Part shown: positions 1 through 64,000 of the stretch, piece after piece
How positions within the stretch are numbered: the stretch's first letter is position 1
Layout: each line of letters opens with the position of its first letter
Virus record (IMG/VR): IMGVR_UViG_3300042358_000005
Coordinates: 32,001-96,000 of that record
DNA: 64,000 nt
DNA from: a virus
Taxonomy: Duplodnaviria > Caudoviricetes
Reading direction: 5' to 3' (one strand)
Notes under the pieces: generated by a model
What the model was told of the DNA's origin: nothing
The model's input: the letters and a program-made list of their open reading frames with translations, nothing else
The model's database searches: none
Made by a program: the position numbers and the translations under genes

Positions 1-51
1 TATGAACTTCCTAACCGCACAAATAGAGGTGGTAGAAGACGTAATAACTAA
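1..51 (+). CDS. 3' end of an upstream gene (…YELPNRTNRGGRRRNN*), probably a tail ring/tube protein
   Basis: Frame 1 is open to TAA at 49-51, 5 nt before the next ATG; product inferred from position only. Confidence 0.5.
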   Translation, partial: YELPNRTNRGGRRRNN

Positions 52-56
52 TAACT

Positions 57-3000
57 ATGGCAGACGAGTTAGATAAAATAAAACAAATACTTGGTGGAGA
101 TCAAAGTAATATTAAATTAGAGCCTAATTTTGGAGCTATTGGTTTAAATATGGATCAAACTTTGAATCAGATTAAACCTGGTACATTGACCTATGCATTA
201 AATGCTGCTTTAGAAAACTTTGATGCTAGTTCTGTTAATTATCAGAACGAACAAGGTAATGAATTCTGTTTACAGTTTCCTTCAGGGTATTCTTTGATAG
301 GAACTTATTTTATTAATGAAAAGAACAAACATATATTCTTTATAGTAAATTCTGATATAGGAATGAGCCAGATTGGATATATGGATAATAATGATTGTAA
401 TTATGTTACATTAGTAGAATCAGCATGTCTTAACTTTGACATTAATCATCCAATACATAAAGTGGTACATAAGATTACCAATTGTAAAACTGAGATATAT
501 TGGACAGATGGATACAACTCAAGAAGATATTTAGATATAGAGAACATTCCATATACACTAGCATATGATTCAGATCTATGTGATCCTACATATACAGATC
601 AATTAGATTGTAATCAATTAAAAATACAACCTAATTTTAATATCCCTGAACTTGAAATAACAAATATTTATAATGGTGGGGATCTTACTTCTGGTACATA
701 TCAGTTTGCTATACAATATTGTGATGCATCAGGTAATGCTTATACATCATACTACTCTGTTACTAATCCTACACCTATTGCTGACACACAATTAACAACT
801 GCCATCTTTGATTATAAGGTTGGTAAATCTATTGAAGTGACAGTTAATAACTTAGATATTACAGGATTATATTTATACTATAATATAGCTGTAATCAAAA
901 CAATAAATAATATCACTAGTATAGAACTAGTAGGTACATATTCAATTGAAAATCAAGTTGACGTAGTAACATATACTGGACAAAATAATACACTGATTAA
1001 TCTAACTGCTTTAGATATATTTGAAAAATATCCATATTATGATATTGCTCAAGATTTGACTACTGCTCAAGATGTAATCATGTGGGACAACCTTACGTCT
1101 ATAGATAGAATAAACTATCAAGAGATAGCTTCTAAAATAGAGTTGTTATGGGAAACATATAGAATCCCTTCTAATGAAAACTATGCTGATGAATTAAATG
1201 CTACAAACCTACGTGGTTATCTACGTGATGAGGTGTATGCATTTGAAATAGTATTCTTATTAAAGAATGGAAAACAAACAGATGGCTTTCATATTCCTGG
1301 AAGAACATTAACATATGATGATTTACAATATCCAGATATCCCTACTACAAATGCTGACTTTATAGGTGAGCCTGATTATGTTGATCCTACATCAGGAGTT
1401 GGATATAGCCCTTATTGGAAAATATATAATACAGCTTCTGTCCTAGGACAAGCTACAGGAAATCCAATTGGTAATGCTACACCACATGAATATGGTGAAT
1501 TTGCTTATTGGGAATCTATAGAAACATATCCTTGTAATATAGATGTATGGGGAGATCTTGCAGGACAACAGATCAGACATCATAAATTTCCTGATGTACT
1601 CGTTAGTCCTATATTTGAAAATCCTATATATGCTTTAACTCCTGGTTTCCAACCAGAGATGCAAAGTGATGCTGTATTCCCATTAGGAGTGAAAGTTGAT
1701 ATATCACAAATTCAATCTTTGATCTCAAACTCTTCTATTGCACAAGATCAGAAAGATAACATTGCTGGATTTAAAATAGTAAGAGGTAATAGAAATACAA
1801 ATAAATCTATTGTAGCTAAAGGGATGCTTCGTAATGTAGCAACTTATCAAAGACAAGAACAAACTCTTTATTATCCAAACTACCCATATAATGATCTTAA
1901 TGAAGATCCATTTTTGAATGCAACAACTAATGCATATGATTCATTAGGACAATCTCAAGTTTGGATAGTTCAATGTAAAGAAACAGGTACATATGAATAT
2001 ACAGATACAGTTACTGGTAAGTTAGTAAGTTGTATTCCTATGAAAGCTGGTGAAAATTATGAATTTTGTTCTTTGACTAGACCAAAATATTTAACTGGTA
2101 AAGCATGTATAGGTCCTGGAAATTATGATGTTATTGTTTTTGATTATAGTATATGTACAGATGCATATTTATTAAGAGCAGATAGTGAATGGACATGTGA
2201 TAATTCTGCATTAACTACAGTAAAATTTGGAACTGTTCCATTTTGTTCATTTGCATGTAATTTATGTTCATTAAATACATGTGGTATTTTTATTGATAAA
2301 ATATCTATAGGTGAATGGCCTTATTATGAAGATGCAGATGGATATGTTGGAAGTGCAGAAGCTGTATGTAGAAGAGAAGAACCATGGCCTCTTCGATTAG
2401 CACTTGGTGAACTTCCTCCATATGATTCAAGATCTTGTATAAATTTTAGTAGAAGATCCCCATTGAATGATACCTGTGGATTAGCTAAATCATTACCAGC
2501 TATTACAAGTGAAAGTTCTAGATATAGACAAGTGTTCAATTCTCCAGATACATCTTTCTCACAACCTTTCTTAGGAGATATTCTTAAATTAGAGAATGTA
2601 ATGTTTGGTGGAGGAAAAGCACATTTTGTTCCAGTGAAAGGAAATGCTAAATATAGACTTCTTTCTAGACAAGCTCAAGAAGATGCATTAGATAGTTCAT
2701 TTGCTCTTGTTGTAGGTTCTGGTGATATGACAGCTGTATTTACAGCTTACCAAGCATATTTAACTATTTATGTAAATGGTATTACAAGAAAGAACTATGC
2801 TCAGTCATTTAACTCTATTGCTAGTTATGACTATTCTGCAGATATAGGTAATAACATTACATCTAATGGTGTAGTTGGTATTAAACAAAGACAATTAGAT
2901 ATTCAAACATATTTAATACCAGGTGTATTAAATGTAGGTGATGATAAAAATATTAATAACTATCAAAGAGAGTCATCTATCTATACAAAGACTATAGATA

Positions 3001-5264
3001 AATATGCTCCTCTTCCATTCCCTAATCAAACAGCATCACTTATTGATTCTAATAATGTGCCATTAATATCAGAAAACTCTAGATTTGTTATTGGTGGTCC
3101 AAACTATTGTACTGCAAGTGTAGCTGATAAGAAAGACAACTATTGTAACATTCCTGAGAAGGAACAAGACATTAGTGTTATTTCATATTATGCATCATTA
3201 AAAAATATATTTTTAAATCAATGGGGCCAAATGTATTCTTACGAGACTGTTGATACAGGATTCCAAAGAATGTTTAATATAAGTTCTTATTCTGATGATG
3301 TAGTATTTGGTGGAGATACATTTATAAATAAGTTTGCATATAAGACAAAACTTCCTTTCTTCTTGGATAATAGAGTGAACGGATTAGATGATAGTGATAT
3401 ATTCTATGATGAGATTGGCAATGTAGCCTATCCAAAATTCTGGCACTCTGCTAGATCTATTCTATATACATATACGAATATGATAAACATTATATCAATT
3501 AAAGCTCACAACTTTGATTGCTACAATGATCCTGCAGCTATTCCAAAAAGTAGTGATCCTGCAGCTGGTACATATAGAACTTTCTATGATGGATTCTTTT
3601 ATTTATTTGCATATGGTGTACCTAACTTCTATTGTGAATCTAATTATAATGTAGATATACGTCAAGCATTTAATGATAGAGAAGGTGATTTCTGGCCACA
3701 TGTATCAACTGGTATTCCAGATGATTGGGTACAAGAAGAGTTTACATCTATTGCATATGATAATACATATCATTACAATGTAACATTCTCTAAACAGAAC
3801 AAAGAGAATTATTTCTCACATTTACCAGCAGACTGGACATCAGATTTATGTTTTACATATTACCCATTTAGAGTGGTGTATTCTGATCCTCAAGTTAACA
3901 ATGCTGATGTAAGAGTTAATAACTGGTTAAGCTATTCTCCATTATCATTATATGACTTTCCACAGAATTATGGAAACCTTGTATCATTAGATGGTATTCA
4001 GAATAAAGCTGTGTTAGCTAGATTTGAGAACAAGTCATTGTTATATAATAAATTATTAACAATGAATACAAGTAATCCTCAAGCAGCTTATTTAGGTAAC
4101 CCTTCTTTATTTGCAGGAGCACCTCCTATTGATTTTGCTGAAACAGATCTTGGATATGTAGGAAGTCAGAATAAGTTTTTATTAAAGATTCCACAAGGAC
4201 AAGTAACAGTAGATGCTAAAAGAGGACAAATCTTTTTACTTACAAATGAAGGAGCTAATGAGATTTCAGGATTTGGATCTGGTGTAAATAGATTTATGAC
4301 AGACCATTTATCTTTTGAGATATCTAGATATTTCCCAACACATCAAGAAACCATAGATGGTAAAACAATTACTATTCCAGGAGTAGATACAGATAATAAT
4401 TATAATGGTATTGGATTACATGGTGTATATGATAGTAAGTTTGAAAGAGTTATAATTACAAAACTAGATTATATTCCTATTGATAAAGATGTGAAGTATG
4501 ATCCTATAACTAAAGAGTTCTATGTTGAAAAAGTTGTGTATGTTGTAATTCCTACAACAACAAGTACAACAACTATTTATACACCTACAACAAGCACTAC
4601 GTCTAGTTCAACTAGTTCTACTACTACATCAACATCTACCTCTACTAGTACAACAACTAGTACTACAACACTATATCCATTTCCATTAGTTACAATTTGT
4701 GATCAAACTTGGATAGCAAAAAATCTAGATGTTACTCATTATAGAAATGGGGATGTTATTCCACAAGCAACAACACAATCGCAAATGCTTGCATACGGAT
4801 TTTCACAAATAGGATGTTGGTCTTATGCAGCTTACAATACAGCTAATGGTACCGTTTATGGTAAATTATATAATTGGTATGCAGTGAATGATTCAAGAGG
4901 CTTAGCTCCATTAGGATATCATGTACCTACTATTAATGAATGGACAACATTAATTAATTGTTTAGGAGGTAACTCTGTTGCTGGAGGTAAAATAAAAGAA
5001 GTTGGTACAGCACATTGGACTAGCCCTAATACAGGTGCTACAAATGAATCTGGCTTTACAGCTTTAGGAGCAGGATTAAATCCTAGTTCAGGAACAGTAA
5101 CTTATCCACCTTCAAATATAAATTACTTTACATATTTTTGGACAGCTACATCAGTTAATAGTAGTACTGCTAATAATGTATTTTTTAGATTTAGCGATGG
5201 TACAGCAAATCCAACATCTGGTGAAAAAACAACAGCCTATTCTGTTCGTTTAATAAAAAATTAA
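57..5264 (+). CDS. Tail stabilisation/muzzle-type protein (N-terminal part), ending in a Thr/Ser-rich linker and a FISUMP (Fib_succ_major) domain
   Basis: 1735-aa ORF; N-terminus GLNMD…TYALNA…QNEQGN and IRHHKFPD resemble crAss-like tail stabilisation proteins; C-terminus TICDQTWIAKNL…YGKLYNWYAV…GYHVPT…EW…FWT…SVRLIKN matches FISUMP. Confidence 0.8.
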   Translation: MADELDKIKQILGGDQSNIKLEPNFGAIGLNMDQTLNQIKPGTLTYALNAALENFDASSVNYQNEQGNEFCLQFPSGYSLIGTYFINEKNKHIFFIVNSDIGMSQIGYMDNNDCNYVTLVESACLNFDINHPIHKVVHKITNCKTEIYWTDGYNSRRYLDIENIPYTLAYDSDLCDPTYTDQLDCNQLKIQPNFNIPELEITNIYNGGDLTSGTYQFAIQYCDASGNAYTSYYSVTNPTPIADTQLTTAIFDYKVGKSIEVTVNNLDITGLYLYYNIAVIKTINNITSIELVGTYSIENQVDVVTYTGQNNTLINLTALDIFEKYPYYDIAQDLTTAQDVIMWDNLTSIDRINYQEIASKIELLWETYRIPSNENYADELNATNLRGYLRDEVYAFEIVFLLKNGKQTDGFHIPGRTLTYDDLQYPDIPTTNADFIGEPDYVDPTSGVGYSPYWKIYNTASVLGQATGNPIGNATPHEYGEFAYWESIETYPCNIDVWGDLAGQQIRHHKFPDVLVSPIFENPIYALTPGFQPEMQSDAVFPLGVKVDISQIQSLISNSSIAQDQKDNIAGFKIVRGNRNTNKSIVAKGMLRNVATYQRQEQTLYYPNYPYNDLNEDPFLNATTNAYDSLGQSQVWIVQCKETGTYEYTDTVTGKLVSCIPMKAGENYEFCSLTRPKYLTGKACIGPGNYDVIVFDYSICTDAYLLRADSEWTCDNSALTTVKFGTVPFCSFACNLCSLNTCGIFIDKISIGEWPYYEDADGYVGSAEAVCRREEPWPLRLALGELPPYDSRSCINFSRRSPLNDTCGLAKSLPAITSESSRYRQVFNSPDTSFSQPFLGDILKLENVMFGGGKAHFVPVKGNAKYRLLSRQAQEDALDSSFALVVGSGDMTAVFTAYQAYLTIYVNGITRKNYAQSFNSIASYDYSADIGNNITSNGVVGIKQRQLDIQTYLIPGVLNVGDDKNINNYQRESSIYTKTIDKYAPLPFPNQTASLIDSNNVPLISENSRFVIGGPNYCTASVADKKDNYCNIPEKEQDISVISYYASLKNIFLNQWGQMYSYETVDTGFQRMFNISSYSDDVVFGGDTFINKFAYKTKLPFFLDNRVNGLDDSDIFYDEIGNVAYPKFWHSARSILYTYTNMINIISIKAHNFDCYNDPAAIPKSSDPAAGTYRTFYDGFFYLFAYGVPNFYCESNYNVDIRQAFNDREGDFWPHVSTGIPDDWVQEEFTSIAYDNTYHYNVTFSKQNKENYFSHLPADWTSDLCFTYYPFRVVYSDPQVNNADVRVNNWLSYSPLSLYDFPQNYGNLVSLDGIQNKAVLARFENKSLLYNKLLTMNTSNPQAAYLGNPSLFAGAPPIDFAETDLGYVGSQNKFLLKIPQGQVTVDAKRGQIFLLTNEGANEISGFGSGVNRFMTDHLSFEISRYFPTHQETIDGKTITIPGVDTDNNYNGIGLHGVYDSKFERVIITKLDYIPIDKDVKYDPITKEFYVEKVVYVVIPTTTSTTTIYTPTTSTTSSSTSSTTTSTSTSTSTTTSTTTLYPFPLVTICDQTWIAKNLDVTHYRNGDVIPQATTQSQMLAYGFSQIGCWSYAAYNTANGTVYGKLYNWYAVNDSRGLAPLGYHVPTINEWTTLINCLGGNSVAGGKIKEVGTAHWTSPNTGATNESGFTALGAGLNPSSGTVTYPPSNINYFTYFWTATSVNSSTANNVFFRFSDGTANPTSGEKTTAYSVRLIKN

Positions 5265-5268
5265 TATA

Positions 5269-6807
5269 ATGGCTAAGGAAATACAAACACCAGTAGTGTT
5301 ACGAACACAAGTTTATTTAAATGACCCAGACTACTTTTGTAATAAGAGTTGGACTATGTCATATAATTTAAATACTAAGTCATGGATAAGTTATCATAGT
5401 TATATCCCTAATTTCTATATAGGAGAAAACAATTTCTTTTATTCAGGACTTAATGGATGTTGTGATGATGGTGAGAGTGGTGGGTTTCAAGTTATTGCTG
5501 GAGAATTCAATAAAGTGGTACCAACCTCTACATCAACAACAACTTTCTATCCTTCTCCAACTACTACATCTACCACTACAGTGTTAGATTGTATATTAGT
5601 AGGAGCAGCAATTACAACAAGTTGTGAATTAGTAGGTAATGCAATAATCACTGTACCACCTACAACTACTACCACTATATGTCAAAGACCTTCTAATCTA
5701 TTAACTCAATTTATATTTATACAAGGATATACATTAGGAACAGATCCAGAAGTAATATTTATTAGTAGTCTACAAGATGCATGTAATGCATTACCTGCTA
5801 TTGAGTATGTAGGTAGTCCTACTAATACTGACAGTAGTACAGTGAATACATTTAATGGATATGCAAATACTACATCAACAGAATTAGAAATTGGAAACAT
5901 AGTTTATTATGGTGATTCATTAGATTGTACATTTGTTCCTGATGGATGGTATTATGCTTATTCTCCTTTGTTAGATTTTATTTATCAGATTGTAGGAGGA
6001 GTGGTTGTAACAATAACAACATGTGATTGTGGAATAACTACATCTACTACTACAACTATGCCTGTAGTATCAGAGTGTTGTGGAATTTTATTAGCATCAA
6101 CTGATGCTATTAATTATTTCAATAAGTTAACAAATGTAATAACTCCATTAAATGTACCAGGATATACAACTTCTTCAGGTATAGCTATGACAACAGATAA
6201 GTTATGGTCTATTAATGCTGATATAAAAGAATGGAACATATTATTAAATCCATTTTTAGCAACGTTTAATAGAACAATAACTCTTCCTGGAGGATTTACT
6301 ACATCATCTGGAATTGTTGCTTTAAATAATACAGCATTGATTGCTATAGATAGTTCAGCATCTCCACAAGAAGTTGTAGAATTAAACATTACTACATTGA
6401 GTGCATCTGCTGCTATTCAGTTTACGTTACAAGCTAATAGACAAGCTTCTGGTAATCCATTATATATACAGACAGGTCAGATAATTATAATCAATCAAGA
6501 TGTCATATCTTCTGATTATTATATTACACAATACAATTATTCTACAGGAACACTTGAACTTGATATTAATATTGGAACTGTAGAAGGTGTTACATTATTT
6601 GAATGTGATTGTGATATTTATGTTACAGATGCATCTGGACACATGTATGTAATAATTAAAGCATTCCCTTATGTATTATTATATCTAGGATATAGTATTA
6701 ATTTAACATCTATAAGTTCTGCTACTCAAATTGGAAGCTGTATAGTTAGTTCTATCACTGGAAATAGTAATGTACCAACAACAACAACCACTACAACTAT
6801 CCCTTAA
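5269..6807 (+). CDS. Structural protein: short continuation of the stabilisation fold, then Thr-rich linkers, beta-rich domains and a poly-Thr C-tail
   Basis: 512-aa ORF; starts DPDYFCNKSWTMSY…SWISYHSYIPNFY; ends PTTTTTTTIP. Confidence 0.7.
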   Translation: MAKEIQTPVVLRTQVYLNDPDYFCNKSWTMSYNLNTKSWISYHSYIPNFYIGENNFFYSGLNGCCDDGESGGFQVIAGEFNKVVPTSTSTTTFYPSPTTTSTTTVLDCILVGAAITTSCELVGNAIITVPPTTTTTICQRPSNLLTQFIFIQGYTLGTDPEVIFISSLQDACNALPAIEYVGSPTNTDSSTVNTFNGYANTTSTELEIGNIVYYGDSLDCTFVPDGWYYAYSPLLDFIYQIVGGVVVTITTCDCGITTSTTTTMPVVSECCGILLASTDAINYFNKLTNVITPLNVPGYTTSSGIAMTTDKLWSINADIKEWNILLNPFLATFNRTITLPGGFTTSSGIVALNNTALIAIDSSASPQEVVELNITTLSASAAIQFTLQANRQASGNPLYIQTGQIIIINQDVISSDYYITQYNYSTGTLELDINIGTVEGVTLFECDCDIYVTDASGHMYVIIKAFPYVLLYLGYSINLTSISSATQIGSCIVSSITGNSNVPTTTTTTTIP

Positions 6808-6808
6808 C

Positions 6809-7675
6809 ATGACAAAAATAATAACCATAAAATTAGTACAAACTGGACCAACTGCTGGACCATTTAACATTAGTGATCTTTCTGGAAATATTATAGCTGA
6901 GAATGTTTCTAGAAAAACATTAATTGAAGGTATAAGTTATGTAGTAGATGTTAGTGTTGATACAATTATTCTTAAATCTATAGGTGATTGTGAGTTGACT
7001 GTAACTGTACCATTGAAAAGATTTAATATAGTAGAGTATCAGAATATAAAATATACACAATCTGCAACTGGGTGTTTATGGAGACATTTAACAAACATAG
7101 AAAAGTATAATGAATTCTATGGACATATAGAACCATACATCATTGAGTATCCTTTTGCATATCAATTTCAAGATGAAATCCTTCAGAATGTAAAAGATTA
7201 TACTAAGGCATATGAATATCTTCCTATACGTGATGGTGTGTTTAATGATAATGTAAGAATAGAAACAAATAACAAATGGTTTAATAAAGCTGTTTTATAT
7301 AATGGACAACAGAGTTCTGGAGTGCTTGAATTGGTTGCAAAACCTTTACATAATATGAAAGCTTATATGCAATATCCTATTCTTAATGCTGAGAGTAAAA
7401 CTATCACTTATACTAAGAGTGATAACTTCTATCAGTATAATACATTCTGGGCTGCAGAGATAAGTTCTCAGATTCCATTATTTAGCACATCGTGTGAAAG
7501 TCTTTCAATAGATAAGATAGTGAATCAAAAGAATATGGACTATGGTCCTAGAAGTTTCAAGAAAGCAACACTAAGAGCAAAAGAATTAAAGGTGAGACAT
7601 ATACTAGATAATAGTTCAACAACACATCTAGTGTCTCAATTCATAACAGCACCTGCACAAATATCATACAAGTAA
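6809..7675 (+). CDS. C-terminal part of the tail stabilisation protein, with a small N-terminal beta domain
   Basis: ATG at 6809 directly after TAA 6805-6807 (preferred over 6770); LWRH…FYG…PYIIEYP…FNKAVLYNGQQSSG motifs. Confidence 0.7.
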   Translation: MTKIITIKLVQTGPTAGPFNISDLSGNIIAENVSRKTLIEGISYVVDVSVDTIILKSIGDCELTVTVPLKRFNIVEYQNIKYTQSATGCLWRHLTNIEKYNEFYGHIEPYIIEYPFAYQFQDEILQNVKDYTKAYEYLPIRDGVFNDNVRIETNNKWFNKAVLYNGQQSSGVLELVAKPLHNMKAYMQYPILNAESKTITYTKSDNFYQYNTFWAAEISSQIPLFSTSCESLSIDKIVNQKNMDYGPRSFKKATLRAKELKVRHILDNSSTTHLVSQFITAPAQISYK

Positions 7676-7676
7676 A

Positions 7677-8357
7677 ATGGCAAAAGGTTGGTTAGACAAT
7701 TACGGTAAACAAGAGAATTATAATAATTCTAAAACCTCTGTTCCTGAAGGATATGAAGGAGAAGGATATTCTATGAAAGGAAGAAACTATTCTCCTGCAT
7801 GGGGTGGACAATTTCAAATGGGTGGATCTGTCTATCCAGTTAACTATGTTCCTCAAGCAGCGATGGGTGGAACTATAGCAGGAGCTGTAGGTTTCTCATA
7901 TGCACGTACACAAGGAGCTGCTCCTAGTAAAGGACCACATAGAAACAAAGTTGATGTTACAGATGCTTCTGCACAGAATGGTCAAGAGATGAACTATTAT
8001 AAAAATGGATTAGATTGGAAACCTAAGAGTATAAGTAAAGGTGGCTCTATAATTAAAGATGAGATGGGTCAATGGAATCACCCAGGAGAGATAACAGAAA
8101 TATCAGGAGATACAATGGCAACACATGGATACGGTGATATACCATTGTATGTAGTTCCAGATAAAGGTGAGCCTAGATTAGTACAACCTAATACAGGAAT
8201 ACAAAAGTTTCCAGGAGCAAAGAAGTTTACAGAATATCCTGTATCTCAAAATGGATTAAGACAAGAACAAAAGAGTTTGCAGAATTTAGATAATCTAACT
8301 AACTTTACAAATTATAATAAACCACAACCAGGAGGCTGGCTAAACAAATACAATTAA
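7677..8357 (+). CDS. Probable internal virion protein
   Basis: 226-aa ORF in the structural operon; FQMGG/AMGG/AQNG motifs; GQWNHPGEIT. Confidence 0.6.
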   Translation: MAKGWLDNYGKQENYNNSKTSVPEGYEGEGYSMKGRNYSPAWGGQFQMGGSVYPVNYVPQAAMGGTIAGAVGFSYARTQGAAPSKGPHRNKVDVTDASAQNGQEMNYYKNGLDWKPKSISKGGSIIKDEMGQWNHPGEITEISGDTMATHGYGDIPLYVVPDKGEPRLVQPNTGIQKFPGAKKFTEYPVSQNGLRQEQKSLQNLDNLTNFTNYNKPQPGGWLNKYN

Positions 8358-8358
8358 T

Positions 8359-11300
8359 ATGAAGGCACAAATTTTAAAAATCGCTGGTGTTAAATCTGAA
8401 AAGGAGTTCTACAAAAAATATCCATCAGAGAAAGCATTTATGAAACAACATGGCAAAGCTTTTAAGAAAGCTCAGATAGGTGCTATGATGGATAATAATA
8501 ATAATGGTATTCCAGATGCTGTAGAAAATCCAAATAACACAAGTGCATTAGGTGCTCCTGGATTTGGACAAACTGCTAACTATGCAGACACTCTAGGATA
8601 TCAGAGTCAACCTTCATATTTACCAAAACCTCCTATGCCAGTTGATGATAATTATACGCCAATGGTTGAAGGTTATCCTCGTCAATCATTTACAGATGCT
8701 GAAATAGCAAAACAGAATGAGCAAATAATTGATCCTTCTACTAATGAAAAACAAAAGGGTCCTGGCTTTAATATGACAGGTGCAGCAAATGTAGTTACTG
8801 GAACTAAAGAAGGGTTAGATGCATTAACTGCAGAACAGAAGTTAACAGATAAAATGAGAACCTGGGCTAATGTTTCTGATGTAATTAAAGAAGCTGGTAT
8901 ATCAAATGCATATTTACAAAAAGAACCAAACAAATGGCTTAGAGCAGATGATCCTAGATTCACACATAACATTGGTGAACTATATCGTCCACAAGGAAGA
9001 GGAAGTGATGTTATTAGCCAGAATGGATCTTCTATTGGAGGTAATCCTACAGAGATACAAAACACTTATTCAGATGGAGTTACATTATATGATGATCTTG
9101 GATATGCACCACTTGATGCTAATGAATATAATAATGATGCCAATAATGTAAAAGCATTTCAAGGTGGTGGAGGATTTGGAAGTTGGTTTGGACAAGCTAC
9201 TAATTCATTAGGTGGAGATAGTGCTAAAGGATTCATGGGTAATATGGGAGGTGGAAGTCCATTTGATTCTATGATAGGTGGTGCCTTTGGAAATAATGCA
9301 GGAAGTAAAATAGGTGGTTCTATTGGTAGTGTATTTGGACCAGTTGGATCATTAGTTGGTACAGCTATTGGAGGATATGCTGATAAGGAAGGTGGTAAAC
9401 AAGCATTTGCTCAAAGTAGAATTAATTCAAATCAATCATTTTTAAATAGACTTAGTGCTACAGGTGGTATACATAATCAATTTTCACAAGTTACTCAGAA
9501 TGGTGGAGACCTTGCTATGTATGAAGAAGGAGGATATATGAATCCTGAATATAATCCACAAGTGATTGCTATGTTTGGTGATCATAATGCACAAGACTTT
9601 GCTGACTATGCACATAAAGATGTAGCAAGAGCAGGTGGACATTTAAAAGAATATACAGCTCCTAGTAATAGAGCTATGGAAACTTTTGCATTAGGTGGTA
9701 AACTTCAAAGTCATTGGGGTGGAAATGTTGAAGACATATCTTATAATCCTTACATGCCAGGTTCTGGTAAAACAGCAATGATTAACGGACCTTCACATAA
9801 TAATGATGGTGTAGGAATTAGTTATGGTAATCCACAGAATGGATACAATGAAGGTTATGCTGCAAATGGTGCAGAGATGAAAGCACAAATAGAAGGTGAA
9901 GGAGGAGAACCTGTAATTGAAATGGCAGAAGGTGGTAATATAAATCCTCAAACAGGAGAACAAGAAACATCTGCTGTAGTGGCTGGTAACATACCAGTTA
10001 GTTTAGATATGGCAAAGCTTACTGAAAACCCTGATCTTATAAGAATAGCTACTGACAATCCTAATCATACATTTAAAAAAATAATTGCTAGTTATTCTAA
10101 TGGTGAGAACAAAGCAAATAAATTAAAAGAACAAGCTGCTGATATATCAAATGAAGCAGACAAAACTAAGTGGGGAAAACTAGATGAACAAACTGCTTTT
10201 ATAAAAGATAAATCTGGAGATATGGAACTTAAAAGAATTGCTAAAGATAAGATGTTACTTGCTAACTATCAGAATGTACTACATAAGATTAAAGACGAAA
10301 TTTCACAAGCTAAAGGTAAAAATATTAGTGCAGAAGCATTAGGTAAAGGATTAATAGAAATAGATAAAGATCCTATTACTAAGAATGCACCTTTGACTCA
10401 AACTGCTAAATTTGGAGCCAGTCTTATGAAAGCTCAGAACAGTGCTACCATTACCCCAACTGATGGAGCTCCACGCCTTACACAAGAACAATATAATAAA
10501 CTTGTATCATTATATGAGCAAGGTAAGAAAGATAAAAAGAGTCCTGCTATAAAAGAGTTCCAACATTTATATCATCAATTCTTTCCTAAAGAAGCTGTTG
10601 AAGCAATTCAAAAGACTACTAAAGAAAGAGGTGTGACATCTAAAGGAAAACAAATGGGTCTTACTAAAGAAGATATTCTTTCAGGAAAAGATACTGGTAG
10701 AATATTAGAAAGTAACGAAGATGAATTCTTTGGACCTAGAACAATACAGTATATGTCTAATATCAATACTGATTTTAATAAAACACCTCCAACAAAAGAT
10801 TTACAATTAAAAGGTCTTGGTACACCATCTACCACTGGAGAAACTTCTACTAAATCACCAATTGATGTAGTTCCTTATAAAGGAAATAGAATAGGAGAGA
10901 TTGCTGGTCTAGTTTCTAGTTTGTTTCAAAATAATAGACTACCAGGTATTGATCCACGTCAGTTTGCTAAAGAATATTTAGCTATGGCTACTAATGCAGT
11001 GGAACCTGTTCAATCTCAGAGATTACAACAACAACTAGATCCTTTATATCGTGTGAGTTATGAAGATATTAGAAATCAAACTACTGCAGATTTTAGAGAA
11101 GCTGAGAGACAACTAGCAGGTAACCCAGCAGCATTGGCAAGTTTATATAGTAAAAAGTTTATGGCAAACCAACCAGGTTATGCTGAAGAGTTTAGAACTA
11201 ACCAAGCTATTGAAGATAAAATATTTGGTGGTAATAGAGCTAAGATAAATCAAACTGCTGCTGCAAACATACAACTAGATGCTGCACAAAGAGATTTACA

Positions 11301-11715
11301 AGAGAAAGCAAAATCTATTACAAAGGAAACACAAAGAGAAGCTATTGGATCTATTGCTGACAAGACTCTTCAACATGAAGCTCGTAATTTAGAATATAAT
11401 ATTAAGAGTAACTTGTTCCCTAAATTTGGATATGATCCTTCTGGTAAAATACATACGCAAGGACCATGGTTCCAACCAAACATCCCACAAGTATATGGTA
11501 GTAACGCAACGTTATCTCAAGTTCCTATATATGGTGCTGATGGTAAAATAACAGGTTACCAATTGCAACCCTATGATCCTAATGCTACAACAACAGATAC
11601 AACAACATTAGCTTCTTATGCAACACCTGGTGTAGTTGCTGCTAAAAAGAATGGAGGATCAGTTGTTAAAAATGCTAAGAACAGTTCAGTTGTTAAAGCA
11701 TACAAAAATTTATAA
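8359..11715 (+). CDS. Probable ejection/cargo protein with a Gly-rich hydrophobic segment
   Basis: 1118-aa ORF; GPSHNNDGV…EGEGGE motif, glycine-zipper-like stretch, many xQxGG-type motifs; lies between tail and RNAP genes as in crAss-like phages. Confidence 0.65.
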   Translation: MKAQILKIAGVKSEKEFYKKYPSEKAFMKQHGKAFKKAQIGAMMDNNNNGIPDAVENPNNTSALGAPGFGQTANYADTLGYQSQPSYLPKPPMPVDDNYTPMVEGYPRQSFTDAEIAKQNEQIIDPSTNEKQKGPGFNMTGAANVVTGTKEGLDALTAEQKLTDKMRTWANVSDVIKEAGISNAYLQKEPNKWLRADDPRFTHNIGELYRPQGRGSDVISQNGSSIGGNPTEIQNTYSDGVTLYDDLGYAPLDANEYNNDANNVKAFQGGGGFGSWFGQATNSLGGDSAKGFMGNMGGGSPFDSMIGGAFGNNAGSKIGGSIGSVFGPVGSLVGTAIGGYADKEGGKQAFAQSRINSNQSFLNRLSATGGIHNQFSQVTQNGGDLAMYEEGGYMNPEYNPQVIAMFGDHNAQDFADYAHKDVARAGGHLKEYTAPSNRAMETFALGGKLQSHWGGNVEDISYNPYMPGSGKTAMINGPSHNNDGVGISYGNPQNGYNEGYAANGAEMKAQIEGEGGEPVIEMAEGGNINPQTGEQETSAVVAGNIPVSLDMAKLTENPDLIRIATDNPNHTFKKIIASYSNGENKANKLKEQAADISNEADKTKWGKLDEQTAFIKDKSGDMELKRIAKDKMLLANYQNVLHKIKDEISQAKGKNISAEALGKGLIEIDKDPITKNAPLTQTAKFGASLMKAQNSATITPTDGAPRLTQEQYNKLVSLYEQGKKDKKSPAIKEFQHLYHQFFPKEAVEAIQKTTKERGVTSKGKQMGLTKEDILSGKDTGRILESNEDEFFGPRTIQYMSNINTDFNKTPPTKDLQLKGLGTPSTTGETSTKSPIDVVPYKGNRIGEIAGLVSSLFQNNRLPGIDPRQFAKEYLAMATNAVEPVQSQRLQQQLDPLYRVSYEDIRNQTTADFREAERQLAGNPAALASLYSKKFMANQPGYAEEFRTNQAIEDKIFGGNRAKINQTAAANIQLDAAQRDLQEKAKSITKETQREAIGSIADKTLQHEARNLEYNIKSNLFPKFGYDPSGKIHTQGPWFQPNIPQVYGSNATLSQVPIYGADGKITGYQLQPYDPNATTTDTTTLASYATPGVVAAKKNGGSVVKNAKNSSVVKAYKNL

Positions 11716-11755
11716 CCAATTTAATTATAAAGAATTACCAAAATTGATTATTAGT

Positions 11756-11787
11756 TTTGGATAATTTAATAATTCATATTACATTTG
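11756..11787 (+). promoter_or_regulatory. Bacteroidota primary-sigma promoter (-33 TTTG, -7 TACATTTG)
   Basis: TTTG 11756-11759, 20-nt spacer, TACATTTG 11780-11787, in the gap before ATG 11795. Confidence 0.7.
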
Positions 11788-11794
11788 CTTAATT

Positions 11795-14395
11795 ATGGCT
11801 TCATACACAGACACAGTTCCTAAGTTCAACCCCTACGTGAAACAATTACCTATTGAGGCAATGGCTGAAGTGGGTATGTACAAACAACAGAAGTACGACG
11901 AAGGAATACAGAAAATACAAACAAACATTGATAACATCGCTGGACTTGATGTTGTTAGAGATGTAGATAAAGCATATCTACAATCTAAACTTAACCAACT
12001 TGGTAATAACCTTACCACAGTTGCAGCTGGTGATTTCTCTAATTTTCAATTGGTTAATTCTGTTAATGGAATGACTAATCAGATATCTAAAGATCCTAAT
12101 GTATTAAATGCAATATCATCTGCTAAGACTTATAGAAAAGGATTAGAAGATATGGCTGCTGCTAATAAAGATGGTAAAGGATCAGCATCTAACGATTGGT
12201 TGTTTAGAACTGATGCTAGTGGTTGGTTAGATAGTCAAGATGTAAAAAAATCTTTCAGTGGTGGATATAAGCCATATACTAATTACTCAAAGAATGCATT
12301 AGAGGTTATTAAATCATTAGCTAAGAATGAGACCAACAGAGATGTTGCTATTGAAACTGATGCCAATGGTAACACTGTTGTATTAGATGCCATTACACGT
12401 ACAAAGATTGCTGGTATAACTCCTGAGAGAATACAGTCAGCATTGATGGTAGGTCTTAGTCCTAATGACTTTCAACAAATGCAGATTGATGGTAGATACA
12501 ATTATTCAAGTGCATCTCCTGAACAGTTTGTTTCTGATATAAATAAATCATATAAAACTGATTACGATAAATATAAACAACAAAGAGATATATTAGCCAA
12601 CTCTATAGATTCAACTAATTCAGTTCTTGTAAAAAGAAAACTGCAGGAACAAGTTGCTTCATTAGATAAATCATTAAATGGTATATCCTCTGAGTATGGA
12701 AATATAACTAAGTCATTTGCTACTGGTGATGTAGAATCTGCTAAGGCTAGATTACATACTACCAAATGGATGAATAACTTCTCACAAACATTTGCAAATC
12801 AAGAAACATCTCAGACATACGAAAGTAGTCCATTCCAACAAGTTAAACAGTTTAAAGAAACTAAGAAACAAGATTGGAACAAATTTATATTAGGTTATAA
12901 CCAAGATGAAAGGTTTCATCAAGATGATGAGCATTGGAAATCAGAAGCTAATAAATTAGCTGTAAAAAAAGAAGCAAGAGAAGCTGCTGGAGAAGCAGGA
13001 TATGGAGGAGTTCCTTTTTCTGTAGATCAATCTACACTTCCAGAAGTAACATTGGATAAACTTAGAACTGATATAGCTGCTGATGAAATTAATATTGATA
13101 AAGCTGACACTGCTATAATGAAACAGTTTGGTAAAGCTGGCAATGCTGAATGGTTAGATCAACAATTAAAAGCATGGCAAAACTCTCCAGGATCTGTTGA
13201 CCCTTTACTTGCAGCTCATTTTAATAGAACAGCAAGTACAAAAAGAGATATTTTAACTAACTCAGCTATGATAACTGACATTAGTAAACAAGCTGATGAT
13301 GCGTATGGTGAAGTGTATGATAATATTCCTGCTGGTTCTAAACCTGTAACTATTAATTTTCCTAGTGGTTCTTATACATACACACCTAGAGAAATGGTTG
13401 ATTTTAATGATAAAGTTAAAAGATATCAAAAAGTTACTTCTGGTGGTTCATATGGTCCAGGTGGTGGTGCTCCTACAATATCTTATGATGATGCAAAAGC
13501 AAAGTCAGAACTTTCTGCTAAAGAATATTATTTATATAAAGCACAGAAAGAACAAAAAAGTCCTACGCAAAAAACACTTATGGACAATTTAAGATATTAT
13601 AACACCAATGTAAATATGCCATTCCAAAAAACTATAAGAGATAAAAATGATTTTGTAGCAGGTGAAGTTAAATCAAGAATAATGGCAATGCAAGGAGCAG
13701 AGTATGGAGTGGCATTAAATAATGAAGCACAAAAAACTTCATTTGGAAATGCTCTTCAGGGGATGGCAGATCTTGCAGATAAACAAGGAGGAAAATTACC
13801 ATATTCTCCAGAAATGAATACATCAACATTAAGAGAGATAGCAGCAGATGTTCAGAATGCAAATGTAAGAATTGTTGAAGGAACTAGATATGCTCCTGCA
13901 ACATATGAAATTACAGCAGCAACTAAAGGAGGAACTACACAAACGTTTAGAGTTCCTGCAGAAGTATATAGATCTGTGTTTGGAAATAGATTTGAAGCTG
14001 ATCCTGCTATACAAGCAGCTCGTCCTATATTAAATCAAATGATTAGAACAGGAGCTGGAACCACAGCTATTGATGGAGGAGTGACAACACCTGCAAATTC
14101 TTTCTTAGGAAATTTAGATTTTCCAAATAGACAATATTATGGAGTTTCAGGAAATGTTGTACAAGACCAATCTAGTGGACTATATTCTGTTAGAATAAAT
14201 TTAACTGACCCTATCACTAAAGAAATAGTAGTTAAAAATCTTGCTTATCCAAGCGGAGGACTTATTGAAGAAAATAAAATAGCTCCTGCTCTTCAAGGCT
14301 TAACAGATTCTAAAATATTTCAAATGATATATAATAGAAATCCAACAGCTAAAGAATTAGAATTAATAAAACAAGGATCACAAAACCCACAATAA
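11795..14395 (+). CDS. Probable internal virion/ejection protein
   Basis: 866-aa helical-looking ORF (FNPYVKQLP…KQQKYDEG), coupled by TAATG to the RNAP gene. Confidence 0.6.
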   Translation: MASYTDTVPKFNPYVKQLPIEAMAEVGMYKQQKYDEGIQKIQTNIDNIAGLDVVRDVDKAYLQSKLNQLGNNLTTVAAGDFSNFQLVNSVNGMTNQISKDPNVLNAISSAKTYRKGLEDMAAANKDGKGSASNDWLFRTDASGWLDSQDVKKSFSGGYKPYTNYSKNALEVIKSLAKNETNRDVAIETDANGNTVVLDAITRTKIAGITPERIQSALMVGLSPNDFQQMQIDGRYNYSSASPEQFVSDINKSYKTDYDKYKQQRDILANSIDSTNSVLVKRKLQEQVASLDKSLNGISSEYGNITKSFATGDVESAKARLHTTKWMNNFSQTFANQETSQTYESSPFQQVKQFKETKKQDWNKFILGYNQDERFHQDDEHWKSEANKLAVKKEAREAAGEAGYGGVPFSVDQSTLPEVTLDKLRTDIAADEINIDKADTAIMKQFGKAGNAEWLDQQLKAWQNSPGSVDPLLAAHFNRTASTKRDILTNSAMITDISKQADDAYGEVYDNIPAGSKPVTINFPSGSYTYTPREMVDFNDKVKRYQKVTSGGSYGPGGGAPTISYDDAKAKSELSAKEYYLYKAQKEQKSPTQKTLMDNLRYYNTNVNMPFQKTIRDKNDFVAGEVKSRIMAMQGAEYGVALNNEAQKTSFGNALQGMADLADKQGGKLPYSPEMNTSTLREIAADVQNANVRIVEGTRYAPATYEITAATKGGTTQTFRVPAEVYRSVFGNRFEADPAIQAARPILNQMIRTGAGTTAIDGGVTTPANSFLGNLDFPNRQYYGVSGNVVQDQSSGLYSVRINLTDPITKEIVVKNLAYPSGGLIEENKIAPALQGLTDSKIFQMIYNRNPTAKELELIKQGSQNPQ

Positions 14396-17300
14396 TGGCA
14401 GAAAATAATCTAGAATCAAAAGACATTGCTCAAGCTGGAAAAGAACTAGGTCCTGTACCTACGCACTTAGATGTTCAGACACCATTGTTGGATAGACTTG
14501 ATCTTGAAAACCAATTTGGTGGATATGAGGCACCTAGTGCTCCATCACCTTTACCTACATATAGTAGTCCAGAGAATGTATATGAAGCTCCAACTATATT
14601 GTCTTCAGATAGACAAGAGGAAGGAGAATCTTTAAAATCACTTGAGAATTTCTTACTTACTAAAAGTGATACTAAACCAGGAGGAAGTATAACTAGAACT
14701 CTTGCTGAAGTGTCATCTAATAGATATGATAACTTTGTTCCTGGAGATTATAATAATGAGGATGCATATGCACAAGGACAAGGGTTTGGATCAAAGATGG
14801 TTAATGGTGTAGGTAAAGGACTTTTGCTTACTGGTACAACTTTCCTACAAGGTACAGTTGGACTTGTCAATGGATTAGCTAGATGGGGATCAGATGGTAG
14901 ATTTGCATCATTCTATGATAATGAATTTAATAGAAACTTAGATGATATAAATAAGAAAGCAGAAGATGCTCTTCCAAACTTCTATACAGATAGAGAAAAG
15001 AATGGCAAGTGGTATTCTCCTGATTACTTTATGACAGGTAACTTCTTATGGGATGGTATCGTTAAGAATATGGGATTTGCTGCTGGTGCTTATTTAACTG
15101 GAGGAGTTTACTCAGCTGGATTAAAAGGACTTGCTTCACTTCCAGGTGCTTCAAGATTATTATCTATGGGTAGAGCAGCTGAGGCTGTTGCTGCATCAGA
15201 AGAAGCATTGATAGGACTTGATAAAGGTTCTGAAGCTTATGGTAAAATAAAAGCATTATCTGATTCATATTTAAAACAATATCAAATTCTTGACAAAGGA
15301 CATAGAGCTGTTGTAGCTGGTTTGTCTACAAGTGGAGAAGCTGGATTTGAAGCATATCAGAATCTTAATGATTTTAGAAATCAAAAGATAGAAGAATATA
15401 AAAATTTAAATGGTGGTGTAGCTCCACAAGGAGCAGATCTTGCAAAGATAAATGCATTAGCTGATGGTGTTGGTAACTCTTCGTTTGCAGCAAATGTTGC
15501 ATTGCTTAGTGCTACTAACTACATTCAATTTCCAAAGATCTTAGGATCTTCTTACAGTGCTGAGAAAGGAATAATGAATAATGTAACTAGAGAGATAGGA
15601 GACATTACAGAAGTTGCTGGTAAGTATGCTGCAAAAGAAGGTAAGAGTAAACTATTAAATACTTTCAATACAGTTAGACCGTACCTATTCTCTACATCTG
15701 AAGGATTTGAAGAGGGAGCACAGTATGCAATACAGATGGGTGTTAAAGATTATTATAATAAAAAATATAATAATGTTGCCACTGATTGGTTAGATGCTGT
15801 ATCTACTGGTATTACTGAAACTGTTGGTACAGATGAAGGAGCTAAGAATATTCTTATTGGTGGATTGTCTGGTGCATTAATGATGGCCAAAGGTACATAT
15901 AAACAAGGAAGAGAAGAATCTGCAAACACAGCTAAAGCTATTGAGCAATTCAATCAATTCAGATTATCGGACTTTACAAAAGAAACAATTGATTCTGTTA
16001 ATAGAGGAACTGTTCTTCAACAAGAAAGAGAAAAACTTTTGAAAGAAGGTAATATCTCTGATAGTAAAGATAAAGAAACAGACTACATAATTAACTACCT
16101 AACTCCTCGTATTAAGTTTGGTAGATTTGATCTTGTAACCTCAGAGATTGCTGATTATAGAGCACTAGCTAGTTCAAAAACTGGATTTGATCAATTAGTT
16201 GAAGATGGGAAAGCTCTTCCTACAGATACAAGAGAAGCATACTTAGCTAGATTAAATAGCTTTGAACAAACAGCTAATAATGTAAAATCATTATATCAAT
16301 CTCTTAACTTACGCTATGGAGCAAAGGTTAATGCAGAGGGTAAACAATTGTACACTCCTGCTGTAGTTGATAAAATGATATATGCTGCAACTAAGATTTC
16401 AGACTATGAACAAAGAATACCAGGTTTATCTACTAAGCTTATTACTAATGTTGATAATGTAAGTCAAATTCTTCAAGATGTTTCTGAAGGTAATCTAGAT
16501 TCTTTCAATGGTGCTATGTCTAAACTTGAAGGAAGTAAACTTGTTAATAAAGAAGATTTAATTGAAGCATTAGATGATGCTGCATATATGACTATGAAGA
16601 GAGATATTCTATTAAAAGAATATGACTCAATGAAAAAGTCTCCTGAAAATTTTCAAGAACAAACACAATCATTCGAAGAAATACAAGCAGACGCTGCATC
16701 TAAGGAAAAGATTAAAGTTAATACTAAGAATGGTGAAAGAGAAGTTGAGATAGGTACAGAGTATGTACTTGGAAAAGTGACTGAATACTCTGCAGGTGGT
16801 AGAGAAGTTTATCGTCAACCTAGACTTACTATATTAGCTAAGAATGAAGATGGTACTATCAAGATCAAAACTTCTAATGGAGTTATCAAAGATATTAGTG
16901 AAGATGAGTTGAATAGTTATAGTCTTACGCCAGCTAGCAAGATGCTTACTGATAAGAAGTTTAACTACTTTGAGAAACATCAGAACACTGTTTTCCAACA
17001 CTATGGTATTAAGAAAAAGAATGGTGATCCTGTACAAGGTAGATTAGAATACAATGACAAGAAAGGTAAGCTTACATTTGTATATGTAGATGAGAATGGT
17101 GAAGTGCAAAAAGAAGAAGTTTGGAATACATTGTTCAAAGCTCAAGGAGAGTATAAATATCCTATGATTAGACGTCTTGGTAATCTTACTGCTGCACAAG
17201 ATAAAGCTCAATTAGAATTTGAAAATACTGAGACTACTGTATCAGATAAACTTCAAACAAGAAATAGAATCATTAGAGATCTTTATGAAACCAGTGTTAA

Positions 17301-20300
17301 ACGTCTTGATGAAATAAACAAGAAGTTAAACAATAGTAAAGCATCTCTTGAGAAAGAACAATTACGTTTAGAAAATGAAATATCTAAAGAGAGTGTAACT
17401 AAAACAGGAGCATTACGTAAGAGACCTACTACCACTCTTAAACAATTAACTAATACGTTGGGTAACCTACGTAGTGTTGTTGAAAAAGAAAATAAAGCAT
17501 TGTTATCAGAGAAACAAGAATTAGAAGCATCTATTCCTTATTTTAAAGAATTCTTAGATAGTCTTAGTACTCTTCCAGAAGCTGGAGCTAAGATGATTAA
17601 ACAAATTAAAGATGACATCAATGCATTAGAAGAACTTATTGATATAACTAATGATGCAATTGTTGCAAGTGATAAGTTATTAAAACAAATAGATGACTTG
17701 CTACAAAAAGCATTGTCTATATTTGATGACTATCTTACAAGATTAAAAGAAGAGAATCCTAACACTCCATTGTTTATTGAACAATTAAAAGAAAATATAG
17801 AAAAATATCTAGGTGAAGAAGGAGCAAGAATGTTTGTTGAAGATAGATTAGGATTCACTGAGAAAGTATTAGAATTAGAATCTGATATCAATGACTTTTC
17901 AGCTGAATTAAAAATTCCTGAATTGTCTAAGAAAGCAGATAGACTTGTTGAAGATATAAAAGAACTTAGAGAAGGACTTGATAATCTTATCAATGAGCAA
18001 ATAGCAAAAGGTAAGATCTTGGATACATTCCAACAGTTTGCAGAAGATGAGAAAGCAAGAGAGGCTGAAGAAAAACAGATGCGTGACAATGAAGCATTAA
18101 AAAAATCTTTCCTTGGTACGCTTACTAATTCTGTACAAAACTTCTTTGGTACAAGACCATATGAAGCTGCTAGCAAAAAGACTGATCTTGGTGTAGTAGG
18201 TAGTACAAAACCAACTAAAGATGAAATTCCTCACCAAGAGAGAGTGAACTTCTTTGGTAATAAGATTGATTCATTTGAAAACAAAGATCAACTTAAAGGA
18301 GTGATTGTTACAGCTAATACTGAGAATGAAATAATTGCAGGACTTACAGAAGATTTTCTTAAAGATATGCCAGAGGGTCCTAAGAAAGATAAAGCTAGAG
18401 AAGAGATTATATTTCTTGTAATGGTGCAAGATAATAATGATAATAGTTTCTCTGTAGTGGATCAAACTGGACAACCTATACTTGAAGATGAGAATAAAAT
18501 AAACAATGCTATTTATCAAGTGTTTCCATCTGCTGATCTTATGGGAGAATACGATGGTGTAAAATCATCTATGTTTAGAGAAGGTATCAATGATGTATTA
18601 AAAGAATCTCTAACAAATCAATATGTTGAATGGAGAGCTGAACAATTAGATAAACCAACATTAGGAGATGCACAGTCTGTATCTGCTTCATTTGGTCAAC
18701 CAAAACTTGTTACATATAAAGATCAAGCAGGAAATGATATTGTTGACAAAGGAGCAAGAACTTCTGCACAAGCTGCAGGACTTGTAACTCAATCAGGTCT
18801 TAGAAAAAATCCTATAGTAGAAGTTGCTGTTACTAATGAATCTGTATCTGAAGGATCTGTAACATTTGAATCTCCTACAGGTAGAGTATTCTTAAGATTA
18901 CCAGGAAGAGGACTAGCTAAATTATTCAATAGAAAGTTTAACGATAAAGAAGCTAATACAATATTTGATGTAATGCATCAAATCACAAAGAATGCTTTAA
19001 GGGATGGTGAGATAAATGATAGTTCTAAAGAATTATTCAATTGGTTAAAATCTGTAACCTATTGGGGTATAGCTAAGTATCCTGATGGAAAAAGAAAAGC
19101 TGCAGGTTATAACAACATTTGGTTTGAAAAAGATGGTGAAGGAGTTTTAAGACTATTCATGTCAGGATTAAATAAAGATTCTAAGAAAGCATTTGAATTC
19201 ACTCCTACAGGAATGCAGGACAATAAAGAAGCTATTGTAATGTTATTGAAAGAGATGTATAATAATACAGACTCTGTAAAAGTTAATGGTGATGGTTGGA
19301 GTAATCCATATTATGAAATTACAAATATTGATAGTGAAGGAAATCCTGTAACAAGAGAATGGCCTAACTACCAAACTTATTTATTATCAGATAAAGCTCC
19401 TGATGCTAATGGTAAACTATCTATAGATAGAACTAATAAAGAACTTCCATTAGCTACACAATTCAGACCTATTACAGAAAGTCAACCTATCAATAGAGAA
19501 GGAATTTATTTTTCATTAGATGATTCAGGTTCAAGATTTAAAAAACCTCAACCAGTTGCTATAGTTGAACAGCCAGTTGTTGCACCAGCTGCAATCACTG
19601 TACCAGCAACTAAGGAATTTAATGATGATGGTGAAACACCAAATACAATAGTTCATGATACGTATGGTGATATAGTTTTCACTTTAGATAAAGAAGGTGA
19701 AGTAAAACTAGATCTAGAAGGATCAACTAATGCAATTGTTGAACTAGCAAAAAAGAAAACTGCTACTGGATCATCACAAGAAGAAGCTGAAAACTGGGCT
19801 GGTGTAAATTTAGTTAAATCTATAAAGAGTAAACTAAGTGTACCTGCTGTAGTGACCACTGTTGAACCAGCAATTGAATTTAATAACACAACACCTGTTG
19901 TAATAAATAATGACTTAGGAACGATTGTATACACTGCTGATAAAGATGGTAAGGTTACATTAGATTTAGAAGAATCTGCGGATGCTATTATGAAATTAGC
20001 TGAAACTAAAGTGGGTCCAACAATGACTCAAGAAGAAGCAGAAAATTGGGCAGGAGTTAACTTAACTAAATCTATTGAAAAGAAAATAGCTGGACAGTTA
20101 GTTCAACAACAAGTTCCAGTTCTTCCTCCAGTTGCTGATGTAGCTCCTATAATAGAAGCTCCTGTGCAAACAGAAGAAATAATAGAAGAAGCTCCTAAAG
20201 CAATAGAAGAAGGAGATGTTGATTGGAATACACCTGCTAAACCTAAAGGTAAAAAGAAATTATACAGACTACAAGTGTTAGATCAAGTTAGTAAAATAAC

Positions 20301-23300
20301 AACAGAAGATTGGGCAAATGTAGAAAAGTTCATTGCTAAGGTGATGCCAAATATTCCTTTATACAGAGTGAAGAATATCATTCAAGCTACCAATGGTAGA
20401 CAAGCTTATGGTATGCTTCATGATGCTGCTATATATGTATATGAAGGTGCTGAGGTTGGAACTGCTTACCATGAGGTATTTGAAGCTGTGTGGAAAATGT
20501 TTGCTGGACCAGCTGAGAAACAACTTATTATTGATGAGTTTAGAAATAGAAAAGGAAGTTATGTAGATAGATTTACAGGAGAAACTGTAGAATATTCTAA
20601 AGCAACTAATGAACAATTAAAAGAAGAACTTGCTGAAGAATTTAGAGAAGCTGTATTAGAAGGAAAATCTGTTGATAGATCTGAGAAGTATCAAGGTAAA
20701 TCTTTAATAGGAAAACTATTTAATGATATGATTAACTTTATCAAAGAGTTTTTCTATGGTAAGAATGCTGCTGCTAATACACAAGCTCTATTTGATAGAA
20801 TTGGTAATGGATACTATGCACAATACAATCCATTTGAAACAAAATTATCATATGCTAATAGTGGTATAATAGATATCAACCAAGTTACTGCTACAGATGA
20901 ATCTGAGTATAGACTTAAAATTAAAAACATTCCTGCTAAACAAGTACATGACATTATTCAACAAATGACATACAGTACACTTTCTAATTTAGCTGAATCT
21001 AAAAAGAGTTTGTTTGAGGTACAAAAACCTAAGAGAGGTGAATTGTACAGTAGACTTAAAAGAGAAGTGTTAGAAGACTGTATAATAGCATCTAGAGATG
21101 AGTTATATGAATCTGTAGCTAGGAAAGAACAAACACTTGAGCAAATCACTCCACAGATAAATAACTTAAAAGATTTATTTGATAAAATCAAAGAAGAGTG
21201 GCCTGCTATTGTTGAGAAACATGAGGAGCATCTTAAGTCTTATTCTATTGAGTTTGATGAAAATGATGATCTTAATATAAATGATGAAGACAATTCTGGT
21301 AAAGGAGATTATGTAAATGCTAGACAAGTTGATTCTTTCAGAAAAGCTAACAGTGTAATCAAACTTTTATTAGCTACATTACCTAAAACTAAATTACTTA
21401 AAGGTGAGATAGTTCCAGAGGTTTCTACAATAGGTGGTGTTATGTTAATGCCTGCAGATCAAGCATTTATAACATTGATGAATACATTACATTCTTCTGT
21501 GAACATAGATGATATGTTTAATAGATTGAGAACAATGGCTAAGGCTAATCCAAACTATGATGTATTGTACAGACGTTTAACTAATGATAGTGCTCTTGAT
21601 AAGCCAATTAATTTTGATTCATTGCAACAACATGATTTACAATTAATGACAGCTTTCTGGAACTCTATGAAGAAACAGAATGCAGATGTTGTTACAGTGT
21701 TTGTACTTCCTTCTGGTGAAGTGGTAATTGGTAACTCTGCATTAAGTGGAGCTGCTAGACAAGCTAAACGTGAGATGTTAAATAATATCACTGAAGGAAT
21801 TAGAACTGATAAGACTAACTATTTCTACTATGATAAAAAATCTAAAAAATATAATCCTAAAGAATTAGTAAAAAGAATTAGTTTTAACTCAGGTCAATTA
21901 GGACAGTATGTTGCATTCTTACAAGGAGTGGGTATAGACTTTAAACTATCTGATCTTGAAGATAAAACTAAAATAAATCCTGATCAACTTAGATTGTTCA
22001 GAAAAGCTGTAGAAGGAATTCAACAAAGTTTCTCTAATCTAGAAGATATTTCAACTCTTACAGCTAAGACATTAAATATTGATAAACGTCTTACACAATT
22101 AGGAACAATAAAAGCTATACTTGAAAATCCTGATTTTGAAAGTACATATTTCAATATCAATGGAGAGCGTACACAATCTTTTATTGGAACTAATTCTATT
22201 AGTGCTATGCATGATGTACTTTCTCAATTGACTAATATCAAACAATTAGGTGATACAGTTAAAGGATATGCTGCATACAATTATCTATTAACAGATAAAT
22301 TTGCTAAAGGATCTGTGATGCTATCTAAAATGTTTGATCTTGCAGAAGATGGTGATGGTGGACGTGTAGCTGGTACAGAAGATCTTATGAAGCCTGTGTT
22401 TGTTGATGGAACAATTGATGAGCAAAATGGAAATAAGAAAGAGAGTTCTAAACTATCTGCTAAACAAAGACTTGTTCAAGAAATGAATCTTAATTCAGGA
22501 GGTATATTCTTAAACCTTGTACCTGGAGATGCTTCTATTGAACATGCTATTAAAATGTATAATGATGATAGTCCTTTTGTTACAGATGAAGCATTCAGTA
22601 ATGGTAAGTACTTAGATATATTTAGAGATTATTTTACATCTGAAGTGGAATTATCTAGAGATAAAAGAACAGTTGTTACAGGTAGATCTGCAACAGACCT
22701 TCGTTTCTTCAAAGCTATATTAGGAGATGCATTACATAATAAAATTATGTCTAAGACTAATTCTAAAAAATCTTCAGAAAAAGTATATGAAGAAAACAAA
22801 AAAGAAATAGACAATGCTGTTAAAGCTTTCATTATTAAAGAAGCAGAAGACACAGAAGTTCTTCTTAGAAACTATGGTATTGTAACTACAACTGCTGAAG
22901 GAATAGAAACTGAAGGATTGTTACTTACTGAGGACAAAGAAATTAGTCAAAAAGAATTAGCTGATAAATTAAAAGTGTTATCAGTTAACTATATGATAGC
23001 TAATATTGAAATGCATAAACTTATTTATTCTGATCCTTATCAGTATTCAGATGAGTTGAAACGTATTAAAAACTTTAACTCTCCTAGACAAGCATTGTTA
23101 TATGGATCTATTAAAGTTAATGCTGCATTGAATAATAAATACAATGAAGGATATGAAATAGATGATATAGGATATACAGACATGAACGTAGATCATTTTG
23201 TATCTACTGTAATGGAAGATGTGTTCTCTACAGATGAGCTTGATGAATATCTTAAACCATATGAAGAAACAGATGGTGGTGGATATATTACAGCAAAAGC

Positions 23301-26300
23301 TAATCGTGTATTTGCTCTTCGTTCTGGTCAATGGAATGATAGTAAAGAACAACAATACAGATATGATGTTGCTTATGAAAAGACTGTAAAAGGAATTCCT
23401 CTTACAGCTGAAGAGAAAGCATTTGGTATTAAAAAGGTTACTAGAGCATCTGGTGAAGAAGTTTATGTTGGAAAGAATCCTAACATGAAAAGTTTCTACA
23501 CTCCTATTAAACCTATTGTATCAGGAAATAAAAATGATGGTAAAGATTACAATGATATTGTATTAGATAAGTTTGCATTAGTTCCACTTTCATTTAGAAT
23601 ACTACATGAAATGAATCCTGAGTCAAATGCTATCAAGATGTATAATAAAATGCAAAGAGAGAATGTTGACTATGCTGTTTATGGAACAGGTAGAAAGGTA
23701 GGTACTGGTATAGCTACTCCTTTATATCTTCCTTCAGGAGAATTTAACGAAGCTTCATTTGATGAATTAAATAATATTCCATTCTCTATAATGGGTGTAC
23801 AAACTGAGGTGCCTTCTAAAGACACTCCATTAGTAACACAAGGATCACAGATTACAAAACTTGCTACAATGGACTTCTTAGAAGCTGGTGTGCCAATTGA
23901 TTTTGAAATTAAAGATGCTAAAGGAAATATTATTACAGACTTCAATGAACGTTTTGCTAAATGGACTTCTTTTAAAACAGAAGCAGAAAAAGAGAAAGTT
24001 TCTCTATTATATAAAGAGATTGCTAACAATCAAAAATTATTAGAAGCTAAAATAGAACAAGGGTACAAAACTTTATTGAAGAAACTTGGTATTACACAAG
24101 GTGTTAATAAAAAAGGTGAACCTACTTTTACTATATTAAATAAAGACAAACTGGTTAATACATTAAGAGATGAAATCTTGAAGAGAGAAGTGAATGATAA
24201 TATCATTGATGCTCTTGAAGGATTTAAAGATGGAGATGTTGTGCTAGAAGCTACACCTGCATATCAACAAATCAGAAACATTCTATATTCTATAGCTGAT
24301 AAAAATGTTGTACGTCCTAAAATATCTGGTGGTCAAAAAGTACAGATTTCTTCCACATTATTTGAATCTACTCGTATTGAAGGAAAAGAATTTAAAGATA
24401 AGAATGGAGTTACTAAATACCGTTATTTATCTGACATTCTTAACTTCTATAAGAATGAAGATGGTAAACGTGTATGTGAGATAATGGTAGCTAGATGGTT
24501 TGATAATGCTCAAACTAAAAAGATGACTGATACAGAGCTTCTTAATTATTTAAATAATACAAAAGAAGGAAAAAGTATATTAGCTGGTATTGGGTATCGT
24601 ATCCCTACACAGAAACAAAACTCTATTGATAGCTTTGTTATCAAACAATTCTTACCAAAAGATTTTGGTGATAGTGTTGTTATTCCTTCAGCTCTTGTTA
24701 AAAAGGTTGGATCGGATTTTGATATTGATAAGTTGTCAATCTATTTAAAGAATACATTCACTAATAAACAAGGTGACCTTACAAATATTCCTTATTTTGG
24801 AATTGGACAACAAGCCATTGATAAGTTTATCAAAATGTATGATGATGGTGAATTAAATGGTTACATTAATTCTAAAAAAGATGCTTTGCCAGTTGGAGAA
24901 GCTGAAGATAGATTAATGGAAAGTATGTTTGCTGAAAATTACTCTATTCAGAAAGATGATATTATAAATGAGTTATATCAAAAATCTCTTGAGAATGCAT
25001 ACATTCAATCATTGCAAAACTTAGTTAGTCATGAATTAAACTTTGATAACTTAGTTAAGCCTAACTCTGCAGATGAGATGAAAGATCTTTCTATTGACAT
25101 TAATAAAGAGATGGGTAATCCAGAGATTGACTATGGTGCTGTAGGTAATATGTTAAGTAGAGGATTTATGTCTTCTCTAAGACAAGCATTTGTATCTGGT
25201 AAGTATGCAATTGGTATTGCTGCAACTGGTCAAACTAACCATGCAGATAATCAACGTACTGCAACATATATTGACTTTGATAAATTAAAAGATGTAGATC
25301 CTGTAGATAGAGAAATCTTAGGAGGTAATCCAAAATCAAATATATTTGCTAGAGATCCAAATGTTAATTTTGAAGCTTACAACTCTATTGTTATTGATGG
25401 TGTAAATAGACCTACATTAGCAATGGTTAAAAACCAAGCTGGTAAATATATATCCGATATTATTGGACAATTCATTGATGGATATGTGGATATCTCTAAA
25501 GGTCCTTGGATCATGAGACTTGGTGCTACACCAAATGTAACATCATCATGGTTATTCTTAATCAAATTAGGTGTACCTGCTGATACTGTTGCATATTTTA
25601 TGAACCAACCTATTGTTAAAGATTACTTACGTACATTAGAGAACAAAGGATATACATGGTTATTCAATGATCGTATAATGATAGATACATTAGATGTATA
25701 CTCTTCAGGTATTCCTTTGAATCAACAGCCTACTATTTCTGGTATTCCTTCTGAAGAAGAGTTGTTCAAGATGCTTAAGTATAACAAAGTAGGTATAAAA
25801 ACTCAAATGAGTGACATACAAAAACTTCAACAACAATACATACTAAAAGAATTCATAAAGTATTCTAAAATGTCTTCTCAGTTGTTTGATGTAGTACAAG
25901 GTTCTAATATAGATACTGCTACAATCAATGATCCATATTTAGTATTCAAAAAAATGCTTCAATTAGAGAAGGCTAGAAAGTCTATCATCTCTTCTGTGGA
26001 TAATTTATTGAATAGTTCATTTAAAGGAGTTCTTAAGAATACTATATTCAATGTAAGAGATGCATTCGCTGAGATTCTTATATCTGATAAACCTAATGTA
26101 AGAACTGTAATGCAAGATGTCCTAACACCATATGTAAAATTAAGTGATAGAGACTTTGTTAAAGTGAGTCAGAAAGCAGTGAATGATCTATTTGATTGGG
26201 CTGTACAAACTAACACAGGAGTTAATGTTAATATATCAAATATATTATTGGGTAAAGATGATAAGAAAAGTGCTGCTCAACAAATTATAGATTTCAAAGA

Positions 26301-27381
26301 TTCTATTCTAGGAAATAAATATAAAGGCATTAGTGCAAAACCTGAGCATCCATTATTTGATAATATCATTCTTAATTCAATCAAGATGGAAGCTGGTACC
26401 AAAGAAGGTAAAGCTGATAACTTATATATTGCAGGAAGAGATAACAAAGTGTATGATCAAAACTTAATCATATATGGATTTGATGAACTAAGAGCAAACT
26501 TAGGAAATGAAGGAAAAGATTTATATGGTAAACTTGTTAGACTTGCTGTATTACAATCAGGTGTTACTAATTCTCCAATAGCATTCACTAACCTTCTTCC
26601 TTATAATGATTTCAAAAATATCTATAATGAAACCTTGTCTGGTTTGGAAAATATGCCTAACTTAGCTGACTTCAATAAATTACATGTGTTTGAAAGAAAC
26701 AACTGGAATAATTCTACTATTATGCCATTCATGAGAGTGAGGATGACGTTAGGTAAAAACTATGAAGGGAAAGCTAATCTATATGATGCTAATGCATATT
26801 TTACAGATGTGAATTTAAAGACAGCAATTAAAGAGGGAAGACTTCCTAAAGTTGTAGGTATAAGCCCTTATGGTGATGGAAGAAATGATTTTCTTACATA
26901 TAGCTGGGAAGAGAGTATTCCTTATGCTGAAAGAGTTGCAAGAAAGAAAAGTGGAGATCGTTCTCATATACACAAAGTACTAATGCAAAAAGTATATACA
27001 ACAGATGATAAAGGTAATCGTATACCATTAATTCAAGTATCTACAGGAAAAGACGGAAGAACTTATACAAAACATATATTTAAAGCTATCAATGCTTGGG
27101 GTGATTCATTCAGAGCTCAAGAGTTTTATGACTATGAAAGATCTTCTGTATTAGATAATGATTACGATAAAGTACAAAAAGTAACAGATATACAAGGTAA
27201 ACAAATTGAATCAGGAGAAGTGACAGATGATGAAGTGGTAAGAATCTTTAGAAACGAAGTTGCTGGAGAAACACAAGTTGCTCAACCTGAATTATCTGTA
27301 AGTGAAAAACCTGAAGAATTAACCCAAGAAGAATGGGATGGTCTATCAGATGAAGAAAAAAATAAAATAAAAGAATGTTAA
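14395..27381 (+). CDS. Giant virion-packaged DNA-dependent RNA polymerase polyprotein (crAss/phi14:2 gp66-like), with N-terminal membrane-like and zincin-like regions
   Basis: 4328 aa; GYRIPTQ (~24592-24612) and catalytic GSDFDIDK (DFDID 24715-24729); AYHEVFE…EELAEEF zincin-like motif; Gly/Ala-rich hydrophobic N-terminal segments. Confidence 0.85.
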   Translation: MAENNLESKDIAQAGKELGPVPTHLDVQTPLLDRLDLENQFGGYEAPSAPSPLPTYSSPENVYEAPTILSSDRQEEGESLKSLENFLLTKSDTKPGGSITRTLAEVSSNRYDNFVPGDYNNEDAYAQGQGFGSKMVNGVGKGLLLTGTTFLQGTVGLVNGLARWGSDGRFASFYDNEFNRNLDDINKKAEDALPNFYTDREKNGKWYSPDYFMTGNFLWDGIVKNMGFAAGAYLTGGVYSAGLKGLASLPGASRLLSMGRAAEAVAASEEALIGLDKGSEAYGKIKALSDSYLKQYQILDKGHRAVVAGLSTSGEAGFEAYQNLNDFRNQKIEEYKNLNGGVAPQGADLAKINALADGVGNSSFAANVALLSATNYIQFPKILGSSYSAEKGIMNNVTREIGDITEVAGKYAAKEGKSKLLNTFNTVRPYLFSTSEGFEEGAQYAIQMGVKDYYNKKYNNVATDWLDAVSTGITETVGTDEGAKNILIGGLSGALMMAKGTYKQGREESANTAKAIEQFNQFRLSDFTKETIDSVNRGTVLQQEREKLLKEGNISDSKDKETDYIINYLTPRIKFGRFDLVTSEIADYRALASSKTGFDQLVEDGKALPTDTREAYLARLNSFEQTANNVKSLYQSLNLRYGAKVNAEGKQLYTPAVVDKMIYAATKISDYEQRIPGLSTKLITNVDNVSQILQDVSEGNLDSFNGAMSKLEGSKLVNKEDLIEALDDAAYMTMKRDILLKEYDSMKKSPENFQEQTQSFEEIQADAASKEKIKVNTKNGEREVEIGTEYVLGKVTEYSAGGREVYRQPRLTILAKNEDGTIKIKTSNGVIKDISEDELNSYSLTPASKMLTDKKFNYFEKHQNTVFQHYGIKKKNGDPVQGRLEYNDKKGKLTFVYVDENGEVQKEEVWNTLFKAQGEYKYPMIRRLGNLTAAQDKAQLEFENTETTVSDKLQTRNRIIRDLYETSVKRLDEINKKLNNSKASLEKEQLRLENEISKESVTKTGALRKRPTTTLKQLTNTLGNLRSVVEKENKALLSEKQELEASIPYFKEFLDSLSTLPEAGAKMIKQIKDDINALEELIDITNDAIVASDKLLKQIDDLLQKALSIFDDYLTRLKEENPNTPLFIEQLKENIEKYLGEEGARMFVEDRLGFTEKVLELESDINDFSAELKIPELSKKADRLVEDIKELREGLDNLINEQIAKGKILDTFQQFAEDEKAREAEEKQMRDNEALKKSFLGTLTNSVQNFFGTRPYEAASKKTDLGVVGSTKPTKDEIPHQERVNFFGNKIDSFENKDQLKGVIVTANTENEIIAGLTEDFLKDMPEGPKKDKAREEIIFLVMVQDNNDNSFSVVDQTGQPILEDENKINNAIYQVFPSADLMGEYDGVKSSMFREGINDVLKESLTNQYVEWRAEQLDKPTLGDAQSVSASFGQPKLVTYKDQAGNDIVDKGARTSAQAAGLVTQSGLRKNPIVEVAVTNESVSEGSVTFESPTGRVFLRLPGRGLAKLFNRKFNDKEANTIFDVMHQITKNALRDGEINDSSKELFNWLKSVTYWGIAKYPDGKRKAAGYNNIWFEKDGEGVLRLFMSGLNKDSKKAFEFTPTGMQDNKEAIVMLLKEMYNNTDSVKVNGDGWSNPYYEITNIDSEGNPVTREWPNYQTYLLSDKAPDANGKLSIDRTNKELPLATQFRPITESQPINREGIYFSLDDSGSRFKKPQPVAIVEQPVVAPAAITVPATKEFNDDGETPNTIVHDTYGDIVFTLDKEGEVKLDLEGSTNAIVELAKKKTATGSSQEEAENWAGVNLVKSIKSKLSVPAVVTTVEPAIEFNNTTPVVINNDLGTIVYTADKDGKVTLDLEESADAIMKLAETKVGPTMTQEEAENWAGVNLTKSIEKKIAGQLVQQQVPVLPPVADVAPIIEAPVQTEEIIEEAPKAIEEGDVDWNTPAKPKGKKKLYRLQVLDQVSKITTEDWANVEKFIAKVMPNIPLYRVKNIIQATNGRQAYGMLHDAAIYVYEGAEVGTAYHEVFEAVWKMFAGPAEKQLIIDEFRNRKGSYVDRFTGETVEYSKATNEQLKEELAEEFREAVLEGKSVDRSEKYQGKSLIGKLFNDMINFIKEFFYGKNAAANTQALFDRIGNGYYAQYNPFETKLSYANSGIIDINQVTATDESEYRLKIKNIPAKQVHDIIQQMTYSTLSNLAESKKSLFEVQKPKRGELYSRLKREVLEDCIIASRDELYESVARKEQTLEQITPQINNLKDLFDKIKEEWPAIVEKHEEHLKSYSIEFDENDDLNINDEDNSGKGDYVNARQVDSFRKANSVIKLLLATLPKTKLLKGEIVPEVSTIGGVMLMPADQAFITLMNTLHSSVNIDDMFNRLRTMAKANPNYDVLYRRLTNDSALDKPINFDSLQQHDLQLMTAFWNSMKKQNADVVTVFVLPSGEVVIGNSALSGAARQAKREMLNNITEGIRTDKTNYFYYDKKSKKYNPKELVKRISFNSGQLGQYVAFLQGVGIDFKLSDLEDKTKINPDQLRLFRKAVEGIQQSFSNLEDISTLTAKTLNIDKRLTQLGTIKAILENPDFESTYFNINGERTQSFIGTNSISAMHDVLSQLTNIKQLGDTVKGYAAYNYLLTDKFAKGSVMLSKMFDLAEDGDGGRVAGTEDLMKPVFVDGTIDEQNGNKKESSKLSAKQRLVQEMNLNSGGIFLNLVPGDASIEHAIKMYNDDSPFVTDEAFSNGKYLDIFRDYFTSEVELSRDKRTVVTGRSATDLRFFKAILGDALHNKIMSKTNSKKSSEKVYEENKKEIDNAVKAFIIKEAEDTEVLLRNYGIVTTTAEGIETEGLLLTEDKEISQKELADKLKVLSVNYMIANIEMHKLIYSDPYQYSDELKRIKNFNSPRQALLYGSIKVNAALNNKYNEGYEIDDIGYTDMNVDHFVSTVMEDVFSTDELDEYLKPYEETDGGGYITAKANRVFALRSGQWNDSKEQQYRYDVAYEKTVKGIPLTAEEKAFGIKKVTRASGEEVYVGKNPNMKSFYTPIKPIVSGNKNDGKDYNDIVLDKFALVPLSFRILHEMNPESNAIKMYNKMQRENVDYAVYGTGRKVGTGIATPLYLPSGEFNEASFDELNNIPFSIMGVQTEVPSKDTPLVTQGSQITKLATMDFLEAGVPIDFEIKDAKGNIITDFNERFAKWTSFKTEAEKEKVSLLYKEIANNQKLLEAKIEQGYKTLLKKLGITQGVNKKGEPTFTILNKDKLVNTLRDEILKREVNDNIIDALEGFKDGDVVLEATPAYQQIRNILYSIADKNVVRPKISGGQKVQISSTLFESTRIEGKEFKDKNGVTKYRYLSDILNFYKNEDGKRVCEIMVARWFDNAQTKKMTDTELLNYLNNTKEGKSILAGIGYRIPTQKQNSIDSFVIKQFLPKDFGDSVVIPSALVKKVGSDFDIDKLSIYLKNTFTNKQGDLTNIPYFGIGQQAIDKFIKMYDDGELNGYINSKKDALPVGEAEDRLMESMFAENYSIQKDDIINELYQKSLENAYIQSLQNLVSHELNFDNLVKPNSADEMKDLSIDINKEMGNPEIDYGAVGNMLSRGFMSSLRQAFVSGKYAIGIAATGQTNHADNQRTATYIDFDKLKDVDPVDREILGGNPKSNIFARDPNVNFEAYNSIVIDGVNRPTLAMVKNQAGKYISDIIGQFIDGYVDISKGPWIMRLGATPNVTSSWLFLIKLGVPADTVAYFMNQPIVKDYLRTLENKGYTWLFNDRIMIDTLDVYSSGIPLNQQPTISGIPSEEELFKMLKYNKVGIKTQMSDIQKLQQQYILKEFIKYSKMSSQLFDVVQGSNIDTATINDPYLVFKKMLQLEKARKSIISSVDNLLNSSFKGVLKNTIFNVRDAFAEILISDKPNVRTVMQDVLTPYVKLSDRDFVKVSQKAVNDLFDWAVQTNTGVNVNISNILLGKDDKKSAAQQIIDFKDSILGNKYKGISAKPEHPLFDNIILNSIKMEAGTKEGKADNLYIAGRDNKVYDQNLIIYGFDELRANLGNEGKDLYGKLVRLAVLQSGVTNSPIAFTNLLPYNDFKNIYNETLSGLENMPNLADFNKLHVFERNNWNNSTIMPFMRVRMTLGKNYEGKANLYDANAYFTDVNLKTAIKEGRLPKVVGISPYGDGRNDFLTYSWEESIPYAERVARKKSGDRSHIHKVLMQKVYTTDDKGNRIPLIQVSTGKDGRTYTKHIFKAINAWGDSFRAQEFYDYERSSVLDNDYDKVQKVTDIQGKQIESGEVTDDEVVRIFRNEVAGETQVAQPELSVSEKPEELTQEEWDGLSDEEKNKIKEC

Positions 27382-27382
27382 T

Positions 27383-30300
27383 ATGGCACATTGTGTAAAT
27401 AGAAGTTCTAAAGAGTTTAAAGCATTAGCTGAACAATCTAACATCAATCCAATAGTTCTTGCTGCAAAGGTTTCTTTGTGGCAGGAAATTAATGGTTTAG
27501 ATAACTTTCCAAAGATATCAGATATTGTTGTACCAAATGAAACTGCAAAACAAACTTTAGATATAATGAAAGTGGCTGCTACTAAAATGGGCATAGACTT
27601 TGTATCACTTGCAGATTATGCTAAAGCTAATCCAGCCATAGATATAACATCTGTAAATGGACTTGCGGATCTTCTTAAAGGAGTGATAGCTGTTGCACAA
27701 GGAATGGAAGAAGTTGCTACAACTGAAGAAATTGTTCACTTAGCTACAGCTATTCTTGAACAAACTAATCCACGACTTATAACACAACTTATTAGTAAGA
27801 TAGATAGATTTAAAATCTACAATCGAACTTTTGAATTATACAAGAACAATAAGGCCTATCAATTATCAAATGGTAAGCCAGACATTAGAAAGATTAAAAA
27901 GGAAGCTGTAGATAGACTTATAGCTGAGTTAATTGTATACAATACAGAAGGATCTACAGAGTTTCCTGAACTAATGGATGAAGAAACTCGGTCAATGATT
28001 AGACAATGGTGGGAAACTATTCTTGATTATATTAGAGGAGTGTATGGTAAATCTAATATTGATATATTCAAATCTACTGCTGCTCAAGTTGCAACAGGTG
28101 AAGTTGGAGGTACAGTTGCTGATATAAAACAAGCAGGTGTATTCTTTAATTTATCTGATGATGTTAAGACACAGATAGATAATTTCTATAACAATGTTGT
28201 AGAGCATAATGATAAACTTGAATTATTTCCTCAAACAGTTGAGGATACAAGACATTATAAGTATGAAGGAGTTAGAGTGACTAAATCTGTAACAGAAAAA
28301 GTAAAAGAGAAGTTTGGTAAAATATTTACTAGAACAGAAGCTCAGAAGCTTGTAGATGATCAAAAAAGAGACTGGGGATCTGAAGGACATAGATTTATAG
28401 AACAATATATTCTCAACAATCTTATAGATAAAGATGGATATAAAAGAGCGGAGTTTGGTGTTGAACCAATCTCTTCTACACTTAATGGAGCATTACAAGT
28501 ACAACTTGGAAAATTTGCACAAGGATTAATCAATTCATATCCAGCAGGAACTAGATTCCTTATAGAAAAGAAAGTGGTTAATACTAAAGTGAAAGGAATG
28601 ATTGCTTCTGCAGTGGATTTCAAAGCTATATATCCTATCAATAAGAAAGATGGTACCCAAGGCATGAAAATTGATAATCTTGACTGGAAGTTCACATCTA
28701 TAGATAAAAACAAAGATGAAGATATTCCTTGGTATAAAAGAAGAGAGTGGGTTCCTCAAATGGGTGAATACACACAAATAGATTATAATTATGGAGCTAC
28801 AAGAGATCAGATAGGCAAAGCTAGGATGATTCCATTCATAGTGAACTATGATAACACTGTACAATCAGATAAATCATCTCCTCTTATTCCAACAAGTCTT
28901 GAAATAGGTAAGCTTGATTCTTTAACAGAAACAAACTTATACTTACTTCCTGTTCCTACATTAGCTGAATCTACAGGTAATCCACAAGTGGATGCTCTTA
29001 TAACTTCATTACAGACACAGTATGAGAAAATGTTTAAGAAACATGGACCTGAAGAAACTGAGTTTGCTAGAAAACAACAATTGTCTCAACTTAGTAAAGC
29101 TATTCGTAACTTACATATCAAATTAAATTTTGAACCATTATATAATGTTGCTAAAACCTTTTTAGAGAATGCTAAAACTGCAATTTCTGATTTCGAGAAA
29201 TTAGATTATGCAAACTTAGATGAAGCAGAACTTAGTAAAGGATTAAAAGAATTATTAGAATACAGCAAGAGTGCTAATAAGTTTGCTTCTATGGATGAAG
29301 TATTTCTTTCTCAATACCCTAAAGCTGGTATGACAGAAGAGAATAAAAGAACGCTTGATGGACTTGAAGATATTACTAAGAGTACACAAAGGATGCAAGA
29401 TAAAATTCTTGACTTACAAAAAATATTTACAGCTAATATTGCTGTTAAACAAGGAATTGTTTCTGAAGAAAAGAAACTAACAGTAGTAGAAGCTGAAGCT
29501 GCTATAAATGGATTTGCTAAAACTTGGGCTGAGGGAACAAGACTGTCTGCTAAGATAGTTAAACTTGCTTCTAATTTAATTATGAATGCTAGCTCTATGG
29601 TTAATAGAGAAGCAGCTAAACAAATAAAACTATTTGGTAAGCTATTGATTCCATTAGAAGAATCAGCAAGTGCTCAAGGAAAGAATGCATTTGATTTAAT
29701 AGCAACTATGACTCCATCTGGACCTGCATTAGTTAAGAAAATAGATAGAGAGTTCTTAGATAAATTAAAAGAAGCCAGAGAGAATAAGAATAAATCTTTT
29801 CTAATGGATAATATGAATATGACTGAGTTCAATGAACAAGCAAAAAGTTATATTGAAACTAATCTAAAAGTATTAGATAATACTAAGTATTCTTTAGATT
29901 TAGATGAGGATGCTCGCATGAGAGAACTTCAAAAGAAAAATCTTAGAAACTCTATTGATATTAATAAAGATTCATTTAATGGATACACTAATTATAACTT
30001 TATACAATTATCTAATCAAGCGATGATTGAAAAAGGTCATTATTCTAAAGAGTATCAACAAATGGCTAATAACCCAGCTGCATTAAATATGTGGGAGTTC
30101 TTAACAGCATTAAATCAAAAAGGTAAAGACTTAGGTTATCTTCAAAATAACTCTATATCATTCTTTCCATTGATAGAAGCTACTACATTAGAAAAGTTTG
30201 GAAAAACATCAGATGTTATTGCAGAAGCAGGAGATTTCTTTAAAGGATTATATTCTACAAATATAAATGAAGAACAAAATCTTTCTAAAATAGATCCTGA

Positions 30301-32119
30301 AACAGGCAAGGTTAAGAAACAAATACCTAAATATTTTACTAAGACTGATAAGACTTATAATCAATTGTCTACAGATCTTAATAAAGTGGGAAGTCTTTGG
30401 ATCAAAGCATTATTAGATTATGAAAGTGCTATTAATATGGAAGATACTCTTCAGACATTATTAGCTGTAGAGAACGCAAAAGGATCATTAACACTTGATG
30501 AAAATGGAACTGTTCAATTTGATTCTTCTAATGAACCAATATTACAGAAAGAAAATAAAAATGCTGCTATCCTAGAAACTATTATTGATGATAGTTTATA
30601 CAAACTAGAACAAGATCTTGGATCATTAGGTAACATTGGTATATCTACTATTACAGGAAAACTTAGTAAGACAGAAGAAGGTAAACAGAAAGCTGCTGTA
30701 AATATTAAAAAGACATTAAGAAATGCTGACACATTAACAAGAGCACTTGCTGTAGGACTTAAACCTTTAATTTCTATAGCTAACTGGGCTGGTGGTCAGT
30801 TTCAATCTTATATCAACGCTGGTGGATTATATACATTCTGGGGAGATTTTGAAAAGAATAACCTAAAGGTATCAACTAATAAACTATCTCTTATAGAGAA
30901 AGGATTATTACATATGATGGTTCCGTTAACTGAAGATGTTGTTACAGAAGAAAGAAGAAAAATAGCTAAAGAACAAGGATTGATTAAATATCTTTCAACA
31001 TGGTCATTCAGTGATATAATGATGTCAACCAATGCTTTCCCTGAGAAAAAATTACAACTTGCTAATGCATTAAGTATCATTGATAATTCAATGGTAATAA
31101 ATGGTAAAGTGATAAATATAAGACAATATTTAGCTGCTCAAGATAGAGAAAGTAAATATGGTTTATCTGAATCAGAAAGAAAGAACTTAGAGGCTACATT
31201 TGAAGATAGAGTGAAAGCATTAAAAGAAACTTCTTCATTAACTAAGACAGCAATTGTAGAAGGTGATGAAATAGTTATTCCTGGAGTGAGTGATGAAGAG
31301 CTTGCTAAATTTAGAACTCAAATCATTGAATACGGCAGAAAGCTTAATGGTCAAATGAATCAAGATAATAAAGCTGGATATAGAAGAGATGCTATATTTA
31401 GTTCATTCATGATGTTTAAAACATGGATTCCTAAATTAGTTGCTGAAAGAACTACAGACATTACAAAAAATGTTGAGGTTGGTAACTGGGAATATGGTAG
31501 AACAAGAGCATTCATTAAAACTTGGGCCCATTTAGGAACAAGAAACATAATGGCTATGCGAGATATAATCAATGGTACTGATGAAGGATTAAGAATTCTT
31601 GATGAAATGCTACAAGATAAAAGAGATGAGCATTATAGAAAGACTGGTCAAGAGTTAGATATAACTAAAGAAGAATTCTATGATCTTATGAGAAGAGAAT
31701 TAACTAATCAAATGAAAGAGTTAAAACTTTTAGTATTAATTATGGCTACGTTGGTTGCTGCTAAAGCTGCTGAACCACCAGAAGATGCTACAGATCTTGA
31801 GAAGAATAGATATAAGTTATGGGCTAAGATGTTAAACAAAATATCTGATGAGGTAACCTTCTATTATAATCCTTTATCATTTGAAGCTATGACAAAAGGA
31901 TCTATACTTCCATCATTAACATTAGTCACTAAAGTGGAGAGAGTGTTTATTCAATTTAATAAAGAATTTGGTGATGAACCAACTAAAGCATATCCTCAAA
32001 AAGCTATATTCAATTTAATTCCTGGTCTTTCTCAATTCCAAACAGAAATTCTACCATATGTAGATCCTGAGTTAGCTAAATCGTGGGGAATAAGAGTTAG
32101 TGCTGAATCAAGAAGATAG
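27383..32119 (+). CDS. Large virion/ejected protein with a PD-(D/E)xK nuclease-like domain
   Basis: 1578 aa; GSEGH…E…VDF…DWK…QMGEY motif series; C-terminal FMMFKTWIP region typical of crAss-like giant proteins. Confidence 0.6.
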   Translation: MAHCVNRSSKEFKALAEQSNINPIVLAAKVSLWQEINGLDNFPKISDIVVPNETAKQTLDIMKVAATKMGIDFVSLADYAKANPAIDITSVNGLADLLKGVIAVAQGMEEVATTEEIVHLATAILEQTNPRLITQLISKIDRFKIYNRTFELYKNNKAYQLSNGKPDIRKIKKEAVDRLIAELIVYNTEGSTEFPELMDEETRSMIRQWWETILDYIRGVYGKSNIDIFKSTAAQVATGEVGGTVADIKQAGVFFNLSDDVKTQIDNFYNNVVEHNDKLELFPQTVEDTRHYKYEGVRVTKSVTEKVKEKFGKIFTRTEAQKLVDDQKRDWGSEGHRFIEQYILNNLIDKDGYKRAEFGVEPISSTLNGALQVQLGKFAQGLINSYPAGTRFLIEKKVVNTKVKGMIASAVDFKAIYPINKKDGTQGMKIDNLDWKFTSIDKNKDEDIPWYKRREWVPQMGEYTQIDYNYGATRDQIGKARMIPFIVNYDNTVQSDKSSPLIPTSLEIGKLDSLTETNLYLLPVPTLAESTGNPQVDALITSLQTQYEKMFKKHGPEETEFARKQQLSQLSKAIRNLHIKLNFEPLYNVAKTFLENAKTAISDFEKLDYANLDEAELSKGLKELLEYSKSANKFASMDEVFLSQYPKAGMTEENKRTLDGLEDITKSTQRMQDKILDLQKIFTANIAVKQGIVSEEKKLTVVEAEAAINGFAKTWAEGTRLSAKIVKLASNLIMNASSMVNREAAKQIKLFGKLLIPLEESASAQGKNAFDLIATMTPSGPALVKKIDREFLDKLKEARENKNKSFLMDNMNMTEFNEQAKSYIETNLKVLDNTKYSLDLDEDARMRELQKKNLRNSIDINKDSFNGYTNYNFIQLSNQAMIEKGHYSKEYQQMANNPAALNMWEFLTALNQKGKDLGYLQNNSISFFPLIEATTLEKFGKTSDVIAEAGDFFKGLYSTNINEEQNLSKIDPETGKVKKQIPKYFTKTDKTYNQLSTDLNKVGSLWIKALLDYESAINMEDTLQTLLAVENAKGSLTLDENGTVQFDSSNEPILQKENKNAAILETIIDDSLYKLEQDLGSLGNIGISTITGKLSKTEEGKQKAAVNIKKTLRNADTLTRALAVGLKPLISIANWAGGQFQSYINAGGLYTFWGDFEKNNLKVSTNKLSLIEKGLLHMMVPLTEDVVTEERRKIAKEQGLIKYLSTWSFSDIMMSTNAFPEKKLQLANALSIIDNSMVINGKVINIRQYLAAQDRESKYGLSESERKNLEATFEDRVKALKETSSLTKTAIVEGDEIVIPGVSDEELAKFRTQIIEYGRKLNGQMNQDNKAGYRRDAIFSSFMMFKTWIPKLVAERTTDITKNVEVGNWEYGRTRAFIKTWAHLGTRNIMAMRDIINGTDEGLRILDEMLQDKRDEHYRKTGQELDITKEEFYDLMRRELTNQMKELKLLVLIMATLVAAKAAEPPEDATDLEKNRYKLWAKMLNKISDEVTFYYNPLSFEAMTKGSILPSLTLVTKVERVFIQFNKEFGDEPTKAYPQKAIFNLIPGLSQFQTEILPYVDPELAKSWGIRVSAESRR

Positions 32120-32129
32120 TAGATAGAAC

Positions 32130-32192
32130 GCTATATTATACCAGTTATTTACCATACATCCTTTTAATATACATATTTAATAATTAACTTTG
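32130..32192 (+). promoter_or_regulatory. Promoter: GCTATATTAT box plus -7 TAACTTTG
   Basis: TAACTTTG 32185-32192 before ATG 32198; the upstream box recurs at identical spacing at 46170. Confidence 0.6.
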
Positions 32193-32197
32193 CTTAC

Positions 32198-32590
32198 ATG
32201 AGAACAGCTGCAATTTGCCCAACATGTGCTGTGTACGAGAATGCTAAATGCATTGTCTACAATGGCCCTTATCTTACTAATATAAAAGTGAATCCTTTAG
32301 AGGATCTTGAATCTATATTATCTAAGATAAATACTAATTTAGTACCATTATCTGGTACAACTGCTCCTAGTAGCTCTGCTACATATTTAGGACAAACTTA
32401 TTTGAATACAACAAGATATATGTTATACTTTGCTAAGTCTGTAGGGACTGGAGCAGCTGACTGGAGTCTTGTATTAACAACCCCTGCTACAGGTACACCT
32501 GAGTTAGCTAACAATGCTGCTGCTCTATTTGCTGGCTTAGTTGCTGGTCAGATCTACCGTACAGGAGATCTTCTTAAAATCGTTCACTAA
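32198..32590 (+). CDS. Small structural/fibre protein
   Basis: 130 aa; N-terminal CIVYNGPYL…LESILSKIN shared with the next gene; C-terminal GLVAGQIYRTG. Confidence 0.6.
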   Translation: MRTAAICPTCAVYENAKCIVYNGPYLTNIKVNPLEDLESILSKINTNLVPLSGTTAPSSSATYLGQTYLNTTRYMLYFAKSVGTGAADWSLVLTTPATGTPELANNAAALFAGLVAGQIYRTGDLLKIVH

Positions 32591-32602
32591 TAATCCAATC
32601 CA

Positions 32603-35600
32603 ATGAGTGTAATTTGTGCTGCTAATCCTTGCCCAATATTATTAAGTGCATCCTGTGTATTCTACGAAGGACCTAACTTAATATGTACTGGTATAAATAC
32701 TAACGAAACCCTTGAATCTGCATTAAAGAAAATTAATGATAGACTGTGTTCAGGTGCTGGTGCTGATGGAACTAGTGGTACTTCTGGTACCAGTGGAACG
32801 TCAGGTACCTCAGGCACTAGTGGAACATCCGCAACTTCAGGCACTTCTGGTACCACTGGTACTAGTGGTAGTTCTGGTACTAGTGGTAGTTCTGGAACCT
32901 CAGGAACTACTGGAACCAGTGGTACATCTGCTACATCTGGAACTGCTGGAACTTCAGGAGTGCAAGGTGATAGATATAGAACAGTCTCTACAGATTGTTT
33001 TACATTAGGTAACTCAGGAACACTTATTGTTGATATAGGATTGTCATACACTCCTGGTCAATCAATTGTTATTGCATACAATGCATTTAATTATCAAGAA
33101 TCTGTTGTTTTAACATACAATCCTTTTACAGGAGATTTAACTTTCACTGCCCCTACATTAGTAGTTGGTGCTGGAAACTATTGTATATGGGATATAAACC
33201 TAGATGGAGCAACAGGAGGAGATGGATCTTCTGGTACTAGTGGAACAAGTGCTACAGCTGGTACAAGCGGTACAACAGGAACTAGTGGTACAACAGGAAC
33301 TAGTGGTTCTAGTGGAACTTCTGGAAGCTCAGGTACATCGGGTACTAGTGGCACATCTGGTAGTTCTGGTACTACTGGAACTTCAGGAACAACAGGAACA
33401 AGTGGCTCTGCAGGATCAAGTGGGTCAAGTGGATTAAATGGATCTTCTGGAGCTGCTATAGCTAACTGGTTTGCAAGTTATTCTGATAATGGGAATCAAC
33501 CTATAATAGCTGCAAATACACCTACACCAGTTACATACAATACAACAGAAATAGCAAATGGTATTATTCTAGATGTTAGTCAACAGATTAGATATCCACA
33601 TGCTAACATATATGAATTTGGATATTCTCTACAAGTAGAAAAAACTGGTGGCCCAAGTACAGATATAGAGATATGGATTAGAAAGAATGGTAATAACATT
33701 GTTAGAACAGATTCTTATTTAAGTATTACAGCTGATGGTGTAATACAACTACCATATGTATCTTTTATATTAGAACTATTAGCTAATGATTATTTAGAAA
33801 TTATATTTTCTTCTACAAGTCAATATGTTCAATTAACAGCTAAGGCTGCTAAAACTTCTCCATACGCTGCACCAGCAGCACCTTCTGTTATTGTTAATAC
33901 AAAACAAATAGGTGTAGGTGTAGGTAGTACATCAGGAACCTCTGGTACTAGTGCCACATCAGGTACTACAGGAACATCAGGTACCTCTGCAACATCAGGT
34001 ACGTCTGCTACAAGTGGAACTGCTGGAACTAGTGGAACCTCTGCAACAAGTGGTACTTCAGGTACATCAGGAACTAATGGTTCTGCAGGAACTTCTGGTA
34101 CTTCTGGAACGTCAGGTACTAGTGGTAGCTCAGGAACATCAGGAGTAGATGGTACATCAGGTACAAGTGGAATAGATGGATCTAATGGTACGTCAGGTAC
34201 ATCTGGTACAAGCGGTAGTTCTGGATCTTCATCAACTAGTGGTACTAGTGGAACAAGTGGAACTACAGGTACATCAGGAAGTTCTGGAAGCTCAGGAAGT
34301 TCTGGAACAAGTGGAACTAGCGGTACTAATGGATCAGCTGGAACCTCTGGTACATCTGCTACTAGTGGGACTTCTGGTACATCGGGTACCAGTGGGACTT
34401 CTGGAACATCAGCCACAAGTGGAACTAGTGGTACTAGTGCAACTAGTGGGTCTTCAGGAAGCTCTGGATCCTCTGCTACATCTGGTACATCTGGATATTC
34501 TGGAGATAAATATGCTACATCATCTACTACATGTTACACTATACAAGCACCTCCTGGTACAGGTACTATTACTGTTGATACAGGGCTTGCTTATACATTA
34601 GGACAAAGTATAATTATAACTTATTCAGGTGATGCTTTACAACACAATGAAGCTATCGTTACAGGATATGATCCATTAACTGGTATATTAAACTTTCAAG
34701 TGACTGGTCAAACTGGTTCAGGATTATATTGCTCATGGTTTGTTAATTTAGATGGTGCAACAGGTGGTGATGGATCAAATGGTACATCAGGTTCTAGTGG
34801 TTCTTCAGCTACAAGTGGCACATCTGGAACAACAGGAACCTCAGGTACTACAGGTACATCAGGATCTAGTGGAACAACTGGTACATCTGGAACAACTGGT
34901 ACGTCTGGTACGTCTGGTACTAGTGGTACTACAGGTAGTTCTGGATCATCAGGTATTGATGGTACATCAGGAACTACAGGTACATCTGGTACATCTGCTA
35001 CTAATGGTACAGGTGGAACTAGTGGAACAAGTGGAAGCTCTGGTTCTTCTTCTACATCTGGTACATCAGGATCTTCTTCTACGTCTGGTTCTTCAGGTTC
35101 TAGTGGAACAAATGGAACAGGTGGAACATCAGGATCTAGTGGATCTTCTGGTAGTAGCGCAACTTCAGGTACATCAGGTACATCAGCAATTAATGGAACA
35201 GATGGAACTTCTGGAACATCAGGGTCTAGTGGTACAGCTGGTACATCTGGAAGTACAGGAACAAGCGGAACTTCAGGAAGTAGTGGTTCTAGTGCAACAT
35301 CAGGAACATCAGGTACCACAGGTACGTCTGGTTCAAGTGGAATTAATGGTTCTAATGGAACCTCTGGAACCTCTGGAACCTCTGGTGCAAGTGGTTTAGG
35401 ATATACAAATCCTGTTGCTGGTCCAACATCTGGAACTTGGGTAACAGATTGTTCTTTAGTAGGAACAAATATTTCTTTTTATATATCTGGATCAGAATTA
35501 GGTGCATACACTGTAGGTAATTTTGTAAATCTAATTGATACTACATCAGGTAGTACATTCTATTATTATGGTAGAATAACTTTAATACAATTTGCTGGAG

Positions 35601-38600
35601 GATTTGGATGGGCAATATATGTTGATGTATTAGATTGTGGTGGGGTACCAGTTGGATCTCCATCAGGAAATTGGCAAATGCTACTTACAGGAACTGAAGG
35701 TTCTTCAGGATCTAGTGGTACATCTGGATCTAGTGGTACATCTGGAACTAGTGGTATTAATGGTACTAATGGAAGTTCAGGAACTAGTGGTACAACTGGA
35801 ACATCAGGGTCATCAGGTATCAATATAGGTTCTAGTGCGGTTATTATATTAGGTGCTGGTGTATGTTCTTCTGTAAGAGATGGAGTTGGTAATACTTCTA
35901 CTGGTGCGTTTAGTGCTTCTTTAGGAGGTCAAAATAATAATGCAACTAATAGTTGTGCGACAATAGCTGGTGGATGTACAAATAATGCAACTGGTCAAGT
36001 ATCAACAATTGGTGGTGGTCAAAATAACACTGCTTCTAATTATCAATCAACAGTTGGAGGTGGTAAATCTAACATTGCTTCTGGAGAAAAATCAACAGTT
36101 AGTGGTGGTCAATCTAACACTGCTAATGGTAATTTTGCAACAGTAAGTGGAGGTTTAAGTAATGTAAGTTCTTATGTAGGTACTGTTAGTGGAGGTGTTA
36201 ACAACAATTCTAGTGCTTATTCTTCAACAATTGGGGGTGGTAAACAAAACACTGCTTCTGGAGATACATCAATAATAGCTGGTGGTGGTTGTAATACTGC
36301 TTCTGGTGGTCGTTCAACAATTGGTGGTGGTTATCGAAATGTCGCTTGTAATATTTATTCAACAGTTGCTGGTGGTAATAGTAACTTTGCTTCTGGTAGT
36401 CGTTCATTTATTGGTGGTGGTTTTTCAAATACTGCTTCTAATAGTTATTCAACAATTACTGGTGGTAATGGTAATATTGCTTCTGGTATTCGTGCAACAA
36501 TTGGTGGAGGACAAGAAAATTCTGCTTCTAATTCTTGTTCAACAGTCAGTGGTGGTCTTTTTAACATTGCTTCTGGTTTTAATTCATTTGTAGGTGGTGG
36601 TAAAGGAAATGTTGCTTCTAGTGATTGTTCAACAGTTAGTGGTGGTTATAAAAACTGTGCAACTCAGAATTATTCAACAATTGGAGGTGGTAGATATAAT
36701 TTTATTTCAACTCGTTTGTCAACAATTGGTGGTGGATGTTCTAATAGATTAGCTGGTAATCATTGTTTTGGTACTATCGGTGGTGGATATTGTAATTTTG
36801 TAAAAGGACAATATGGTAGTTATAATAGTAAAGCATCAACTATTAGTGGAGGAAGAAATAATTATACCTGTGGTTCATATATTAGCATTAGTGGTGGATT
36901 ACGAAATTGTGCAACTGGTGCTTGTTCAACTATTGGTGGTGGTAAATGTAATGTTACAAGTTACGCTGGTTCAACAATAAGTGGTGGTTCTTATAATATT
37001 GCTTCTAATAGTTATTCAACAGTTGGAGGAGGATATTGTAACACTGCATCTGGTAATGATTCAATAGTAGGAGGTGGTAATAGTAATACTGCTTCTGCTT
37101 GTAGTTCAACAATTGGTGGTGGTCGTAGCAATACTGCTACTAATTATTTTGCCACAATTGGTGGTGGTCAACAAAACATTGCTTCTGGTCTTTATTCAGC
37201 AGTTGGTGGAGGTCAAGCTAATACTGCTTCTGGTTCTCGTTCAACAATTGGTGGTGGTGTTGCTAACACTGCTTCTGGTTATCGTTCAACAATAGGGGGT
37301 GGTTATAGTAATACTGCTTCTGCTTATCATTCAACAATTGGTGGGGGTAAAACTAATACTGCTTCTGGCATCCGTTCAACAGTTAGTGGTGGATATAGTA
37401 ATATTGCTTATAATTTTAGTTCAACAGTTGGAGGTGGTCAATATAATAATGCTTCTGGTATAGGTTCAACAGTAAGTGGTGGCGGAGTGAATTATTATAA
37501 TTTTAGTTATTATAGTGCTGGTAATAGTGCTTTTGGAAATTCTTCAACAATTGGCGGTGGTCTTTTTAATATTGCTTCTGGATGTAGTTCTTTTATTGGT
37601 GGTGGTTGTAGCAACACTGCTTCTGCTAATAGTTCAACAATAAGTGGTGGTCAAAGCAACACTTCTTCTAGTAATTTTTCAACAGTTGGTGGTGGTGTAA
37701 TTAACACTGCTTCTAATCCTTATTCAACAGTTAGTGGTGGTTTACAAAACACTGCTTCTGGTAATTCTTCAACAGTAGGTGGTGGTAGAAATAATATTGC
37801 ATCTGGTATTCAATCAGCAATTGGTGGGGGTTGTCAAAATACTGCTTCTGCAACTTATTCAACTGTTGGTGGTGGTAAATATAATACTAACAATAGTCAG
37901 TATTCTACAATTTCTGGTGGTTGTGGTAATATAATTCCAAATACACAAAATAATAGAAACACTATTGGTGGTGGAGTTTGTAATGTAATGATAGCTAATA
38001 CAAGTGGTGCTACAATTAGTGGTGGTAGAGCTAATACTATAAGTAGTGGTAGTGGTAGTTGTTATATGACTATTAGTGGTGGTTGTTGTAATACTATTAC
38101 TTCTGGTACTGCATCAACTATTGGAGGTGGGAAATGTAATACTACTTCGGCTTTTAGTGCAACAGTTAGTGGTGGATATAGTAATACTGCTTCTGCTGGT
38201 CGTGCAACAGTTGGAGGTGGTAGTAATAATGTTGCTTCTGTTTATTGGGCAACAGTTGGAGGTGGTAATGCAAACAATGCTTGTGGTCAATCTTCAACAA
38301 TAGGCGGTGGAACTTCTAATATTGCTTCTAGTAATTATTCAATAGTTGGTGGTGGTTATTCTAATGATGCTACTAATTCTTTTGCAATAGTTGGTGGTGG
38401 TAATGCAAACACTGCTTCTGGTAGTCGTTCTACAATAAGTGGTGGTCAATCAAATACTGCTTCTTCTTCTTATTCAACAATAGGAGGTGGTTTAAATAAT
38501 ATTGGTTCTGGTTGTTTCTCAACAATTAGTGGAGGTCAAGGCAATACTGCTTCTGGTACTCTTTCAAATACTGGAGGTGGTTTTTGCAACATTGCTTCTG

Positions 38601-39502
38601 GTAGTCTTTCAACAATTGGTGGTGGTCAATGTAACAGAAATTGTTCTGACTATTCAATAATTGGCGGTGGTGTAAGTAATTGTACAGATTACGGATGTTT
38701 GAATACCATTAGTGGTGGTATGACAAATAGAATGATTCATAATACCAATAGTATTATTGGGGGAGGTCAGAATAACTCAATTTGTGGAAATATTGCTAAT
38801 TCTTCTTATACTCGTGGTAATTCTATTTTGGGAGGTTATAATAACGCTATAAACAATATAAGTTACGCTACGGAATCTCAAAATAATACAATAACTGGCG
38901 GAATATCCAATAGTATATTTGCATATAATTCTGCATATACCTGTTCTAATTTTATTGGTGGTGGTAAGAGTAATGCAATTTGTTCTTCAAGTAGTGATAA
39001 AGCCAGTTATAATTCTATTATAGGTGGTAGAAGTAATAATATAACTGGTTTTTGTAACTCACATATTATTGGTAGTTACCTTTCTGTAACTGCCAATGAC
39101 ACAACATTTGTTCAAGCATTATCAAAAACAAGTGGTACGTTTAGAATTAAGCACCCAGAACCTATAAAAAACAAAACGCATTACTTACAACACTCGTTTG
39201 TTGAATCGCCTACTGCTGGAGATAATATTTATAGATATGTTGTTAAAGTAGTAGATGGTGTTGCTGAAATTGAATTGCCAGAGTATTTCAAATTCCTAAA
39301 TGAAAACACTCAAATTTGGGTAACGCCCAAAGAAGGTTTTGGAATTGCTTATGGAAAAGTAGATGAAAATTTAAAAAAAGTAACTATATTTGCTAACGAG
39401 GATTTAGAATATAACGTTCTTATCATAGGAACAAGAAAAGATAAAGATGCTATTGAAAATTGGAATGGTATTGAAATATTACAAAATAAAATAAATAAAT
39501 AA
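32603..39502 (+). CDS. Long tail fibre/spike: Gly-Thr-Ser collagen-register tracts, globular modules, 14-aa beta-helix repeats and a C-terminal chaperone-like domain
   Basis: 2299 aa; (G/A)-T/S-S/T triplets; STIGGGxxNxASxx repeats; C-terminal KTSGTFRIKHP…LQHSFVESP…IELPEYF. Confidence 0.8.
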   Translation: MSVICAANPCPILLSASCVFYEGPNLICTGINTNETLESALKKINDRLCSGAGADGTSGTSGTSGTSGTSGTSGTSATSGTSGTTGTSGSSGTSGSSGTSGTTGTSGTSATSGTAGTSGVQGDRYRTVSTDCFTLGNSGTLIVDIGLSYTPGQSIVIAYNAFNYQESVVLTYNPFTGDLTFTAPTLVVGAGNYCIWDINLDGATGGDGSSGTSGTSATAGTSGTTGTSGTTGTSGSSGTSGSSGTSGTSGTSGSSGTTGTSGTTGTSGSAGSSGSSGLNGSSGAAIANWFASYSDNGNQPIIAANTPTPVTYNTTEIANGIILDVSQQIRYPHANIYEFGYSLQVEKTGGPSTDIEIWIRKNGNNIVRTDSYLSITADGVIQLPYVSFILELLANDYLEIIFSSTSQYVQLTAKAAKTSPYAAPAAPSVIVNTKQIGVGVGSTSGTSGTSATSGTTGTSGTSATSGTSATSGTAGTSGTSATSGTSGTSGTNGSAGTSGTSGTSGTSGSSGTSGVDGTSGTSGIDGSNGTSGTSGTSGSSGSSSTSGTSGTSGTTGTSGSSGSSGSSGTSGTSGTNGSAGTSGTSATSGTSGTSGTSGTSGTSATSGTSGTSATSGSSGSSGSSATSGTSGYSGDKYATSSTTCYTIQAPPGTGTITVDTGLAYTLGQSIIITYSGDALQHNEAIVTGYDPLTGILNFQVTGQTGSGLYCSWFVNLDGATGGDGSNGTSGSSGSSATSGTSGTTGTSGTTGTSGSSGTTGTSGTTGTSGTSGTSGTTGSSGSSGIDGTSGTTGTSGTSATNGTGGTSGTSGSSGSSSTSGTSGSSSTSGSSGSSGTNGTGGTSGSSGSSGSSATSGTSGTSAINGTDGTSGTSGSSGTAGTSGSTGTSGTSGSSGSSATSGTSGTTGTSGSSGINGSNGTSGTSGTSGASGLGYTNPVAGPTSGTWVTDCSLVGTNISFYISGSELGAYTVGNFVNLIDTTSGSTFYYYGRITLIQFAGGFGWAIYVDVLDCGGVPVGSPSGNWQMLLTGTEGSSGSSGTSGSSGTSGTSGINGTNGSSGTSGTTGTSGSSGINIGSSAVIILGAGVCSSVRDGVGNTSTGAFSASLGGQNNNATNSCATIAGGCTNNATGQVSTIGGGQNNTASNYQSTVGGGKSNIASGEKSTVSGGQSNTANGNFATVSGGLSNVSSYVGTVSGGVNNNSSAYSSTIGGGKQNTASGDTSIIAGGGCNTASGGRSTIGGGYRNVACNIYSTVAGGNSNFASGSRSFIGGGFSNTASNSYSTITGGNGNIASGIRATIGGGQENSASNSCSTVSGGLFNIASGFNSFVGGGKGNVASSDCSTVSGGYKNCATQNYSTIGGGRYNFISTRLSTIGGGCSNRLAGNHCFGTIGGGYCNFVKGQYGSYNSKASTISGGRNNYTCGSYISISGGLRNCATGACSTIGGGKCNVTSYAGSTISGGSYNIASNSYSTVGGGYCNTASGNDSIVGGGNSNTASACSSTIGGGRSNTATNYFATIGGGQQNIASGLYSAVGGGQANTASGSRSTIGGGVANTASGYRSTIGGGYSNTASAYHSTIGGGKTNTASGIRSTVSGGYSNIAYNFSSTVGGGQYNNASGIGSTVSGGGVNYYNFSYYSAGNSAFGNSSTIGGGLFNIASGCSSFIGGGCSNTASANSSTISGGQSNTSSSNFSTVGGGVINTASNPYSTVSGGLQNTASGNSSTVGGGRNNIASGIQSAIGGGCQNTASATYSTVGGGKYNTNNSQYSTISGGCGNIIPNTQNNRNTIGGGVCNVMIANTSGATISGGRANTISSGSGSCYMTISGGCCNTITSGTASTIGGGKCNTTSAFSATVSGGYSNTASAGRATVGGGSNNVASVYWATVGGGNANNACGQSSTIGGGTSNIASSNYSIVGGGYSNDATNSFAIVGGGNANTASGSRSTISGGQSNTASSSYSTIGGGLNNIGSGCFSTISGGQGNTASGTLSNTGGGFCNIASGSLSTIGGGQCNRNCSDYSIIGGGVSNCTDYGCLNTISGGMTNRMIHNTNSIIGGGQNNSICGNIANSSYTRGNSILGGYNNAINNISYATESQNNTITGGISNSIFAYNSAYTCSNFIGGGKSNAICSSSSDKASYNSIIGGRSNNITGFCNSHIIGSYLSVTANDTTFVQALSKTSGTFRIKHPEPIKNKTHYLQHSFVESPTAGDNIYRYVVKVVDGVAEIELPEYFKFLNENTQIWVTPKEGFGIAYGKVDENLKKVTIFANEDLEYNVLIIGTRKDKDAIENWNGIEILQNKINK
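32768..35820 (+). repeat. Five coding tracts of 9-nt Gly-Thr/Ser-Ser/Thr triplet repeats separated by globular modules
   Basis: Tracts at about 32768-32967, 33223-33453, 33923-34503, 34773-35398 and 35690-35820; synonymous codons are scrambled. Confidence 0.9.
35888..39060 (+). repeat. Coding tandem repeat with a ~42-nt (14-aa) unit, roughly 70 copies
   Basis: Recurrent tcaacaattggtggtggt…aatactgcttct; protein unit STIGGG-x-x-N-T-A-S-x-x. Confidence 0.9.
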
Positions 39503-39507
39503 ATAAA

Positions 39508-39834
39508 ATGGAAAATTTCACAATTCACATCTTCGGTTACGGAGAAACACAAATCAATTCAAAAGATTTGTCAGTAAAAGTATCAACTGATACATTAACA
39601 ACAGTAACGCCTTTAGTGGCTGGAATATTTGCTAAAAAACCAGCAGATAATCCAACTGTAATTACAGACTTTCACGCTATTAACCTATTTGGTTATAACG
39701 ATGTTCGTTGGACTGCAAAAGATAGCTTTAACGTAAAAGATGATGCTGACTTAAAACCACTTATCGATGCTTTAATTGCTGAATTGCAAAAAGCAAAAGA
39801 CACAACTACTACCACAACTACAATATTGGTATAG
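39508..39834 (+). CDS. Hypothetical protein with a poly-Thr C-tail
   Basis: 108 aa; ends DTTTTTTTILV. Confidence 0.7.
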   Translation: MENFTIHIFGYGETQINSKDLSVKVSTDTLTTVTPLVAGIFAKKPADNPTVITDFHAINLFGYNDVRWTAKDSFNVKDDADLKPLIDALIAELQKAKDTTTTTTTILV

Positions 39835-39852
39835 TGTTCTAGATTTATTAAG

Positions 39853-39888
39853 AAAAAGGTAAGATTTTTATTAGTCTTACCTTTTTTT
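39853..39888 (+). terminator. Intrinsic terminator
   Basis: AAAAAGGTAAGAT…GTCTTACCTTTTTTT inverted repeat with a T-run. Confidence 0.75.
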
Positions 39889-39891
39889 GTT

Positions 39892-39899
39892 TATCTTTG
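39892..39899 (+). promoter_or_regulatory. -7 box TATCTTTG for the sulfation cassette
   Basis: TAnnTTTG match directly after the terminator, 19 nt before ATG 39919. Confidence 0.55.
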
Positions 39900-39918
39900 T
39901 ATATAAAATCAATTAGTT

Positions 39919-40740
39919 ATGAAGAAAAGAATTTTATTTAACTCCTCTCTTCCTAGAGCAGGATCAACTCTTCTGCAAAATATTATTGCAGATAACCCAG
40001 ACTTTCATTGTACACCTACATCAGGATTCTTAGATCTTATATTAGGTGCAAAGCAAAGTTATAATAACTCATCAGAAGTAAAAGCACAAGATGCTGAACT
40101 AATGAAGAATGCTTTTGTAGGGTTTTGTCATAATGCTATGGATGGATATTTTAATGCTCTAACAGATAAACCTATTGTCTTAGATAAGAATAGAGGTTGG
40201 GGAATACATATTAATCTAGCTAGTGAGTTCATGGTGTCTCCTAAAGTGGTATGTATGATTAGAGATGTAAGAGCTGTATATTCTTCTATGGAGAAAAACT
40301 TTCGTAAGAATCCTACACAAGAGAATCATGTTCAAAATCCTAATCAATTAGTAGGTACTACTCTTCAAAAGAGAATTAACATATGGGCTGATGGACCACC
40401 AGTAGGTATATCTATGGATAGACTAAAAGATGTATTTGATCAGGGAATAGATAAGAAGATATTATTTATTCGTTATGAAGATTTAATGGACTTTCCTGAA
40501 CAAGAGATGAGACGCTTCTATGAGTATATGGAACTTCCATATTATGAAGGACACAACTTTGAAACTGTTACACAGCATACACATGAAAATGATGCTATAC
40601 ATGGAATATATGGTGATCATAAACTAAGAACAAAGTTTGAAAGAAAGCCTGATGATTTTGAAGAAATCTTAGGATTTGAAATATGTCAATCAATTAAAAA
40701 CACTTATCCTTGGTTCTTTACCAAATTTGGATACGTATAA
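39919..40740 (+). CDS. PAPS-dependent sulfotransferase
   Basis: 5'-PSB loop SLPRAGSTLLQNI, DKNR, 3'-PB RDVRAVYSS, RYEDL. Confidence 0.85.
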   Translation: MKKRILFNSSLPRAGSTLLQNIIADNPDFHCTPTSGFLDLILGAKQSYNNSSEVKAQDAELMKNAFVGFCHNAMDGYFNALTDKPIVLDKNRGWGIHINLASEFMVSPKVVCMIRDVRAVYSSMEKNFRKNPTQENHVQNPNQLVGTTLQKRINIWADGPPVGISMDRLKDVFDQGIDKKILFIRYEDLMDFPEQEMRRFYEYMELPYYEGHNFETVTQHTHENDAIHGIYGDHKLRTKFERKPDDFEEILGFEICQSIKNTYPWFFTKFGYV

Positions 40741-40750
40741 ATCAACCAAT

Positions 40751-41620
40751 ATGAATATAATATTTGATATATCAGGAGGCTTAGGAAAGAATGTTCTTTC
40801 TACAGCTGTATTAAAAGCTATTAAGACTAAACATCCTAAAGCAAACGTAATTGTTCTTACATCTTATCCAGATGTGTTTATTGGTAATCCAAATGTAAAC
40901 AAGGTGATAGTTCATGGAACCACATTAGGTCTTTATAAAGATTACATAATGGGTAAGGACACAAAGATTTTTATTACAGATCCTTATACATGCTCTGATT
41001 ACTTAACAGAATCAAAACATCTAATTGAAATATGGTGTAAACTATGTGAGGTGCCATATAATAATGAATTACCTGAGCTTTTTATATCTAAAACAGAAAT
41101 AGAATACTTTGCTCCATTCTATAAATTAGATAAACCTATTCTTGCTATACAACCTAATGGTGGTCCTCAAGATCAACCATTAAAATATAGTTGGACAAGA
41201 GACATTCCTTCTCCAGTAATTAATGATGTAATACAACATTACAAAAAGAAATATACAATTGTACACATTAAACGTGATGATCAACCAATCTACGATGATA
41301 CAGTAGGAGCTCTTGATTCATTTAGAAGTATAGCTGTTCTATTATCATTATCAGAAAGAAGACTTCTTATTGATTCATCAGCTATGCATATTGCTATAGC
41401 TCTAGGACTTCCAAGTGTTGTATGTTGGATAGGAACAAATTCAAAGGTGTTTGGATATGAAATGAATACTAATATAGATGCTAATGCTCCAGACAAAGAA
41501 TTAAACTTAGATCATCCATATTTACAAAGACTTCCATTGTTTGAAGATATCTCTAGATGTCCATATACAGAACTAGGAAGTATATTCAATAGCGAAGACA
41601 TAATTAAAGCATTGAAATAA
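40751..41620 (+). CDS. GT9 (ADP-heptose transferase-like, GT-B fold) glycosyltransferase
   Basis: ATG 40751 preferred; GGLGKNV…VFIGNPNV…IDSSAMHIAIALGLPSVV. Confidence 0.75.
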   Translation: MNIIFDISGGLGKNVLSTAVLKAIKTKHPKANVIVLTSYPDVFIGNPNVNKVIVHGTTLGLYKDYIMGKDTKIFITDPYTCSDYLTESKHLIEIWCKLCEVPYNNELPELFISKTEIEYFAPFYKLDKPILAIQPNGGPQDQPLKYSWTRDIPSPVINDVIQHYKKKYTIVHIKRDDQPIYDDTVGALDSFRSIAVLLSLSERRLLIDSSAMHIAIALGLPSVVCWIGTNSKVFGYEMNTNIDANAPDKELNLDHPYLQRLPLFEDISRCPYTELGSIFNSEDIIKALK

Positions 41621-42060
41621 TGGCAGTATATTGGTTTACAGGACAGCCTTCACATGGTAAAACAGTTTTGGCTAAATTGCTAAAAGAAGAACTACAGAAA
41701 TACGATAGAGTTTTTCATATAGATGGTGATGATCTTAGAGCTCTTACATTAAACAAAGACTTCTCTGAACAAGGAAGAATAGATAATGTCAAAGGTGCAC
41801 AAAAAATAGCACATTATTTACATAATAAAGATTATACAGTGGTAGTTTCACTCATTGCTCCATATAGATGGCAGAGAGAAGAACTAAAAACTATGCTTGG
41901 TGCAGATCTTGTAGAACTATATGTTCATACAACAGAACCAAGAGAAAGAGATCATTTTAGTGTAAAAGATTATGAAGCTCCCTTAGAGAACTTTATAGAT
42001 GTAGACACTACAGATGATACACCAGAAGAATCATTTGCTAAAATTTTAAAACTAATATAA
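41620..42060 (+). CDS. cysC: Adenylyl-sulfate (APS) kinase
   Basis: WFTGQPSHGKT P-loop, IDGDDLR, DFSEQGRIDNV, YEAP. Confidence 0.85.
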   Translation: MAVYWFTGQPSHGKTVLAKLLKEELQKYDRVFHIDGDDLRALTLNKDFSEQGRIDNVKGAQKIAHYLHNKDYTVVVSLIAPYRWQREELKTMLGADLVELYVHTTEPRERDHFSVKDYEAPLENFIDVDTTDDTPEESFAKILKLI

Positions 42061-42491
42061 TGGGATGGAGTAAAAAAGTGCATGTAGAATCTTCTATGCA
42101 ACCAAAAGATTCACAATATGCAATGTTTGTAGGAAGATGGCAACCTTTACATGAAGGTCATGTAAAACTTTTTCAACAAGCAGTATTAGAGGGTAAAAAT
42201 CTTTTAATATGTGTAAGAGATGGAGAGGTTAATGATAAAAACCCTTATACGTCAAAACAAGTAAAAAAAGCAATAAAGGGCATGAGTAAAAATTGGTGGA
42301 CAGAGGATATTTTACCTTTAATAGATAAATTAAAACCAAAAGTAAAAGTAATAATAATACCTGATATTTGCTCGGTTGAATTTGGAAGAGGTGTTGGTTA
42401 TGATATAATAGAGCATATACCGCCTACAGAGATAGCAGAGATATCAGCTACAAAGGTTAGAGAACAAATGCGTAAAGATGGTGAGTTATGA
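42060..42491 (+). CDS. HxGH-class (cytidylyltransferase-like) nucleotidyltransferase, candidate sulfate adenylyltransferase
   Basis: GRWQPLHEGH, GRGVGY, ISATKVR; TAATG-coupled to cysC. Confidence 0.7.
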   Translation: MGWSKKVHVESSMQPKDSQYAMFVGRWQPLHEGHVKLFQQAVLEGKNLLICVRDGEVNDKNPYTSKQVKKAIKGMSKNWWTEDILPLIDKLKPKVKVIIIPDICSVEFGRGVGYDIIEHIPPTEIAEISATKVREQMRKDGEL

Positions 42492-42697
42492 ATGTAGAAA
42501 AGAAAAGACACATAGCAAAAACTGTAAGCTATAGACTAATAAGTACATTGATTGGATTTGCACTTATGTTAGTTATAACAGGATCAGTAAAGATGGGAGC
42601 TGCATTTGGTGTAGCAGAATTACTCTACAAACCTATACAATATTATATACATGAAAGAATATGGTATCGCTGGATTAAATATGGATTAATAAAATAA
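42488..42697 (+). CDS. DUF2061-like small membrane protein
   Basis: RHIAKTVSYRLIST…YYIHERIW; two hydrophobic segments. Confidence 0.75.
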   Translation: MNVEKKRHIAKTVSYRLISTLIGFALMLVITGSVKMGAAFGVAELLYKPIQYYIHERIWYRWIKYGLIK

Positions 42698-42726
42698 AAA
42701 AAACCCTCTATATGAGGGTTTTTATT
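42696..42726. terminator. Bidirectional intrinsic terminator between convergent genes
   Basis: AAAAACCCTC-TATAT-GAGGGTTTTT. Confidence 0.75.
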
Positions 42727-45700
42727 TGGTCTATCACCATTTGTGGTGTTATACTCTTCTGACATTCGAACTGTCTCTCTGTACCTTCATGCACTGGACA
42801 CCAATTATAATTTCCTTTATCAAACTTATATTGTGGATCATTCCAACATCCATGACACACACTTGTATTCACTGGTCTTAAACATTCAAACTCGTGATGC
42901 TTATCAGTGAAGTTAGAGATCATTATCACTTCTTTACCAAGGCCCCAAGCTAACCAGCTAAGCCCACTAGATAGTCCTATAAAGAACTTGCTTTCATCAA
43001 TAACACGCATAGTGTTAGTCATTGAGGTGTCAAGTAATCCTTGACAGTTGTCAAATGGATTCTTTTCTAATGATGTATTAATCACTTTATATCCTTGCTC
43101 ATGCAAGTAGTTAATCACCTCTTGCCAAGCTTCTCTTGTCCAGAACTTACATCCTGCTGTACTATTAGTTGCAATAGTTATATACATACCTTGCTCATGT
43201 GATTTTTTATATGCAAGTCTTGGTTTGATTTCTTTATAAGGAAGACCTAGAATATTTGTAGCTGTCTGCTGTAATGGTATAGTGTTAGGAAGAACAGGTT
43301 CTTTGTTCTCATTATAGAACCAACCAATTTTGTACATAGCATATATATTATTGACAGCTGTTCCTGGAGCTACAAACTCTAGCATTGGATATTCTTTTTC
43401 AAACAAGAAGTTTTTGAATGTACTAACAATCACTTCACAGTTGTGTAAACATCTAAACTCTTCTACATATGGTATCCAAGCTATTGTATCTCCTAAAGAA
43501 GAACTATCAAAAGCTATGTACACTCTTCTATTCTCTAGCTGTACGAACTTATCGTATACTTTCTCTCCATCTTTATACACAACGGTTCTCCACTTAGTAT
43601 AATACTCTCTAGCAAGTTTTATCCAGTGGTTACATTTGATTACATCGCTATGAACTAATTGCTCACCATCATAAAACTCTACACGAAAGTCACTAGTAGA
43701 TGTACCAGTTATCTCTAAGAATGGTTGTCCAACAAAGTTTTGTGTTATATTATAATCTTTTATCTCATTTTTGTGTGGAATAACAGACATTACATTTTTA
43801 TACAGGTTTGCATGAATTTTTCCGAAAACTTCAGACGTATTATCTGTAGGAACATCATATTTCATTAGTAGTCCCAGTATTGGAGAGTTTAAATCTACAC
43901 TCTCTGCTATATAATTAGTATACATATCTTTATATTGTGGAAGATTTTTAGCTATTATAGGTAGGCCATAACTTACAGCTTCTTTAAGTACAATAGGATT
44001 ACATTCCCATGTGCTGTTAAACATAAACACATCAGCAGCTAACATAAAATGATGAATATCATTTCGTTCTCCCCATATCTTTACATTAAAAGGTAGATCT
44101 TTCATAAGAGGTTCCCAGTAGTCTTTGAAGTTACCAGCTTGGTTACCTATGAAGTGAAACATCACCTTAGGATATTTACGAGCAATAGCTAATCCTTCAG
44201 CTTGATTCTTACCAGGAGTCCAAAGTCCTACATTTATAACATGTCTACCACCAAGGCTCATACCTAAAAGTTCTTTATACTGTCTCTTTAATGTCTTAGA
44301 TACTGGTTCTTTGTCTATAGGATATTCAATCACTTCTTTATATCCATCAAGACTGGCAAATGTATCTACATGATAGGGAGTACAGAATGCATATGCATCT
44401 GGTGTAAACATCTTAGTCTCTGGTACAAAAGATACATCATGACATGTTTCTACTATTCTATACTTTCTACTAGGAGAATATAGTTTAGTGATCATCTCTC
44501 TATCCATTCTCTCAGACATTTCATCTATATGGATAACATCTGGTTGCCATCCATCTATTATATCAAACAGTTTCATTTTATCTTCCCATAGTGTATGGAA
44601 GTGTGGATCTACAATATCCATGATTTGATTTCTTTGTACAACATAATCAATACCATGACATTGATATTCTACAACAAAAATCTCTATATCTGTATTAGCT
44701 TGTAATGCCTCTATTCTTTTAAGAAGAAACTGAGGCATACCACCTGTAGATAGATGAGGTGCAAGGAACATCACTCTCATAGGTTTAGACATCTTAGACA
44801 TCATTTTAGACATTGCTATAGGATCTTTCTCTCCATGTAAGAAGAATAAGTCTTGCTCACTAACTGGTAACTTAAACCATGATTCTATATACTTGCCCCA
44901 ATTGTCTTCTTCATATATCTTATCTAACTTATCAAGGCCAGCATTAGTATATATATAAGGAAGACCTTCTAAGAATCTATGTTTCCATAATAATACATTC
45001 ACTATTGTCTCTTCGTGATAAGGAGCATAATATTGAGGATTCTTTAACACCTCTGGGTGATTACACATCCAACTCCATTCATCTAAAAATGGTATACTGT
45101 TATGACCAGCTACAAAGTAACCAGTTTGTCTATACTTATCTCTAATGTTTTGATGTACACCAAACAACTGGCATGCTGGATATTCTAATGTCTTAACTAG
45201 TTCAGTGCTTCCTCTTCCATTAATAAATAGATAGTCATATATACCCTCTGTGAAATACGGAAATTCCGAATTTATAGGATGATAGTTGAATATTCTATCT
45301 ACATACTTAGTAGCTATAGAATCAGAATCTACATAACATACTCTCTTAGCAAAGTTCTCAAGAGCATGTTTAACTACAAGAGGTCTTTGTATTAATAGAT
45401 TGTATATTCTAGAATCAGTTCTATCTATATAAGTGTTCTTAGGTAAGTCTTCAATATCAGATTGCCAATATATAGTCTTTGCTCCAGGAACCTCACTGTG
45501 ACAATCTAACATGTATACTAAAACAGGAATCTTACTCATCTTGTTAAGACTTTCTACAGCAGCACATACAACACTGTAATAAGATGCATTTGCATATAAT
45601 ACGTACATTTTCTCCTCTTTTATACGTGTATGCGTATAATAGCCATAATATTGATTTCTATATATACAACTAAGTTCAGGATATCTTTCACCCATTATAG

Positions 45701-46121
45701 GATGTGTAAGGTCTGGTTGGTGATGAGTTTCATGTATATTCCCCTCATGTTCTCCTTGTTCCATTTCATATGGAATAGCCACCATACATTCTTTAGTGGA
45801 TACAATGTTTCTGATTAACTTTACAGCATCATCTGTAGGAATATGTTCTAACACATCTCCCATGATTATAAAGTCATAATCACTAGTATCAAATGTGGTG
45901 ATATCTCCTACATAAACATTATCATATTTAGCTCTAAGTCCATACTTTTCTATGTACGGTTCATAGATTTCTACAGCATCAATTCTATATCCTAATGAAC
46001 GTAATAATTCTGAATAAGTCCCTATTCCAGGGCCTACATCTAGTATTCTTTTACTAGTTGGAACGTTTTGAATGAACCATTCTTTCACTTCTTCTTTGAA
46101 GTAGGTAAAACTGTAAGGCAT
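42708..46121 (-). CDS. Multidomain enzyme: class I SAM methyltransferase + DxD glycosyltransferase-like domain + GT4 + TibC/Aah-like O-heptosyltransferase domain
   Basis: ILDVGPGIG…GDVLEH; CYVDSD; HLSTGGMPQ…KNQ…ECNPIVLKEA; SLGDTIAW…FIGLSSGLSWLAW…CHGCWND…WCP…CQKSIT. Confidence 0.85.
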   Translation of the reverse strand: MPYSFTYFKEEVKEWFIQNVPTSKRILDVGPGIGTYSELLRSLGYRIDAVEIYEPYIEKYGLRAKYDNVYVGDITTFDTSDYDFIIMGDVLEHIPTDDAVKLIRNIVSTKECMVAIPYEMEQGEHEGNIHETHHQPDLTHPIMGERYPELSCIYRNQYYGYYTHTRIKEEKMYVLYANASYYSVVCAAVESLNKMSKIPVLVYMLDCHSEVPGAKTIYWQSDIEDLPKNTYIDRTDSRIYNLLIQRPLVVKHALENFAKRVCYVDSDSIATKYVDRIFNYHPINSEFPYFTEGIYDYLFINGRGSTELVKTLEYPACQLFGVHQNIRDKYRQTGYFVAGHNSIPFLDEWSWMCNHPEVLKNPQYYAPYHEETIVNVLLWKHRFLEGLPYIYTNAGLDKLDKIYEEDNWGKYIESWFKLPVSEQDLFFLHGEKDPIAMSKMMSKMSKPMRVMFLAPHLSTGGMPQFLLKRIEALQANTDIEIFVVEYQCHGIDYVVQRNQIMDIVDPHFHTLWEDKMKLFDIIDGWQPDVIHIDEMSERMDREMITKLYSPSRKYRIVETCHDVSFVPETKMFTPDAYAFCTPYHVDTFASLDGYKEVIEYPIDKEPVSKTLKRQYKELLGMSLGGRHVINVGLWTPGKNQAEGLAIARKYPKVMFHFIGNQAGNFKDYWEPLMKDLPFNVKIWGERNDIHHFMLAADVFMFNSTWECNPIVLKEAVSYGLPIIAKNLPQYKDMYTNYIAESVDLNSPILGLLMKYDVPTDNTSEVFGKIHANLYKNVMSVIPHKNEIKDYNITQNFVGQPFLEITGTSTSDFRVEFYDGEQLVHSDVIKCNHWIKLAREYYTKWRTVVYKDGEKVYDKFVQLENRRVYIAFDSSSLGDTIAWIPYVEEFRCLHNCEVIVSTFKNFLFEKEYPMLEFVAPGTAVNNIYAMYKIGWFYNENKEPVLPNTIPLQQTATNILGLPYKEIKPRLAYKKSHEQGMYITIATNSTAGCKFWTREAWQEVINYLHEQGYKVINTSLEKNPFDNCQGLLDTSMTNTMRVIDESKFFIGLSSGLSWLAWGLGKEVIMISNFTDKHHEFECLRPVNTSVCHGCWNDPQYKFDKGNYNWCPVHEGTERQFECQKSITPQMVIDQIKTLI

Positions 46122-46140
46122 AGTGTTGATTTTAGAAATT

Positions 46141-46148
46141 CAAATGTA
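46141..46148 (-). promoter_or_regulatory. -7 box TACATTTG driving the multidomain glycosyltransferase
   Basis: caaatgta on + strand, 19 nt upstream of the - strand start at 46121. Confidence 0.6.
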
Positions 46149-46169
46149 CAAAAAATATATTTATCTTAT

Positions 46170-46232
46170 GCTATATTATGATGAAAATCTATTTCATACC
46201 CTTCGTTATTCCAAATATAAATTTTATATTTG
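46170..46232 (+). promoter_or_regulatory. Lysis-operon promoter: GCTATATTAT box plus -7 TATATTTG
   Basis: Same box and spacing as 32130-32192. Confidence 0.6.
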
Positions 46233-46319
46233 CTATATATAAAATGGTACAATCATTGCATCATTGCACTTACCATCTTAAAGTGTATAACTATGCTATA
46301 ATAACACCCACACTCCCTT

Positions 46320-46640
46320 ATGGAAAACGCATTTGAACAACAAGTAGAAAAAGAATTAAAAAGCATGGATCAACGACTATATGATCTAGAGGAGAAGATG
46401 ACTTCTATAGACACTAAACTAACACAAGTTGTAGACGCTATCTTAGGTAATGCACTAACAAAAACAGGGGGATTTATTGCTGACTTAACTGAGCTAAAGG
46501 CCAAGATAAAAGATTTAGAAGATAAGATACAGAAACAAGAAGAGTTCAAAAAGAAATTTACTTGGACCGTAGGTATCATATTAGGTATTGGTGTACTACT
46601 TCAATACCTATCTACACTTTATAGAAATATAACAACATGA
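46320..46640 (+). CDS. Coiled-coil protein with a C-terminal TM segment (lysis-associated, XhlA/holin-like)
   Basis: Heptad pattern then FTWTVGIILGIGVLLQYL; first gene of the lysis cluster. Confidence 0.55.
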   Translation: MENAFEQQVEKELKSMDQRLYDLEEKMTSIDTKLTQVVDAILGNALTKTGGFIADLTELKAKIKDLEDKIQKQEEFKKKFTWTVGIILGIGVLLQYLSTLYRNITT

Positions 46641-46840
46641 GTACAAAAGAGAAGGTTGATATTTTTTTAAACAAATGGGTAAGCAGAAAGCTTACAGTGT
46701 TTGCTGTAGGTTCTGTTGGCCTTTTCTCTGGAAAATTAACATCATCTGATTGGGTTATAATTGCAGCAACATATATTGCTATTGAAGGAGCAACAACTAT
46801 TGTAGAAAAATTAATGAAAGCTAGAGGAGGTATATCATGA
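46637..46840 (+). CDS. Putative holin
   Basis: 67 aa, two hydrophobic segments, WVSRKL motif, upstream of the lysin. Confidence 0.6.
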   Translation: MSTKEKVDIFLNKWVSRKLTVFAVGSVGLFSGKLTSSDWVIIAATYIAIEGATTIVEKLMKARGGIS

Positions 46841-47232
46841 TATTAGAACTTAAAAGAAAGATATTCACAGATGATTCCACAATAGGAGAAATATCTATTG
46901 ATGGTGTATTTATATGTTATACATTAGAGGATAAAGTGAGAGAGACTAAGATAAAGAACATAACAGCTATCCCTTATGGAAAATATGAATTAGCAGTTAC
47001 ATTCTCTAATCGTTTTAAACAGTACATGCCTCTATTACTTAATGTACCAGGATTTGAAGGTGTACGTATACACAGTGGTAATAAATCTACTGAAACAGAA
47101 GGATGTATTCTTGTAGGTGGTACTAGATCATTAAACTTTATTGGCAAGTCTAGAGTGACATATAAAGCTTTATTTGATAAGATAAAGAGTGCAAAAAAAA
47201 CAGAGAAGGTCTTTTTAAACATTACGCAATAA
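46837..47232 (+). CDS. DUF5675-family putative endolysin
   Basis: STIG…CYTLED…AIPYGKY…VPGFEGVRIHSGN…TEGCILVG. Confidence 0.8.
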   Translation: MILELKRKIFTDDSTIGEISIDGVFICYTLEDKVRETKIKNITAIPYGKYELAVTFSNRFKQYMPLLLNVPGFEGVRIHSGNKSTETEGCILVGGTRSLNFIGKSRVTYKALFDKIKSAKKTEKVFLNITQ

Positions 47233-47546
47233 TGATACAATATTTAAAAGATCAGTACTTGGCGGTGATCATCACCGTTATCTGGCTATTCTTTACACTA
47301 CATACTCAACAAAAGACTGCTCTTCTATTAGAACAAACTAAGAAATTAGAAGCTAAAATATTAGTTCTTGAAGAAAAAGATCATGAGTCTAGTATAATTA
47401 TTGATAGCTTATCTAGAGTGGATACACTCATAGTTAATAGAATCAAAATCATCAAACAAAAAGAATATGTACAAATTAGGATTATTGATAGTTTGCCTGT
47501 TAGTGGGCTTCAAAAGTACTTCACAGATCGTTACTCAGAAAAATGA
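47232..47546 (+). CDS. Putative inner-membrane spanin-like protein
   Basis: N-terminal TM then coiled coil, after the lysin. Confidence 0.5.
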   Translation: MIQYLKDQYLAVIITVIWLFFTLHTQQKTALLLEQTKKLEAKILVLEEKDHESSIIIDSLSRVDTLIVNRIKIIKQKEYVQIRIIDSLPVSGLQKYFTDRYSEK

Positions 47547-47943
47547 TTCTATCGTTACCCTTAGTGAAACTGTTTCTAGGAAGGTTGTTTCTGATCTTGT
47601 ACGTTATGATTTTGCTAAGAATATTATCAAAGAGCAAGAGATAAGAATAAAGAACTACCAGAACAAAGAGATTGAGTTTAAGAACAAACTAGATATAAAA
47701 GATTCCATCATATTCTATCAGAAGAGTATTATTGATATTCATAAAGAGATTATCAAGAGTAAAAAACCTTTAGAGATACATGGATATGTAGGTGTACAAT
47801 CAATTCAATTCAAATTGGTAGAACCTATATTATATACAAACTTAATGTTTGAGTTTCCTAAGTTCAGTATAGGAGCTCAATACTACGTACAACCTAACAA
47901 TCCTAGTGGATATGGGATTGTTCTAGAATATAACTTATTTTAA
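47467..47943 (+). CDS. Putative secreted/outer spanin-like protein overlapping the previous gene
   Basis: Signal-peptide-like start, coiled coil, beta-strand C-terminus ending YNLF. Confidence 0.45.
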   Translation: MYKLGLLIVCLLVGFKSTSQIVTQKNDSIVTLSETVSRKVVSDLVRYDFAKNIIKEQEIRIKNYQNKEIEFKNKLDIKDSIIFYQKSIIDIHKEIIKSKKPLEIHGYVGVQSIQFKLVEPILYTNLMFEFPKFSIGAQYYVQPNNPSGYGIVLEYNLF

Positions 47944-47944
47944 C

Positions 47945-48079
47945 ATGGCAAAACAAACCAACTCTTCAGAAAAAGAAGTAAAAATTAAAGTGAGCAGACC
48001 TGGTGTGCATGCTAAAGCTCAGACATCTAAACTTAAATCTTCTAAGAATTACAAGAAGCTTTATAATGGACAAGGATAA
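47945..48079 (+). CDS. Small basic protein (44 aa; not in ORF track)
   Basis: MAKQTNSSEKEVKIKVSRPGVHAKAQTSKLKSSKNYKKLYNGQG; fits the gap exactly. Confidence 0.7.
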   Translation: MAKQTNSSEKEVKIKVSRPGVHAKAQTSKLKSSKNYKKLYNGQG

Positions 48080-48080
48080 A

Positions 48081-48230
48081 ATGGATTGGGAATTAACATT
48101 CGCTCTCTATTGGCCTCACGATAGATTTGCTATAGGATGGGATATCCTACATGCTGATGAAACATATAATTACAGCACATACATATTGTATTTAGGAATA
48201 CTTACAATAACATTAGACATAAATAATTAA
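48081..48230 (+). CDS. Small hypothetical protein
   Basis: MDWELTFALYWPHDRFAIGW…; ATG 48081 directly after the previous stop. Confidence 0.6.
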   Translation: MDWELTFALYWPHDRFAIGWDILHADETYNYSTYILYLGILTITLDINN

Positions 48231-48304
48231 TCTAGTTAGACTTGCTCTAACTATTTTTGTTATTTTATTTTGGTGAAAATCAGATACTAATGGTGAAAAA
48301 AACT

Positions 48305-48312
48305 TATTTTTG
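48305..48312 (+). promoter_or_regulatory. -7 box TATTTTTG for the poly-Thr peptide/glycosyltransferase unit
   Basis: TAnnTTTG match, preceded by two TGGTGAAAA repeats. Confidence 0.5.
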
Positions 48313-48338
48313 TATATTAATTAATAAAATTTAAAATC

Positions 48339-48506
48339 ATGGCAATACCATCAAGAGGAATAGGCTGGAGTACTACAGATAACCTATTATGGCAGATATC
48401 TAAGCAATTAGAACGTCTTATTAGTGTTACAGGTGCTGGAAACACGTACACTACAACTACTACTACTACTGTAGCACCTACTACCACTACCACTACAACA
48501 GTGTAA
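48339..48506 (+). CDS. Poly-Thr-tailed micro-protein (55 aa; not in ORF track)
   Basis: MAIPSRGIGWSTTDNLLWQISKQLERLISVTGAGNTYTTTTTTTVAPTTTTTTTV. Confidence 0.8.
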   Translation: MAIPSRGIGWSTTDNLLWQISKQLERLISVTGAGNTYTTTTTTTVAPTTTTTTTV

Positions 48507-48532
48507 AGAATTAAAACAAAACCAACTACATT

Positions 48533-49549
48533 ATGAAAGATTTAAAATTTATCCAGGCTTGTCCTAGTGATATTTATTACACATGGCAAGTGCACATGTG
48601 GTTAGAGAGCTTAAGAGAGATAGGTCATTCTGACAAAGCTATATCAGTAATCTTCACTCCTAAAGGGAGAGAGAATAAAGACAAGTGGAAACAGATAGAA
48701 GATCTATATCCAGAAGCAGAGTTTCATTACTATGCTGATGAGGATAATTTAAATCGATTGTTAGGAATTTATATTCCTGTACTTAGACCATATGTTCTTT
48801 GGAAACATTTTAAAGCACATCCAGAACTAAGTGAAAAAGCTATCTTCTATTGTGACTCTGATATTCTTTTCATGAAGGATTTCAATCTAGATAAGTTCTT
48901 AGAAGATGATGTTAACTACTTATCTGATACAAACAGCTATATCAATGCTAAATATTTTGATAGCAAGGTGCACCAAGTGTTACCAGAGAAGCTAGAAGAA
49001 TATAAGAATAGGGATATCCTTGCAGAGATTGCAAGTGTGGTAGGAATAAGTAGAGAAGTGTGCGAAGCTAATAATGATCATTCAGGAGGAGCTCAATATC
49101 TATTAAAAAATGTAGATGGTGACTTCTGGAGTAAGGTGATGAATGATTGTATTCTTATAAGAAGTTATTTACAAACTGTGAATAGAGAATTCTTTAAAGA
49201 TGAGAACTCAGGGTTTCAAAGTTGGTGTGCAGATATGTGGGCTGTCTTATGGAACATCTGGTTAAGAGATCAAGAAACAAAAGTGGTGCCTGAATTAGCA
49301 TTTGCTTGGGCTACAGATCCTCTTATTAAATTAGATACACATACAATCTTTCATAATGCAGGAATAGTTTCTGAGACAGGAAATGGATACCCAGCTTTCT
49401 ACAAAGGAAAGTATCACATGGGAACTGATCCAACAAAAGATCCTAACTTAGATATGATTCTTAATGATGAGAATTCAAAAAAATATTGCACATGGTTCTA
49501 TGCAAATAAATTAAATGAACTAAAACAAAAACATAACCTAAACTATTAA
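48533..49549 (+). CDS. GT-A fold glycosyltransferase resembling GT95/GT96 protein O-glycosyltransferases
   Basis: YYTWQ, YIPVLRPYVL, FYCDSDILF (DxD), WCADMWA, IFH in the order seen in plant HPAT/SGT enzymes; assignment by eye. Confidence 0.65.
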   Translation: MKDLKFIQACPSDIYYTWQVHMWLESLREIGHSDKAISVIFTPKGRENKDKWKQIEDLYPEAEFHYYADEDNLNRLLGIYIPVLRPYVLWKHFKAHPELSEKAIFYCDSDILFMKDFNLDKFLEDDVNYLSDTNSYINAKYFDSKVHQVLPEKLEEYKNRDILAEIASVVGISREVCEANNDHSGGAQYLLKNVDGDFWSKVMNDCILIRSYLQTVNREFFKDENSGFQSWCADMWAVLWNIWLRDQETKVVPELAFAWATDPLIKLDTHTIFHNAGIVSETGNGYPAFYKGKYHMGTDPTKDPNLDMILNDENSKKYCTWFYANKLNELKQKHNLNY

Positions 49550-49565
49550 CCCTAAATTTTAAACA

Positions 49566-49772
49566 ATGGGAAGCATTAATTCAAGACCTTTAAAGGCTTT
49601 TGTTAGATTCGATGGATCTGGCAGAATAGTTGCAGGAAGTTTGATTCTAAGAAAGAACAAACCTAAAGTTGGTAAATGGAAAGAGATTCCAGCATATGAG
49701 TGCTGTAATCCTACAACCACTTCAACCACCACTGCTGTATTAACAACAACAACAACCACCTCACCTAGATAA
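49566..49772 (+). CDS. Poly-Thr-tailed micro-protein, paralogue 1
   Basis: LKAFVRFDGSGRIV…KPKVGKWKEI…ECCNPTTTSTTTAVLTTTTTTSPR. Confidence 0.8.
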   Translation: MGSINSRPLKAFVRFDGSGRIVAGSLILRKNKPKVGKWKEIPAYECCNPTTTSTTTAVLTTTTTTSPR

Positions 49773-49774
49773 TC

Positions 49775-49996
49775 ATGGCAAGAAGTAATAACAATAATAA
49801 GCTTAAAGCTTTTGTACGTTTTGATGGTTCAGGACGTGTAGTATCAAGTAGTTTAATTGTACAAGCATTTAAACCGAAGGTTGGTAATTGGAAAGAAATA
49901 GATGCTAAGGAATGTTGTAATTATGTTCCAACAACAACAACTACCACTACAGTAGCACCAACAACTACAACCACCACTACAGTTACTCCAGGGTAA
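49775..49996 (+). CDS. Poly-Thr-tailed micro-protein, paralogue 2
   Basis: LKAFVRFDGSGRVV…KPKVGNWKEI…ECCNYVPTTTTTTTVAPTTTTTTTVTPG. Confidence 0.8.
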   Translation: MARSNNNNKLKAFVRFDGSGRVVSSSLIVQAFKPKVGNWKEIDAKECCNYVPTTTTTTTVAPTTTTTTTVTPG

Positions 49997-50013
49997 TTTA
50001 AAAACTAAATAAC

Positions 50014-50430
50014 ATGGCACTAAAATCACTATTTCCAGATGATATGATTAGCAAAGGGCCTAGTAGTGAGCTTTCATTAGATAGCATTGCTGCTAAGCTT
50101 ACTTACTTTCATGAGCAACTACATTTGTTGCACTGGCAGACAAGCTCTTACGCAGAGCATATGGCACTAGGAGGATTGTACGATTATGTACATGATTTCA
50201 AAGATGGGTTGGTTGAGAAGATTATGGGATATACAGGTAAAAGACCTGGAGCTTATAAGATAGAACCTCTTGGAGCAGCTAATGCTTCTTCTGTTGTTTC
50301 TGAGCTAATGAGCTTTGCTTCATCTCTAAAAGCATATGGTGAGAAGAATAGCTTCCACGATGTATGTAATCTTGCAGACTCTCTATCAGGAGAAGCAGCT
50401 AAAACTAAATATCTTTTAACATTGTCATAA
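50014..50430 (+). CDS. Ferritin/Dps-like four-helix protein (DUF5856-like)
   Basis: HLLHWQTSSYAEHMALGGLYD…DGLVEKIMG…TKYLLTL. Confidence 0.7.
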   Translation: MALKSLFPDDMISKGPSSELSLDSIAAKLTYFHEQLHLLHWQTSSYAEHMALGGLYDYVHDFKDGLVEKIMGYTGKRPGAYKIEPLGAANASSVVSELMSFASSLKAYGEKNSFHDVCNLADSLSGEAAKTKYLLTLS

Positions 50431-50714
50431 TGGAGATAAACAGAAAACATTTTCCAAGAGTGATGCAAGATAATGATGAAACATTCCTTGCACATCTGGA
50501 AGGTGTTATTTCTTCTGTTGATGAACTTTGTAGCTTAGAGATAACAAAAAGTTTAGAATCATACAAATTTAGAATAGCTTGTAGCTTACCTAAATATAAC
50601 AACATGTTAATAGAAGAGATTCTTAAGTTTTGTAACATGTTTAGAATAAGACTTGACATGAGTAAGAGTATAAAAACATCAAGTGTAATAACATTTGAAA
50701 TAAATCTAAATTAA
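50430..50714 (+). CDS. Hypothetical protein
   Basis: 94-aa ORF, TAATG-coupled. Confidence 0.65.
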   Translation: MEINRKHFPRVMQDNDETFLAHLEGVISSVDELCSLEITKSLESYKFRIACSLPKYNNMLIEEILKFCNMFRIRLDMSKSIKTSSVITFEINLN

Positions 50715-50715
50715 T

Positions 50716-51948
50716 ATGCCAACATTTATAAAACCAGGATTCTGGAAAGAAACATGCAATCCTTGTAATGGTTACAAAGGATGGTTAAACCTTGATCAAT
50801 TCTCTGGTCAATCAGGAACAAATGGAACAAGTGGTACTAGCGGTGTATCAGGTGAACAGGGTGTTCAAGGAATTCAAGGGATACAGGGAATACAGGGAAT
50901 ACAAGGAGTTACAGGTTCTAGTGGTACTAATGGTACATCAGGACTAACTGGAGACAGATATCAAACTACATCTACAACAACTTTTGAATTAGGAGTGAGT
51001 ACAACTCTTACTGTTGAAACAGGATTATCTTATTCAGTAGCACAAGATGTAATTATATCATTTAATGTTAATAATCATCAAGTGTGTTCTGTAGTTAGTT
51101 ATGATCCTATAGTAGGGACATTGGTTATTGGACCTCCTATATCAGTAACTGGATCAGGTACATATAGTGTATGGGGAGTAAATCTAAATGGTGCAGCTGG
51201 AGGAGATGGTACAAACGGAACCTCTGGTACAAGTGGTCTTTCAGGATCTAATGGAACCAGTGGAACTAGTGGTATACAAGGAATACAAGGTGTACAAGGA
51301 ATTCAAGGAATTCAAGGAGTTAATGGTACCAATGGTACTTCTGGCACTAGTGGATTAACTGGAACTAACGGAACATCTGGTATCAATGGTAGCAATGGTA
51401 CAAGTGGATCTTCAGGAGTGAGTAATGCTACAGCATCTTACGGTTTATTTGCTCAAACAGCTGATAGCACACCTGTAACTGCCACTGCAGTAGAAACAAC
51501 AGTAATAGGATCAGGAGTTGGTACATTATCTGTTCCTGCAAATGCATTCTCTATTGGAGATTCTTTTCTTTGTTCTTTAGATGGTTTAATTTCTTGTACA
51601 AGTGCATCAACTGTACGCATTCGAGTAAAAACAGTAGGAGGAACACTTCTTGCAGATACTGGAATAATTGATTTGGCTGCTGCAACTAATAAAGCTTGGA
51701 TAATGAACTTATATTTTACAGTAAGAACATTAGGAATAGCTACTGTTGCATCAATTTCATCTGGAGGATTGTTCTCTTATATTAGAAATGGGGGAACTCA
51801 ATTTGAAGGATATAATTTAAGTACAGTTAATAGCACTACATTTGATACCACTATTAACAATACATTAGTAATCACAGCACAGTGGGATACAGCTGATGTA
51901 GACAATTCAATATTGTCACGAAACTTCACACTAACAAAAGTCTATTAA
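50716..51948 (+). CDS. Collagen-like fibre protein (GIQ and GTS/GTN triplets) with a module shared with the long fibre
   Basis: 410 aa; GIQGIQ and GTSGTN tracts; GDRY…NLNGAAGGDG module; beta-rich C-terminal domain. Confidence 0.8.
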   Translation: MPTFIKPGFWKETCNPCNGYKGWLNLDQFSGQSGTNGTSGTSGVSGEQGVQGIQGIQGIQGIQGVTGSSGTNGTSGLTGDRYQTTSTTTFELGVSTTLTVETGLSYSVAQDVIISFNVNNHQVCSVVSYDPIVGTLVIGPPISVTGSGTYSVWGVNLNGAAGGDGTNGTSGTSGLSGSNGTSGTSGIQGIQGVQGIQGIQGVNGTNGTSGTSGLTGTNGTSGINGSNGTSGSSGVSNATASYGLFAQTADSTPVTATAVETTVIGSGVGTLSVPANAFSIGDSFLCSLDGLISCTSASTVRIRVKTVGGTLLADTGIIDLAAATNKAWIMNLYFTVRTLGIATVASISSGGLFSYIRNGGTQFEGYNLSTVNSTTFDTTINNTLVITAQWDTADVDNSILSRNFTLTKVY

Positions 51949-51949
51949 A

Positions 51950-51981
51950 TTTGGATTTGTAACTTATTTAATCTACATTTG
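51950..51981 (+). promoter_or_regulatory. Bacteroidota primary-sigma promoter
   Basis: TTTG 51950-51953, 20-nt spacer, TACATTTG 51974-51981. Confidence 0.7.
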
Positions 51982-52010
51982 TTACATAAATCAATTAAAT
52001 AATTTACATT

Positions 52011-52247
52011 ATGGCACAGTATGATCCTGCAAAAAGGTACACCTGGACTCCTGAAGACACATTTGAAATCTCAGGACAAGACTTCGGTCTAATTCTTAAC
52101 ACTGTTAGATCTTATCTATCATCAGAAGAAGCAGCACGTTTTCAATTGATGATGAAAGCTAACGAGGTTATTGAAAAATTAATGATAGCTGGCGTTGAAG
52201 CTGATATCATTAAAGAAGTTGAAGCAGAAGCTCCAGTAGCAGAATAA
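52011..52247 (+). CDS. Hypothetical acidic protein
   Basis: 78-aa ORF after the promoter. Confidence 0.7.
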   Translation: MAQYDPAKRYTWTPEDTFEISGQDFGLILNTVRSYLSSEEAARFQLMMKANEVIEKLMIAGVEADIIKEVEAEAPVAE

Positions 52248-52302
52248 CAACATACCTGTTGGGAGACGAATAACAGGTGATTTCAAACAAAAGCTCTTCT
52301 CT

Positions 52303-52506
52303 ATGAGAATATATGAACCAAAGAATAGAATAGATGTTACAACACCCAAGGGAGATGGGATAATTCTTTTTGTGACTGATTATGGTCATGAGACAGACAC
52401 CATCTATACAATTATTATAAATGAAACAGGAGAAATGTGGCAATACACCCATTCTCAATTAATAGTTAAACCCAATATAACATTTAAACGCTATGGCAAC
52501 AATTAA
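52303..52506 (+). CDS. Hypothetical protein
   Basis: 67 aa; VTTPKGDG…DYGHE. Confidence 0.65.
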   Translation: MRIYEPKNRIDVTTPKGDGIILFVTDYGHETDTIYTIIINETGEMWQYTHSQLIVKPNITFKRYGNN

Positions 52507-52915
52507 AAAAGCACAAGGTGGTGTAACAGCTACAAAAGATAGTACAGCTTATTTTAGTAATAAAGCTGATAAGTTATCAGCTTCTATGAAAAAGAAAAAT
52601 TTAAAGGGAGATTTTAGAGGAGGATCATCAGATTTAAAAGGTGCTCTTCAAGCTTTAAAAGATGAATATAGACAAGGTAATAAAGGAAAATCTGGTTATG
52701 ATAAAAATGGCTATCGTTTGAAAAATGGTGGATCTTTATCTGGACTTAAAGCCTCCAACAAAAGAGTTGGTCCTGTAGATCCTAATGGAGCATTCACAAA
52801 GGTTCAAGAAAGAACATTAGCTGGTGCTAAAGGTAAAGCTAAGCTTGTAAAAGATAAACAACTTGGTGCTACAAAGATGACAGCTAAAGCTGGAAAGAAA
52901 ATCTCTAAGAAATAA
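52493..52915 (+). CDS. Small Lys-rich protein
   Basis: MATIKKAQGG…LKNGG. Confidence 0.7.
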   Translation: MATIKKAQGGVTATKDSTAYFSNKADKLSASMKKKNLKGDFRGGSSDLKGALQALKDEYRQGNKGKSGYDKNGYRLKNGGSLSGLKASNKRVGPVDPNGAFTKVQERTLAGAKGKAKLVKDKQLGATKMTAKAGKKISKK

Positions 52916-53079
52916 TGGCTACCACTGATAAAAAGTGGATGCAAAAAGTTTCAGCTTCTATCAAAAAACGTGGTACTGCTGGTAAATGTACACCAATCAC
53001 TAAACCTGGTTGTACAGGAAAAGCTAAAGCTCTTGCTAAAACTTTTAAAAAGATTGCTAAATCTAATAAGAAGAAATAA
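52915..53079 (+). CDS. Small Lys-rich protein (54 aa; not in ORF track)
   Basis: MATTDKKWMQKVSASIKKRGTAGKCTPITKPGCTGKAKALAKTFKKIAKSNKKK; TAATG overlaps at both ends. Confidence 0.75.
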   Translation: MATTDKKWMQKVSASIKKRGTAGKCTPITKPGCTGKAKALAKTFKKIAKSNKKK

Positions 53080-53354
53080 TGTCTAAGCTAAATCCACAGA
53101 ACGCTACAGCTTATGTAGGCCCTGGTGTTTTACGCAAAGGAGGAAAAATCACTCCTGTTCCAAATGGTCCTCTTATTAAGAAGAAAGGTCCATTTAAAGG
53201 AAGCACATTAAAATCTGGTGGTATGTTAAAACGTAAAGATGGATCTACATCTAGACGTGGTTTATGGGATAATATAAGAGCTAATAAAGGATCTGGAAAG
53301 AAACCTACAGCAGCTATGTTAAAACAAGAAAAGAAAATTAAAGCTAAGAAATAA
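53079..53354 (+). CDS. Small Lys-rich protein
   Basis: LRKGG, LKSGG, RRGLWDNIRA. Confidence 0.7.
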   Translation: MSKLNPQNATAYVGPGVLRKGGKITPVPNGPLIKKKGPFKGSTLKSGGMLKRKDGSTSRRGLWDNIRANKGSGKKPTAAMLKQEKKIKAKK

Positions 53355-53632
53355 TGGCAACAGCAGCATGGACTAGAAAAGAAGGAAAGAATCCTTCTGG
53401 TGGTTTAAACAAAAAGGGAGTGGCTTCTTATAGAGCTGCTAATCCTGGTAGTAAACTAAAGACAGCTGTAACTACTAAACCTTCTAAACTTAAACCTGGA
53501 AGTAAAGCTGCAGGAAGACGTAAGTCATTTTGTAGTAGAATGTCAGGTATGAAAAAGAAGCTTACCAGTGCTAAGACAGCAAAAGACCCTCAATCAAGAA
53601 TCAATAAGTCACTTCGTAAGTGGAATTGCTAA
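53354..53632 (+). CDS. Small basic phage protein (DUF6321-like)
   Basis: AWTRKEGKNPSGGLNKKG…RRKSFCSRM…SLRKWNC. Confidence 0.75.
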   Translation: MATAAWTRKEGKNPSGGLNKKGVASYRAANPGSKLKTAVTTKPSKLKPGSKAAGRRKSFCSRMSGMKKKLTSAKTAKDPQSRINKSLRKWNC

Positions 53633-53650
53633 CAATCAAAATAATATATA

Positions 53651-54112
53651 ATGGCAACAATAAAAAAAGCTCAAGCAGGAATCACTGCTAAAAAACCTGT
53701 AGTTAAAGTGGTGGAAAAGAAAACCACTGTAACAGCAAAAAAACCTAAGACTGTTTCTGAGAGAATTGGAGATTTGACATTAAGAGATGTTAAAAATTCT
53801 GCTGAAGATGCTCTTAATCTTTCCACTCTTGGTGGATATGGAGTTGCAAAGAAAAAAGTTAAAGAATTAACTGGTATGAAATCTGGTGGTAAAATGAAAA
53901 AAGCTAAGTCTGGTGGTTCATTCCCTGATCTTAATAAAGATGGAAAGATTACAAAAGCTGATGTTCTTAAAGGACGTGGTGTTATAGCTAAGAAAGGTGT
54001 TAAAATGAAAAAAGCTCAGACTGGTGATAAATTATATCCTACATCTGGTATAGGTAAAAATGTACCAGCTAAGAGTGGTAAGTTAATGAAAAAGTGTAAA
54101 GGTGGCTGCTAG
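53651..54112 (+). CDS. Lys-rich protein with an EF-hand-like loop
   Basis: MATIKKAQAG; KSGG repeats; FPDLNKDGKITKAD. Confidence 0.7.
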   Translation: MATIKKAQAGITAKKPVVKVVEKKTTVTAKKPKTVSERIGDLTLRDVKNSAEDALNLSTLGGYGVAKKKVKELTGMKSGGKMKKAKSGGSFPDLNKDGKITKADVLKGRGVIAKKGVKMKKAQTGDKLYPTSGIGKNVPAKSGKLMKKCKGGC

Positions 54113-54119
54113 TAAATCT

Positions 54120-54269
54120 ATGACAGCTGGTAAAGCTAAGAAGAGTGGTAAGCCTAGAATGGCTCCTAAGGTAGCTCCTCCTAACCCAATCAATGGGAAT
54201 TACATGAAGGAAGCTGGAGATCAAGGTACAAAGAGACCTTTACTTAAGAAGAAGAAAATATCAAAATAA
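54120..54269 (+). CDS. Small Lys/Pro-rich protein (49 aa; GTG start at 54102 also possible; not in ORF track)
   Basis: MTAGKAKKSGKPRMAPKVAPPNPINGNYMKEAG…; ends at the terminator. Confidence 0.6.
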   Translation: MTAGKAKKSGKPRMAPKVAPPNPINGNYMKEAGDQGTKRPLLKKKKISK

Positions 54270-54297
54270 AGAAAGCCCCTTAATTGGGGCTTTTTTT
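54268..54297. terminator. Bidirectional terminator at the strand switch
   Basis: AAAGAAAGCCCC-TTAATT-GGGGCTTTTTTT. Confidence 0.85.
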
Positions 54298-54946
54298 ATC
54301 TAACTGTGTATTGATTTGAGTAAACATTACCTTCTAATAACTTGTATCTTGTACCAAACTTATGTAATAGATATGGAAGACTGAGTTGATCTTGAACAGA
54401 CCATATGCAATTGTGATAGAACCACTCTTTCATTAAATTGTATTGTCTGTTAGCTATAACATTCTTAGAATATATGAATGTTCCACATTCAAAAAGAACA
54501 TTATCTATCCAGTGTACATTTTTAGAATAGTGCTCTACTTGCTCTTTCATTCTTTCTCCATCATACCTATCAATAAGATATTGATTATCTGTAGCAATTA
54601 AACTAATGACATGGTCTAGCTCTTGTTTAACAGAACTTCTTCCTGAATGTTTAAAGAAACATGCATCTGTGTCAATACATACATCTACCATTCTCTCTAT
54701 AGCTGATTCATCTGATATTGAAAAACCAGCATCCATCCATATGTAATAGTCATAACTTGGATGATCTTCCCAAACTATCATTTTAGGTATTTTACCACGT
54801 AATCTGGGAAACATAGCTTTTTGTCTTGGAGATTCTATTTGATCATCTATTCTATTAAATACTATTTCATACTTATCAGATTTTTGATCTACCCATCTAG
54901 AATATAATCCACTTCCAAATGAAGCTGTTGTTACTAATACTCTCAT
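54296..54946 (-). CDS. DUF616 (TOD1/MUCI70)-like glycosyltransferase
   Basis: KIPK…YIWMDAG…FKHSGRSSVKQE…ECG…QDQLSLPY. Confidence 0.65.
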   Translation of the reverse strand: MRVLVTTASFGSGLYSRWVDQKSDKYEIVFNRIDDQIESPRQKAMFPRLRGKIPKMIVWEDHPSYDYYIWMDAGFSISDESAIERMVDVCIDTDACFFKHSGRSSVKQELDHVISLIATDNQYLIDRYDGERMKEQVEHYSKNVHWIDNVLFECGTFIYSKNVIANRQYNLMKEWFYHNCIWSVQDQLSLPYLLHKFGTRYKLLEGNVYSNQYTVR

Positions 54947-55695
54947 TGTTTATTTATAAAATCTTTTAACATTTGCGCATAGTCTTTGTTCCAATGAGGA
55001 TTCAAATGAACATCTCCTGTAGGGATAAGATTTTTTTGTCTTAAGCTTTCTATATATTCACTATGTCTTTGTATTATGTTAGGCTTATCTGCAGTGTCTG
55101 TACCTTGTCCAGATTGATGATAACCACGTCCACCCCACATATAGAACCAAGAACATTCTTCATTAGGAGGAGCAGCTAAAACCATTCCTTGTCTTCCTAG
55201 ATTCTGTAGAGATATAGCTAATGTCATATCTCCTCCAGCATTCTGTATTGGACTTTTACCTATTTTTTCCCAAGCTTTCTTGCTATATACAATACCTGAA
55301 TTACCAAGGCCCATTATTTTGGTTATATTAGGTTCATTATAGAACACACCTCTTTCCCAATGTAATATATTAGCATCAGGTCTCCAAAACTTAGCTATGT
55401 TAGAGAGGTGATTGCTTAGTGCTACATCATCATCATCCCATACAGCAATAAGATCTCCAGAACAATGCTCTATAGCATAGTTTTCTTTATCCCCAATTGT
55501 AGGGAATGTTTCATCCATATTATAAATTTTTATTTCTGGATGATCATATACTAACTTTTGTAGAGGGTAGTCATTAACTATAATAAGTTCTTTCTTACCT
55601 GGATACTCTTGTAGGAGGAAACTTTGTATAGCTTCCTCCAGAGTATCTACTCTTCCATAAGTGATGCATTTGCAACTAATGAAAGGATATTCCAT
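54943..55695 (-). CDS. GT2-family glycosyltransferase
   Basis: ATG 55695 preferred; CITYGR…LEEAIQSFLLQEY…ELIIVND…AVWDDDD. Confidence 0.8.
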   Translation of the reverse strand: MEYPFISCKCITYGRVDTLEEAIQSFLLQEYPGKKELIIVNDYPLQKLVYDHPEIKIYNMDETFPTIGDKENYAIEHCSGDLIAVWDDDDVALSNHLSNIAKFWRPDANILHWERGVFYNEPNITKIMGLGNSGIVYSKKAWEKIGKSPIQNAGGDMTLAISLQNLGRQGMVLAAPPNEECSWFYMWGGRGYHQSGQGTDTADKPNIIQRHSEYIESLRQKNLIPTGDVHLNPHWNKDYAQMLKDFINKQ

Positions 55696-55696
55696 A

Positions 55697-55978
55697 TTAC
55701 CAGATTTGAATAATGTCAAATGGAGAAACTAACAATACAGTTTCTTCTTCTGATAGAGGGATTAATGGAGCTTTTGATAAAGCTGCTGGATCTACAAGAA
55801 CAAAATCACCCACCTTCACTTCCATGTTAGCTGTACCAACACTATGAACTTTAAGTTTGTTCATCTTCTTCAACATTTCTTTCTCTAAAGATTCTTTTGT
55901 ATTCTCATCTACGATAAGTTTGCTTTCTTCTTTCTTTGGTATCTCTAAGTAGATACGGTTTCCTAATAATCTTGCCAT
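55697..55978 (-). CDS. groES: GroES-like co-chaperonin
   Basis: LLGNRIYL…VHSVG…VKVGDFVLV…DII. Confidence 0.65.
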   Translation of the reverse strand: MARLLGNRIYLEIPKKEESKLIVDENTKESLEKEMLKKMNKLKVHSVGTANMEVKVGDFVLVDPAALSKAPLIPLSEEETVLLVSPFDIIQIW

Positions 55979-55980
55979 GG

Positions 55981-56256
55981 CTATTTGTATTCTGTTAAGT
56001 TAAAAAATCTTGCTGCGTCCTCTACATTCAATAGAATTTCTGATTGAACTGTTTCTCTAACACTCTTATATCCCTTCATCTTGTTAGTCCTGATGTCGAT
56101 ATCTGGTTGTTGTGTTACTCTCTCATTGAAATCATCTAAGATTACAATTAGACTCTCATCTTCATTAGTTAAGGTTCTAATAACCTTATTAAGATTTAAA
56201 GAAGCTTTGAACTCCTTCTCAGCTATTACAGCTGTGTAAATAAATTGATTGTTCAT
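55981..56256 (-). CDS. Hypothetical protein
   Basis: 91-aa ORF in operon. Confidence 0.7.
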   Translation of the reverse strand: MNNQFIYTAVIAEKEFKASLNLNKVIRTLTNEDESLIVILDDFNERVTQQPDIDIRTNKMKGYKSVRETVQSEILLNVEDAARFFNLTEYK

Positions 56257-56273
56257 ATTGGTTGTTTTAATTA

Positions 56274-56534
56274 TTAAATTTCTTTTGAGAACTTTAGATC
56301 AGTAAGAATATCTTCATACATCTTCAATGGCATATTACCAGATTGTCTATGTACTTCTTTACCATCTTTTAGAAACACCATAGTAGGAACACTTCTGATT
56401 CCATACTTTCTAGCTGTTTCTTGATCTTTCTCTATATCAATGTTGGTTATTCCTTCAACATCTTTTAGTGTGTTTGCTAACACTCTACAAGGCCCACACC
56501 ATGAGGCACTAAATTTTAATACTTCTACATTCAT
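56274..56534 (-). CDS. trxA: Thioredoxin
   Basis: FSASWCGPC, YGIRSVPT. Confidence 0.9.
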   Translation of the reverse strand: MNVEVLKFSASWCGPCRVLANTLKDVEGITNIDIEKDQETARKYGIRSVPTMVFLKDGKEVHRQSGNMPLKMYEDILTDLKFSKEI

Positions 56535-56639
56535 TTTTTAAATTTAAAATATTTACTATGTTCTTTTTTTCTGGATTTGTATTTTATTACATTTCCTTTA
56601 CTATCTTTTGTAAATTGATCTATCACTTTATTGAGACCA

Positions 56640-57035
56640 TCAAAGTATAGAATACTTATTTTTGAGACTATCACGTCTTTTATTAACTTCATCATATCTA
56701 TACATATCATTTTCTACGTTAGAATGTTCTTCAAGTGTCAAAAGTATAATATTTTCTTCATCTAAACAAGCTTCAGGATATTTTTCTTTAGCTAGTATAT
56801 GATGAAAGTATGTACTCATAGGTTCAGATCCTAGATAGTCACCACTCACTTCTGAATGGTGACTTCTCTTTTTCCATATGTCAAGAAACATCTCTCTTTG
56901 TATGATATATCCATCACTAACCACCTTTTTGGTAGTTAATGATGGTTTTATACCACTTTGTTGTAGTTGTTTTCTTGGTTTATGTTGGAAACAATATTCC
57001 TTATCAGAATTCTTTCCACATGTCTTACACTTCAT
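56640..57035 (-). CDS. NinG/HNH-like protein
   Basis: CKTCG…C..H; FHHILAK…YP…ENIILL…EH. Confidence 0.55.
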   Translation of the reverse strand: MKCKTCGKNSDKEYCFQHKPRKQLQQSGIKPSLTTKKVVSDGYIIQREMFLDIWKKRSHHSEVSGDYLGSEPMSTYFHHILAKEKYPEACLDEENIILLTLEEHSNVENDMYRYDEVNKRRDSLKNKYSIL

Positions 57036-57355
57036 TACTTATCTGTAAAGTTTTTATTTAAATCATGTGATGATGATCTATCTCCTGGTGGATCATTAAG
57101 AATAAAATTGAAAGGATTAACACCTCCTACATAAGATGATTCAGATGTAGGTGTCCAATTTAACTTAGAAGGTGTACAATCACAACTTCCTCTCCATGGA
57201 GCATTTATCTTCTTACATCTAGTACATTCCCAAGCTAAAGAGACTGGACTTATACATGTACACATCTTTGGTGCAGCTGTACTATTCCAACTGAAAGGAT
57301 GTGATTTATATCCTTGGCACTTGGTGCATAACTGAGGGTAGTCAAAACTAAGCAT
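57035..57355 (-). CDS. Cys-rich (zinc-ribbon) hypothetical protein
   Basis: CTKC, CTC, WECTRC…CDC. Confidence 0.55.
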   Translation of the reverse strand: MLSFDYPQLCTKCQGYKSHPFSWNSTAAPKMCTCISPVSLAWECTRCKKINAPWRGSCDCTPSKLNWTPTSESSYVGGVNPFNFILNDPPGDRSSSHDLNKNFTDK

Positions 57356-57656
57356 TGTCTTTCACAAATTGACCATCTACCATCTTACCTGTACGCTTAG
57401 ATATTACATTGTATGCACTATTCAAACATTCTGTCAAGCTTAATCCTTGCATCTCTGCTTGTATAATGATTGTAACTAGTATATCACCCAGAGCATCAAT
57501 TATCTCTTCTCTATCATCATTTTCGATAGCTGTGATTAATTCATCTGTTTCTTCCCAAGTCTTCATTGCTTGTGCTCTTGGTGTTCCATTCTCTAGGATA
57601 CCTTTCTGTGTTGCCCATGCTATAACAAGAGCTTCTAATTCATTGTAACTTTTCAT
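57348..57656 (-). CDS. MazG-like NTP pyrophosphohydrolase
   Basis: KTWEETDEL…DALGDILVT…AYNVISKRTG. Confidence 0.8.
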   Translation of the reverse strand: MKSYNELEALVIAWATQKGILENGTPRAQAMKTWEETDELITAIENDDREEIIDALGDILVTIIIQAEMQGLSLTECLNSAYNVISKRTGKMVDGQFVKDNA

Positions 57657-57967
57657 AATCTGTCTTTTAAACTTGCTTCACATAAAATCAAGTAGTTAAT
57701 TAAATCTCCTATTTTTTCGTTAATATGTTCTTCTTTAGGAAAACTTCCTTTCTCTACATCATTAAGCATGTCCATGAAGGATACATAATGTTTAAGAGCA
57801 AATCCCCATAAAGCTTTTTCTCTAGTAGTATTACCTAATCTAGCTGCTACATTGAAGTTGTGAAGAGGGTCATTCCCTCTTCTATACTCCTTACCTTTTT
57901 CAATTAATGTTTGTTGTATCTTCTGCACACGCTGTTGCACTAAGATGTCAAAATCTTGTTCTGTCAT
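57653..57967 (-). CDS. All-alpha nucleotide-modification-associated (DUF1599-like) protein
   Basis: KGKEY…DPLHNF…KH…KIGDLINYLIL. Confidence 0.55.
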   Translation of the reverse strand: MTEQDFDILVQQRVQKIQQTLIEKGKEYRRGNDPLHNFNVAARLGNTTREKALWGFALKHYVSFMDMLNDVEKGSFPKEEHINEKIGDLINYLILCEASLKDRL

Positions 57968-57976
57968 TATATATAT

Positions 57977-59062
57977 TTAAAGTTGTGATTTATCAAATAA
58001 GTTAACTTGTTCTGGTTCAGAAACTACATCCTCTTCCACTTCTATTTCTTCTATAGGAAGATCAGACTCATTGATCTTAGCAATAATCTTTTCTCTTAGC
58101 TCATCATAGAACTCTGGATTATCAACCACCAACTGTTTGAATTCTTCTAAATCATACTTAGTTCCATCTACAGTCATAGTTTTACCATACTTACGTCCTA
58201 GTTCAAACTCATTAAGAAGAGCCATCATCTCATCAAGTTTATCAATACCTTTACCATACACTATCTCAAATTCCGATTTGCGATATGGAGGAGACATTTT
58301 ATTCTTAATAGCTTTCAACTTAGTAATATTACCATAAGTTACATCACCATCTTTAGCTAAGCTTCTAGACACTTCTATTCTTACATCACTATAGAATTTC
58401 AAAGCATGACCACCTTGAGTTGTTGTTGGATTACCAAACATAACACCAATCTTCTCTCTATACTGACTAATAACAATTACACATACATTATGTTGCGATA
58501 GAGCCCCTTTAAGCTTTGGATAAGCATTACTATTCAATAAAGCCTTTCTACCGATTGTAGAGTCTCCTACATCACCATCAAGCATCTTTTTAGGAATAAG
58601 AGATGAATCTGAATCTATGATAACAAGATCAATCTCTCCAGTGTTAATCATTTCCATTGCAATGTTGAATCCTTCTTCACCACATGATGGTTGAGAGATT
58701 AACATTTTAGTTGTATCTACACCTAATTTCTTGAAATAGCTCTTATCAACAGCATGCTCACCATCTATATATAGAACAGTTCCACCTGCTTTCTGGCATT
58801 CAGCTGCAGCATGTCCACATATTGTAGATTTACCTGTACCCTCCCAGCCCATAAGTTCATAGAGTTTCCCCTTTACAAATCCTCCTACACCAAGAGTGAT
58901 GTGATCAAAACCAATACTTCCTGTACTGATTACATCATAATCTCCTCCTGCTTTAGAATCTAATGCTAAAATTGAACCAACACCATACTTTTTATTTAGG
59001 TTGTCGATTGCTGTTAGAAACTTGCTATCAGTTTCTTTTGTCACTGCTTTTTTTACTGCCAT
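57977..59062 (-). CDS. recA: RecA recombinase
   Basis: ISTGSIGFD, Walker A GWEGTGKST, IDGEHAVD, KIGVMFGNP, GGHALKFYSDVR, KNKMSPP. Confidence 0.95.
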   Translation of the reverse strand: MAVKKAVTKETDSKFLTAIDNLNKKYGVGSILALDSKAGGDYDVISTGSIGFDHITLGVGGFVKGKLYELMGWEGTGKSTICGHAAAECQKAGGTVLYIDGEHAVDKSYFKKLGVDTTKMLISQPSCGEEGFNIAMEMINTGEIDLVIIDSDSSLIPKKMLDGDVGDSTIGRKALLNSNAYPKLKGALSQHNVCVIVISQYREKIGVMFGNPTTTQGGHALKFYSDVRIEVSRSLAKDGDVTYGNITKLKAIKNKMSPPYRKSEFEIVYGKGIDKLDEMMALLNEFELGRKYGKTMTVDGTKYDLEEFKQLVVDNPEFYDELREKIIAKINESDLPIEEIEVEEDVVSEPEQVNLFDKSQL

Positions 59063-59281
59063 TTTTATTGATTTTTAATTGTTTAAAGATAGTTAATTTT
59101 TTTGTAAATGTCAAGTTTTTTCCATCATTTACTGGACAAAATGTTGTCTAATTATGTCATATATAGCACATTATAGCTAATATGTTATACAGTGTGTAAG
59201 AAATCCTTACATACCATAATAGGTATTCTTGGTGAAAAATAGGTATTTCTAATCTGTTTTGGTGAAAAATGAGTTGAGGAT

Positions 59282-59308
59282 AAAAAAGCCCCAGATTTCT
59301 CTAGGGCC
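59282..59308 (-). terminator. Intrinsic terminator
   Basis: On - strand GCCCTAGA-GAAA-TCTGGGGC followed by TTTTTT. Confidence 0.75.
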
Positions 59309-59340
59309 TTCTCAACAATTAAAAAACAGAACAGAACTTT

Positions 59341-59517
59341 TTATTCACTTGTTCTAAGTGATGTATTTCCTTTTTCATTTTTATCATAAGGACAATGTCT
59401 ACATTGACTTCCGCAACATGGGCCTCTTTTTTCCAGATATTCTTTTGTGAAATGGACTCTCCCATCTTCTAAGTAATAATCCCTGTCTATTGTAAATTTT
59501 CTTTTTTCTTCGTCCAT
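59341..59517 (-). CDS. DUF5522-like Cys-rich micro-protein (58 aa; not in ORF track)
   Basis: MDEEKRKFTIDRDYYLEDGRVHFTKEYLEKRGPCCGSQCRHCPYDKNEKGNT…. Confidence 0.75.
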   Translation of the reverse strand: MDEEKRKFTIDRDYYLEDGRVHFTKEYLEKRGPCCGSQCRHCPYDKNEKGNTSLRTSE

Positions 59518-59695
59518 CTTCTTTATTCATTTTAGAGGGAACATCTATTTCTCCCTCGTTAAATAATTTTATTACACTTGGTAGCTCTATATGAAATAGC
59601 TCTGATATGAACTCAGCTGATAGTTCTGGATACTTCTCTTTATATTCGTATATTAAGAGTTTAGTCTTTAGTGTCAACTTTCTTATATAAGGCAT
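59399..59695 (-). CDS. Hypothetical protein, possibly helix-turn-helix
   Basis: PELSAEFISELFHIELPSVIKLF; the 3' end overlaps the DUF5522-like gene. Confidence 0.55.
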   Translation of the reverse strand: MPYIRKLTLKTKLLIYEYKEKYPELSAEFISELFHIELPSVIKLFNEGEIDVPSKMNKEDGRRKKKIYNRQGLLLRRWESPFHKRISGKKRPMLRKSM

Positions 59696-59921
59696 TGGTG
59701 AATTGTTTTAAAAGTTCTCTCTCATCCTCAAAGACATATCTGTATTTTATATCCTTGTACTCCTCCATAATAAAAGGATTCTGTAACTTTCTCCAGAAGT
59801 TCTTAGTATCATCAGTTTCTACAGCTAAAATAATATGAGCATCAGTGTATCCACAAACACGTCCTTGATACTTTGGATGTACAATTAACATGTTCTTATA
59901 CTTATTAAATACTGTTTCCAT
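59661..59921 (-). CDS. Hypothetical protein
   Basis: 86-aa ORF in operon. Confidence 0.65.
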   Translation of the reverse strand: METVFNKYKNMLIVHPKYQGRVCGYTDAHIILAVETDDTKNFWRKLQNPFIMEEYKDIKYRYVFEDERELLKQFTNALYKKVDTKD

Positions 59922-60231
59922 TCTTATCTAGGTTTAAACTTAATAATCTATTCTCTACCTCGTATTCCACTTTTAGAATGAAGTTGATCTTCTCTTCAAG
60001 TTCTTGCTCTAGAATTCTTCCTGCAAATGGCATAAGCTCTTGGAGATTTGTTCTCACTCTTGTTAATCCATGTTGTGTAGTGATTTCACTATATAGGAAT
60101 CCAGGAATCTGTGTAAGGTCATTGAATATCTCATCAACATATGCAATTACAGATGGAATCTCTAATAACATACCAGATTCATGATCTTGATAGTCTTTAT
60201 ATTTTTCATTAAATTCTTTTGTTGTTCTCAT
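59905..60231 (-). CDS. Hypothetical protein
   Basis: 108-aa ORF preceded by a TATATTTG box. Confidence 0.7.
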   Translation of the reverse strand: MRTTKEFNEKYKDYQDHESGMLLEIPSVIAYVDEIFNDLTQIPGFLYSEITTQHGLTRVRTNLQELMPFAGRILEQELEEKINFILKVEYEVENRLLSLNLDKNGNSI

Positions 60232-60252
60232 GGTTTTATAATTTTAGGGAGA

Positions 60253-60260
60253 CAAATATA
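60253..60260 (-). promoter_or_regulatory. -7 box TATATTTG
   Basis: caaatata on + strand in the 60232-60280 gap. Confidence 0.55.
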
Positions 60261-60280
60261 CATCATCTCCCTGGTTATTC

Positions 60281-60664
60281 CTAATTAATTTCTTCTTCTT
60301 TTAGAGATAGTTTATTCTCTAATATTTCAAATGCAGCTTCTATAGCAAATAGCTCTGACTCTTTTCTTGTCTTCCAAGAATTAGTTGTTGCTTGTCTACC
60401 AATTATAACTGTAAATTCTTTACTAGGATATAATAAAGTTTCTATCACTATATCATTCTCATCAAATACATCAAATAGCATTCTTGGATTGGCATCTATT
60501 AGTATTGCCATTTTCTCATTTTCTAACCCTTGTTTAAGTATATAGTCTTTGAAGTCTTGATCTATTGATTCATCATTCAATGAAGTGATCATTCTTTCTA
60601 AAAACCAATCTTTCATCACCTTAGCAGCAAATGGGTATTTTTCTAAAAGAGTTATTCCTTCCAT
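60281..60664 (-). CDS. Hypothetical protein
   Basis: 127-aa ORF. Confidence 0.7.
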   Translation of the reverse strand: MEGITLLEKYPFAAKVMKDWFLERMITSLNDESIDQDFKDYILKQGLENEKMAILIDANPRMLFDVFDENDIVIETLLYPSKEFTVIIGRQATTNSWKTRKESELFAIEAAFEILENKLSLKEEEIN

Positions 60665-60665
60665 A

Positions 60666-60869
60666 TTATTTTATTGTTAATTGTTTATTCAAAGCTACTC
60701 CTGCATCTAACCACCAGATTCTTTCAAAATCATATTCAGTTAGTGGTTCTTTGTCTTTACATGCTTGATATTTGATATCATACATTAAACTGGCTAAATG
60801 ACAAAACTCTGCAGCTTTATCACTTCCTACTTCTTCTATAATCGCTTCTAAGATGTCTCTATTGCACAT
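60666..60869 (-). CDS. Hypothetical protein
   Basis: 67-aa ORF. Confidence 0.6.
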   Translation of the reverse strand: MCNRDILEAIIEEVGSDKAAEFCHLASLMYDIKYQACKDKEPLTEYDFERIWWLDAGVALNKQLTIK

Positions 60870-61429
60870 TGTTCTTTTATTTTATTAAGTTCTAAAATTT
60901 CTTTTTGTTCACTCCAACCTTCCCACACTTCAAAATCTTGTCCAACTGTATCTTCAAGGTGTATTCCAAGTTTTTCTTCCCAGAAGTCTACAAGATCTTC
61001 AGCTTTGTTAAAGATTCTGTATTGTAAAGATATCTCATCCTTGTGTAGTCCATTTCTAACTATCTTTATTATTTTTGGGAATAATTTTTGAAAATCTGTA
61101 GATGTCTTAGAATATTTACCTTGTTTGATTAGTTGAAAATCCTTCTTATATTTTTCATTAAGTTGATAAACCACTACAACAAATCCATCTTCATAATCAT
61201 AATCTTCTATAATTGTTTTGGTTCTTTCATATTCATTATCTAAAAACTCTCTAAATTTATTTAGATCAGTAGGTTTAAATAACAAATATATAGAGTCTTT
61301 GTAATCATCTCCCTCTTTTCTTGCATCTTTAATATATGCATTAATGAATCCATTTCCTCTAAGAGCATCTTTAGGTACCTTGAGGGTAGGTACCATAAAA
61401 ATGCTAGTTATATTCTTTTTTATTTCCAT
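60848..61429 (-). CDS. Hypothetical protein downstream of the exonuclease
   Basis: 193 aa; FINAY…YLLFKP…GKYSK. Confidence 0.7.
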   Translation of the reverse strand: MEIKKNITSIFMVPTLKVPKDALRGNGFINAYIKDARKEGDDYKDSIYLLFKPTDLNKFREFLDNEYERTKTIIEDYDYEDGFVVVVYQLNEKYKKDFQLIKQGKYSKTSTDFQKLFPKIIKIVRNGLHKDEISLQYRIFNKAEDLVDFWEEKLGIHLEDTVGQDFEVWEGWSEQKEILELNKIKEQCAIETS

Positions 61430-61430
61430 G

Positions 61431-62483
61431 TTAGCCTTTAATGTTTACTACTCCGTTAGATAAATAATTCTTGTGGCTTATGTTCCATGTGTTTGTAGAT
61501 ACACACCATTTCAATGCTGCAATCAAACTTCCTACACCAGGATAAGTTCTTCCTTTGTGTACAAATCCGTGATATGCATCTTCCATATCATCAATATCTA
61601 ATATATAGATCAATGGTTGATAGTAATTGGTGCTGTCACACACAATGAATTGTAAATAGTTTACTTGATATCCATAATAAGGACTATCTGGATTATTTGC
61701 TAGATGTATCATTGCATGAAAATACAAATAAGCTTGGATGTACGCTCTTCTGTACAAGTAATATTCTTCATAGAAGTTTTCTACAGACCATGTGCATTTA
61801 AGATCATATGGTTGAATAGTCTTTTCTTTGTGATCTATCACCACTTTATCAAGCATAGATTTAAATGGATGTCCATCTATCTCATATCCTTCCACTTGCA
61901 TCTGATCTATAATTTCATATCTAGAACTATTTACAAGATTAACAATTGGTGCTGTTGTACTATTGATTCTAAGTTGTTCTACAATTTTCTCAGCAATAGA
62001 TATCTCCATTGTATTCACTACAGTTAGATTTTGAGTTCTAACCTTCCTGATTTCATTATAATAGATTTCTGCATCACTTCCTATAAACTTACTTACAACT
62101 GCTTCATACTTAATCTTGAATCCAGAATCTCTATATGCAGCTTCTAACAATTCATTCATAGGTGTTTTAACTATACCAGATTCATCTGTAGCATCTCTTG
62201 TATTTCTATACAATGCTTCAACAAAATCTAACATAAGTCCTGTTGGTGTAGATGCACAAGATGACATATAGAACTTCTCATCAAATAAATGAGGTTCCAT
62301 AAGTAGGGTTTCAACTATTCTACCCATATTAGCTGCTGAGCTATCTTTATCTTCTACTTTCTCTTTGAGGAAATATTTCTTATAATACTTTTTTCTATCT
62401 TGAGAAAAATCTTTTAGGCTACTGGATGAATCCATAAGCACTGCTCTGTATTGAGCTTCTGTTTTTGCTGTTCCTTTTATCAT
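61431..62483 (-). CDS. PD-(D/E)xK exonuclease (RecE/DUF3799-like)
   Basis: SSSSLK…GRIVETLL…KSMLDKV…YDLKCT…YIQAYLY. Confidence 0.75.
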   Translation of the reverse strand: MIKGTAKTEAQYRAVLMDSSSSLKDFSQDRKKYYKKYFLKEKVEDKDSSAANMGRIVETLLMEPHLFDEKFYMSSCASTPTGLMLDFVEALYRNTRDATDESGIVKTPMNELLEAAYRDSGFKIKYEAVVSKFIGSDAEIYYNEIRKVRTQNLTVVNTMEISIAEKIVEQLRINSTTAPIVNLVNSSRYEIIDQMQVEGYEIDGHPFKSMLDKVVIDHKEKTIQPYDLKCTWSVENFYEEYYLYRRAYIQAYLYFHAMIHLANNPDSPYYGYQVNYLQFIVCDSTNYYQPLIYILDIDDMEDAYHGFVHKGRTYPGVGSLIAALKWCVSTNTWNISHKNYLSNGVVNIKG

Positions 62484-62484
62484 A

Positions 62485-62649
62485 TTATTTATAGATTAAT
62501 ATTGCACTATATTTGTAAATCTCTTTTGGATGAGGTACATGTACTAAAGACATTGATACAACTGTCTTCACTATCTTCTTATCTATTAGTTGCTGTAACT
62601 CTTTATTTATATTGAAGAGTTTCTCATCTTCCCATGTCCATGTATTCAT
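62485..62649 (-). CDS. Small hypothetical protein (54 aa; not in ORF track)
   Basis: MNTWTWEDEKLFNINKELQQ…YSAILIYK; fills the gap exactly. Confidence 0.6.
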   Translation of the reverse strand: MNTWTWEDEKLFNINKELQQLIDKKIVKTVVSMSLVHVPHPKEIYKYSAILIYK

Positions 62650-62876
62650 AATGTTTGTTTAAATGCTTCAATTATTTGTGGATACAAAGCTCGTATCTCC
62701 CTTGGTACTCTAGCAAAGAACCATCTCACCTCTAGTTCATATTCTTCTCCTCCATTATCTAATCCTTGAGGATGTATTAACCAGAAGTAATGAAACTTAC
62801 CATTGTGTTCTATGTGCCCTTCATGCCACACCTCACTAAATGCAGGTGTCTTATTGATTGTGATTGCGTTAGTCAT
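62646..62876 (-). CDS. Hypothetical protein
   Basis: 76-aa ORF. Confidence 0.7.
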   Translation of the reverse strand: MTNAITINKTPAFSEVWHEGHIEHNGKFHYFWLIHPQGLDNGGEEYELEVRWFFARVPREIRALYPQIIEAFKQTL

Positions 62877-63276
62877 TTATTGTTATTTTATTTTTTATAC
62901 GATGTAATACTTCTTTATCTAATATGTCTTCCATCCATGGTTCAATTCTTCCTCCCATGTCTATAAGAATATTAATGATGTGATCATTTGACATATCTGC
63001 CACTGATTTATATGATAAAGGGCTTCTGCCATCTTTACCTCTACCACCCCAATGTGCAGCACTTCTATTCATCATATGATCATCTGATAGATATATTGTA
63101 GAACTATTATCTACTAATGAAAGATCTTTTCCTCCATATCGTTGATAAGCTGTTCCACCATCTATCATTGTTTCATTTTCACATCCACATGTTTTATAAT
63201 CATGTCTGTTATATGATGTAAGAACATCTCCACAGCTTTTACACTGTACCCTATTCAGTATTATTTGTTTTTCCAT
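62869..63276 (-). CDS. Zinc-ribbon phage protein
   Basis: NRVQCKSCGD…RHDYKTCGC…IDGG. Confidence 0.75.
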   Translation of the reverse strand: MEKQIILNRVQCKSCGDVLTSYNRHDYKTCGCENETMIDGGTAYQRYGGKDLSLVDNSSTIYLSDDHMMNRSAAHWGGRGKDGRSPLSYKSVADMSNDHIINILIDMGGRIEPWMEDILDKEVLHRIKNKITIND

Positions 63277-63400
63277 TTATCATTCTTTTTAAATGTTTAT
63301 ACATTCTATTTCCAAAACAATAAGGACATGGTCCATTGTTTCTACATTGATGACTAACAGCTTTAGCTCCTGTCTTCTTCTGTTTTATTGTTCTGCTCAT
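63251..63400 (-). CDS. Small basic Cys-containing protein (49 aa; not in ORF track)
   Basis: MSRTIKQKKTGAKAVSHQCRNNGPCPYCFGNRMYK…. Confidence 0.65.
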   Translation of the reverse strand: MSRTIKQKKTGAKAVSHQCRNNGPCPYCFGNRMYKHLKRMINGKTNNTE

Positions 63401-63819
63401 CGATCACATTCTACTTGTGCCTCAGGAAATTCCTTTAATGTCTTAAGGTATTCTTCTATCCAAGGTACAAAGTTATGATACATTCCCCAACCATTTGGGC
63501 TGTTAAACTTCTCATAATGTTTTGGTCTAGCCTTCATATCTTTGAGTCCTTTTTCGATTATTTCGATTATTTCATTTGCTTTTACTGGATTAGCTTCTTC
63601 AAATGCATATTCTGCATCATAATCATCTTCAGGAATGTTATATCCTTCTTTTAATTGATAAGGTCTCCACAGTGCTTCATATATTCCTGCTTCTGCTGCC
63701 ATCTCTCCAAGATTATGTGTAATGTTTGCACTATACACTTCTTCTTGTTTTGGTTCTAATGTTTCACCACCATCATAACTTACATGATAGTTTCTATATA
63801 ATGTTACATCTAAGCTCAT
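63397..63819 (-). CDS. Hypothetical phage protein
   Basis: MSLDV…ANITHNL…PNGWG. Confidence 0.75.
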   Translation of the reverse strand: MSLDVTLYRNYHVSYDGGETLEPKQEEVYSANITHNLGEMAAEAGIYEALWRPYQLKEGYNIPEDDYDAEYAFEEANPVKANEIIEIIEKGLKDMKARPKHYEKFNSPNGWGMYHNFVPWIEEYLKTLKEFPEAQVECDR

Positions 63820-63821
63820 GA

Positions 63822-63980
63822 TTAATATAATTTAATCCTAAAGCCCCATCTTGATGAAGCCATATATTGTTCAAAATAATAATCTTGCCAGTAATATACC
63901 ATTTTACCTGCTACTTTATCATAGAATGGTGTTCTTGTTAATTTGACCATAGTCCATCTACTTATAAGATTTTTTATCAT
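63822..63980 (-). CDS. Small hypothetical protein (52 aa; not in ORF track)
   Basis: MIKNLISRWTMVKLTRTPFYDKV…WGFRIKLY. Confidence 0.55.
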   Translation of the reverse strand: MIKNLISRWTMVKLTRTPFYDKVAGKMVYYWQDYYFEQYMASSRWGFRIKLY

Positions 63981-64000
63981 AGTTTCTTTTTAGATTGTTT

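Follow-up and report, generated by a model that had tools for sequence, protein, structure and literature searches.

What purpose might be served by the runs of threonine at the ends of many late proteins of a lake phage, and by the gene for a glycosyltransferase (GT)-like protein that lies in their midst? The question arises from a 64,000-nucleotide stretch, here called the window, of a viral genome of 118,934 bp (IMG/VR record IMGVR_UViG_3300042358_000005, positions 32,001 to 96,000). Positions below are those of the window unless assigned to the genome. The source habitat is lake water, and the phage is crAss-like according to matches, both of them distant, to Crass_capsid (1.4e-27) and crAss_MUZ (5e-31). 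We think it rather likely that proteins of this phage are O-glycosylated in the cytoplasm by a system encoded in its own genome, the acceptor being a short portable poly-Thr unit, typically of seven threonines (T7) and often arranged in T7-x-A-P repeats.

Threonine tracts on late proteins

The called genes of the whole genome contain 25 runs of at least five threonines (27 when a 55-aa ORF is included), whereas shuffling within proteins gave an expectation of 0.71 and never more than 3 in 200 shuffles. More than half of the runs, 13 of 25, are exactly T7. All 25 reside in plus-strand late genes (24.6k aa) and none in the minus-strand genes of the whole genome (13.7k aa), in line with the initial annotation, which had seen no such tails on the minus-strand replication genes. 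The threonine codons are mixed (ACA 68, ACT 67, ACC 23). An 18-residue peptide, T7-VAP-T7-V, which had been noticed in the ORFs starting at 48339 and 49775, is indeed common to both. As 11 of its 54 bases differ, all synonymously, a recent copying of DNA can be discounted. Of 358 runs in 80 related loci, 199 are seven residues long, a sharp maximum next to only 18 runs of six and 32 of eight residues. The codon usage and the excess over expectation support selection at the protein level, as proposed initially, and the distribution of the runs supports their confinement to late or virion-type proteins.

All tracts listed earlier were recovered in plus-strand reading frames, and five ORFs (5269-6807, 39508-39834, 48339-48506, 49566-49772 and 49775-49996) end in a Thr tail. 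The tract at 4551-4671 exists as well, but it is a mixed Ser/Thr linker in front of a Fib_succ_major domain rather than pure threonine. The confirmed phenomenon is larger in extent than first reported. Its densest part, genome positions 20389-28467 directly upstream of the window, had been overlooked; it encodes a 388-aa protein with a Thr tail and four fibre-like proteins with up to nine T-linkers each between Cys-rich modules. The proteins concerned in the window, together with the untagged last piece of the muzzle, are the following.

57..5264, plus strand: muzzle protein part 1, 1735 aa (Pfam crAss_MUZ 5e-31, Fib_succ_major 8e-34)
5269..6807, plus strand: muzzle part 2, 512 aa (phrog_15100 profile positions 1540-1587 against residues 16-64)
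6809..7675, plus strand: muzzle part 3, C-terminal piece (phrog_15100 profile positions 1588-1780)
39508..39834, plus strand: 108-aa protein ending in KD-T7-ILV (same-tailed homologues in the related loci L009, L016, L029 and L047)
48339..48506, plus strand: 55-aa protein, conserved helical-looking head MAIPSRxIGW..NLLWQISKQLE followed by T7-VAP-T7-V
49566..49772, plus strand: 68-aa protein with a Thr tail behind the head KAFVRFDGSGR...KPKVG.W.EI...ECCN (homologue present in 77 of 80 loci)
49775..49996, plus strand: 73-aa paralogue of the preceding protein, ending in T7-VAP-T7-VTPG

In muzzle part 1, the Ser/Thr-rich linker connects the body of the protein to its C-terminal Fib_succ_major domain (residues 1545-1734, about 4689-5258). 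In part 2, a brief stretch of conserved muzzle sequence is followed by inserted Cys-rich modules with Thr linkers, and the T7 tail occupies 6778-6798, so that the C-terminus of this piece reads ...VPTTTTTTTIP; its residues 304-438 are similar to a module on a small anchor protein of the relative L053. Part 3 begins one base past the stop of part 2 and is devoid of Thr tracts. The ORFs at 39508-39834 and 49566-49772 end in ...KDTTTTTTTILV and ...TTTTTTSPR, respectively. No signal peptide was found in the tagged proteins or in the 338-aa GT described below.

Such an arrangement might be taken to mean that the tracts are unmodified spacers, stiff or flexible linkers that keep display modules at a distance from the particle and double as convenient recombination joints, and that the GT acts elsewhere, for instance on the host envelope polysaccharide or on lipid-linked sugars. 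Many tracts do sit between Cys-rich modules. The modules behind the linkers, Fib_succ_major included, are shuffled among carriers, so that a module attached to a small anchor protein in a relative may be attached to a fibre or the muzzle in the lake phage; in relatives, the head of the 48339 family is followed by the tail only, by a Cys-rich module or, after a linker, by a Fib_succ_major domain. Moreover, secreted proteins of cells often contain this motif as a linker in the absence of the 338-aa GT. Nevertheless, most members of the 48339 and 49566/49775 families consist of the head and the Thr tail only. With nothing behind these tails, it is the tract itself that is conserved, and the fixed run length of seven likewise speaks against mere spacers. 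Together with the distribution of the tails in other phages (see below), this renders unmodified spacers an unlikely explanation.

A predicted glycosyltransferase that accompanies the tags

48533..49549, plus strand: core glycosyltransferase, 338 aa (predicted GT-A fold, phrog_4417, no signal peptide)

The gene is located in the plus-strand late block between lysis genes on one side and a collagen-like fibre gene on the other. Residues 4-320 of its product align with positions 1-286 of the 293 positions of phrog_4417 (E 1.8e-55), a phage protein family of unknown function. The AlphaFold model (pLDDT 89.8) has a GT-A Rossmann-like fold with more than 265 PDB structure matches at E<=0.001, the best Foldseek matches being glycogenin, the UGGT catalytic domain, WbbM and XXYLT1 (E about 1e-6). 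The motif D108-S109-D110 is invariant in 25 sequences (65-91% identity). Neither a Pfam family at E<=0.01, Glyco_transf_8 included, nor an NCBIfam family or a PDB sequence was matched. A large protein search returned close relatives only, all of them unnamed proteins, and no Pfam or PDB model of the plant peptide O-glycosyltransferases GT95/GT96 turned up. The protein is thus a predicted glycosyltransferase by its fold alone. Glycogenin (GT8) and the catalytic domain of UGGT (GT24), which act on protein-linked acceptors, share the GT-A fold and the DxD motif with it. With TM-scores of only 0.4-0.6, 10-13% identity and no Pfam GT8 match, the likeness of the model to these enzymes is one of fold class, not of family membership.

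In the close relatives from IMG/VR (65-91% identity), the GT gene is followed by the 49566/49775 family in 77 of 80 cases and usually preceded by the 48339 family, which gives 77 of 80 contigs with flanking small proteins of the type head plus T7(-xAP-T7) tail. Every contig of the clade contains both the GT and Thr tails. The association extends far beyond this clade. Homologues with 23-35% identity are present in 77 of 50,697 GenBank phage records (E<=1e-5), and we sampled ten of these phages: Enterococcus phages phiFL2A and nattely, Lactobacillus phages Semele, iLp84 and SAC12B, Lactococcus phage 1706, Clostridium phage phiCTP1, Staphylococcus phage SA2, Arcanobacterium phage TPWB06 and Chryseobacterium phage MA9V-3, which infect Firmicutes, Actinomycetota and Bacteroidota. 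All ten carry Thr-rich tails on capsid, tail-tube or adjacent proteins, often with the xAP-T7 unit, and the GT gene commonly lies directly after the major tail protein gene. MA9V-3 combines the GT with 15 T6 patterns, all on the coding strand. In four GT-less control phages with 50-60% identical tail-tube orthologues, by contrast, the tail-tube proteins end without any Thr run. In Leptolyngbya phage Lbo-JY46, which alone among GenBank phages has a protein recognisably related to the lake phage capsid protein, neither the GT nor a T6 pattern occurs in 125 kb. In this small GenBank sample, counted irrespective of kinship, ten of ten GT phages and none of five GT-less controls are tailed.

The reverse comparison was based on IMG/VR records of at least 30 kb that were picked solely by a T7-x-A-P-T7 DNA pattern. 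The GT was encoded in 20 of these 39 records and in six of the seven that were at least 90% complete, against a base rate of 77 in 50,697 for GenBank. The 19 records without it were mostly fragments, but they include one of 192 kb that is rated complete. In bacterial genomes, mostly those of high-GC Actinomycetota, the pattern is common, and only one of 120 bacterial 8-kb loci bearing it has the GT nearby. The pattern alone therefore does not imply this GT family.

These data support a tight link between the tracts and a putative phage glycosyltransferase. They also weigh further against mere spacers, since tails were found only where the GT is present (sampled GenBank phages and controls) and since the tails of the Firmicutes phages protrude from the ends of capsid and tail-tube proteins with no second module to connect. 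That poly-Thr acts as an acceptor tag, as the initial annotation had suggested, and that the tag is served by a cytoplasmic O-glycosyltransferase encoded by the phage itself, is well supported by gene content and gene order (synteny in 77/80 relatives, tails in 10/10 GenBank phages). Because the tags are borne by many particle proteins and the GT travels with such tags in several phyla, the lake phage particle is probably sugar-coated. Late in infection, the GT-A enzyme would move a sugar from a nucleotide sugar onto hydroxyl groups of the tract threonines, before or during assembly. The acceptors would come in two forms, namely as C-terminal tails on the small head-plus-tail proteins (which we presume to be part of the virion), a muzzle piece, the 108-aa protein and the 388-aa structural protein, and, in muzzle and fibre proteins, as linkers that separate small display modules of Cys-rich or carbohydrate-binding type. 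Tail-end and fibre proteins would thereby acquire a glycan brush that is extended, hydrophilic and resistant to proteases.

An accessory island of candidate glycan-modifying genes

In the lake phage specifically, the glycan might be extended or diversified by products of an island at 39919-46121, which is listed here together with a GT2-like gene from the early-gene strand.

39919..40740, plus strand: PAPS-type sulfotransferase (Pfam Sulfotransfer_3 1.5e-15, 58.5 bits against a cut-off of 27)
40751..41620, plus strand: GT9-like (heptosyltransferase-like) protein, 289 aa, a lead only (ESM Atlas neighbours)
41620..42060, plus strand: APS kinase family protein, 146 aa (Pfam APS_kinase 5.8e-18, 65.8 bits against a cut-off of 21.1)
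42060..42491, plus strand: nucleotidyltransferase, 143 aa (HxGH and ISxTxxR motifs, NMNAT/HldC type)
42708..46121, minus strand: fusion protein, 1137 aa (Pfam, TIGR04414, PDB TibC 4RAP/4RB4)
54943..55719, minus strand: GT2-like protein (weak NCBIfam matches HpsN, PglI and WcaA, E about 7e-6)

The inventory drawn up initially, of about seven GT domains, a methyltransferase, a sulfotransferase and PAPS-synthesis genes, holds in part. The sulfotransferase is present, and its PAPS-binding motifs PRAGST and RDVRAVYSS (R..R....S) are visible; the methyltransferase is a SAM-dependent domain (Pfam) at about residues 20-110 of the fusion protein. Seven GT domains are an upper bound, comprising three firm and two moderate assignments and two mere leads. 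One lead is the 289-aa protein, whose nearest viral clusters in the ESM Atlas score 0.98-0.99 (the Atlas record begins at residue 26 of a longer ORF). One of these clusters has a Glyco_transf_9 label in 46% of its members, and the protein weakly matches heptosyltransferase III (E 0.0097). As to PAPS synthesis, the APS kinase was found, although it scores under the NCBIfam equivalog cut-offs, and ATP sulfurylase was not. Its sole candidate, the 143-aa protein, was rejected on account of its HxGH and ISxTxxR motifs and its matches to NMN, heptose-phosphate and pantetheine-phosphate adenylyltransferase-type models. The product of this enzyme may be a sugar nucleotide such as ADP-heptose. In relatives the nucleotidyltransferase is paired with the APS kinase, and PfkB kinases occur in the islands of three relatives.

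In the fusion protein, the methyltransferase is followed by a DSD-containing middle domain (about 170-450; pLDDT of the predicted fold 36), a GT4-type GT-B domain (about 490-740) and a TibC/Aah-type protein O-heptosyltransferase domain (827-1135). The last one matches TIGR04414 at 6.5e-77, with 259 bits against a curated equivalog cut-off of 200, and the TibC structures 4RAP/4RB4 at E 6e-50. Compared with 4RB4, the iron-finger cysteines (CxGCW...WCP.H...FEC) are kept, and an LGD motif, the Asp of which is catalytic in this family, stands in the place of LGA in the deposited chain. TibC and Aah are cytoplasmic Ser/Thr protein O-glycosyltransferases with bacterial autotransporter substrates, and the presence of such a domain in the island speaks in favour of protein O-glycosylation by the phage. 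The phage-borne domain differs from them in being fused to a GT4, a methyltransferase and one further domain. As no autotransporter family of the AIDA/TibA substrate type was detected among the scanned proteins of the window, its acceptor must be a different one.

With a member of this enzyme class encoded in the lake phage, the tracts might be glycosylated by another initiator, that is the TibC-like enzyme, another island GT or a host enzyme, leaving the 338-aa protein to extend the glycan or to serve another substrate. We give little credence to this explanation. About half of the close relatives with tails lack the TibC-like gene, and so do nearly all GenBank phages, where only four records share the domain, while it is the 338-aa family that accompanies the tails from phylum to phylum. 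General O-glycosylation in Bacteroidota takes place outside the cytoplasm on exported proteins at a D-(S/T)-(A/I/L/V/M/T) motif; only one tail (KDTT at 39802) fits this sequon and the tagged proteins lack signal peptides, both of which speak against this route. It is very improbable that GT and island modify phage DNA or the host surface (e.g. for superinfection exclusion) and lie next to Thr-tailed genes by coincidence. Phage GTs glycosylating DNA bases are well known, and the GT2-like gene, present in 24 of 29 relatives with full flanks, is among the early genes. The 338-aa GT gene, however, belongs to the late structural modules of many unrelated phages and immediately follows tagged tail-tube genes there, is missing from orthologous phages without tails, and has no hydroxymethylase or similar DNA-modification partner in the window.

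On the preferred reading, in which the 338-aa GT initiates glycosylation of the tags, the island would be an addition. Among the 29 full-flank relatives, all of which have tails, the sulfotransferase is present in five, the APS kinase in six and the large multi-GT gene in 15, so that the tag is independent of the island. The co-occurrence of tails predicted initially thus applies to the GT but not to the cassette, found in about a fifth to a half of the relatives. Likewise, the accessory nature of the island restricts the sulfated or methylated part of the proposed coat to the lake phage, where such modification may occur. The idea that this coat mimics glycans foraged by gut Bacteroidota finds no support with a phage from lake water.

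Relation to known glycosylation systems

To our knowledge, a sugar-coated phage particle has been demonstrated by experiment so far only for mycobacteriophages. Virion glycosylation of Che8, Corndog and Myrna was reportedly described by Freeman et al. in 2023 (Cell Host Microbe 31:1216). According to two articles, the structural proteins of these phages are modified by cytoplasmic GTs that the phages encode themselves, which gives the particle a coat of glycans (PMC12363180, PMC12582341). The lake phage resembles this type in having a predicted GT in or beside the structural genes, but it belongs to another phage lineage and another host phylum. Its structural proteins also bear Ser/Thr-rich extensions, on different carriers: near-pure T7 on muzzle, fibre and small dedicated proteins instead of extensions on capsid and tail tube. 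None of the 77 GenBank records in which the 338-aa GT has a homologue (E<=1e-5) is a mycobacteriophage, which suggests that the GT families are different.

The closest parallel is provided by the Firmicutes phages with a phrog_4417 GT, which have the same enzyme family, the same xAP-T7 tag style and the same close gene neighbourhood. We found no paper on this combination of GT and poly-Thr tags in Firmicutes phages, and no glycan, mass-shift or expression data in the literature for the lake phage or any phrog_4417 carrier. In these small siphoviruses, it is the major capsid and tail-tube proteins that terminate in tags. The lake phage, in contrast, has a 119-kb crAss-like podovirus-type genome and a major capsid protein without a Thr tail; its tags also serve as inter-module linkers, small head-plus-tag proteins flank the GT, and a large glycan island is added. 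New compared with the Firmicutes phages are the crAss-like setting, the use of T7 to link shuffled display modules, and the accessory island.

A more far-reaching reading is offered tentatively. T7-x-A-P might be a self-sufficient portable glyco-tag that is read by one GT-A family (phrog_4417) in at least three phyla, such that any tagged protein would be glycosylated in the cytoplasm and the length of seven would reflect the binding register of the enzyme. In the lake phage, the glycan would be further built by the first phage-borne TibC-type protein O-heptosyltransferase, methylated and sulfated. If true, this would be a sulfated glycan on a bacterial virus, and we know of none described so far.

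Finally, the tags match in composition mucin-type domains and the O-glycosylated, Thr/Pro-rich linkers that occur in glycoside hydrolases secreted by bacteria and fungi, with both of which they presumably have an extended, protease-resistant character in common. The linkers of secreted proteins receive their sugars from membrane enzymes outside the cytoplasm, whereas phage proteins stay in the cytoplasm until lysis. The fixed length of seven is a peculiarity of the phage tags compared with secreted Thr/Pro-rich linkers.

Virion genes and threonine tracts

The window covers bases 32001-96000 of a single contig of 118,934 bp with a G+C content of 33%. A crassvirus-type major capsid protein and a P22-like portal are encoded directly upstream of it (Pfam), structural and late genes are located on the plus strand and replication genes on the minus strand. 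DNA of this phage is contained in lake-water metagenomes of several studies, and the capsid gene is at least 94% identical in more than 598 IMG/VR contigs, indicating an abundant freshwater crAss-like lineage. Its host probably belongs to the Bacteroidota and is likely a lake bacterium of the Flavobacterium type. A 24-kb part of the window had no megablast match among GenBank phages, and the Leptolyngbya phage Lbo-JY46 is the sole GenBank phage with a recognisable capsid relative (26% identity). The following features are relevant here.

57-5264 (+): crassvirus muzzle protein (Pfam), part 1
39919-46121: accessory island
42708-46121 (-): 1137-aa fusion of a methyltransferase, a DSD-containing domain, a GT4-type domain and a C-terminal TibC/Aah-type domain
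48339-48506: 55-aa protein consisting of a head and a Thr tag
48533-49549 (+): 338-aa glycosyltransferase (GT)
49566-49772: 68-aa protein with head and tag
49775-49996: 73-aa protein with head and tag
57977-59062 (-): RecA

Every Thr tract listed in the initial annotation lies in a coding frame, five ORFs end in Thr tails as claimed there, and an 18-residue peptide (two runs of seven Thr, T7, joined as T7-VAP-T7-V) is indeed common to 48339-48506 and 49775-49996. Genome-wide, the called genes contain 25 runs of at least five Thr, compared to 0.71 expected from shuffling the residues of each protein (at most 3 in 200 shuffles), and a single Asp run is the only run of any other amino acid. All Thr runs reside in plus strand genes; none occurs in the 13.7k residues encoded by minus strand genes. 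Exactly seven Thr make up 13 of the 25 runs, with ACA, ACT and ACC codons intermixed. DNA slippage or recent duplication as the origin of the tracts is ruled out by the mixed codons and by the two copies of the shared peptide, which differ at 11 of 54 bases, all synonymously. Together, the excess of runs, their strand restriction and the codon mixture exclude slippage or chance, in line with the codon argument of the initial annotation. Tracts are densest just upstream of the window (genome 20389-28467), where a 388-aa structural protein carries a Thr tail and four fibre-like proteins contain up to nine Thr or Ser/Thr linkers between small Cys-rich modules.

Several other virion-related genes deserve mention. 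The muzzle protein is split over three ORFs that follow each other closely (57-5264, 5269-6807 and 6809-7675), across all of which the phrog_15100 profile continues. Extra modules sit exactly at both ORF breaks; these are a Fib_succ_major domain preceded by a Ser/Thr linker, and Cys-rich modules joined by Thr linkers. The giant ORFs 14395-27381 (4328 aa) and 27383-32119 (1578 aa) gave no Pfam match; judging from their position after the muzzle gene, they may encode crAss-type virion RNA polymerase or cargo proteins. Collagen-repeat proteins are encoded at 32603-39502 (2299 aa, 12 collagen stretches) and 50716-51948 (410 aa). The larger one consists of 14% Thr via G-x-T triplets and is directly followed by a Thr-tailed 108-aa protein. 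Six small, very Lys-rich proteins in a row at 52493-54269, several of which begin with MATIKKAQ, are kept in most relatives and may be DNA-binding internal proteins.

The glycosyltransferase and its tagged neighbours

The GT is a member of phrog_4417. It had no match in Pfam or NCBIfam, a profile search against PDB sequences yielded a chance match only, and the 2889 close relatives retrieved with its profile in a large protein search are all unnamed. Foldseek placed a model based on an alignment of 25 relatives (pLDDT 89.8) among the GT-A glycosyltransferases, with glycogenin, the UGGT catalytic domain, WbbM and xyloside xylosyltransferase as best matches (E about 1e-6, TM-scores 0.4-0.6). D108-S-D110 is invariant in this alignment. 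Neither the GT nor the tagged proteins possess a signal peptide, so any modification would be cytoplasmic.

At least 295 relatives of the GT gene exist in IMG/VR, and 80 of these loci (L003-L082), 29 of them with full flanks, were analysed. Homologues of the 49566 and 49775 genes follow the GT in 77 of the 80 loci and in all 29 with full flanks, while a member of the 48339 family precedes it by about 30 bases in most loci. Members of both small families are built alike. A conserved head (35-50 residues) is followed by T7 or T7-xAP-T7, after which the protein either stops or continues into a variable C-terminal domain, at most 450 residues long. The variable domains are module kinds carried elsewhere in the phage. 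When loci L013, L015, L019, L039 and L053 were compared with genome 24747-26954 and with window 4689-5258 and 5269-6807, a Cys-rich module of the small proteins was 55% identical to residues 584-647 of the 735-aa fibre protein, their Fib_succ_major domains were 44-57% identical to the one ending muzzle part 1, and one variable segment resembled muzzle part 2 (5269-6807). Among relatives, modules behind Thr linkers swap carriers between the small anchor proteins, the fibre protein and the muzzle. Thus, the Thr tracts are the joints of a plug-and-play display system. Most members of the small families keep the tract with nothing after it, which argues that the tract itself has a role.

Run length is sharply quantised. 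In plus strand ORFs of the 80 loci, T7 accounts for 199 of 358 runs; six Thr were found 18 times and eight Thr 32 times. The usual flanks are VAP, AAP or PAP, and the repeating unit T7-[V/A/I]-A-P is also present in Lactobacillus and Clostridium phages.

Association of tails and enzyme in phages and bacteria

GT homologues with 23-35% identity were found in 77 GenBank phage records, comprising phages of Enterococcus, Lactobacillus, Staphylococcus, Lactococcus, Clostridium and Arcanobacterium as well as Chryseobacterium phage MA9V-3. Ten different lineages were sampled from these records. In eight of them, the gene immediately before the GT is, by annotation or position, that of the major tail protein; the exceptions are SAC12B and MA9V-3, where another Thr-tailed protein precedes it. 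MA9V-3 carries 15 T6 patterns, all on the coding strand. In all ten lineages, Thr-rich C-terminal tails are present on nearby proteins, be it the capsid, the tail tube or an adjacent protein, as exemplified below.

Thr-rich tails in GT-bearing phages
phiFL2A: capsid ending in ...T5-KP-T5-KP-T7-QG, tail tube ending in 21 Ser/Thr residues
Lactococcus 1706: tails T9-HHD and T10-HHD
iLp84 and Semele: VAP-T7
SAC12B: (TTV[K/A]P)n

Four GT-less phages with tail-tube orthologues of 50-60% identity (Streptococcus Javan47 and 315.6, Pediococcus cIP1, Lactobacillus phiJL-1) served as controls. Their tail-tube proteins end at the conserved C-terminus, and no Thr run was present in 6-12 kb. Thr tails, whose co-occurrence with the GT had been suggested as a check in the initial annotation, were present in all ten sampled GT lineages and in none of these four phages. 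Lbo-JY46 lacks the GT, and no T6 pattern was found in its 125 kb. A GT-less control from within the clade of the lake phage was not obtained from IMG/VR, where the capsid-based search returned 598 or more contigs, each at least 94% identical and belonging to the GT-bearing clade. In a reverse test, 39 IMG/VR records of at least 30 kb were selected solely by a T7-x-A-P-T7 DNA pattern. The GT was present in 20 of them; for records with a completeness rating of 90% or more, the count was six of seven. Ten matches were distant homologues in other phage types, one with a genome of 343 kb. The base rate of the GT among GenBank phages is 0.15%.

The T7-x-A-P-T7 coding pattern is also frequent in bacterial genomes, mainly of high-GC Actinomycetota (Acidimicrobiia, Ilumatobacteraceae, Rhodococcus and Mycobacterium; loci L298-L417, median G+C 0.63), where it presumably codes for Thr/Pro linkers in secreted proteins. 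Only one of these 120 loci, from Weissella, has the GT nearby. Thus, the motif is a general linker and acceptor type whose tie to the GT is limited to phages.

Proposed modification and the accessory island

On comparative evidence, the best-supported explanation, and a fairly likely one, is that the Thr units are O-glycosylated in the cytoplasm by the phrog_4417 GT-A enzyme and that the island would elaborate the glycan in a lineage-specific manner. Among systems demonstrated so far, it most closely resembles the virion glycosylation of mycobacteriophages Che8, Corndog and Myrna (Freeman et al. 2023, as summarised in PMC12363180), in which phage GTs modify capsid and tail-tube proteins. Mycobacteriophages are absent from the 77 GenBank records with GT homologues, and the enzyme family hence appears to be different. 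We found no literature description of a phage module combining a poly-Thr tag with a GT. New aspects here are its occurrence in a crAss-like lineage, the use of the tag to connect display modules that are shuffled, the small proteins of head and tag flanking the GT, the length quantisation at seven, and the presence of genes for sulfation and for a TibC-type enzyme.

Should the tags prove to be glycosylated, a sugar coat on virions would no longer be peculiar to mycobacteriophages. It would be widespread among phages, extending to abundant freshwater crAss-like ones, and could be recognised by a simple sequence signature and an enzyme family dedicated to it. This would bear on the resistance of particles to proteases and grazing, on sticking to or avoiding polysaccharide matrices, on immune recognition of therapeutic Enterococcus, Staphylococcus and Lactobacillus phages, and on phage protein annotation. 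Glycoprotein production in bacteria would also benefit from a short tag that directs O-glycosylation in the cytoplasm.

The island itself is a testable case of a protein O-heptosyltransferase plus a sulfotransferase in a phage. TibC/Aah enzymes are a family of cytoplasmic Ser/Thr protein glycosyltransferases. The C-terminal domain of the 1137-aa fusion scored 259 bits against the TibC/Aah autotransporter O-heptosyltransferase family (curated cut-off 200), matched TibC structures with an E value of 6e-50 and retains the iron-finger cysteines. TibC-like domains are rare in phages, with four GenBank records at 34-44% identity: three huge phages (LR756501, LR756503, LR756504) and Microcystis phage Mel-JY01 (PP395634), in which the domain lies under a gene annotated as FkbM methyltransferase. 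In the middle domain of the fusion, the DSD stretch alone matched the GT profile (hhalign probability 0.4); its single-sequence fold had a pLDDT of 36. The ESM Atlas gave a weak lead to GT8 or nucleotide-diphospho-sugar enzymes (0.85). A 289-aa protein (40751-41620) is GT9-like by an ESM Atlas lead only.

The sulfotransferase is well supported. Of the PAPS-synthesis genes proposed in the initial annotation, the APS kinase stands by Pfam (146 aa, under the NCBIfam equivalog cut-offs), but ATP sulfurylase was rejected as the identity of the 143-aa protein at 42060-42491. With its HxGH and ISxTxxR motifs, this is a small nucleotidyltransferase of the NMN or heptose-phosphate adenylyltransferase type. 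The phage could at most turn host APS into PAPS.

In the 29 close relatives the island genes are patchy: the sulfotransferase occurs in 5, the APS kinase in 6, the nucleotidyltransferase in 7 and the large GT fusion in 15. The Thr tails are independent of this cassette, to which they had initially been tied. When 136 proteins encoded in the islands of 28 relatives were classified by Pfam, they included GT1/GT4 (14), GT9 (13) and PfkB sugar kinases (3), together with methyltransferases, epimerases and dehydratases, which identifies the locus as a variable glycan-building island.

A lysis-type cassette (46320-47943) is located immediately upstream of the GT module. It encodes a 106-aa protein with a coiled coil and a membrane anchor, a membrane protein of 67 aa, a protein with a DUF5675 match (2e-33), and two others that are small and either membrane-bound or secreted; relatives carry M15 peptidase, lysozyme or chitinase-class genes at this position. 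The minus strand early block has at its start a GT2-like gene (54943-55719, minus strand), present in 24 of 29 relatives, and an adjoining 216-aa ORF (54296-54946, minus strand), which no more than one or two relatives share.

Follow-up and report, generated by a model that had tools for sequence, protein, structure and literature searches.

A GT-A-type enzyme family genetically coupled to threonine-tailed proteins in tailed phages

The stretch of DNA from an uncultured phage analyzed here (the window, 64,000 nucleotides, positions 32,001 to 96,000 of IMG/VR record IMGVR_UViG_3300042358_000005) carries a cassette in which the gene for a 338-aa enzyme is flanked by three micro-protein genes, each encoding a threonine (Thr) tail. 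In distant phage lineages, genes of the same enzyme family also lie next to genes for Thr-tailed proteins. From its predicted structure the enzyme is assigned, with high confidence, to the soluble GT-A glycosyltransferases (GTs), and judging from sequence data the most likely task of the family is to sugar-coat phage proteins. The whole explanation, to which we give a probability of roughly 70%, is that a soluble metal-dependent GT-A enzyme would prime Thr runs before assembly, with other phage genes then extending the glycan.

The cassette and its enzyme

All four ORFs claimed by the initial annotation between positions 48305 and 49996 are present on the plus strand. The first (48339–48506) encodes a 55-aa micro-protein, whose 37-aa N-terminal segment gives way to a T7-VAP-T7-V tail (its DNA at 48450–48503). 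The enzyme gene comes next (48533–49549), and then a 68-aa ORF (49566–49772, tail DNA at 49710–49769), with a conserved N-domain that runs to an ECCN motif and leads into the Thr-rich tail P-TTTSTTT-AVL-T6-SPR. The last ORF (49775–49996, tail DNA at 49928–49993) encodes 73 aa and has the same layout, with YVP-T7-VAP-T7-VTPG after its ECCN. With a mutual identity of 66%, and with Thr runs following ECCN in each, the last two are indeed tandem paralogues. Their 49-aa N-domain is conserved in 173 protein clusters at 70–100% identity, with variable tails. Many related loci likewise have, upstream of the enzyme, ORFs of 44–57 aa with a terminal Thr run, and the LERLI..VT segment of the 55-aa ORF is common to several of the small upstream ORFs there. 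Because of this N-domain conservation and the recurrence of Thr-ended upstream ORFs, we consider the small ORFs to be real genes.

A promoter had also been proposed ahead of the 55-aa ORF. The sequence TATTTTTG (48305–48312, plus strand), 27 nt before the ATG, matches the Bacteroidota -7 consensus TAnnTTTG, and a second copy of the consensus is found at 48252–48259. Since the window has only slightly more occurrences of this pattern than expected (112 versus 88.6) and a sigma-70 promoter scan gave fewer sites than in shuffles, the promoter is putative, a consensus match and no more.

The enzyme was characterized by family scans, alignment, AF2 modeling, and fold searches. It matches phrog_4417, a family of unknown function (E 1.8e-55; residues 4–320 against positions 1–286 of the 293 in the profile). 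The enzyme family comprises 2676 homologue clusters, none of them annotated, and the domains to which the enzyme domain is fused (GT2, GT6, GT11, GT25, and GT32, a methyltransferase, and radical SAM + SPASM) build glycans or modify peptides, in keeping with the proposed role. No Pfam (E ≤ 1) or NCBIfam family was matched by the 338-aa protein, sequence searches of PDB chains with the enzyme and with its 61-member profile gave nothing meaningful, and no isolated phage matched the region by megablast. Because the enzyme has no significant match to curated GT family models, its catalytic assignment rests on fold and motifs. The motifs noted in the initial annotation were located at residues 15–19 (YYTWQ), 80–86 (YIPVLRP), 108–110 (D108-S-D110), 231–237 (WCADMWA), and 274 (His). 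In an alignment of 61 diverse relatives at 30–50% identity, the two aspartates of the DxD motif (codons of D108-S109-D110 at 48854–48862, plus strand), H274 (codon at 49352–49354, plus strand), and K291 are all invariant, and A276 and G277, within the HNAG...K291 segment, are nearly so. GT8 enzymes carry the motif H-x-x-G...K, and by analogy H274 is a candidate metal-binding histidine.

The AF2 model of the enzyme has a pLDDT of 96.9 and conforms to the GT-A fold, a single Rossmann-like alpha/beta/alpha domain whose N-terminal half would bind the nucleotide sugar. Its first strand is made up of residues 4–11, no N-terminal hydrophobic segment is evident, and the DxD motif comes after strand E103–107. 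A Foldseek search with this model returned 270 matches at E ≤ 0.001, with GT-A enzymes on top. VIA-align Z scores against PDB structures are 14.3 for glycogenin, 14.1 for the Skp1 galactosyltransferase, 13.9 for LgtC, 13.3 for UGGT, 12.6 for GlyE, 12.4 for LARGE1, and 11.0 for PBCV-1 A64R. Since every one of the top PDB neighbours is a retaining GT-A enzyme, the phage enzyme is probably retaining as well and would make an alpha linkage. A complex prediction for the enzyme, the 73-aa protein, and Mn scored 0.01 (mark, 0.32), which does not speak to binding either way.

The initial annotation had further proposed a kinship with two plant and algal enzymes, the hydroxyproline O-arabinosyltransferase HPAT (GT95) and the peptidyl-serine alpha-galactosyltransferase SGT1 (GT96), which begin the glycosylation of hydroxy-amino-acid runs within proteins of low complexity. 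According to that annotation, the order of the motifs is similar. Profile searches do not bear the kinship out: PF23452 (HPAT; gathering score 23.9 bits) has no match to the window protein by hmmscan at E ≤ 1 or in a six-frame genome search at E ≤ 10, matches none of 10 distant representatives, and is not found in 4 + 401 Bacteroidota genomes. It is matched by two of the 61 relatives, at E about 0.01 (0.012). No GT95/96 structure occurs among the PDB matches of the enzyme model, whose best solved-structure neighbours are GT8-type enzymes. By language-model features (ESM Atlas), HPAT is the nearest named Pfam family: 22 of the 30 nearest named clusters carry PF23452, in 10–58% of their members and with scores of 0.96–0.97. 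Plant kinship is only a lead. HPAT also has a type II membrane anchor and a Golgi location, whereas no comparable N-terminal segment is evident in the phage enzyme, and the plant acceptor is Hyp or Ser, whereas that of the phage enzyme would be Thr.

Coupling of the enzyme with threonine tails

Linkage of the enzyme to poly-Thr genes, on which the cassette idea of the initial annotation depends, recurs in relatives (77 of 80 related loci, and all 12 isolated-phage lineages checked). In the IMG/VR metagenomic loci of the phage's own 110–120-kb clade, where those 77 cases have a T7-coding run within 3 kb of the enzyme gene, every such run is on the enzyme gene's strand, and by hand count a Thr-tailed ORF of at most 100 aa directly flanks the enzyme in about 58 of 79 loci. 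Among the isolated phages, the neighbour that adjoins the enzyme gene is a capsid, tail, or small protein with a Thr-rich tail. In Enterococcus phiFL1A, the Thr-tailed neighbours are the capsid-module protein gp45 and the major tail protein; in VPE25, there are a Thr-tailed major tail protein and a Thr ORF that overlaps the putative capsid gene at its end, where a suspected -1 frameshift would give some of the putative capsid subunits a Thr tail; and in Lactococcus 1706, the capsid and a major structural protein are tailed. Proteins with Thr-rich tails are likewise encoded beside the enzyme in Lactobacillus Semele, iLp84, SAC12B (TTV[KA]P repeats), and LP65, in Lactococcus bIL285, Staphylococcus DH5, and Arcanobacterium TPWB06, and in Clostridium phiCTP1 and Chryseobacterium MA9V-3. 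The genomes of SAC12B, phiCTP1, and LP65 have no T7 run at all, yet in each the gene directly upstream of the enzyme ends in Thr-rich repeats. The placement of the module differs by lineage: it follows the capsid gene, follows the tail gene, or sits in a replication-side island.

Paired controls were drawn from enzyme-less phages. Three orthologues of the phiFL1A tail protein and three of the bIL285 tail protein, at 46–57% identity, are without a Thr tail in six cases out of six, and no T7 run occurs in the five enzyme-less control genomes scanned. This evidence of coupling is genomic co-occurrence, and neighbours in phage structural modules are often co-inherited. Comparative genomics across phage lineages, including these paired gain/loss controls, strongly supports the idea of an enzyme-plus-substrate cassette.

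Within the genome studied here, Thr makes up 7.2% of the residues in long ORFs, and from this proportion about 4e-4 runs of seven Thr are expected by chance in 36.8 k residues. There are 17 runs of at least seven, found in eight of the ten ORFs that bear runs of at least four, an abundance far beyond chance. The runs are written in mixed ACT/ACA/ACC codons, which indicates that selection acts on the protein rather than on a DNA repeat. They occur on micro-proteins and on structural-module proteins. A 108-aa protein (39508–39834, plus strand), encoded directly 3' of a 2299-aa collagen-repeat protein, ends in T7-ILV and is a candidate acceptor. A 512-aa virion-type protein (5269–6807, plus strand), whose N-terminus matches PHROG virion structural proteins, contains Thr linkers in its interior and ends in a T7-IP tail. 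A 388-aa Thr-tailed protein (genome coordinates 20389–21555) was considered as the major capsid protein and rejected, since PHROGs place the major head protein in a 520-aa ORF (genome coordinates 16751–18313), which is without a Thr tail.

Proposed mechanism and competing explanations

The 338-aa protein would act in the cytoplasm as a soluble, metal-dependent enzyme that recognizes Thr runs, typically T5–T9 and in many cases next to Pro, Ala, or Val. Ahead of virion assembly, it would move the first sugar from a nucleotide-sugar donor to Thr hydroxyls, making Thr the acceptor and the enzyme the initiator. In this phage its substrates are likely to be the three micro-proteins encoded beside it, each of which would combine an N-terminal anchor domain with a Thr stalk, and at least seven other proteins of this genome in which Thr runs of at least four form linkers or tails. 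The glycan may then be extended and decorated by the products of nearby GT, methyltransferase, and sulfotransferase/APS-kinase genes. Candidates for glycan modification on the plus strand are a sulfotransferase (39919–40740), an APS kinase (41620–42060), and a nucleotidyltransferase-like gene (42060–42491). On the minus strand, a 1137-aa multidomain protein (42708–46121) that combines methyltransferase, GT4-type, and GT9 (heptosyltransferase-type) domains might elongate or modify the glycan, and a TOD1/MUCI70-like GT-like gene (54296–54946) and a GT2 gene (54943–55719) lie further on. Besides the 338-aa enzyme, this phage has at least four further GT domains. The modified proteins would sit on the virion, where the glycan may serve as a hydrated shield or an adhesion layer.

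The notion that this enzyme performs the initiating step finds support in five small Firmicutes phages that have the module. No GT2- or GT4-family (Pfam) genes were detected in them, which leaves the phrog_4417-type enzyme as their only recognizable GT. Bacterial homologues point to a peptide acceptor, since three Bacteroidota gene clusters devoted to peptide export contain them, beside peptidase-C39 exporters. Two of the three clusters contain Cys-rich precursors with a GG leader (NCBIfam leader matches in the clusters are below threshold), extra GTs are nearby, and thiol-redox proteins adjoin.

As to the destination of the 55-, 68-, and 73-aa micro-proteins, they may decorate the capsid or tail. 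It is also conceivable, though rather unlikely, that they serve as assembly factors, as decoys, or as free glycopeptides, or are what is left of a cassette whose N-domain normally carries a Cys-rich display module. Relatives of the N-domain do bear a Thr linker with a Cys-rich module, a non-Thr acidic tail, or nothing at all; family scans matched the micro-proteins to no structural-protein family; and the AF2 model of the N-domain of the 73-aa protein is of moderate confidence (pLDDT 72.5). However, a conserved N-domain with variable tails fits a conserved attachment function, and the tagged proteins of other phages are annotated capsid and major tail proteins.

The enzyme could also modify Thr-tailed proteins in some way other than priming Thr, either by elongating a glycan begun by, for example, a GT9-type domain, or by S- or N-glycosylating, as in glycocins, the Cys-Cys-Asn that immediately precedes the tail. 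The invariance of C47, C48, and N49 across the 68/73-aa micro-protein family would suit the second variant, as would the Cys-rich peptides and thiol-redox proteins near the bacterial homologues, and the several other GT domains of this phage would suit the first, where the GT9-type domain at 42708–46121 could be the true initiator. We nonetheless regard a non-priming role as improbable: Thr tails in the proteins of Firmicutes and Actinobacteria phages have neither Cys nor a CCN motif, and the five small phages have no detected GT2/GT4 gene to start the glycan.

Thr-rich linkers are able to function unmodified. It is improbable that the Thr runs are just such linkers or stalks, or are modified by host enzymes, with the GT targeting something other than protein (polysaccharide of the host envelope, teichoic acid, DNA, or a small molecule) and the adjacency reflecting variable structural-module islands. 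The enzyme region is indeed a hypervariable island where small ORFs come and go, the GT8-type neighbours LgtC and WbbM act on glycans, and fusions of the enzyme domain with glycan-elongating GTs are frequent, but the coupling is seen in each of the 12 distant lineages at differing genome positions, enzyme and Thr tail are lost together in the six paired controls, the bacterial homologues lie in peptide-export clusters, and no DNA glycosyltransferase of known kind is among the listed structural matches.

Known glycosylation systems and implications

The initial annotation held that a system of this kind had not been described in phages. For the particular components, a literature search indeed found no paper on the phrog_4417-type enzyme or on poly-Thr tags in phages. 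It does not hold for virion glycosylation in general: O-glycosylation of mycobacteriophage virions by phage-encoded GTs has been reported, including in Che8 and Rita (Freeman et al., 2023, as cited in PMC11256854), and cytoplasmic GTs are reported to attach glycans to major capsid proteins there and so produce a glycan shield (PMC11256854). In other phages, virion glycosylation is not known. A system of the mycobacteriophage type brings together a phage-encoded GT and Ser/Thr-rich C-terminal extensions on capsid or tail subunits, and in relatives of our phage the Thr tags are likewise on annotated capsid and major tail proteins. In contrast to the mycobacteriophage system, the enzyme here belongs to a different, unannotated family (phrog_4417), and the acceptor would be a homopolymeric Thr tag. 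Its range is different too: phages with the module infect Bacillota, Actinomycetota (Arcanobacterium), and Bacteroidota-type hosts, and small stand-alone proteins are tagged as well. The 2023 study by Freeman and colleagues (Cell Host Microbe 31:1216) reportedly covers Corndog and Myrna too, with tail-tube subunits modified and the sites at C-termini.

Other comparisons extend beyond phages. The GT8-type enzymes glycogenin, LgtC, and GlyE resemble the phage enzyme in fold (Z 12.6–14.3 over 210–240 residues), in their DxD, and in a late His...Lys. Two of them, glycogenin and GlyE, are cytoplasmic enzymes that work on proteins or along them, although GlyE elongates and does not initiate, and in the pneumococcal serine-rich-repeat adhesin pathway, which includes GlyE, low-complexity Ser-rich tracts are glycosylated before export. 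Yet identity to these GT8-type enzymes is only 9–13%, there is no Glyco_transf_8 match, and the phage enzyme exceeds them in length by about 80 residues. Chlorovirus PBCV-1 A64R is also a virus-encoded soluble GT-A, which glycosylates the major capsid protein in the cytoplasm, but its virus is eukaryotic, its GT family is different, and there is no Thr tag; the capsid glycans of PBCV-1 are atypical and N-linked. A parallel to the GTs of glycocin RiPPs such as SunS, which go with C39-peptidase ABC exporters, is found in the three Bacteroidota genomes where enzyme homologues lie beside C39-peptidase exporters. Known glycocin GTs are GT2-family enzymes, and the phage acceptors, unlike those of glycocin systems, have no leader and are not exported.

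Taken jointly, these data may be read more broadly, although we offer this reading tentatively and hold it to be somewhat more doubtful than probable. A portable tag-and-transferase module, in which a C-terminal or linker Thr run is the substrate of one soluble GT-A enzyme, would have been passed around among the tailed phages of three or more bacterial phyla. Its bacterial cousins would glycosylate exported ribosomal peptides, the family would be a prokaryotic and viral sister of the plant GT95/96 enzymes that prime extensins, and mucin-like, glycan-coated particles would be common among dairy, gut, and aquatic phages.

If the enzyme does glycosylate Thr tags, many phages would have unsuspected glycan coats, including well-studied dairy, enterococcal, and staphylococcal phages and abundant aquatic ones. 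Immune recognition, stability, adherence to mucus or surfaces, and interactions with the host could all be changed, which would have a bearing on phage therapy and on phage control in dairy fermentation. The module would also provide a compact, genetically encoded tag-plus-enzyme pair for the cytoplasmic O-glycosylation of recombinant proteins in bacteria. Finally, a function for one member would give a name to a large dark family, and might link it in evolution to the glycosylation of plant cell-wall proteins and of bacterial peptides.

The cassette and its genome

The phage record from which the window derives (bases 32001-96000) is 118,934 bp long in IMG/VR and is rated complete by CheckV. 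Its IMG/VR relatives amount to about 300 contigs of about 110-120 kb each, and no close DNA-level relative was found among isolated phages. Homologues of the enzyme form 2676 clusters in a set of 5.8 billion proteins. Their occurrence in Chryseobacterium phage MA9V-3 (the top isolated-phage homologue, 34.5% identity) and in bacteria of the genera Sphingobacterium, Pedobacter and Chitinophaga points to Bacteroidota as the likely host.

All four open reading frames of the initial annotation are in place on the plus strand: the 55-aa micro-protein ending in T7-VAP-T7-V (window 48339-48506), the 338-aa enzyme (48533-49549), and the 68-aa and 73-aa micro-proteins (49566-49772 and 49775-49996), which are paralogues (66% identity) in which an invariant ...ECCN motif precedes the Thr tail. 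Chance does not explain the Thr runs: 17 runs of at least seven Thr are spread genome-wide over eight of the ten ORFs having runs of at least four, and the chance expectation for seven-Thr runs is about 4e-4, computed at 7.2% Thr. Within the runs the Thr codons are mixed. The micro-genes are judged genuine from their recurrence in relatives, described below. The promoter proposed for the cassette is less secure, since its sole basis is a match to the TAnnTTTG consensus, a pattern barely enriched in the window. Many relatives have upstream 44-57-aa ORFs with a terminal Thr run, and the LERLI..VT of the 55-aa ORF is common to several.

The 49-aa N-domain of the paralogous pair is present in 173 clusters at 70-100% identity, followed by a variable C-terminal part: this can be a Thr tail alone, a Cys-rich module joined to a Thr linker, or an acidic non-Thr tail, and it can also be missing altogether. 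In four rows of the alignment of micro-protein relatives (A3; P0316, P0399, P0416 and P0417), the N-domain is kept and the Thr tail is swapped for an acidic one (ILLEDGG..LLQEDNGEILL). The N-domain thus serves as an adapter shared by different C-terminal parts. Directly 3' of the cassette, in a position conserved in most relatives, lies a 138-aa DUF5856 protein (window 50014-50430) matching phrog_858, which is annotated as a starvation-inducible transcriptional regulator.

The surroundings are rich in glycan genes. Genes for a sulfotransferase, an APS kinase and a nucleotidyltransferase-like protein stand in a row (window 39919-42491); a PAPS supply encoded by the phage would suggest sulfated products. 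The minus strand carries a 1137-aa methyltransferase-GT4-GT9 protein (42708-46121) and a TOD1/MUCI70-like gene with a GT2 gene (54296-55719). The region is flanked by a protein of 2299 aa that has ten stretches of collagen repeats (32603-39502) and by a 410-aa collagen-like tail-fibre protein (50716-51948). Thr tags are also found on a 108-aa protein behind the 2299-aa one, on a 512-aa virion-type protein, and on five structural-module proteins encoded shortly before the window begins; four of the five are Cys-rich and multi-module and have T7 linkers. These four are consecutive at genome 22323-28467 (extracted locus L083:7323-13467) and, joined by T5-T8 linkers, look like beads on a string; one has 735 aa and nine Thr runs. 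The major head protein (genome 16751-18313) has no Thr tail.

Linkage of the enzyme gene to threonine tails

The link between the enzyme and Thr tails is the strongest result of this analysis, and it bears out the linkage first proposed from the window when synteny is followed across relatives. Within the enzyme's own clade, seven Thr codons in a row occur at least once no more than 3 kb from the enzyme gene in 77 of 80 loci. All of these runs share its strand; the other strand has none over the roughly half a megabase that the loci span. In isolated phages chosen as carriers of an enzyme homologue (23-35% identity), a protein adjoining the enzyme gene has a Thr-rich tail in 12/12 lineages examined. 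The tailed protein is the major tail protein in Lactococcus bIL285, Enterococcus VPE25 (where, in addition, a Thr ORF and the end of a putative capsid gene overlap), Enterococcus phiFL1A (with the capsid-module protein gp45), Lactobacillus iLp84 (with a 125-aa protein) and, by annotation, Lactobacillus Semele (116 aa). The capsid/protease protein of Lactococcus 1706 terminates in about ten Thr and then HHD, as does a major structural protein of this phage, and in Chryseobacterium MA9V-3 two upstream proteins are tailed. Lactobacillus SAC12B, Lactobacillus LP65 and Clostridium phiCTP1 seemed exceptions at first because their whole genomes lack a T7 run; they were ruled out as such, the upstream neighbour of the enzyme gene being Thr-rich at its end (TTV[KA]P repeats, TTTETQTQTQ repeats and T5-NAPI-T6, respectively).

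The paired controls comprised six tail-protein orthologues, three matched to that of phiFL1A (52-57% identity) and three to that of bIL285 (46-55%). Searches of their phages with the enzyme profile gave no match, none of the six orthologues has a Thr tail, and no T7 run occurs in the five control genomes scanned. In two independent lineages, then, gain or loss of the tag has gone with gain or loss of the enzyme.

In the remaining two lineages, Staphylococcus DH5 and Arcanobacterium TPWB06, the major tail protein gene has a short terminal Thr tail of its own and precedes a Thr-rich ORF, after a gap of about 90 nt in DH5 (locus L087:2555-2926) and with an overlap of about 40-85 nt in TPWB06 (L089:2672-2926). 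The VPE25 frame (L088:2725-2883) has 52 codons from stop to stop, no start codon and several T7-T8 runs. It overlaps, in the -1 frame, the final 28 nt of a 410-aa gene upstream of the glycosyltransferase (GT), annotated only as hypothetical and probably encoding the capsid protein. This looks like a programmed frameshift adding a Thr tail to a fraction of subunits, and TPWB06 at least may have another extension of this type.

Fold and family of the enzyme

The enzyme matches no Pfam or NCBIfam family, and is a clear member of phrog_4417, which carries no assigned function. Across 61 relatives (30-50% identity), residues Y80, D108, D110, Y136, Q229, F257, H274 and K291 are invariant. With pLDDT 96.9 and pTM 0.93, the AlphaFold2 model is very confident; it has a single globular alpha/beta domain whose first strand spans residues 4-11. 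The sequence shows no evident hydrophobic segment at the N-terminus, and the protein is read as soluble and cytoplasmic. Foldseek and VIA-align concur on a GT-A glycosyltransferase from this model, and the best-matching solved structures are those of retaining enzymes, either GT8-type or neighbouring that type: glycogenin (Z 14.3), Skp1 alpha-galactosyltransferase (14.1), LgtC (13.9), the UGGT catalytic domain (13.3), WbbM (13.1), GlyE (12.6), LARGE1 (12.4) and PBCV-1 A64R (11.0), which glycosylates a viral capsid protein. Since identities are just 9-13%, the relation is one of fold, not of family membership. The invariant HNAG...K segment resembles the GT8 H-x-x-G...K motif.

The proposed kinship with plant GT95/96 enzymes is plausible but unproven. 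The hydroxyproline O-arabinosyltransferase family (HPAT, PF23452) is the nearest named one by protein-language-model features: among the 30 nearest named clusters, PF23452 occurs in 22 (10-58% of members each) and DUF7164 in six. However, PF23452 matches neither the window enzyme, nor the homologues of five isolated phages, nor any of ten distant representatives, and hits 2 of the 61 relatives at E 0.012. By its curated threshold, the enzyme sequence falls outside PF23452.

Proposed initiation of a peptide-linked glycan

The initial annotation made this enzyme the initiating step, a view that holds conditionally. Five small Firmicutes phages with the module have no detectable gene of the GT2 or GT4 families (Pfam), so if a phage enzyme glycosylates the tails there, the first bond must be the work of this family. 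The domain also occurs within larger proteins, as a fusion to GT2, GT6, GT11, GT25, GT32, methyltransferase, or radical SAM and SPASM domains; several metagenomic fusions with the last pair have 658-683 aa (P0279-P0283, P0290, P0302). SPASM enzymes typically modify peptides. The architectures fit a module that initiates on peptides and is coupled to partners that elongate the glycan or modify the peptide.

Bacterial homologues (505-666 aa) are clustered with a peptidase-C39 protein, which is a C39/ABC exporter in Chitinophaga jiangningensis (L098:2666-9997) and a C39-VKOR-thioredoxin fusion in a Pedobacter (L100:713-8085) and Sphingobacterium deserti (L101:2215-7733). In the first two clusters further GTs follow the homologue, and there is a double-glycine-leader precursor, a 76-aa Cys-rich peptide in Pedobacter; NCBIfam leader matches are below threshold. 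The products are possibly glycosylated RiPP-like peptides. Independently, these clusters suggest ribosomal peptides or proteins as the substrates of the family.

The initial annotation knew of no description of the system in phages. Literature searches gave no paper on this family of enzymes or on phage poly-Thr tags, but virion glycosylation as such is already known in mycobacteriophages, according to PMC11256854 (citing Freeman et al. 2023).

The analysis establishes the fold, the motifs and the genetic coupling. We put at roughly 0.7 the probability that the enzyme glycosylates Thr-rich tracts of phage proteins, and infer its acceptor and donor, the anomer formed, and the location in the virion and biological role of the product as follows. 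A soluble, Mn/Mg-dependent, probably retaining GT-A would bind an extended Thr run in the cytoplasm and, with a UDP-sugar as donor, attach the first sugar. The glycan would then be extended, methylated and possibly sulfated by other phage GTs and modifying enzymes. Once assembled into or onto the virion, the modified proteins would give it a hydrated, mucin-like layer.
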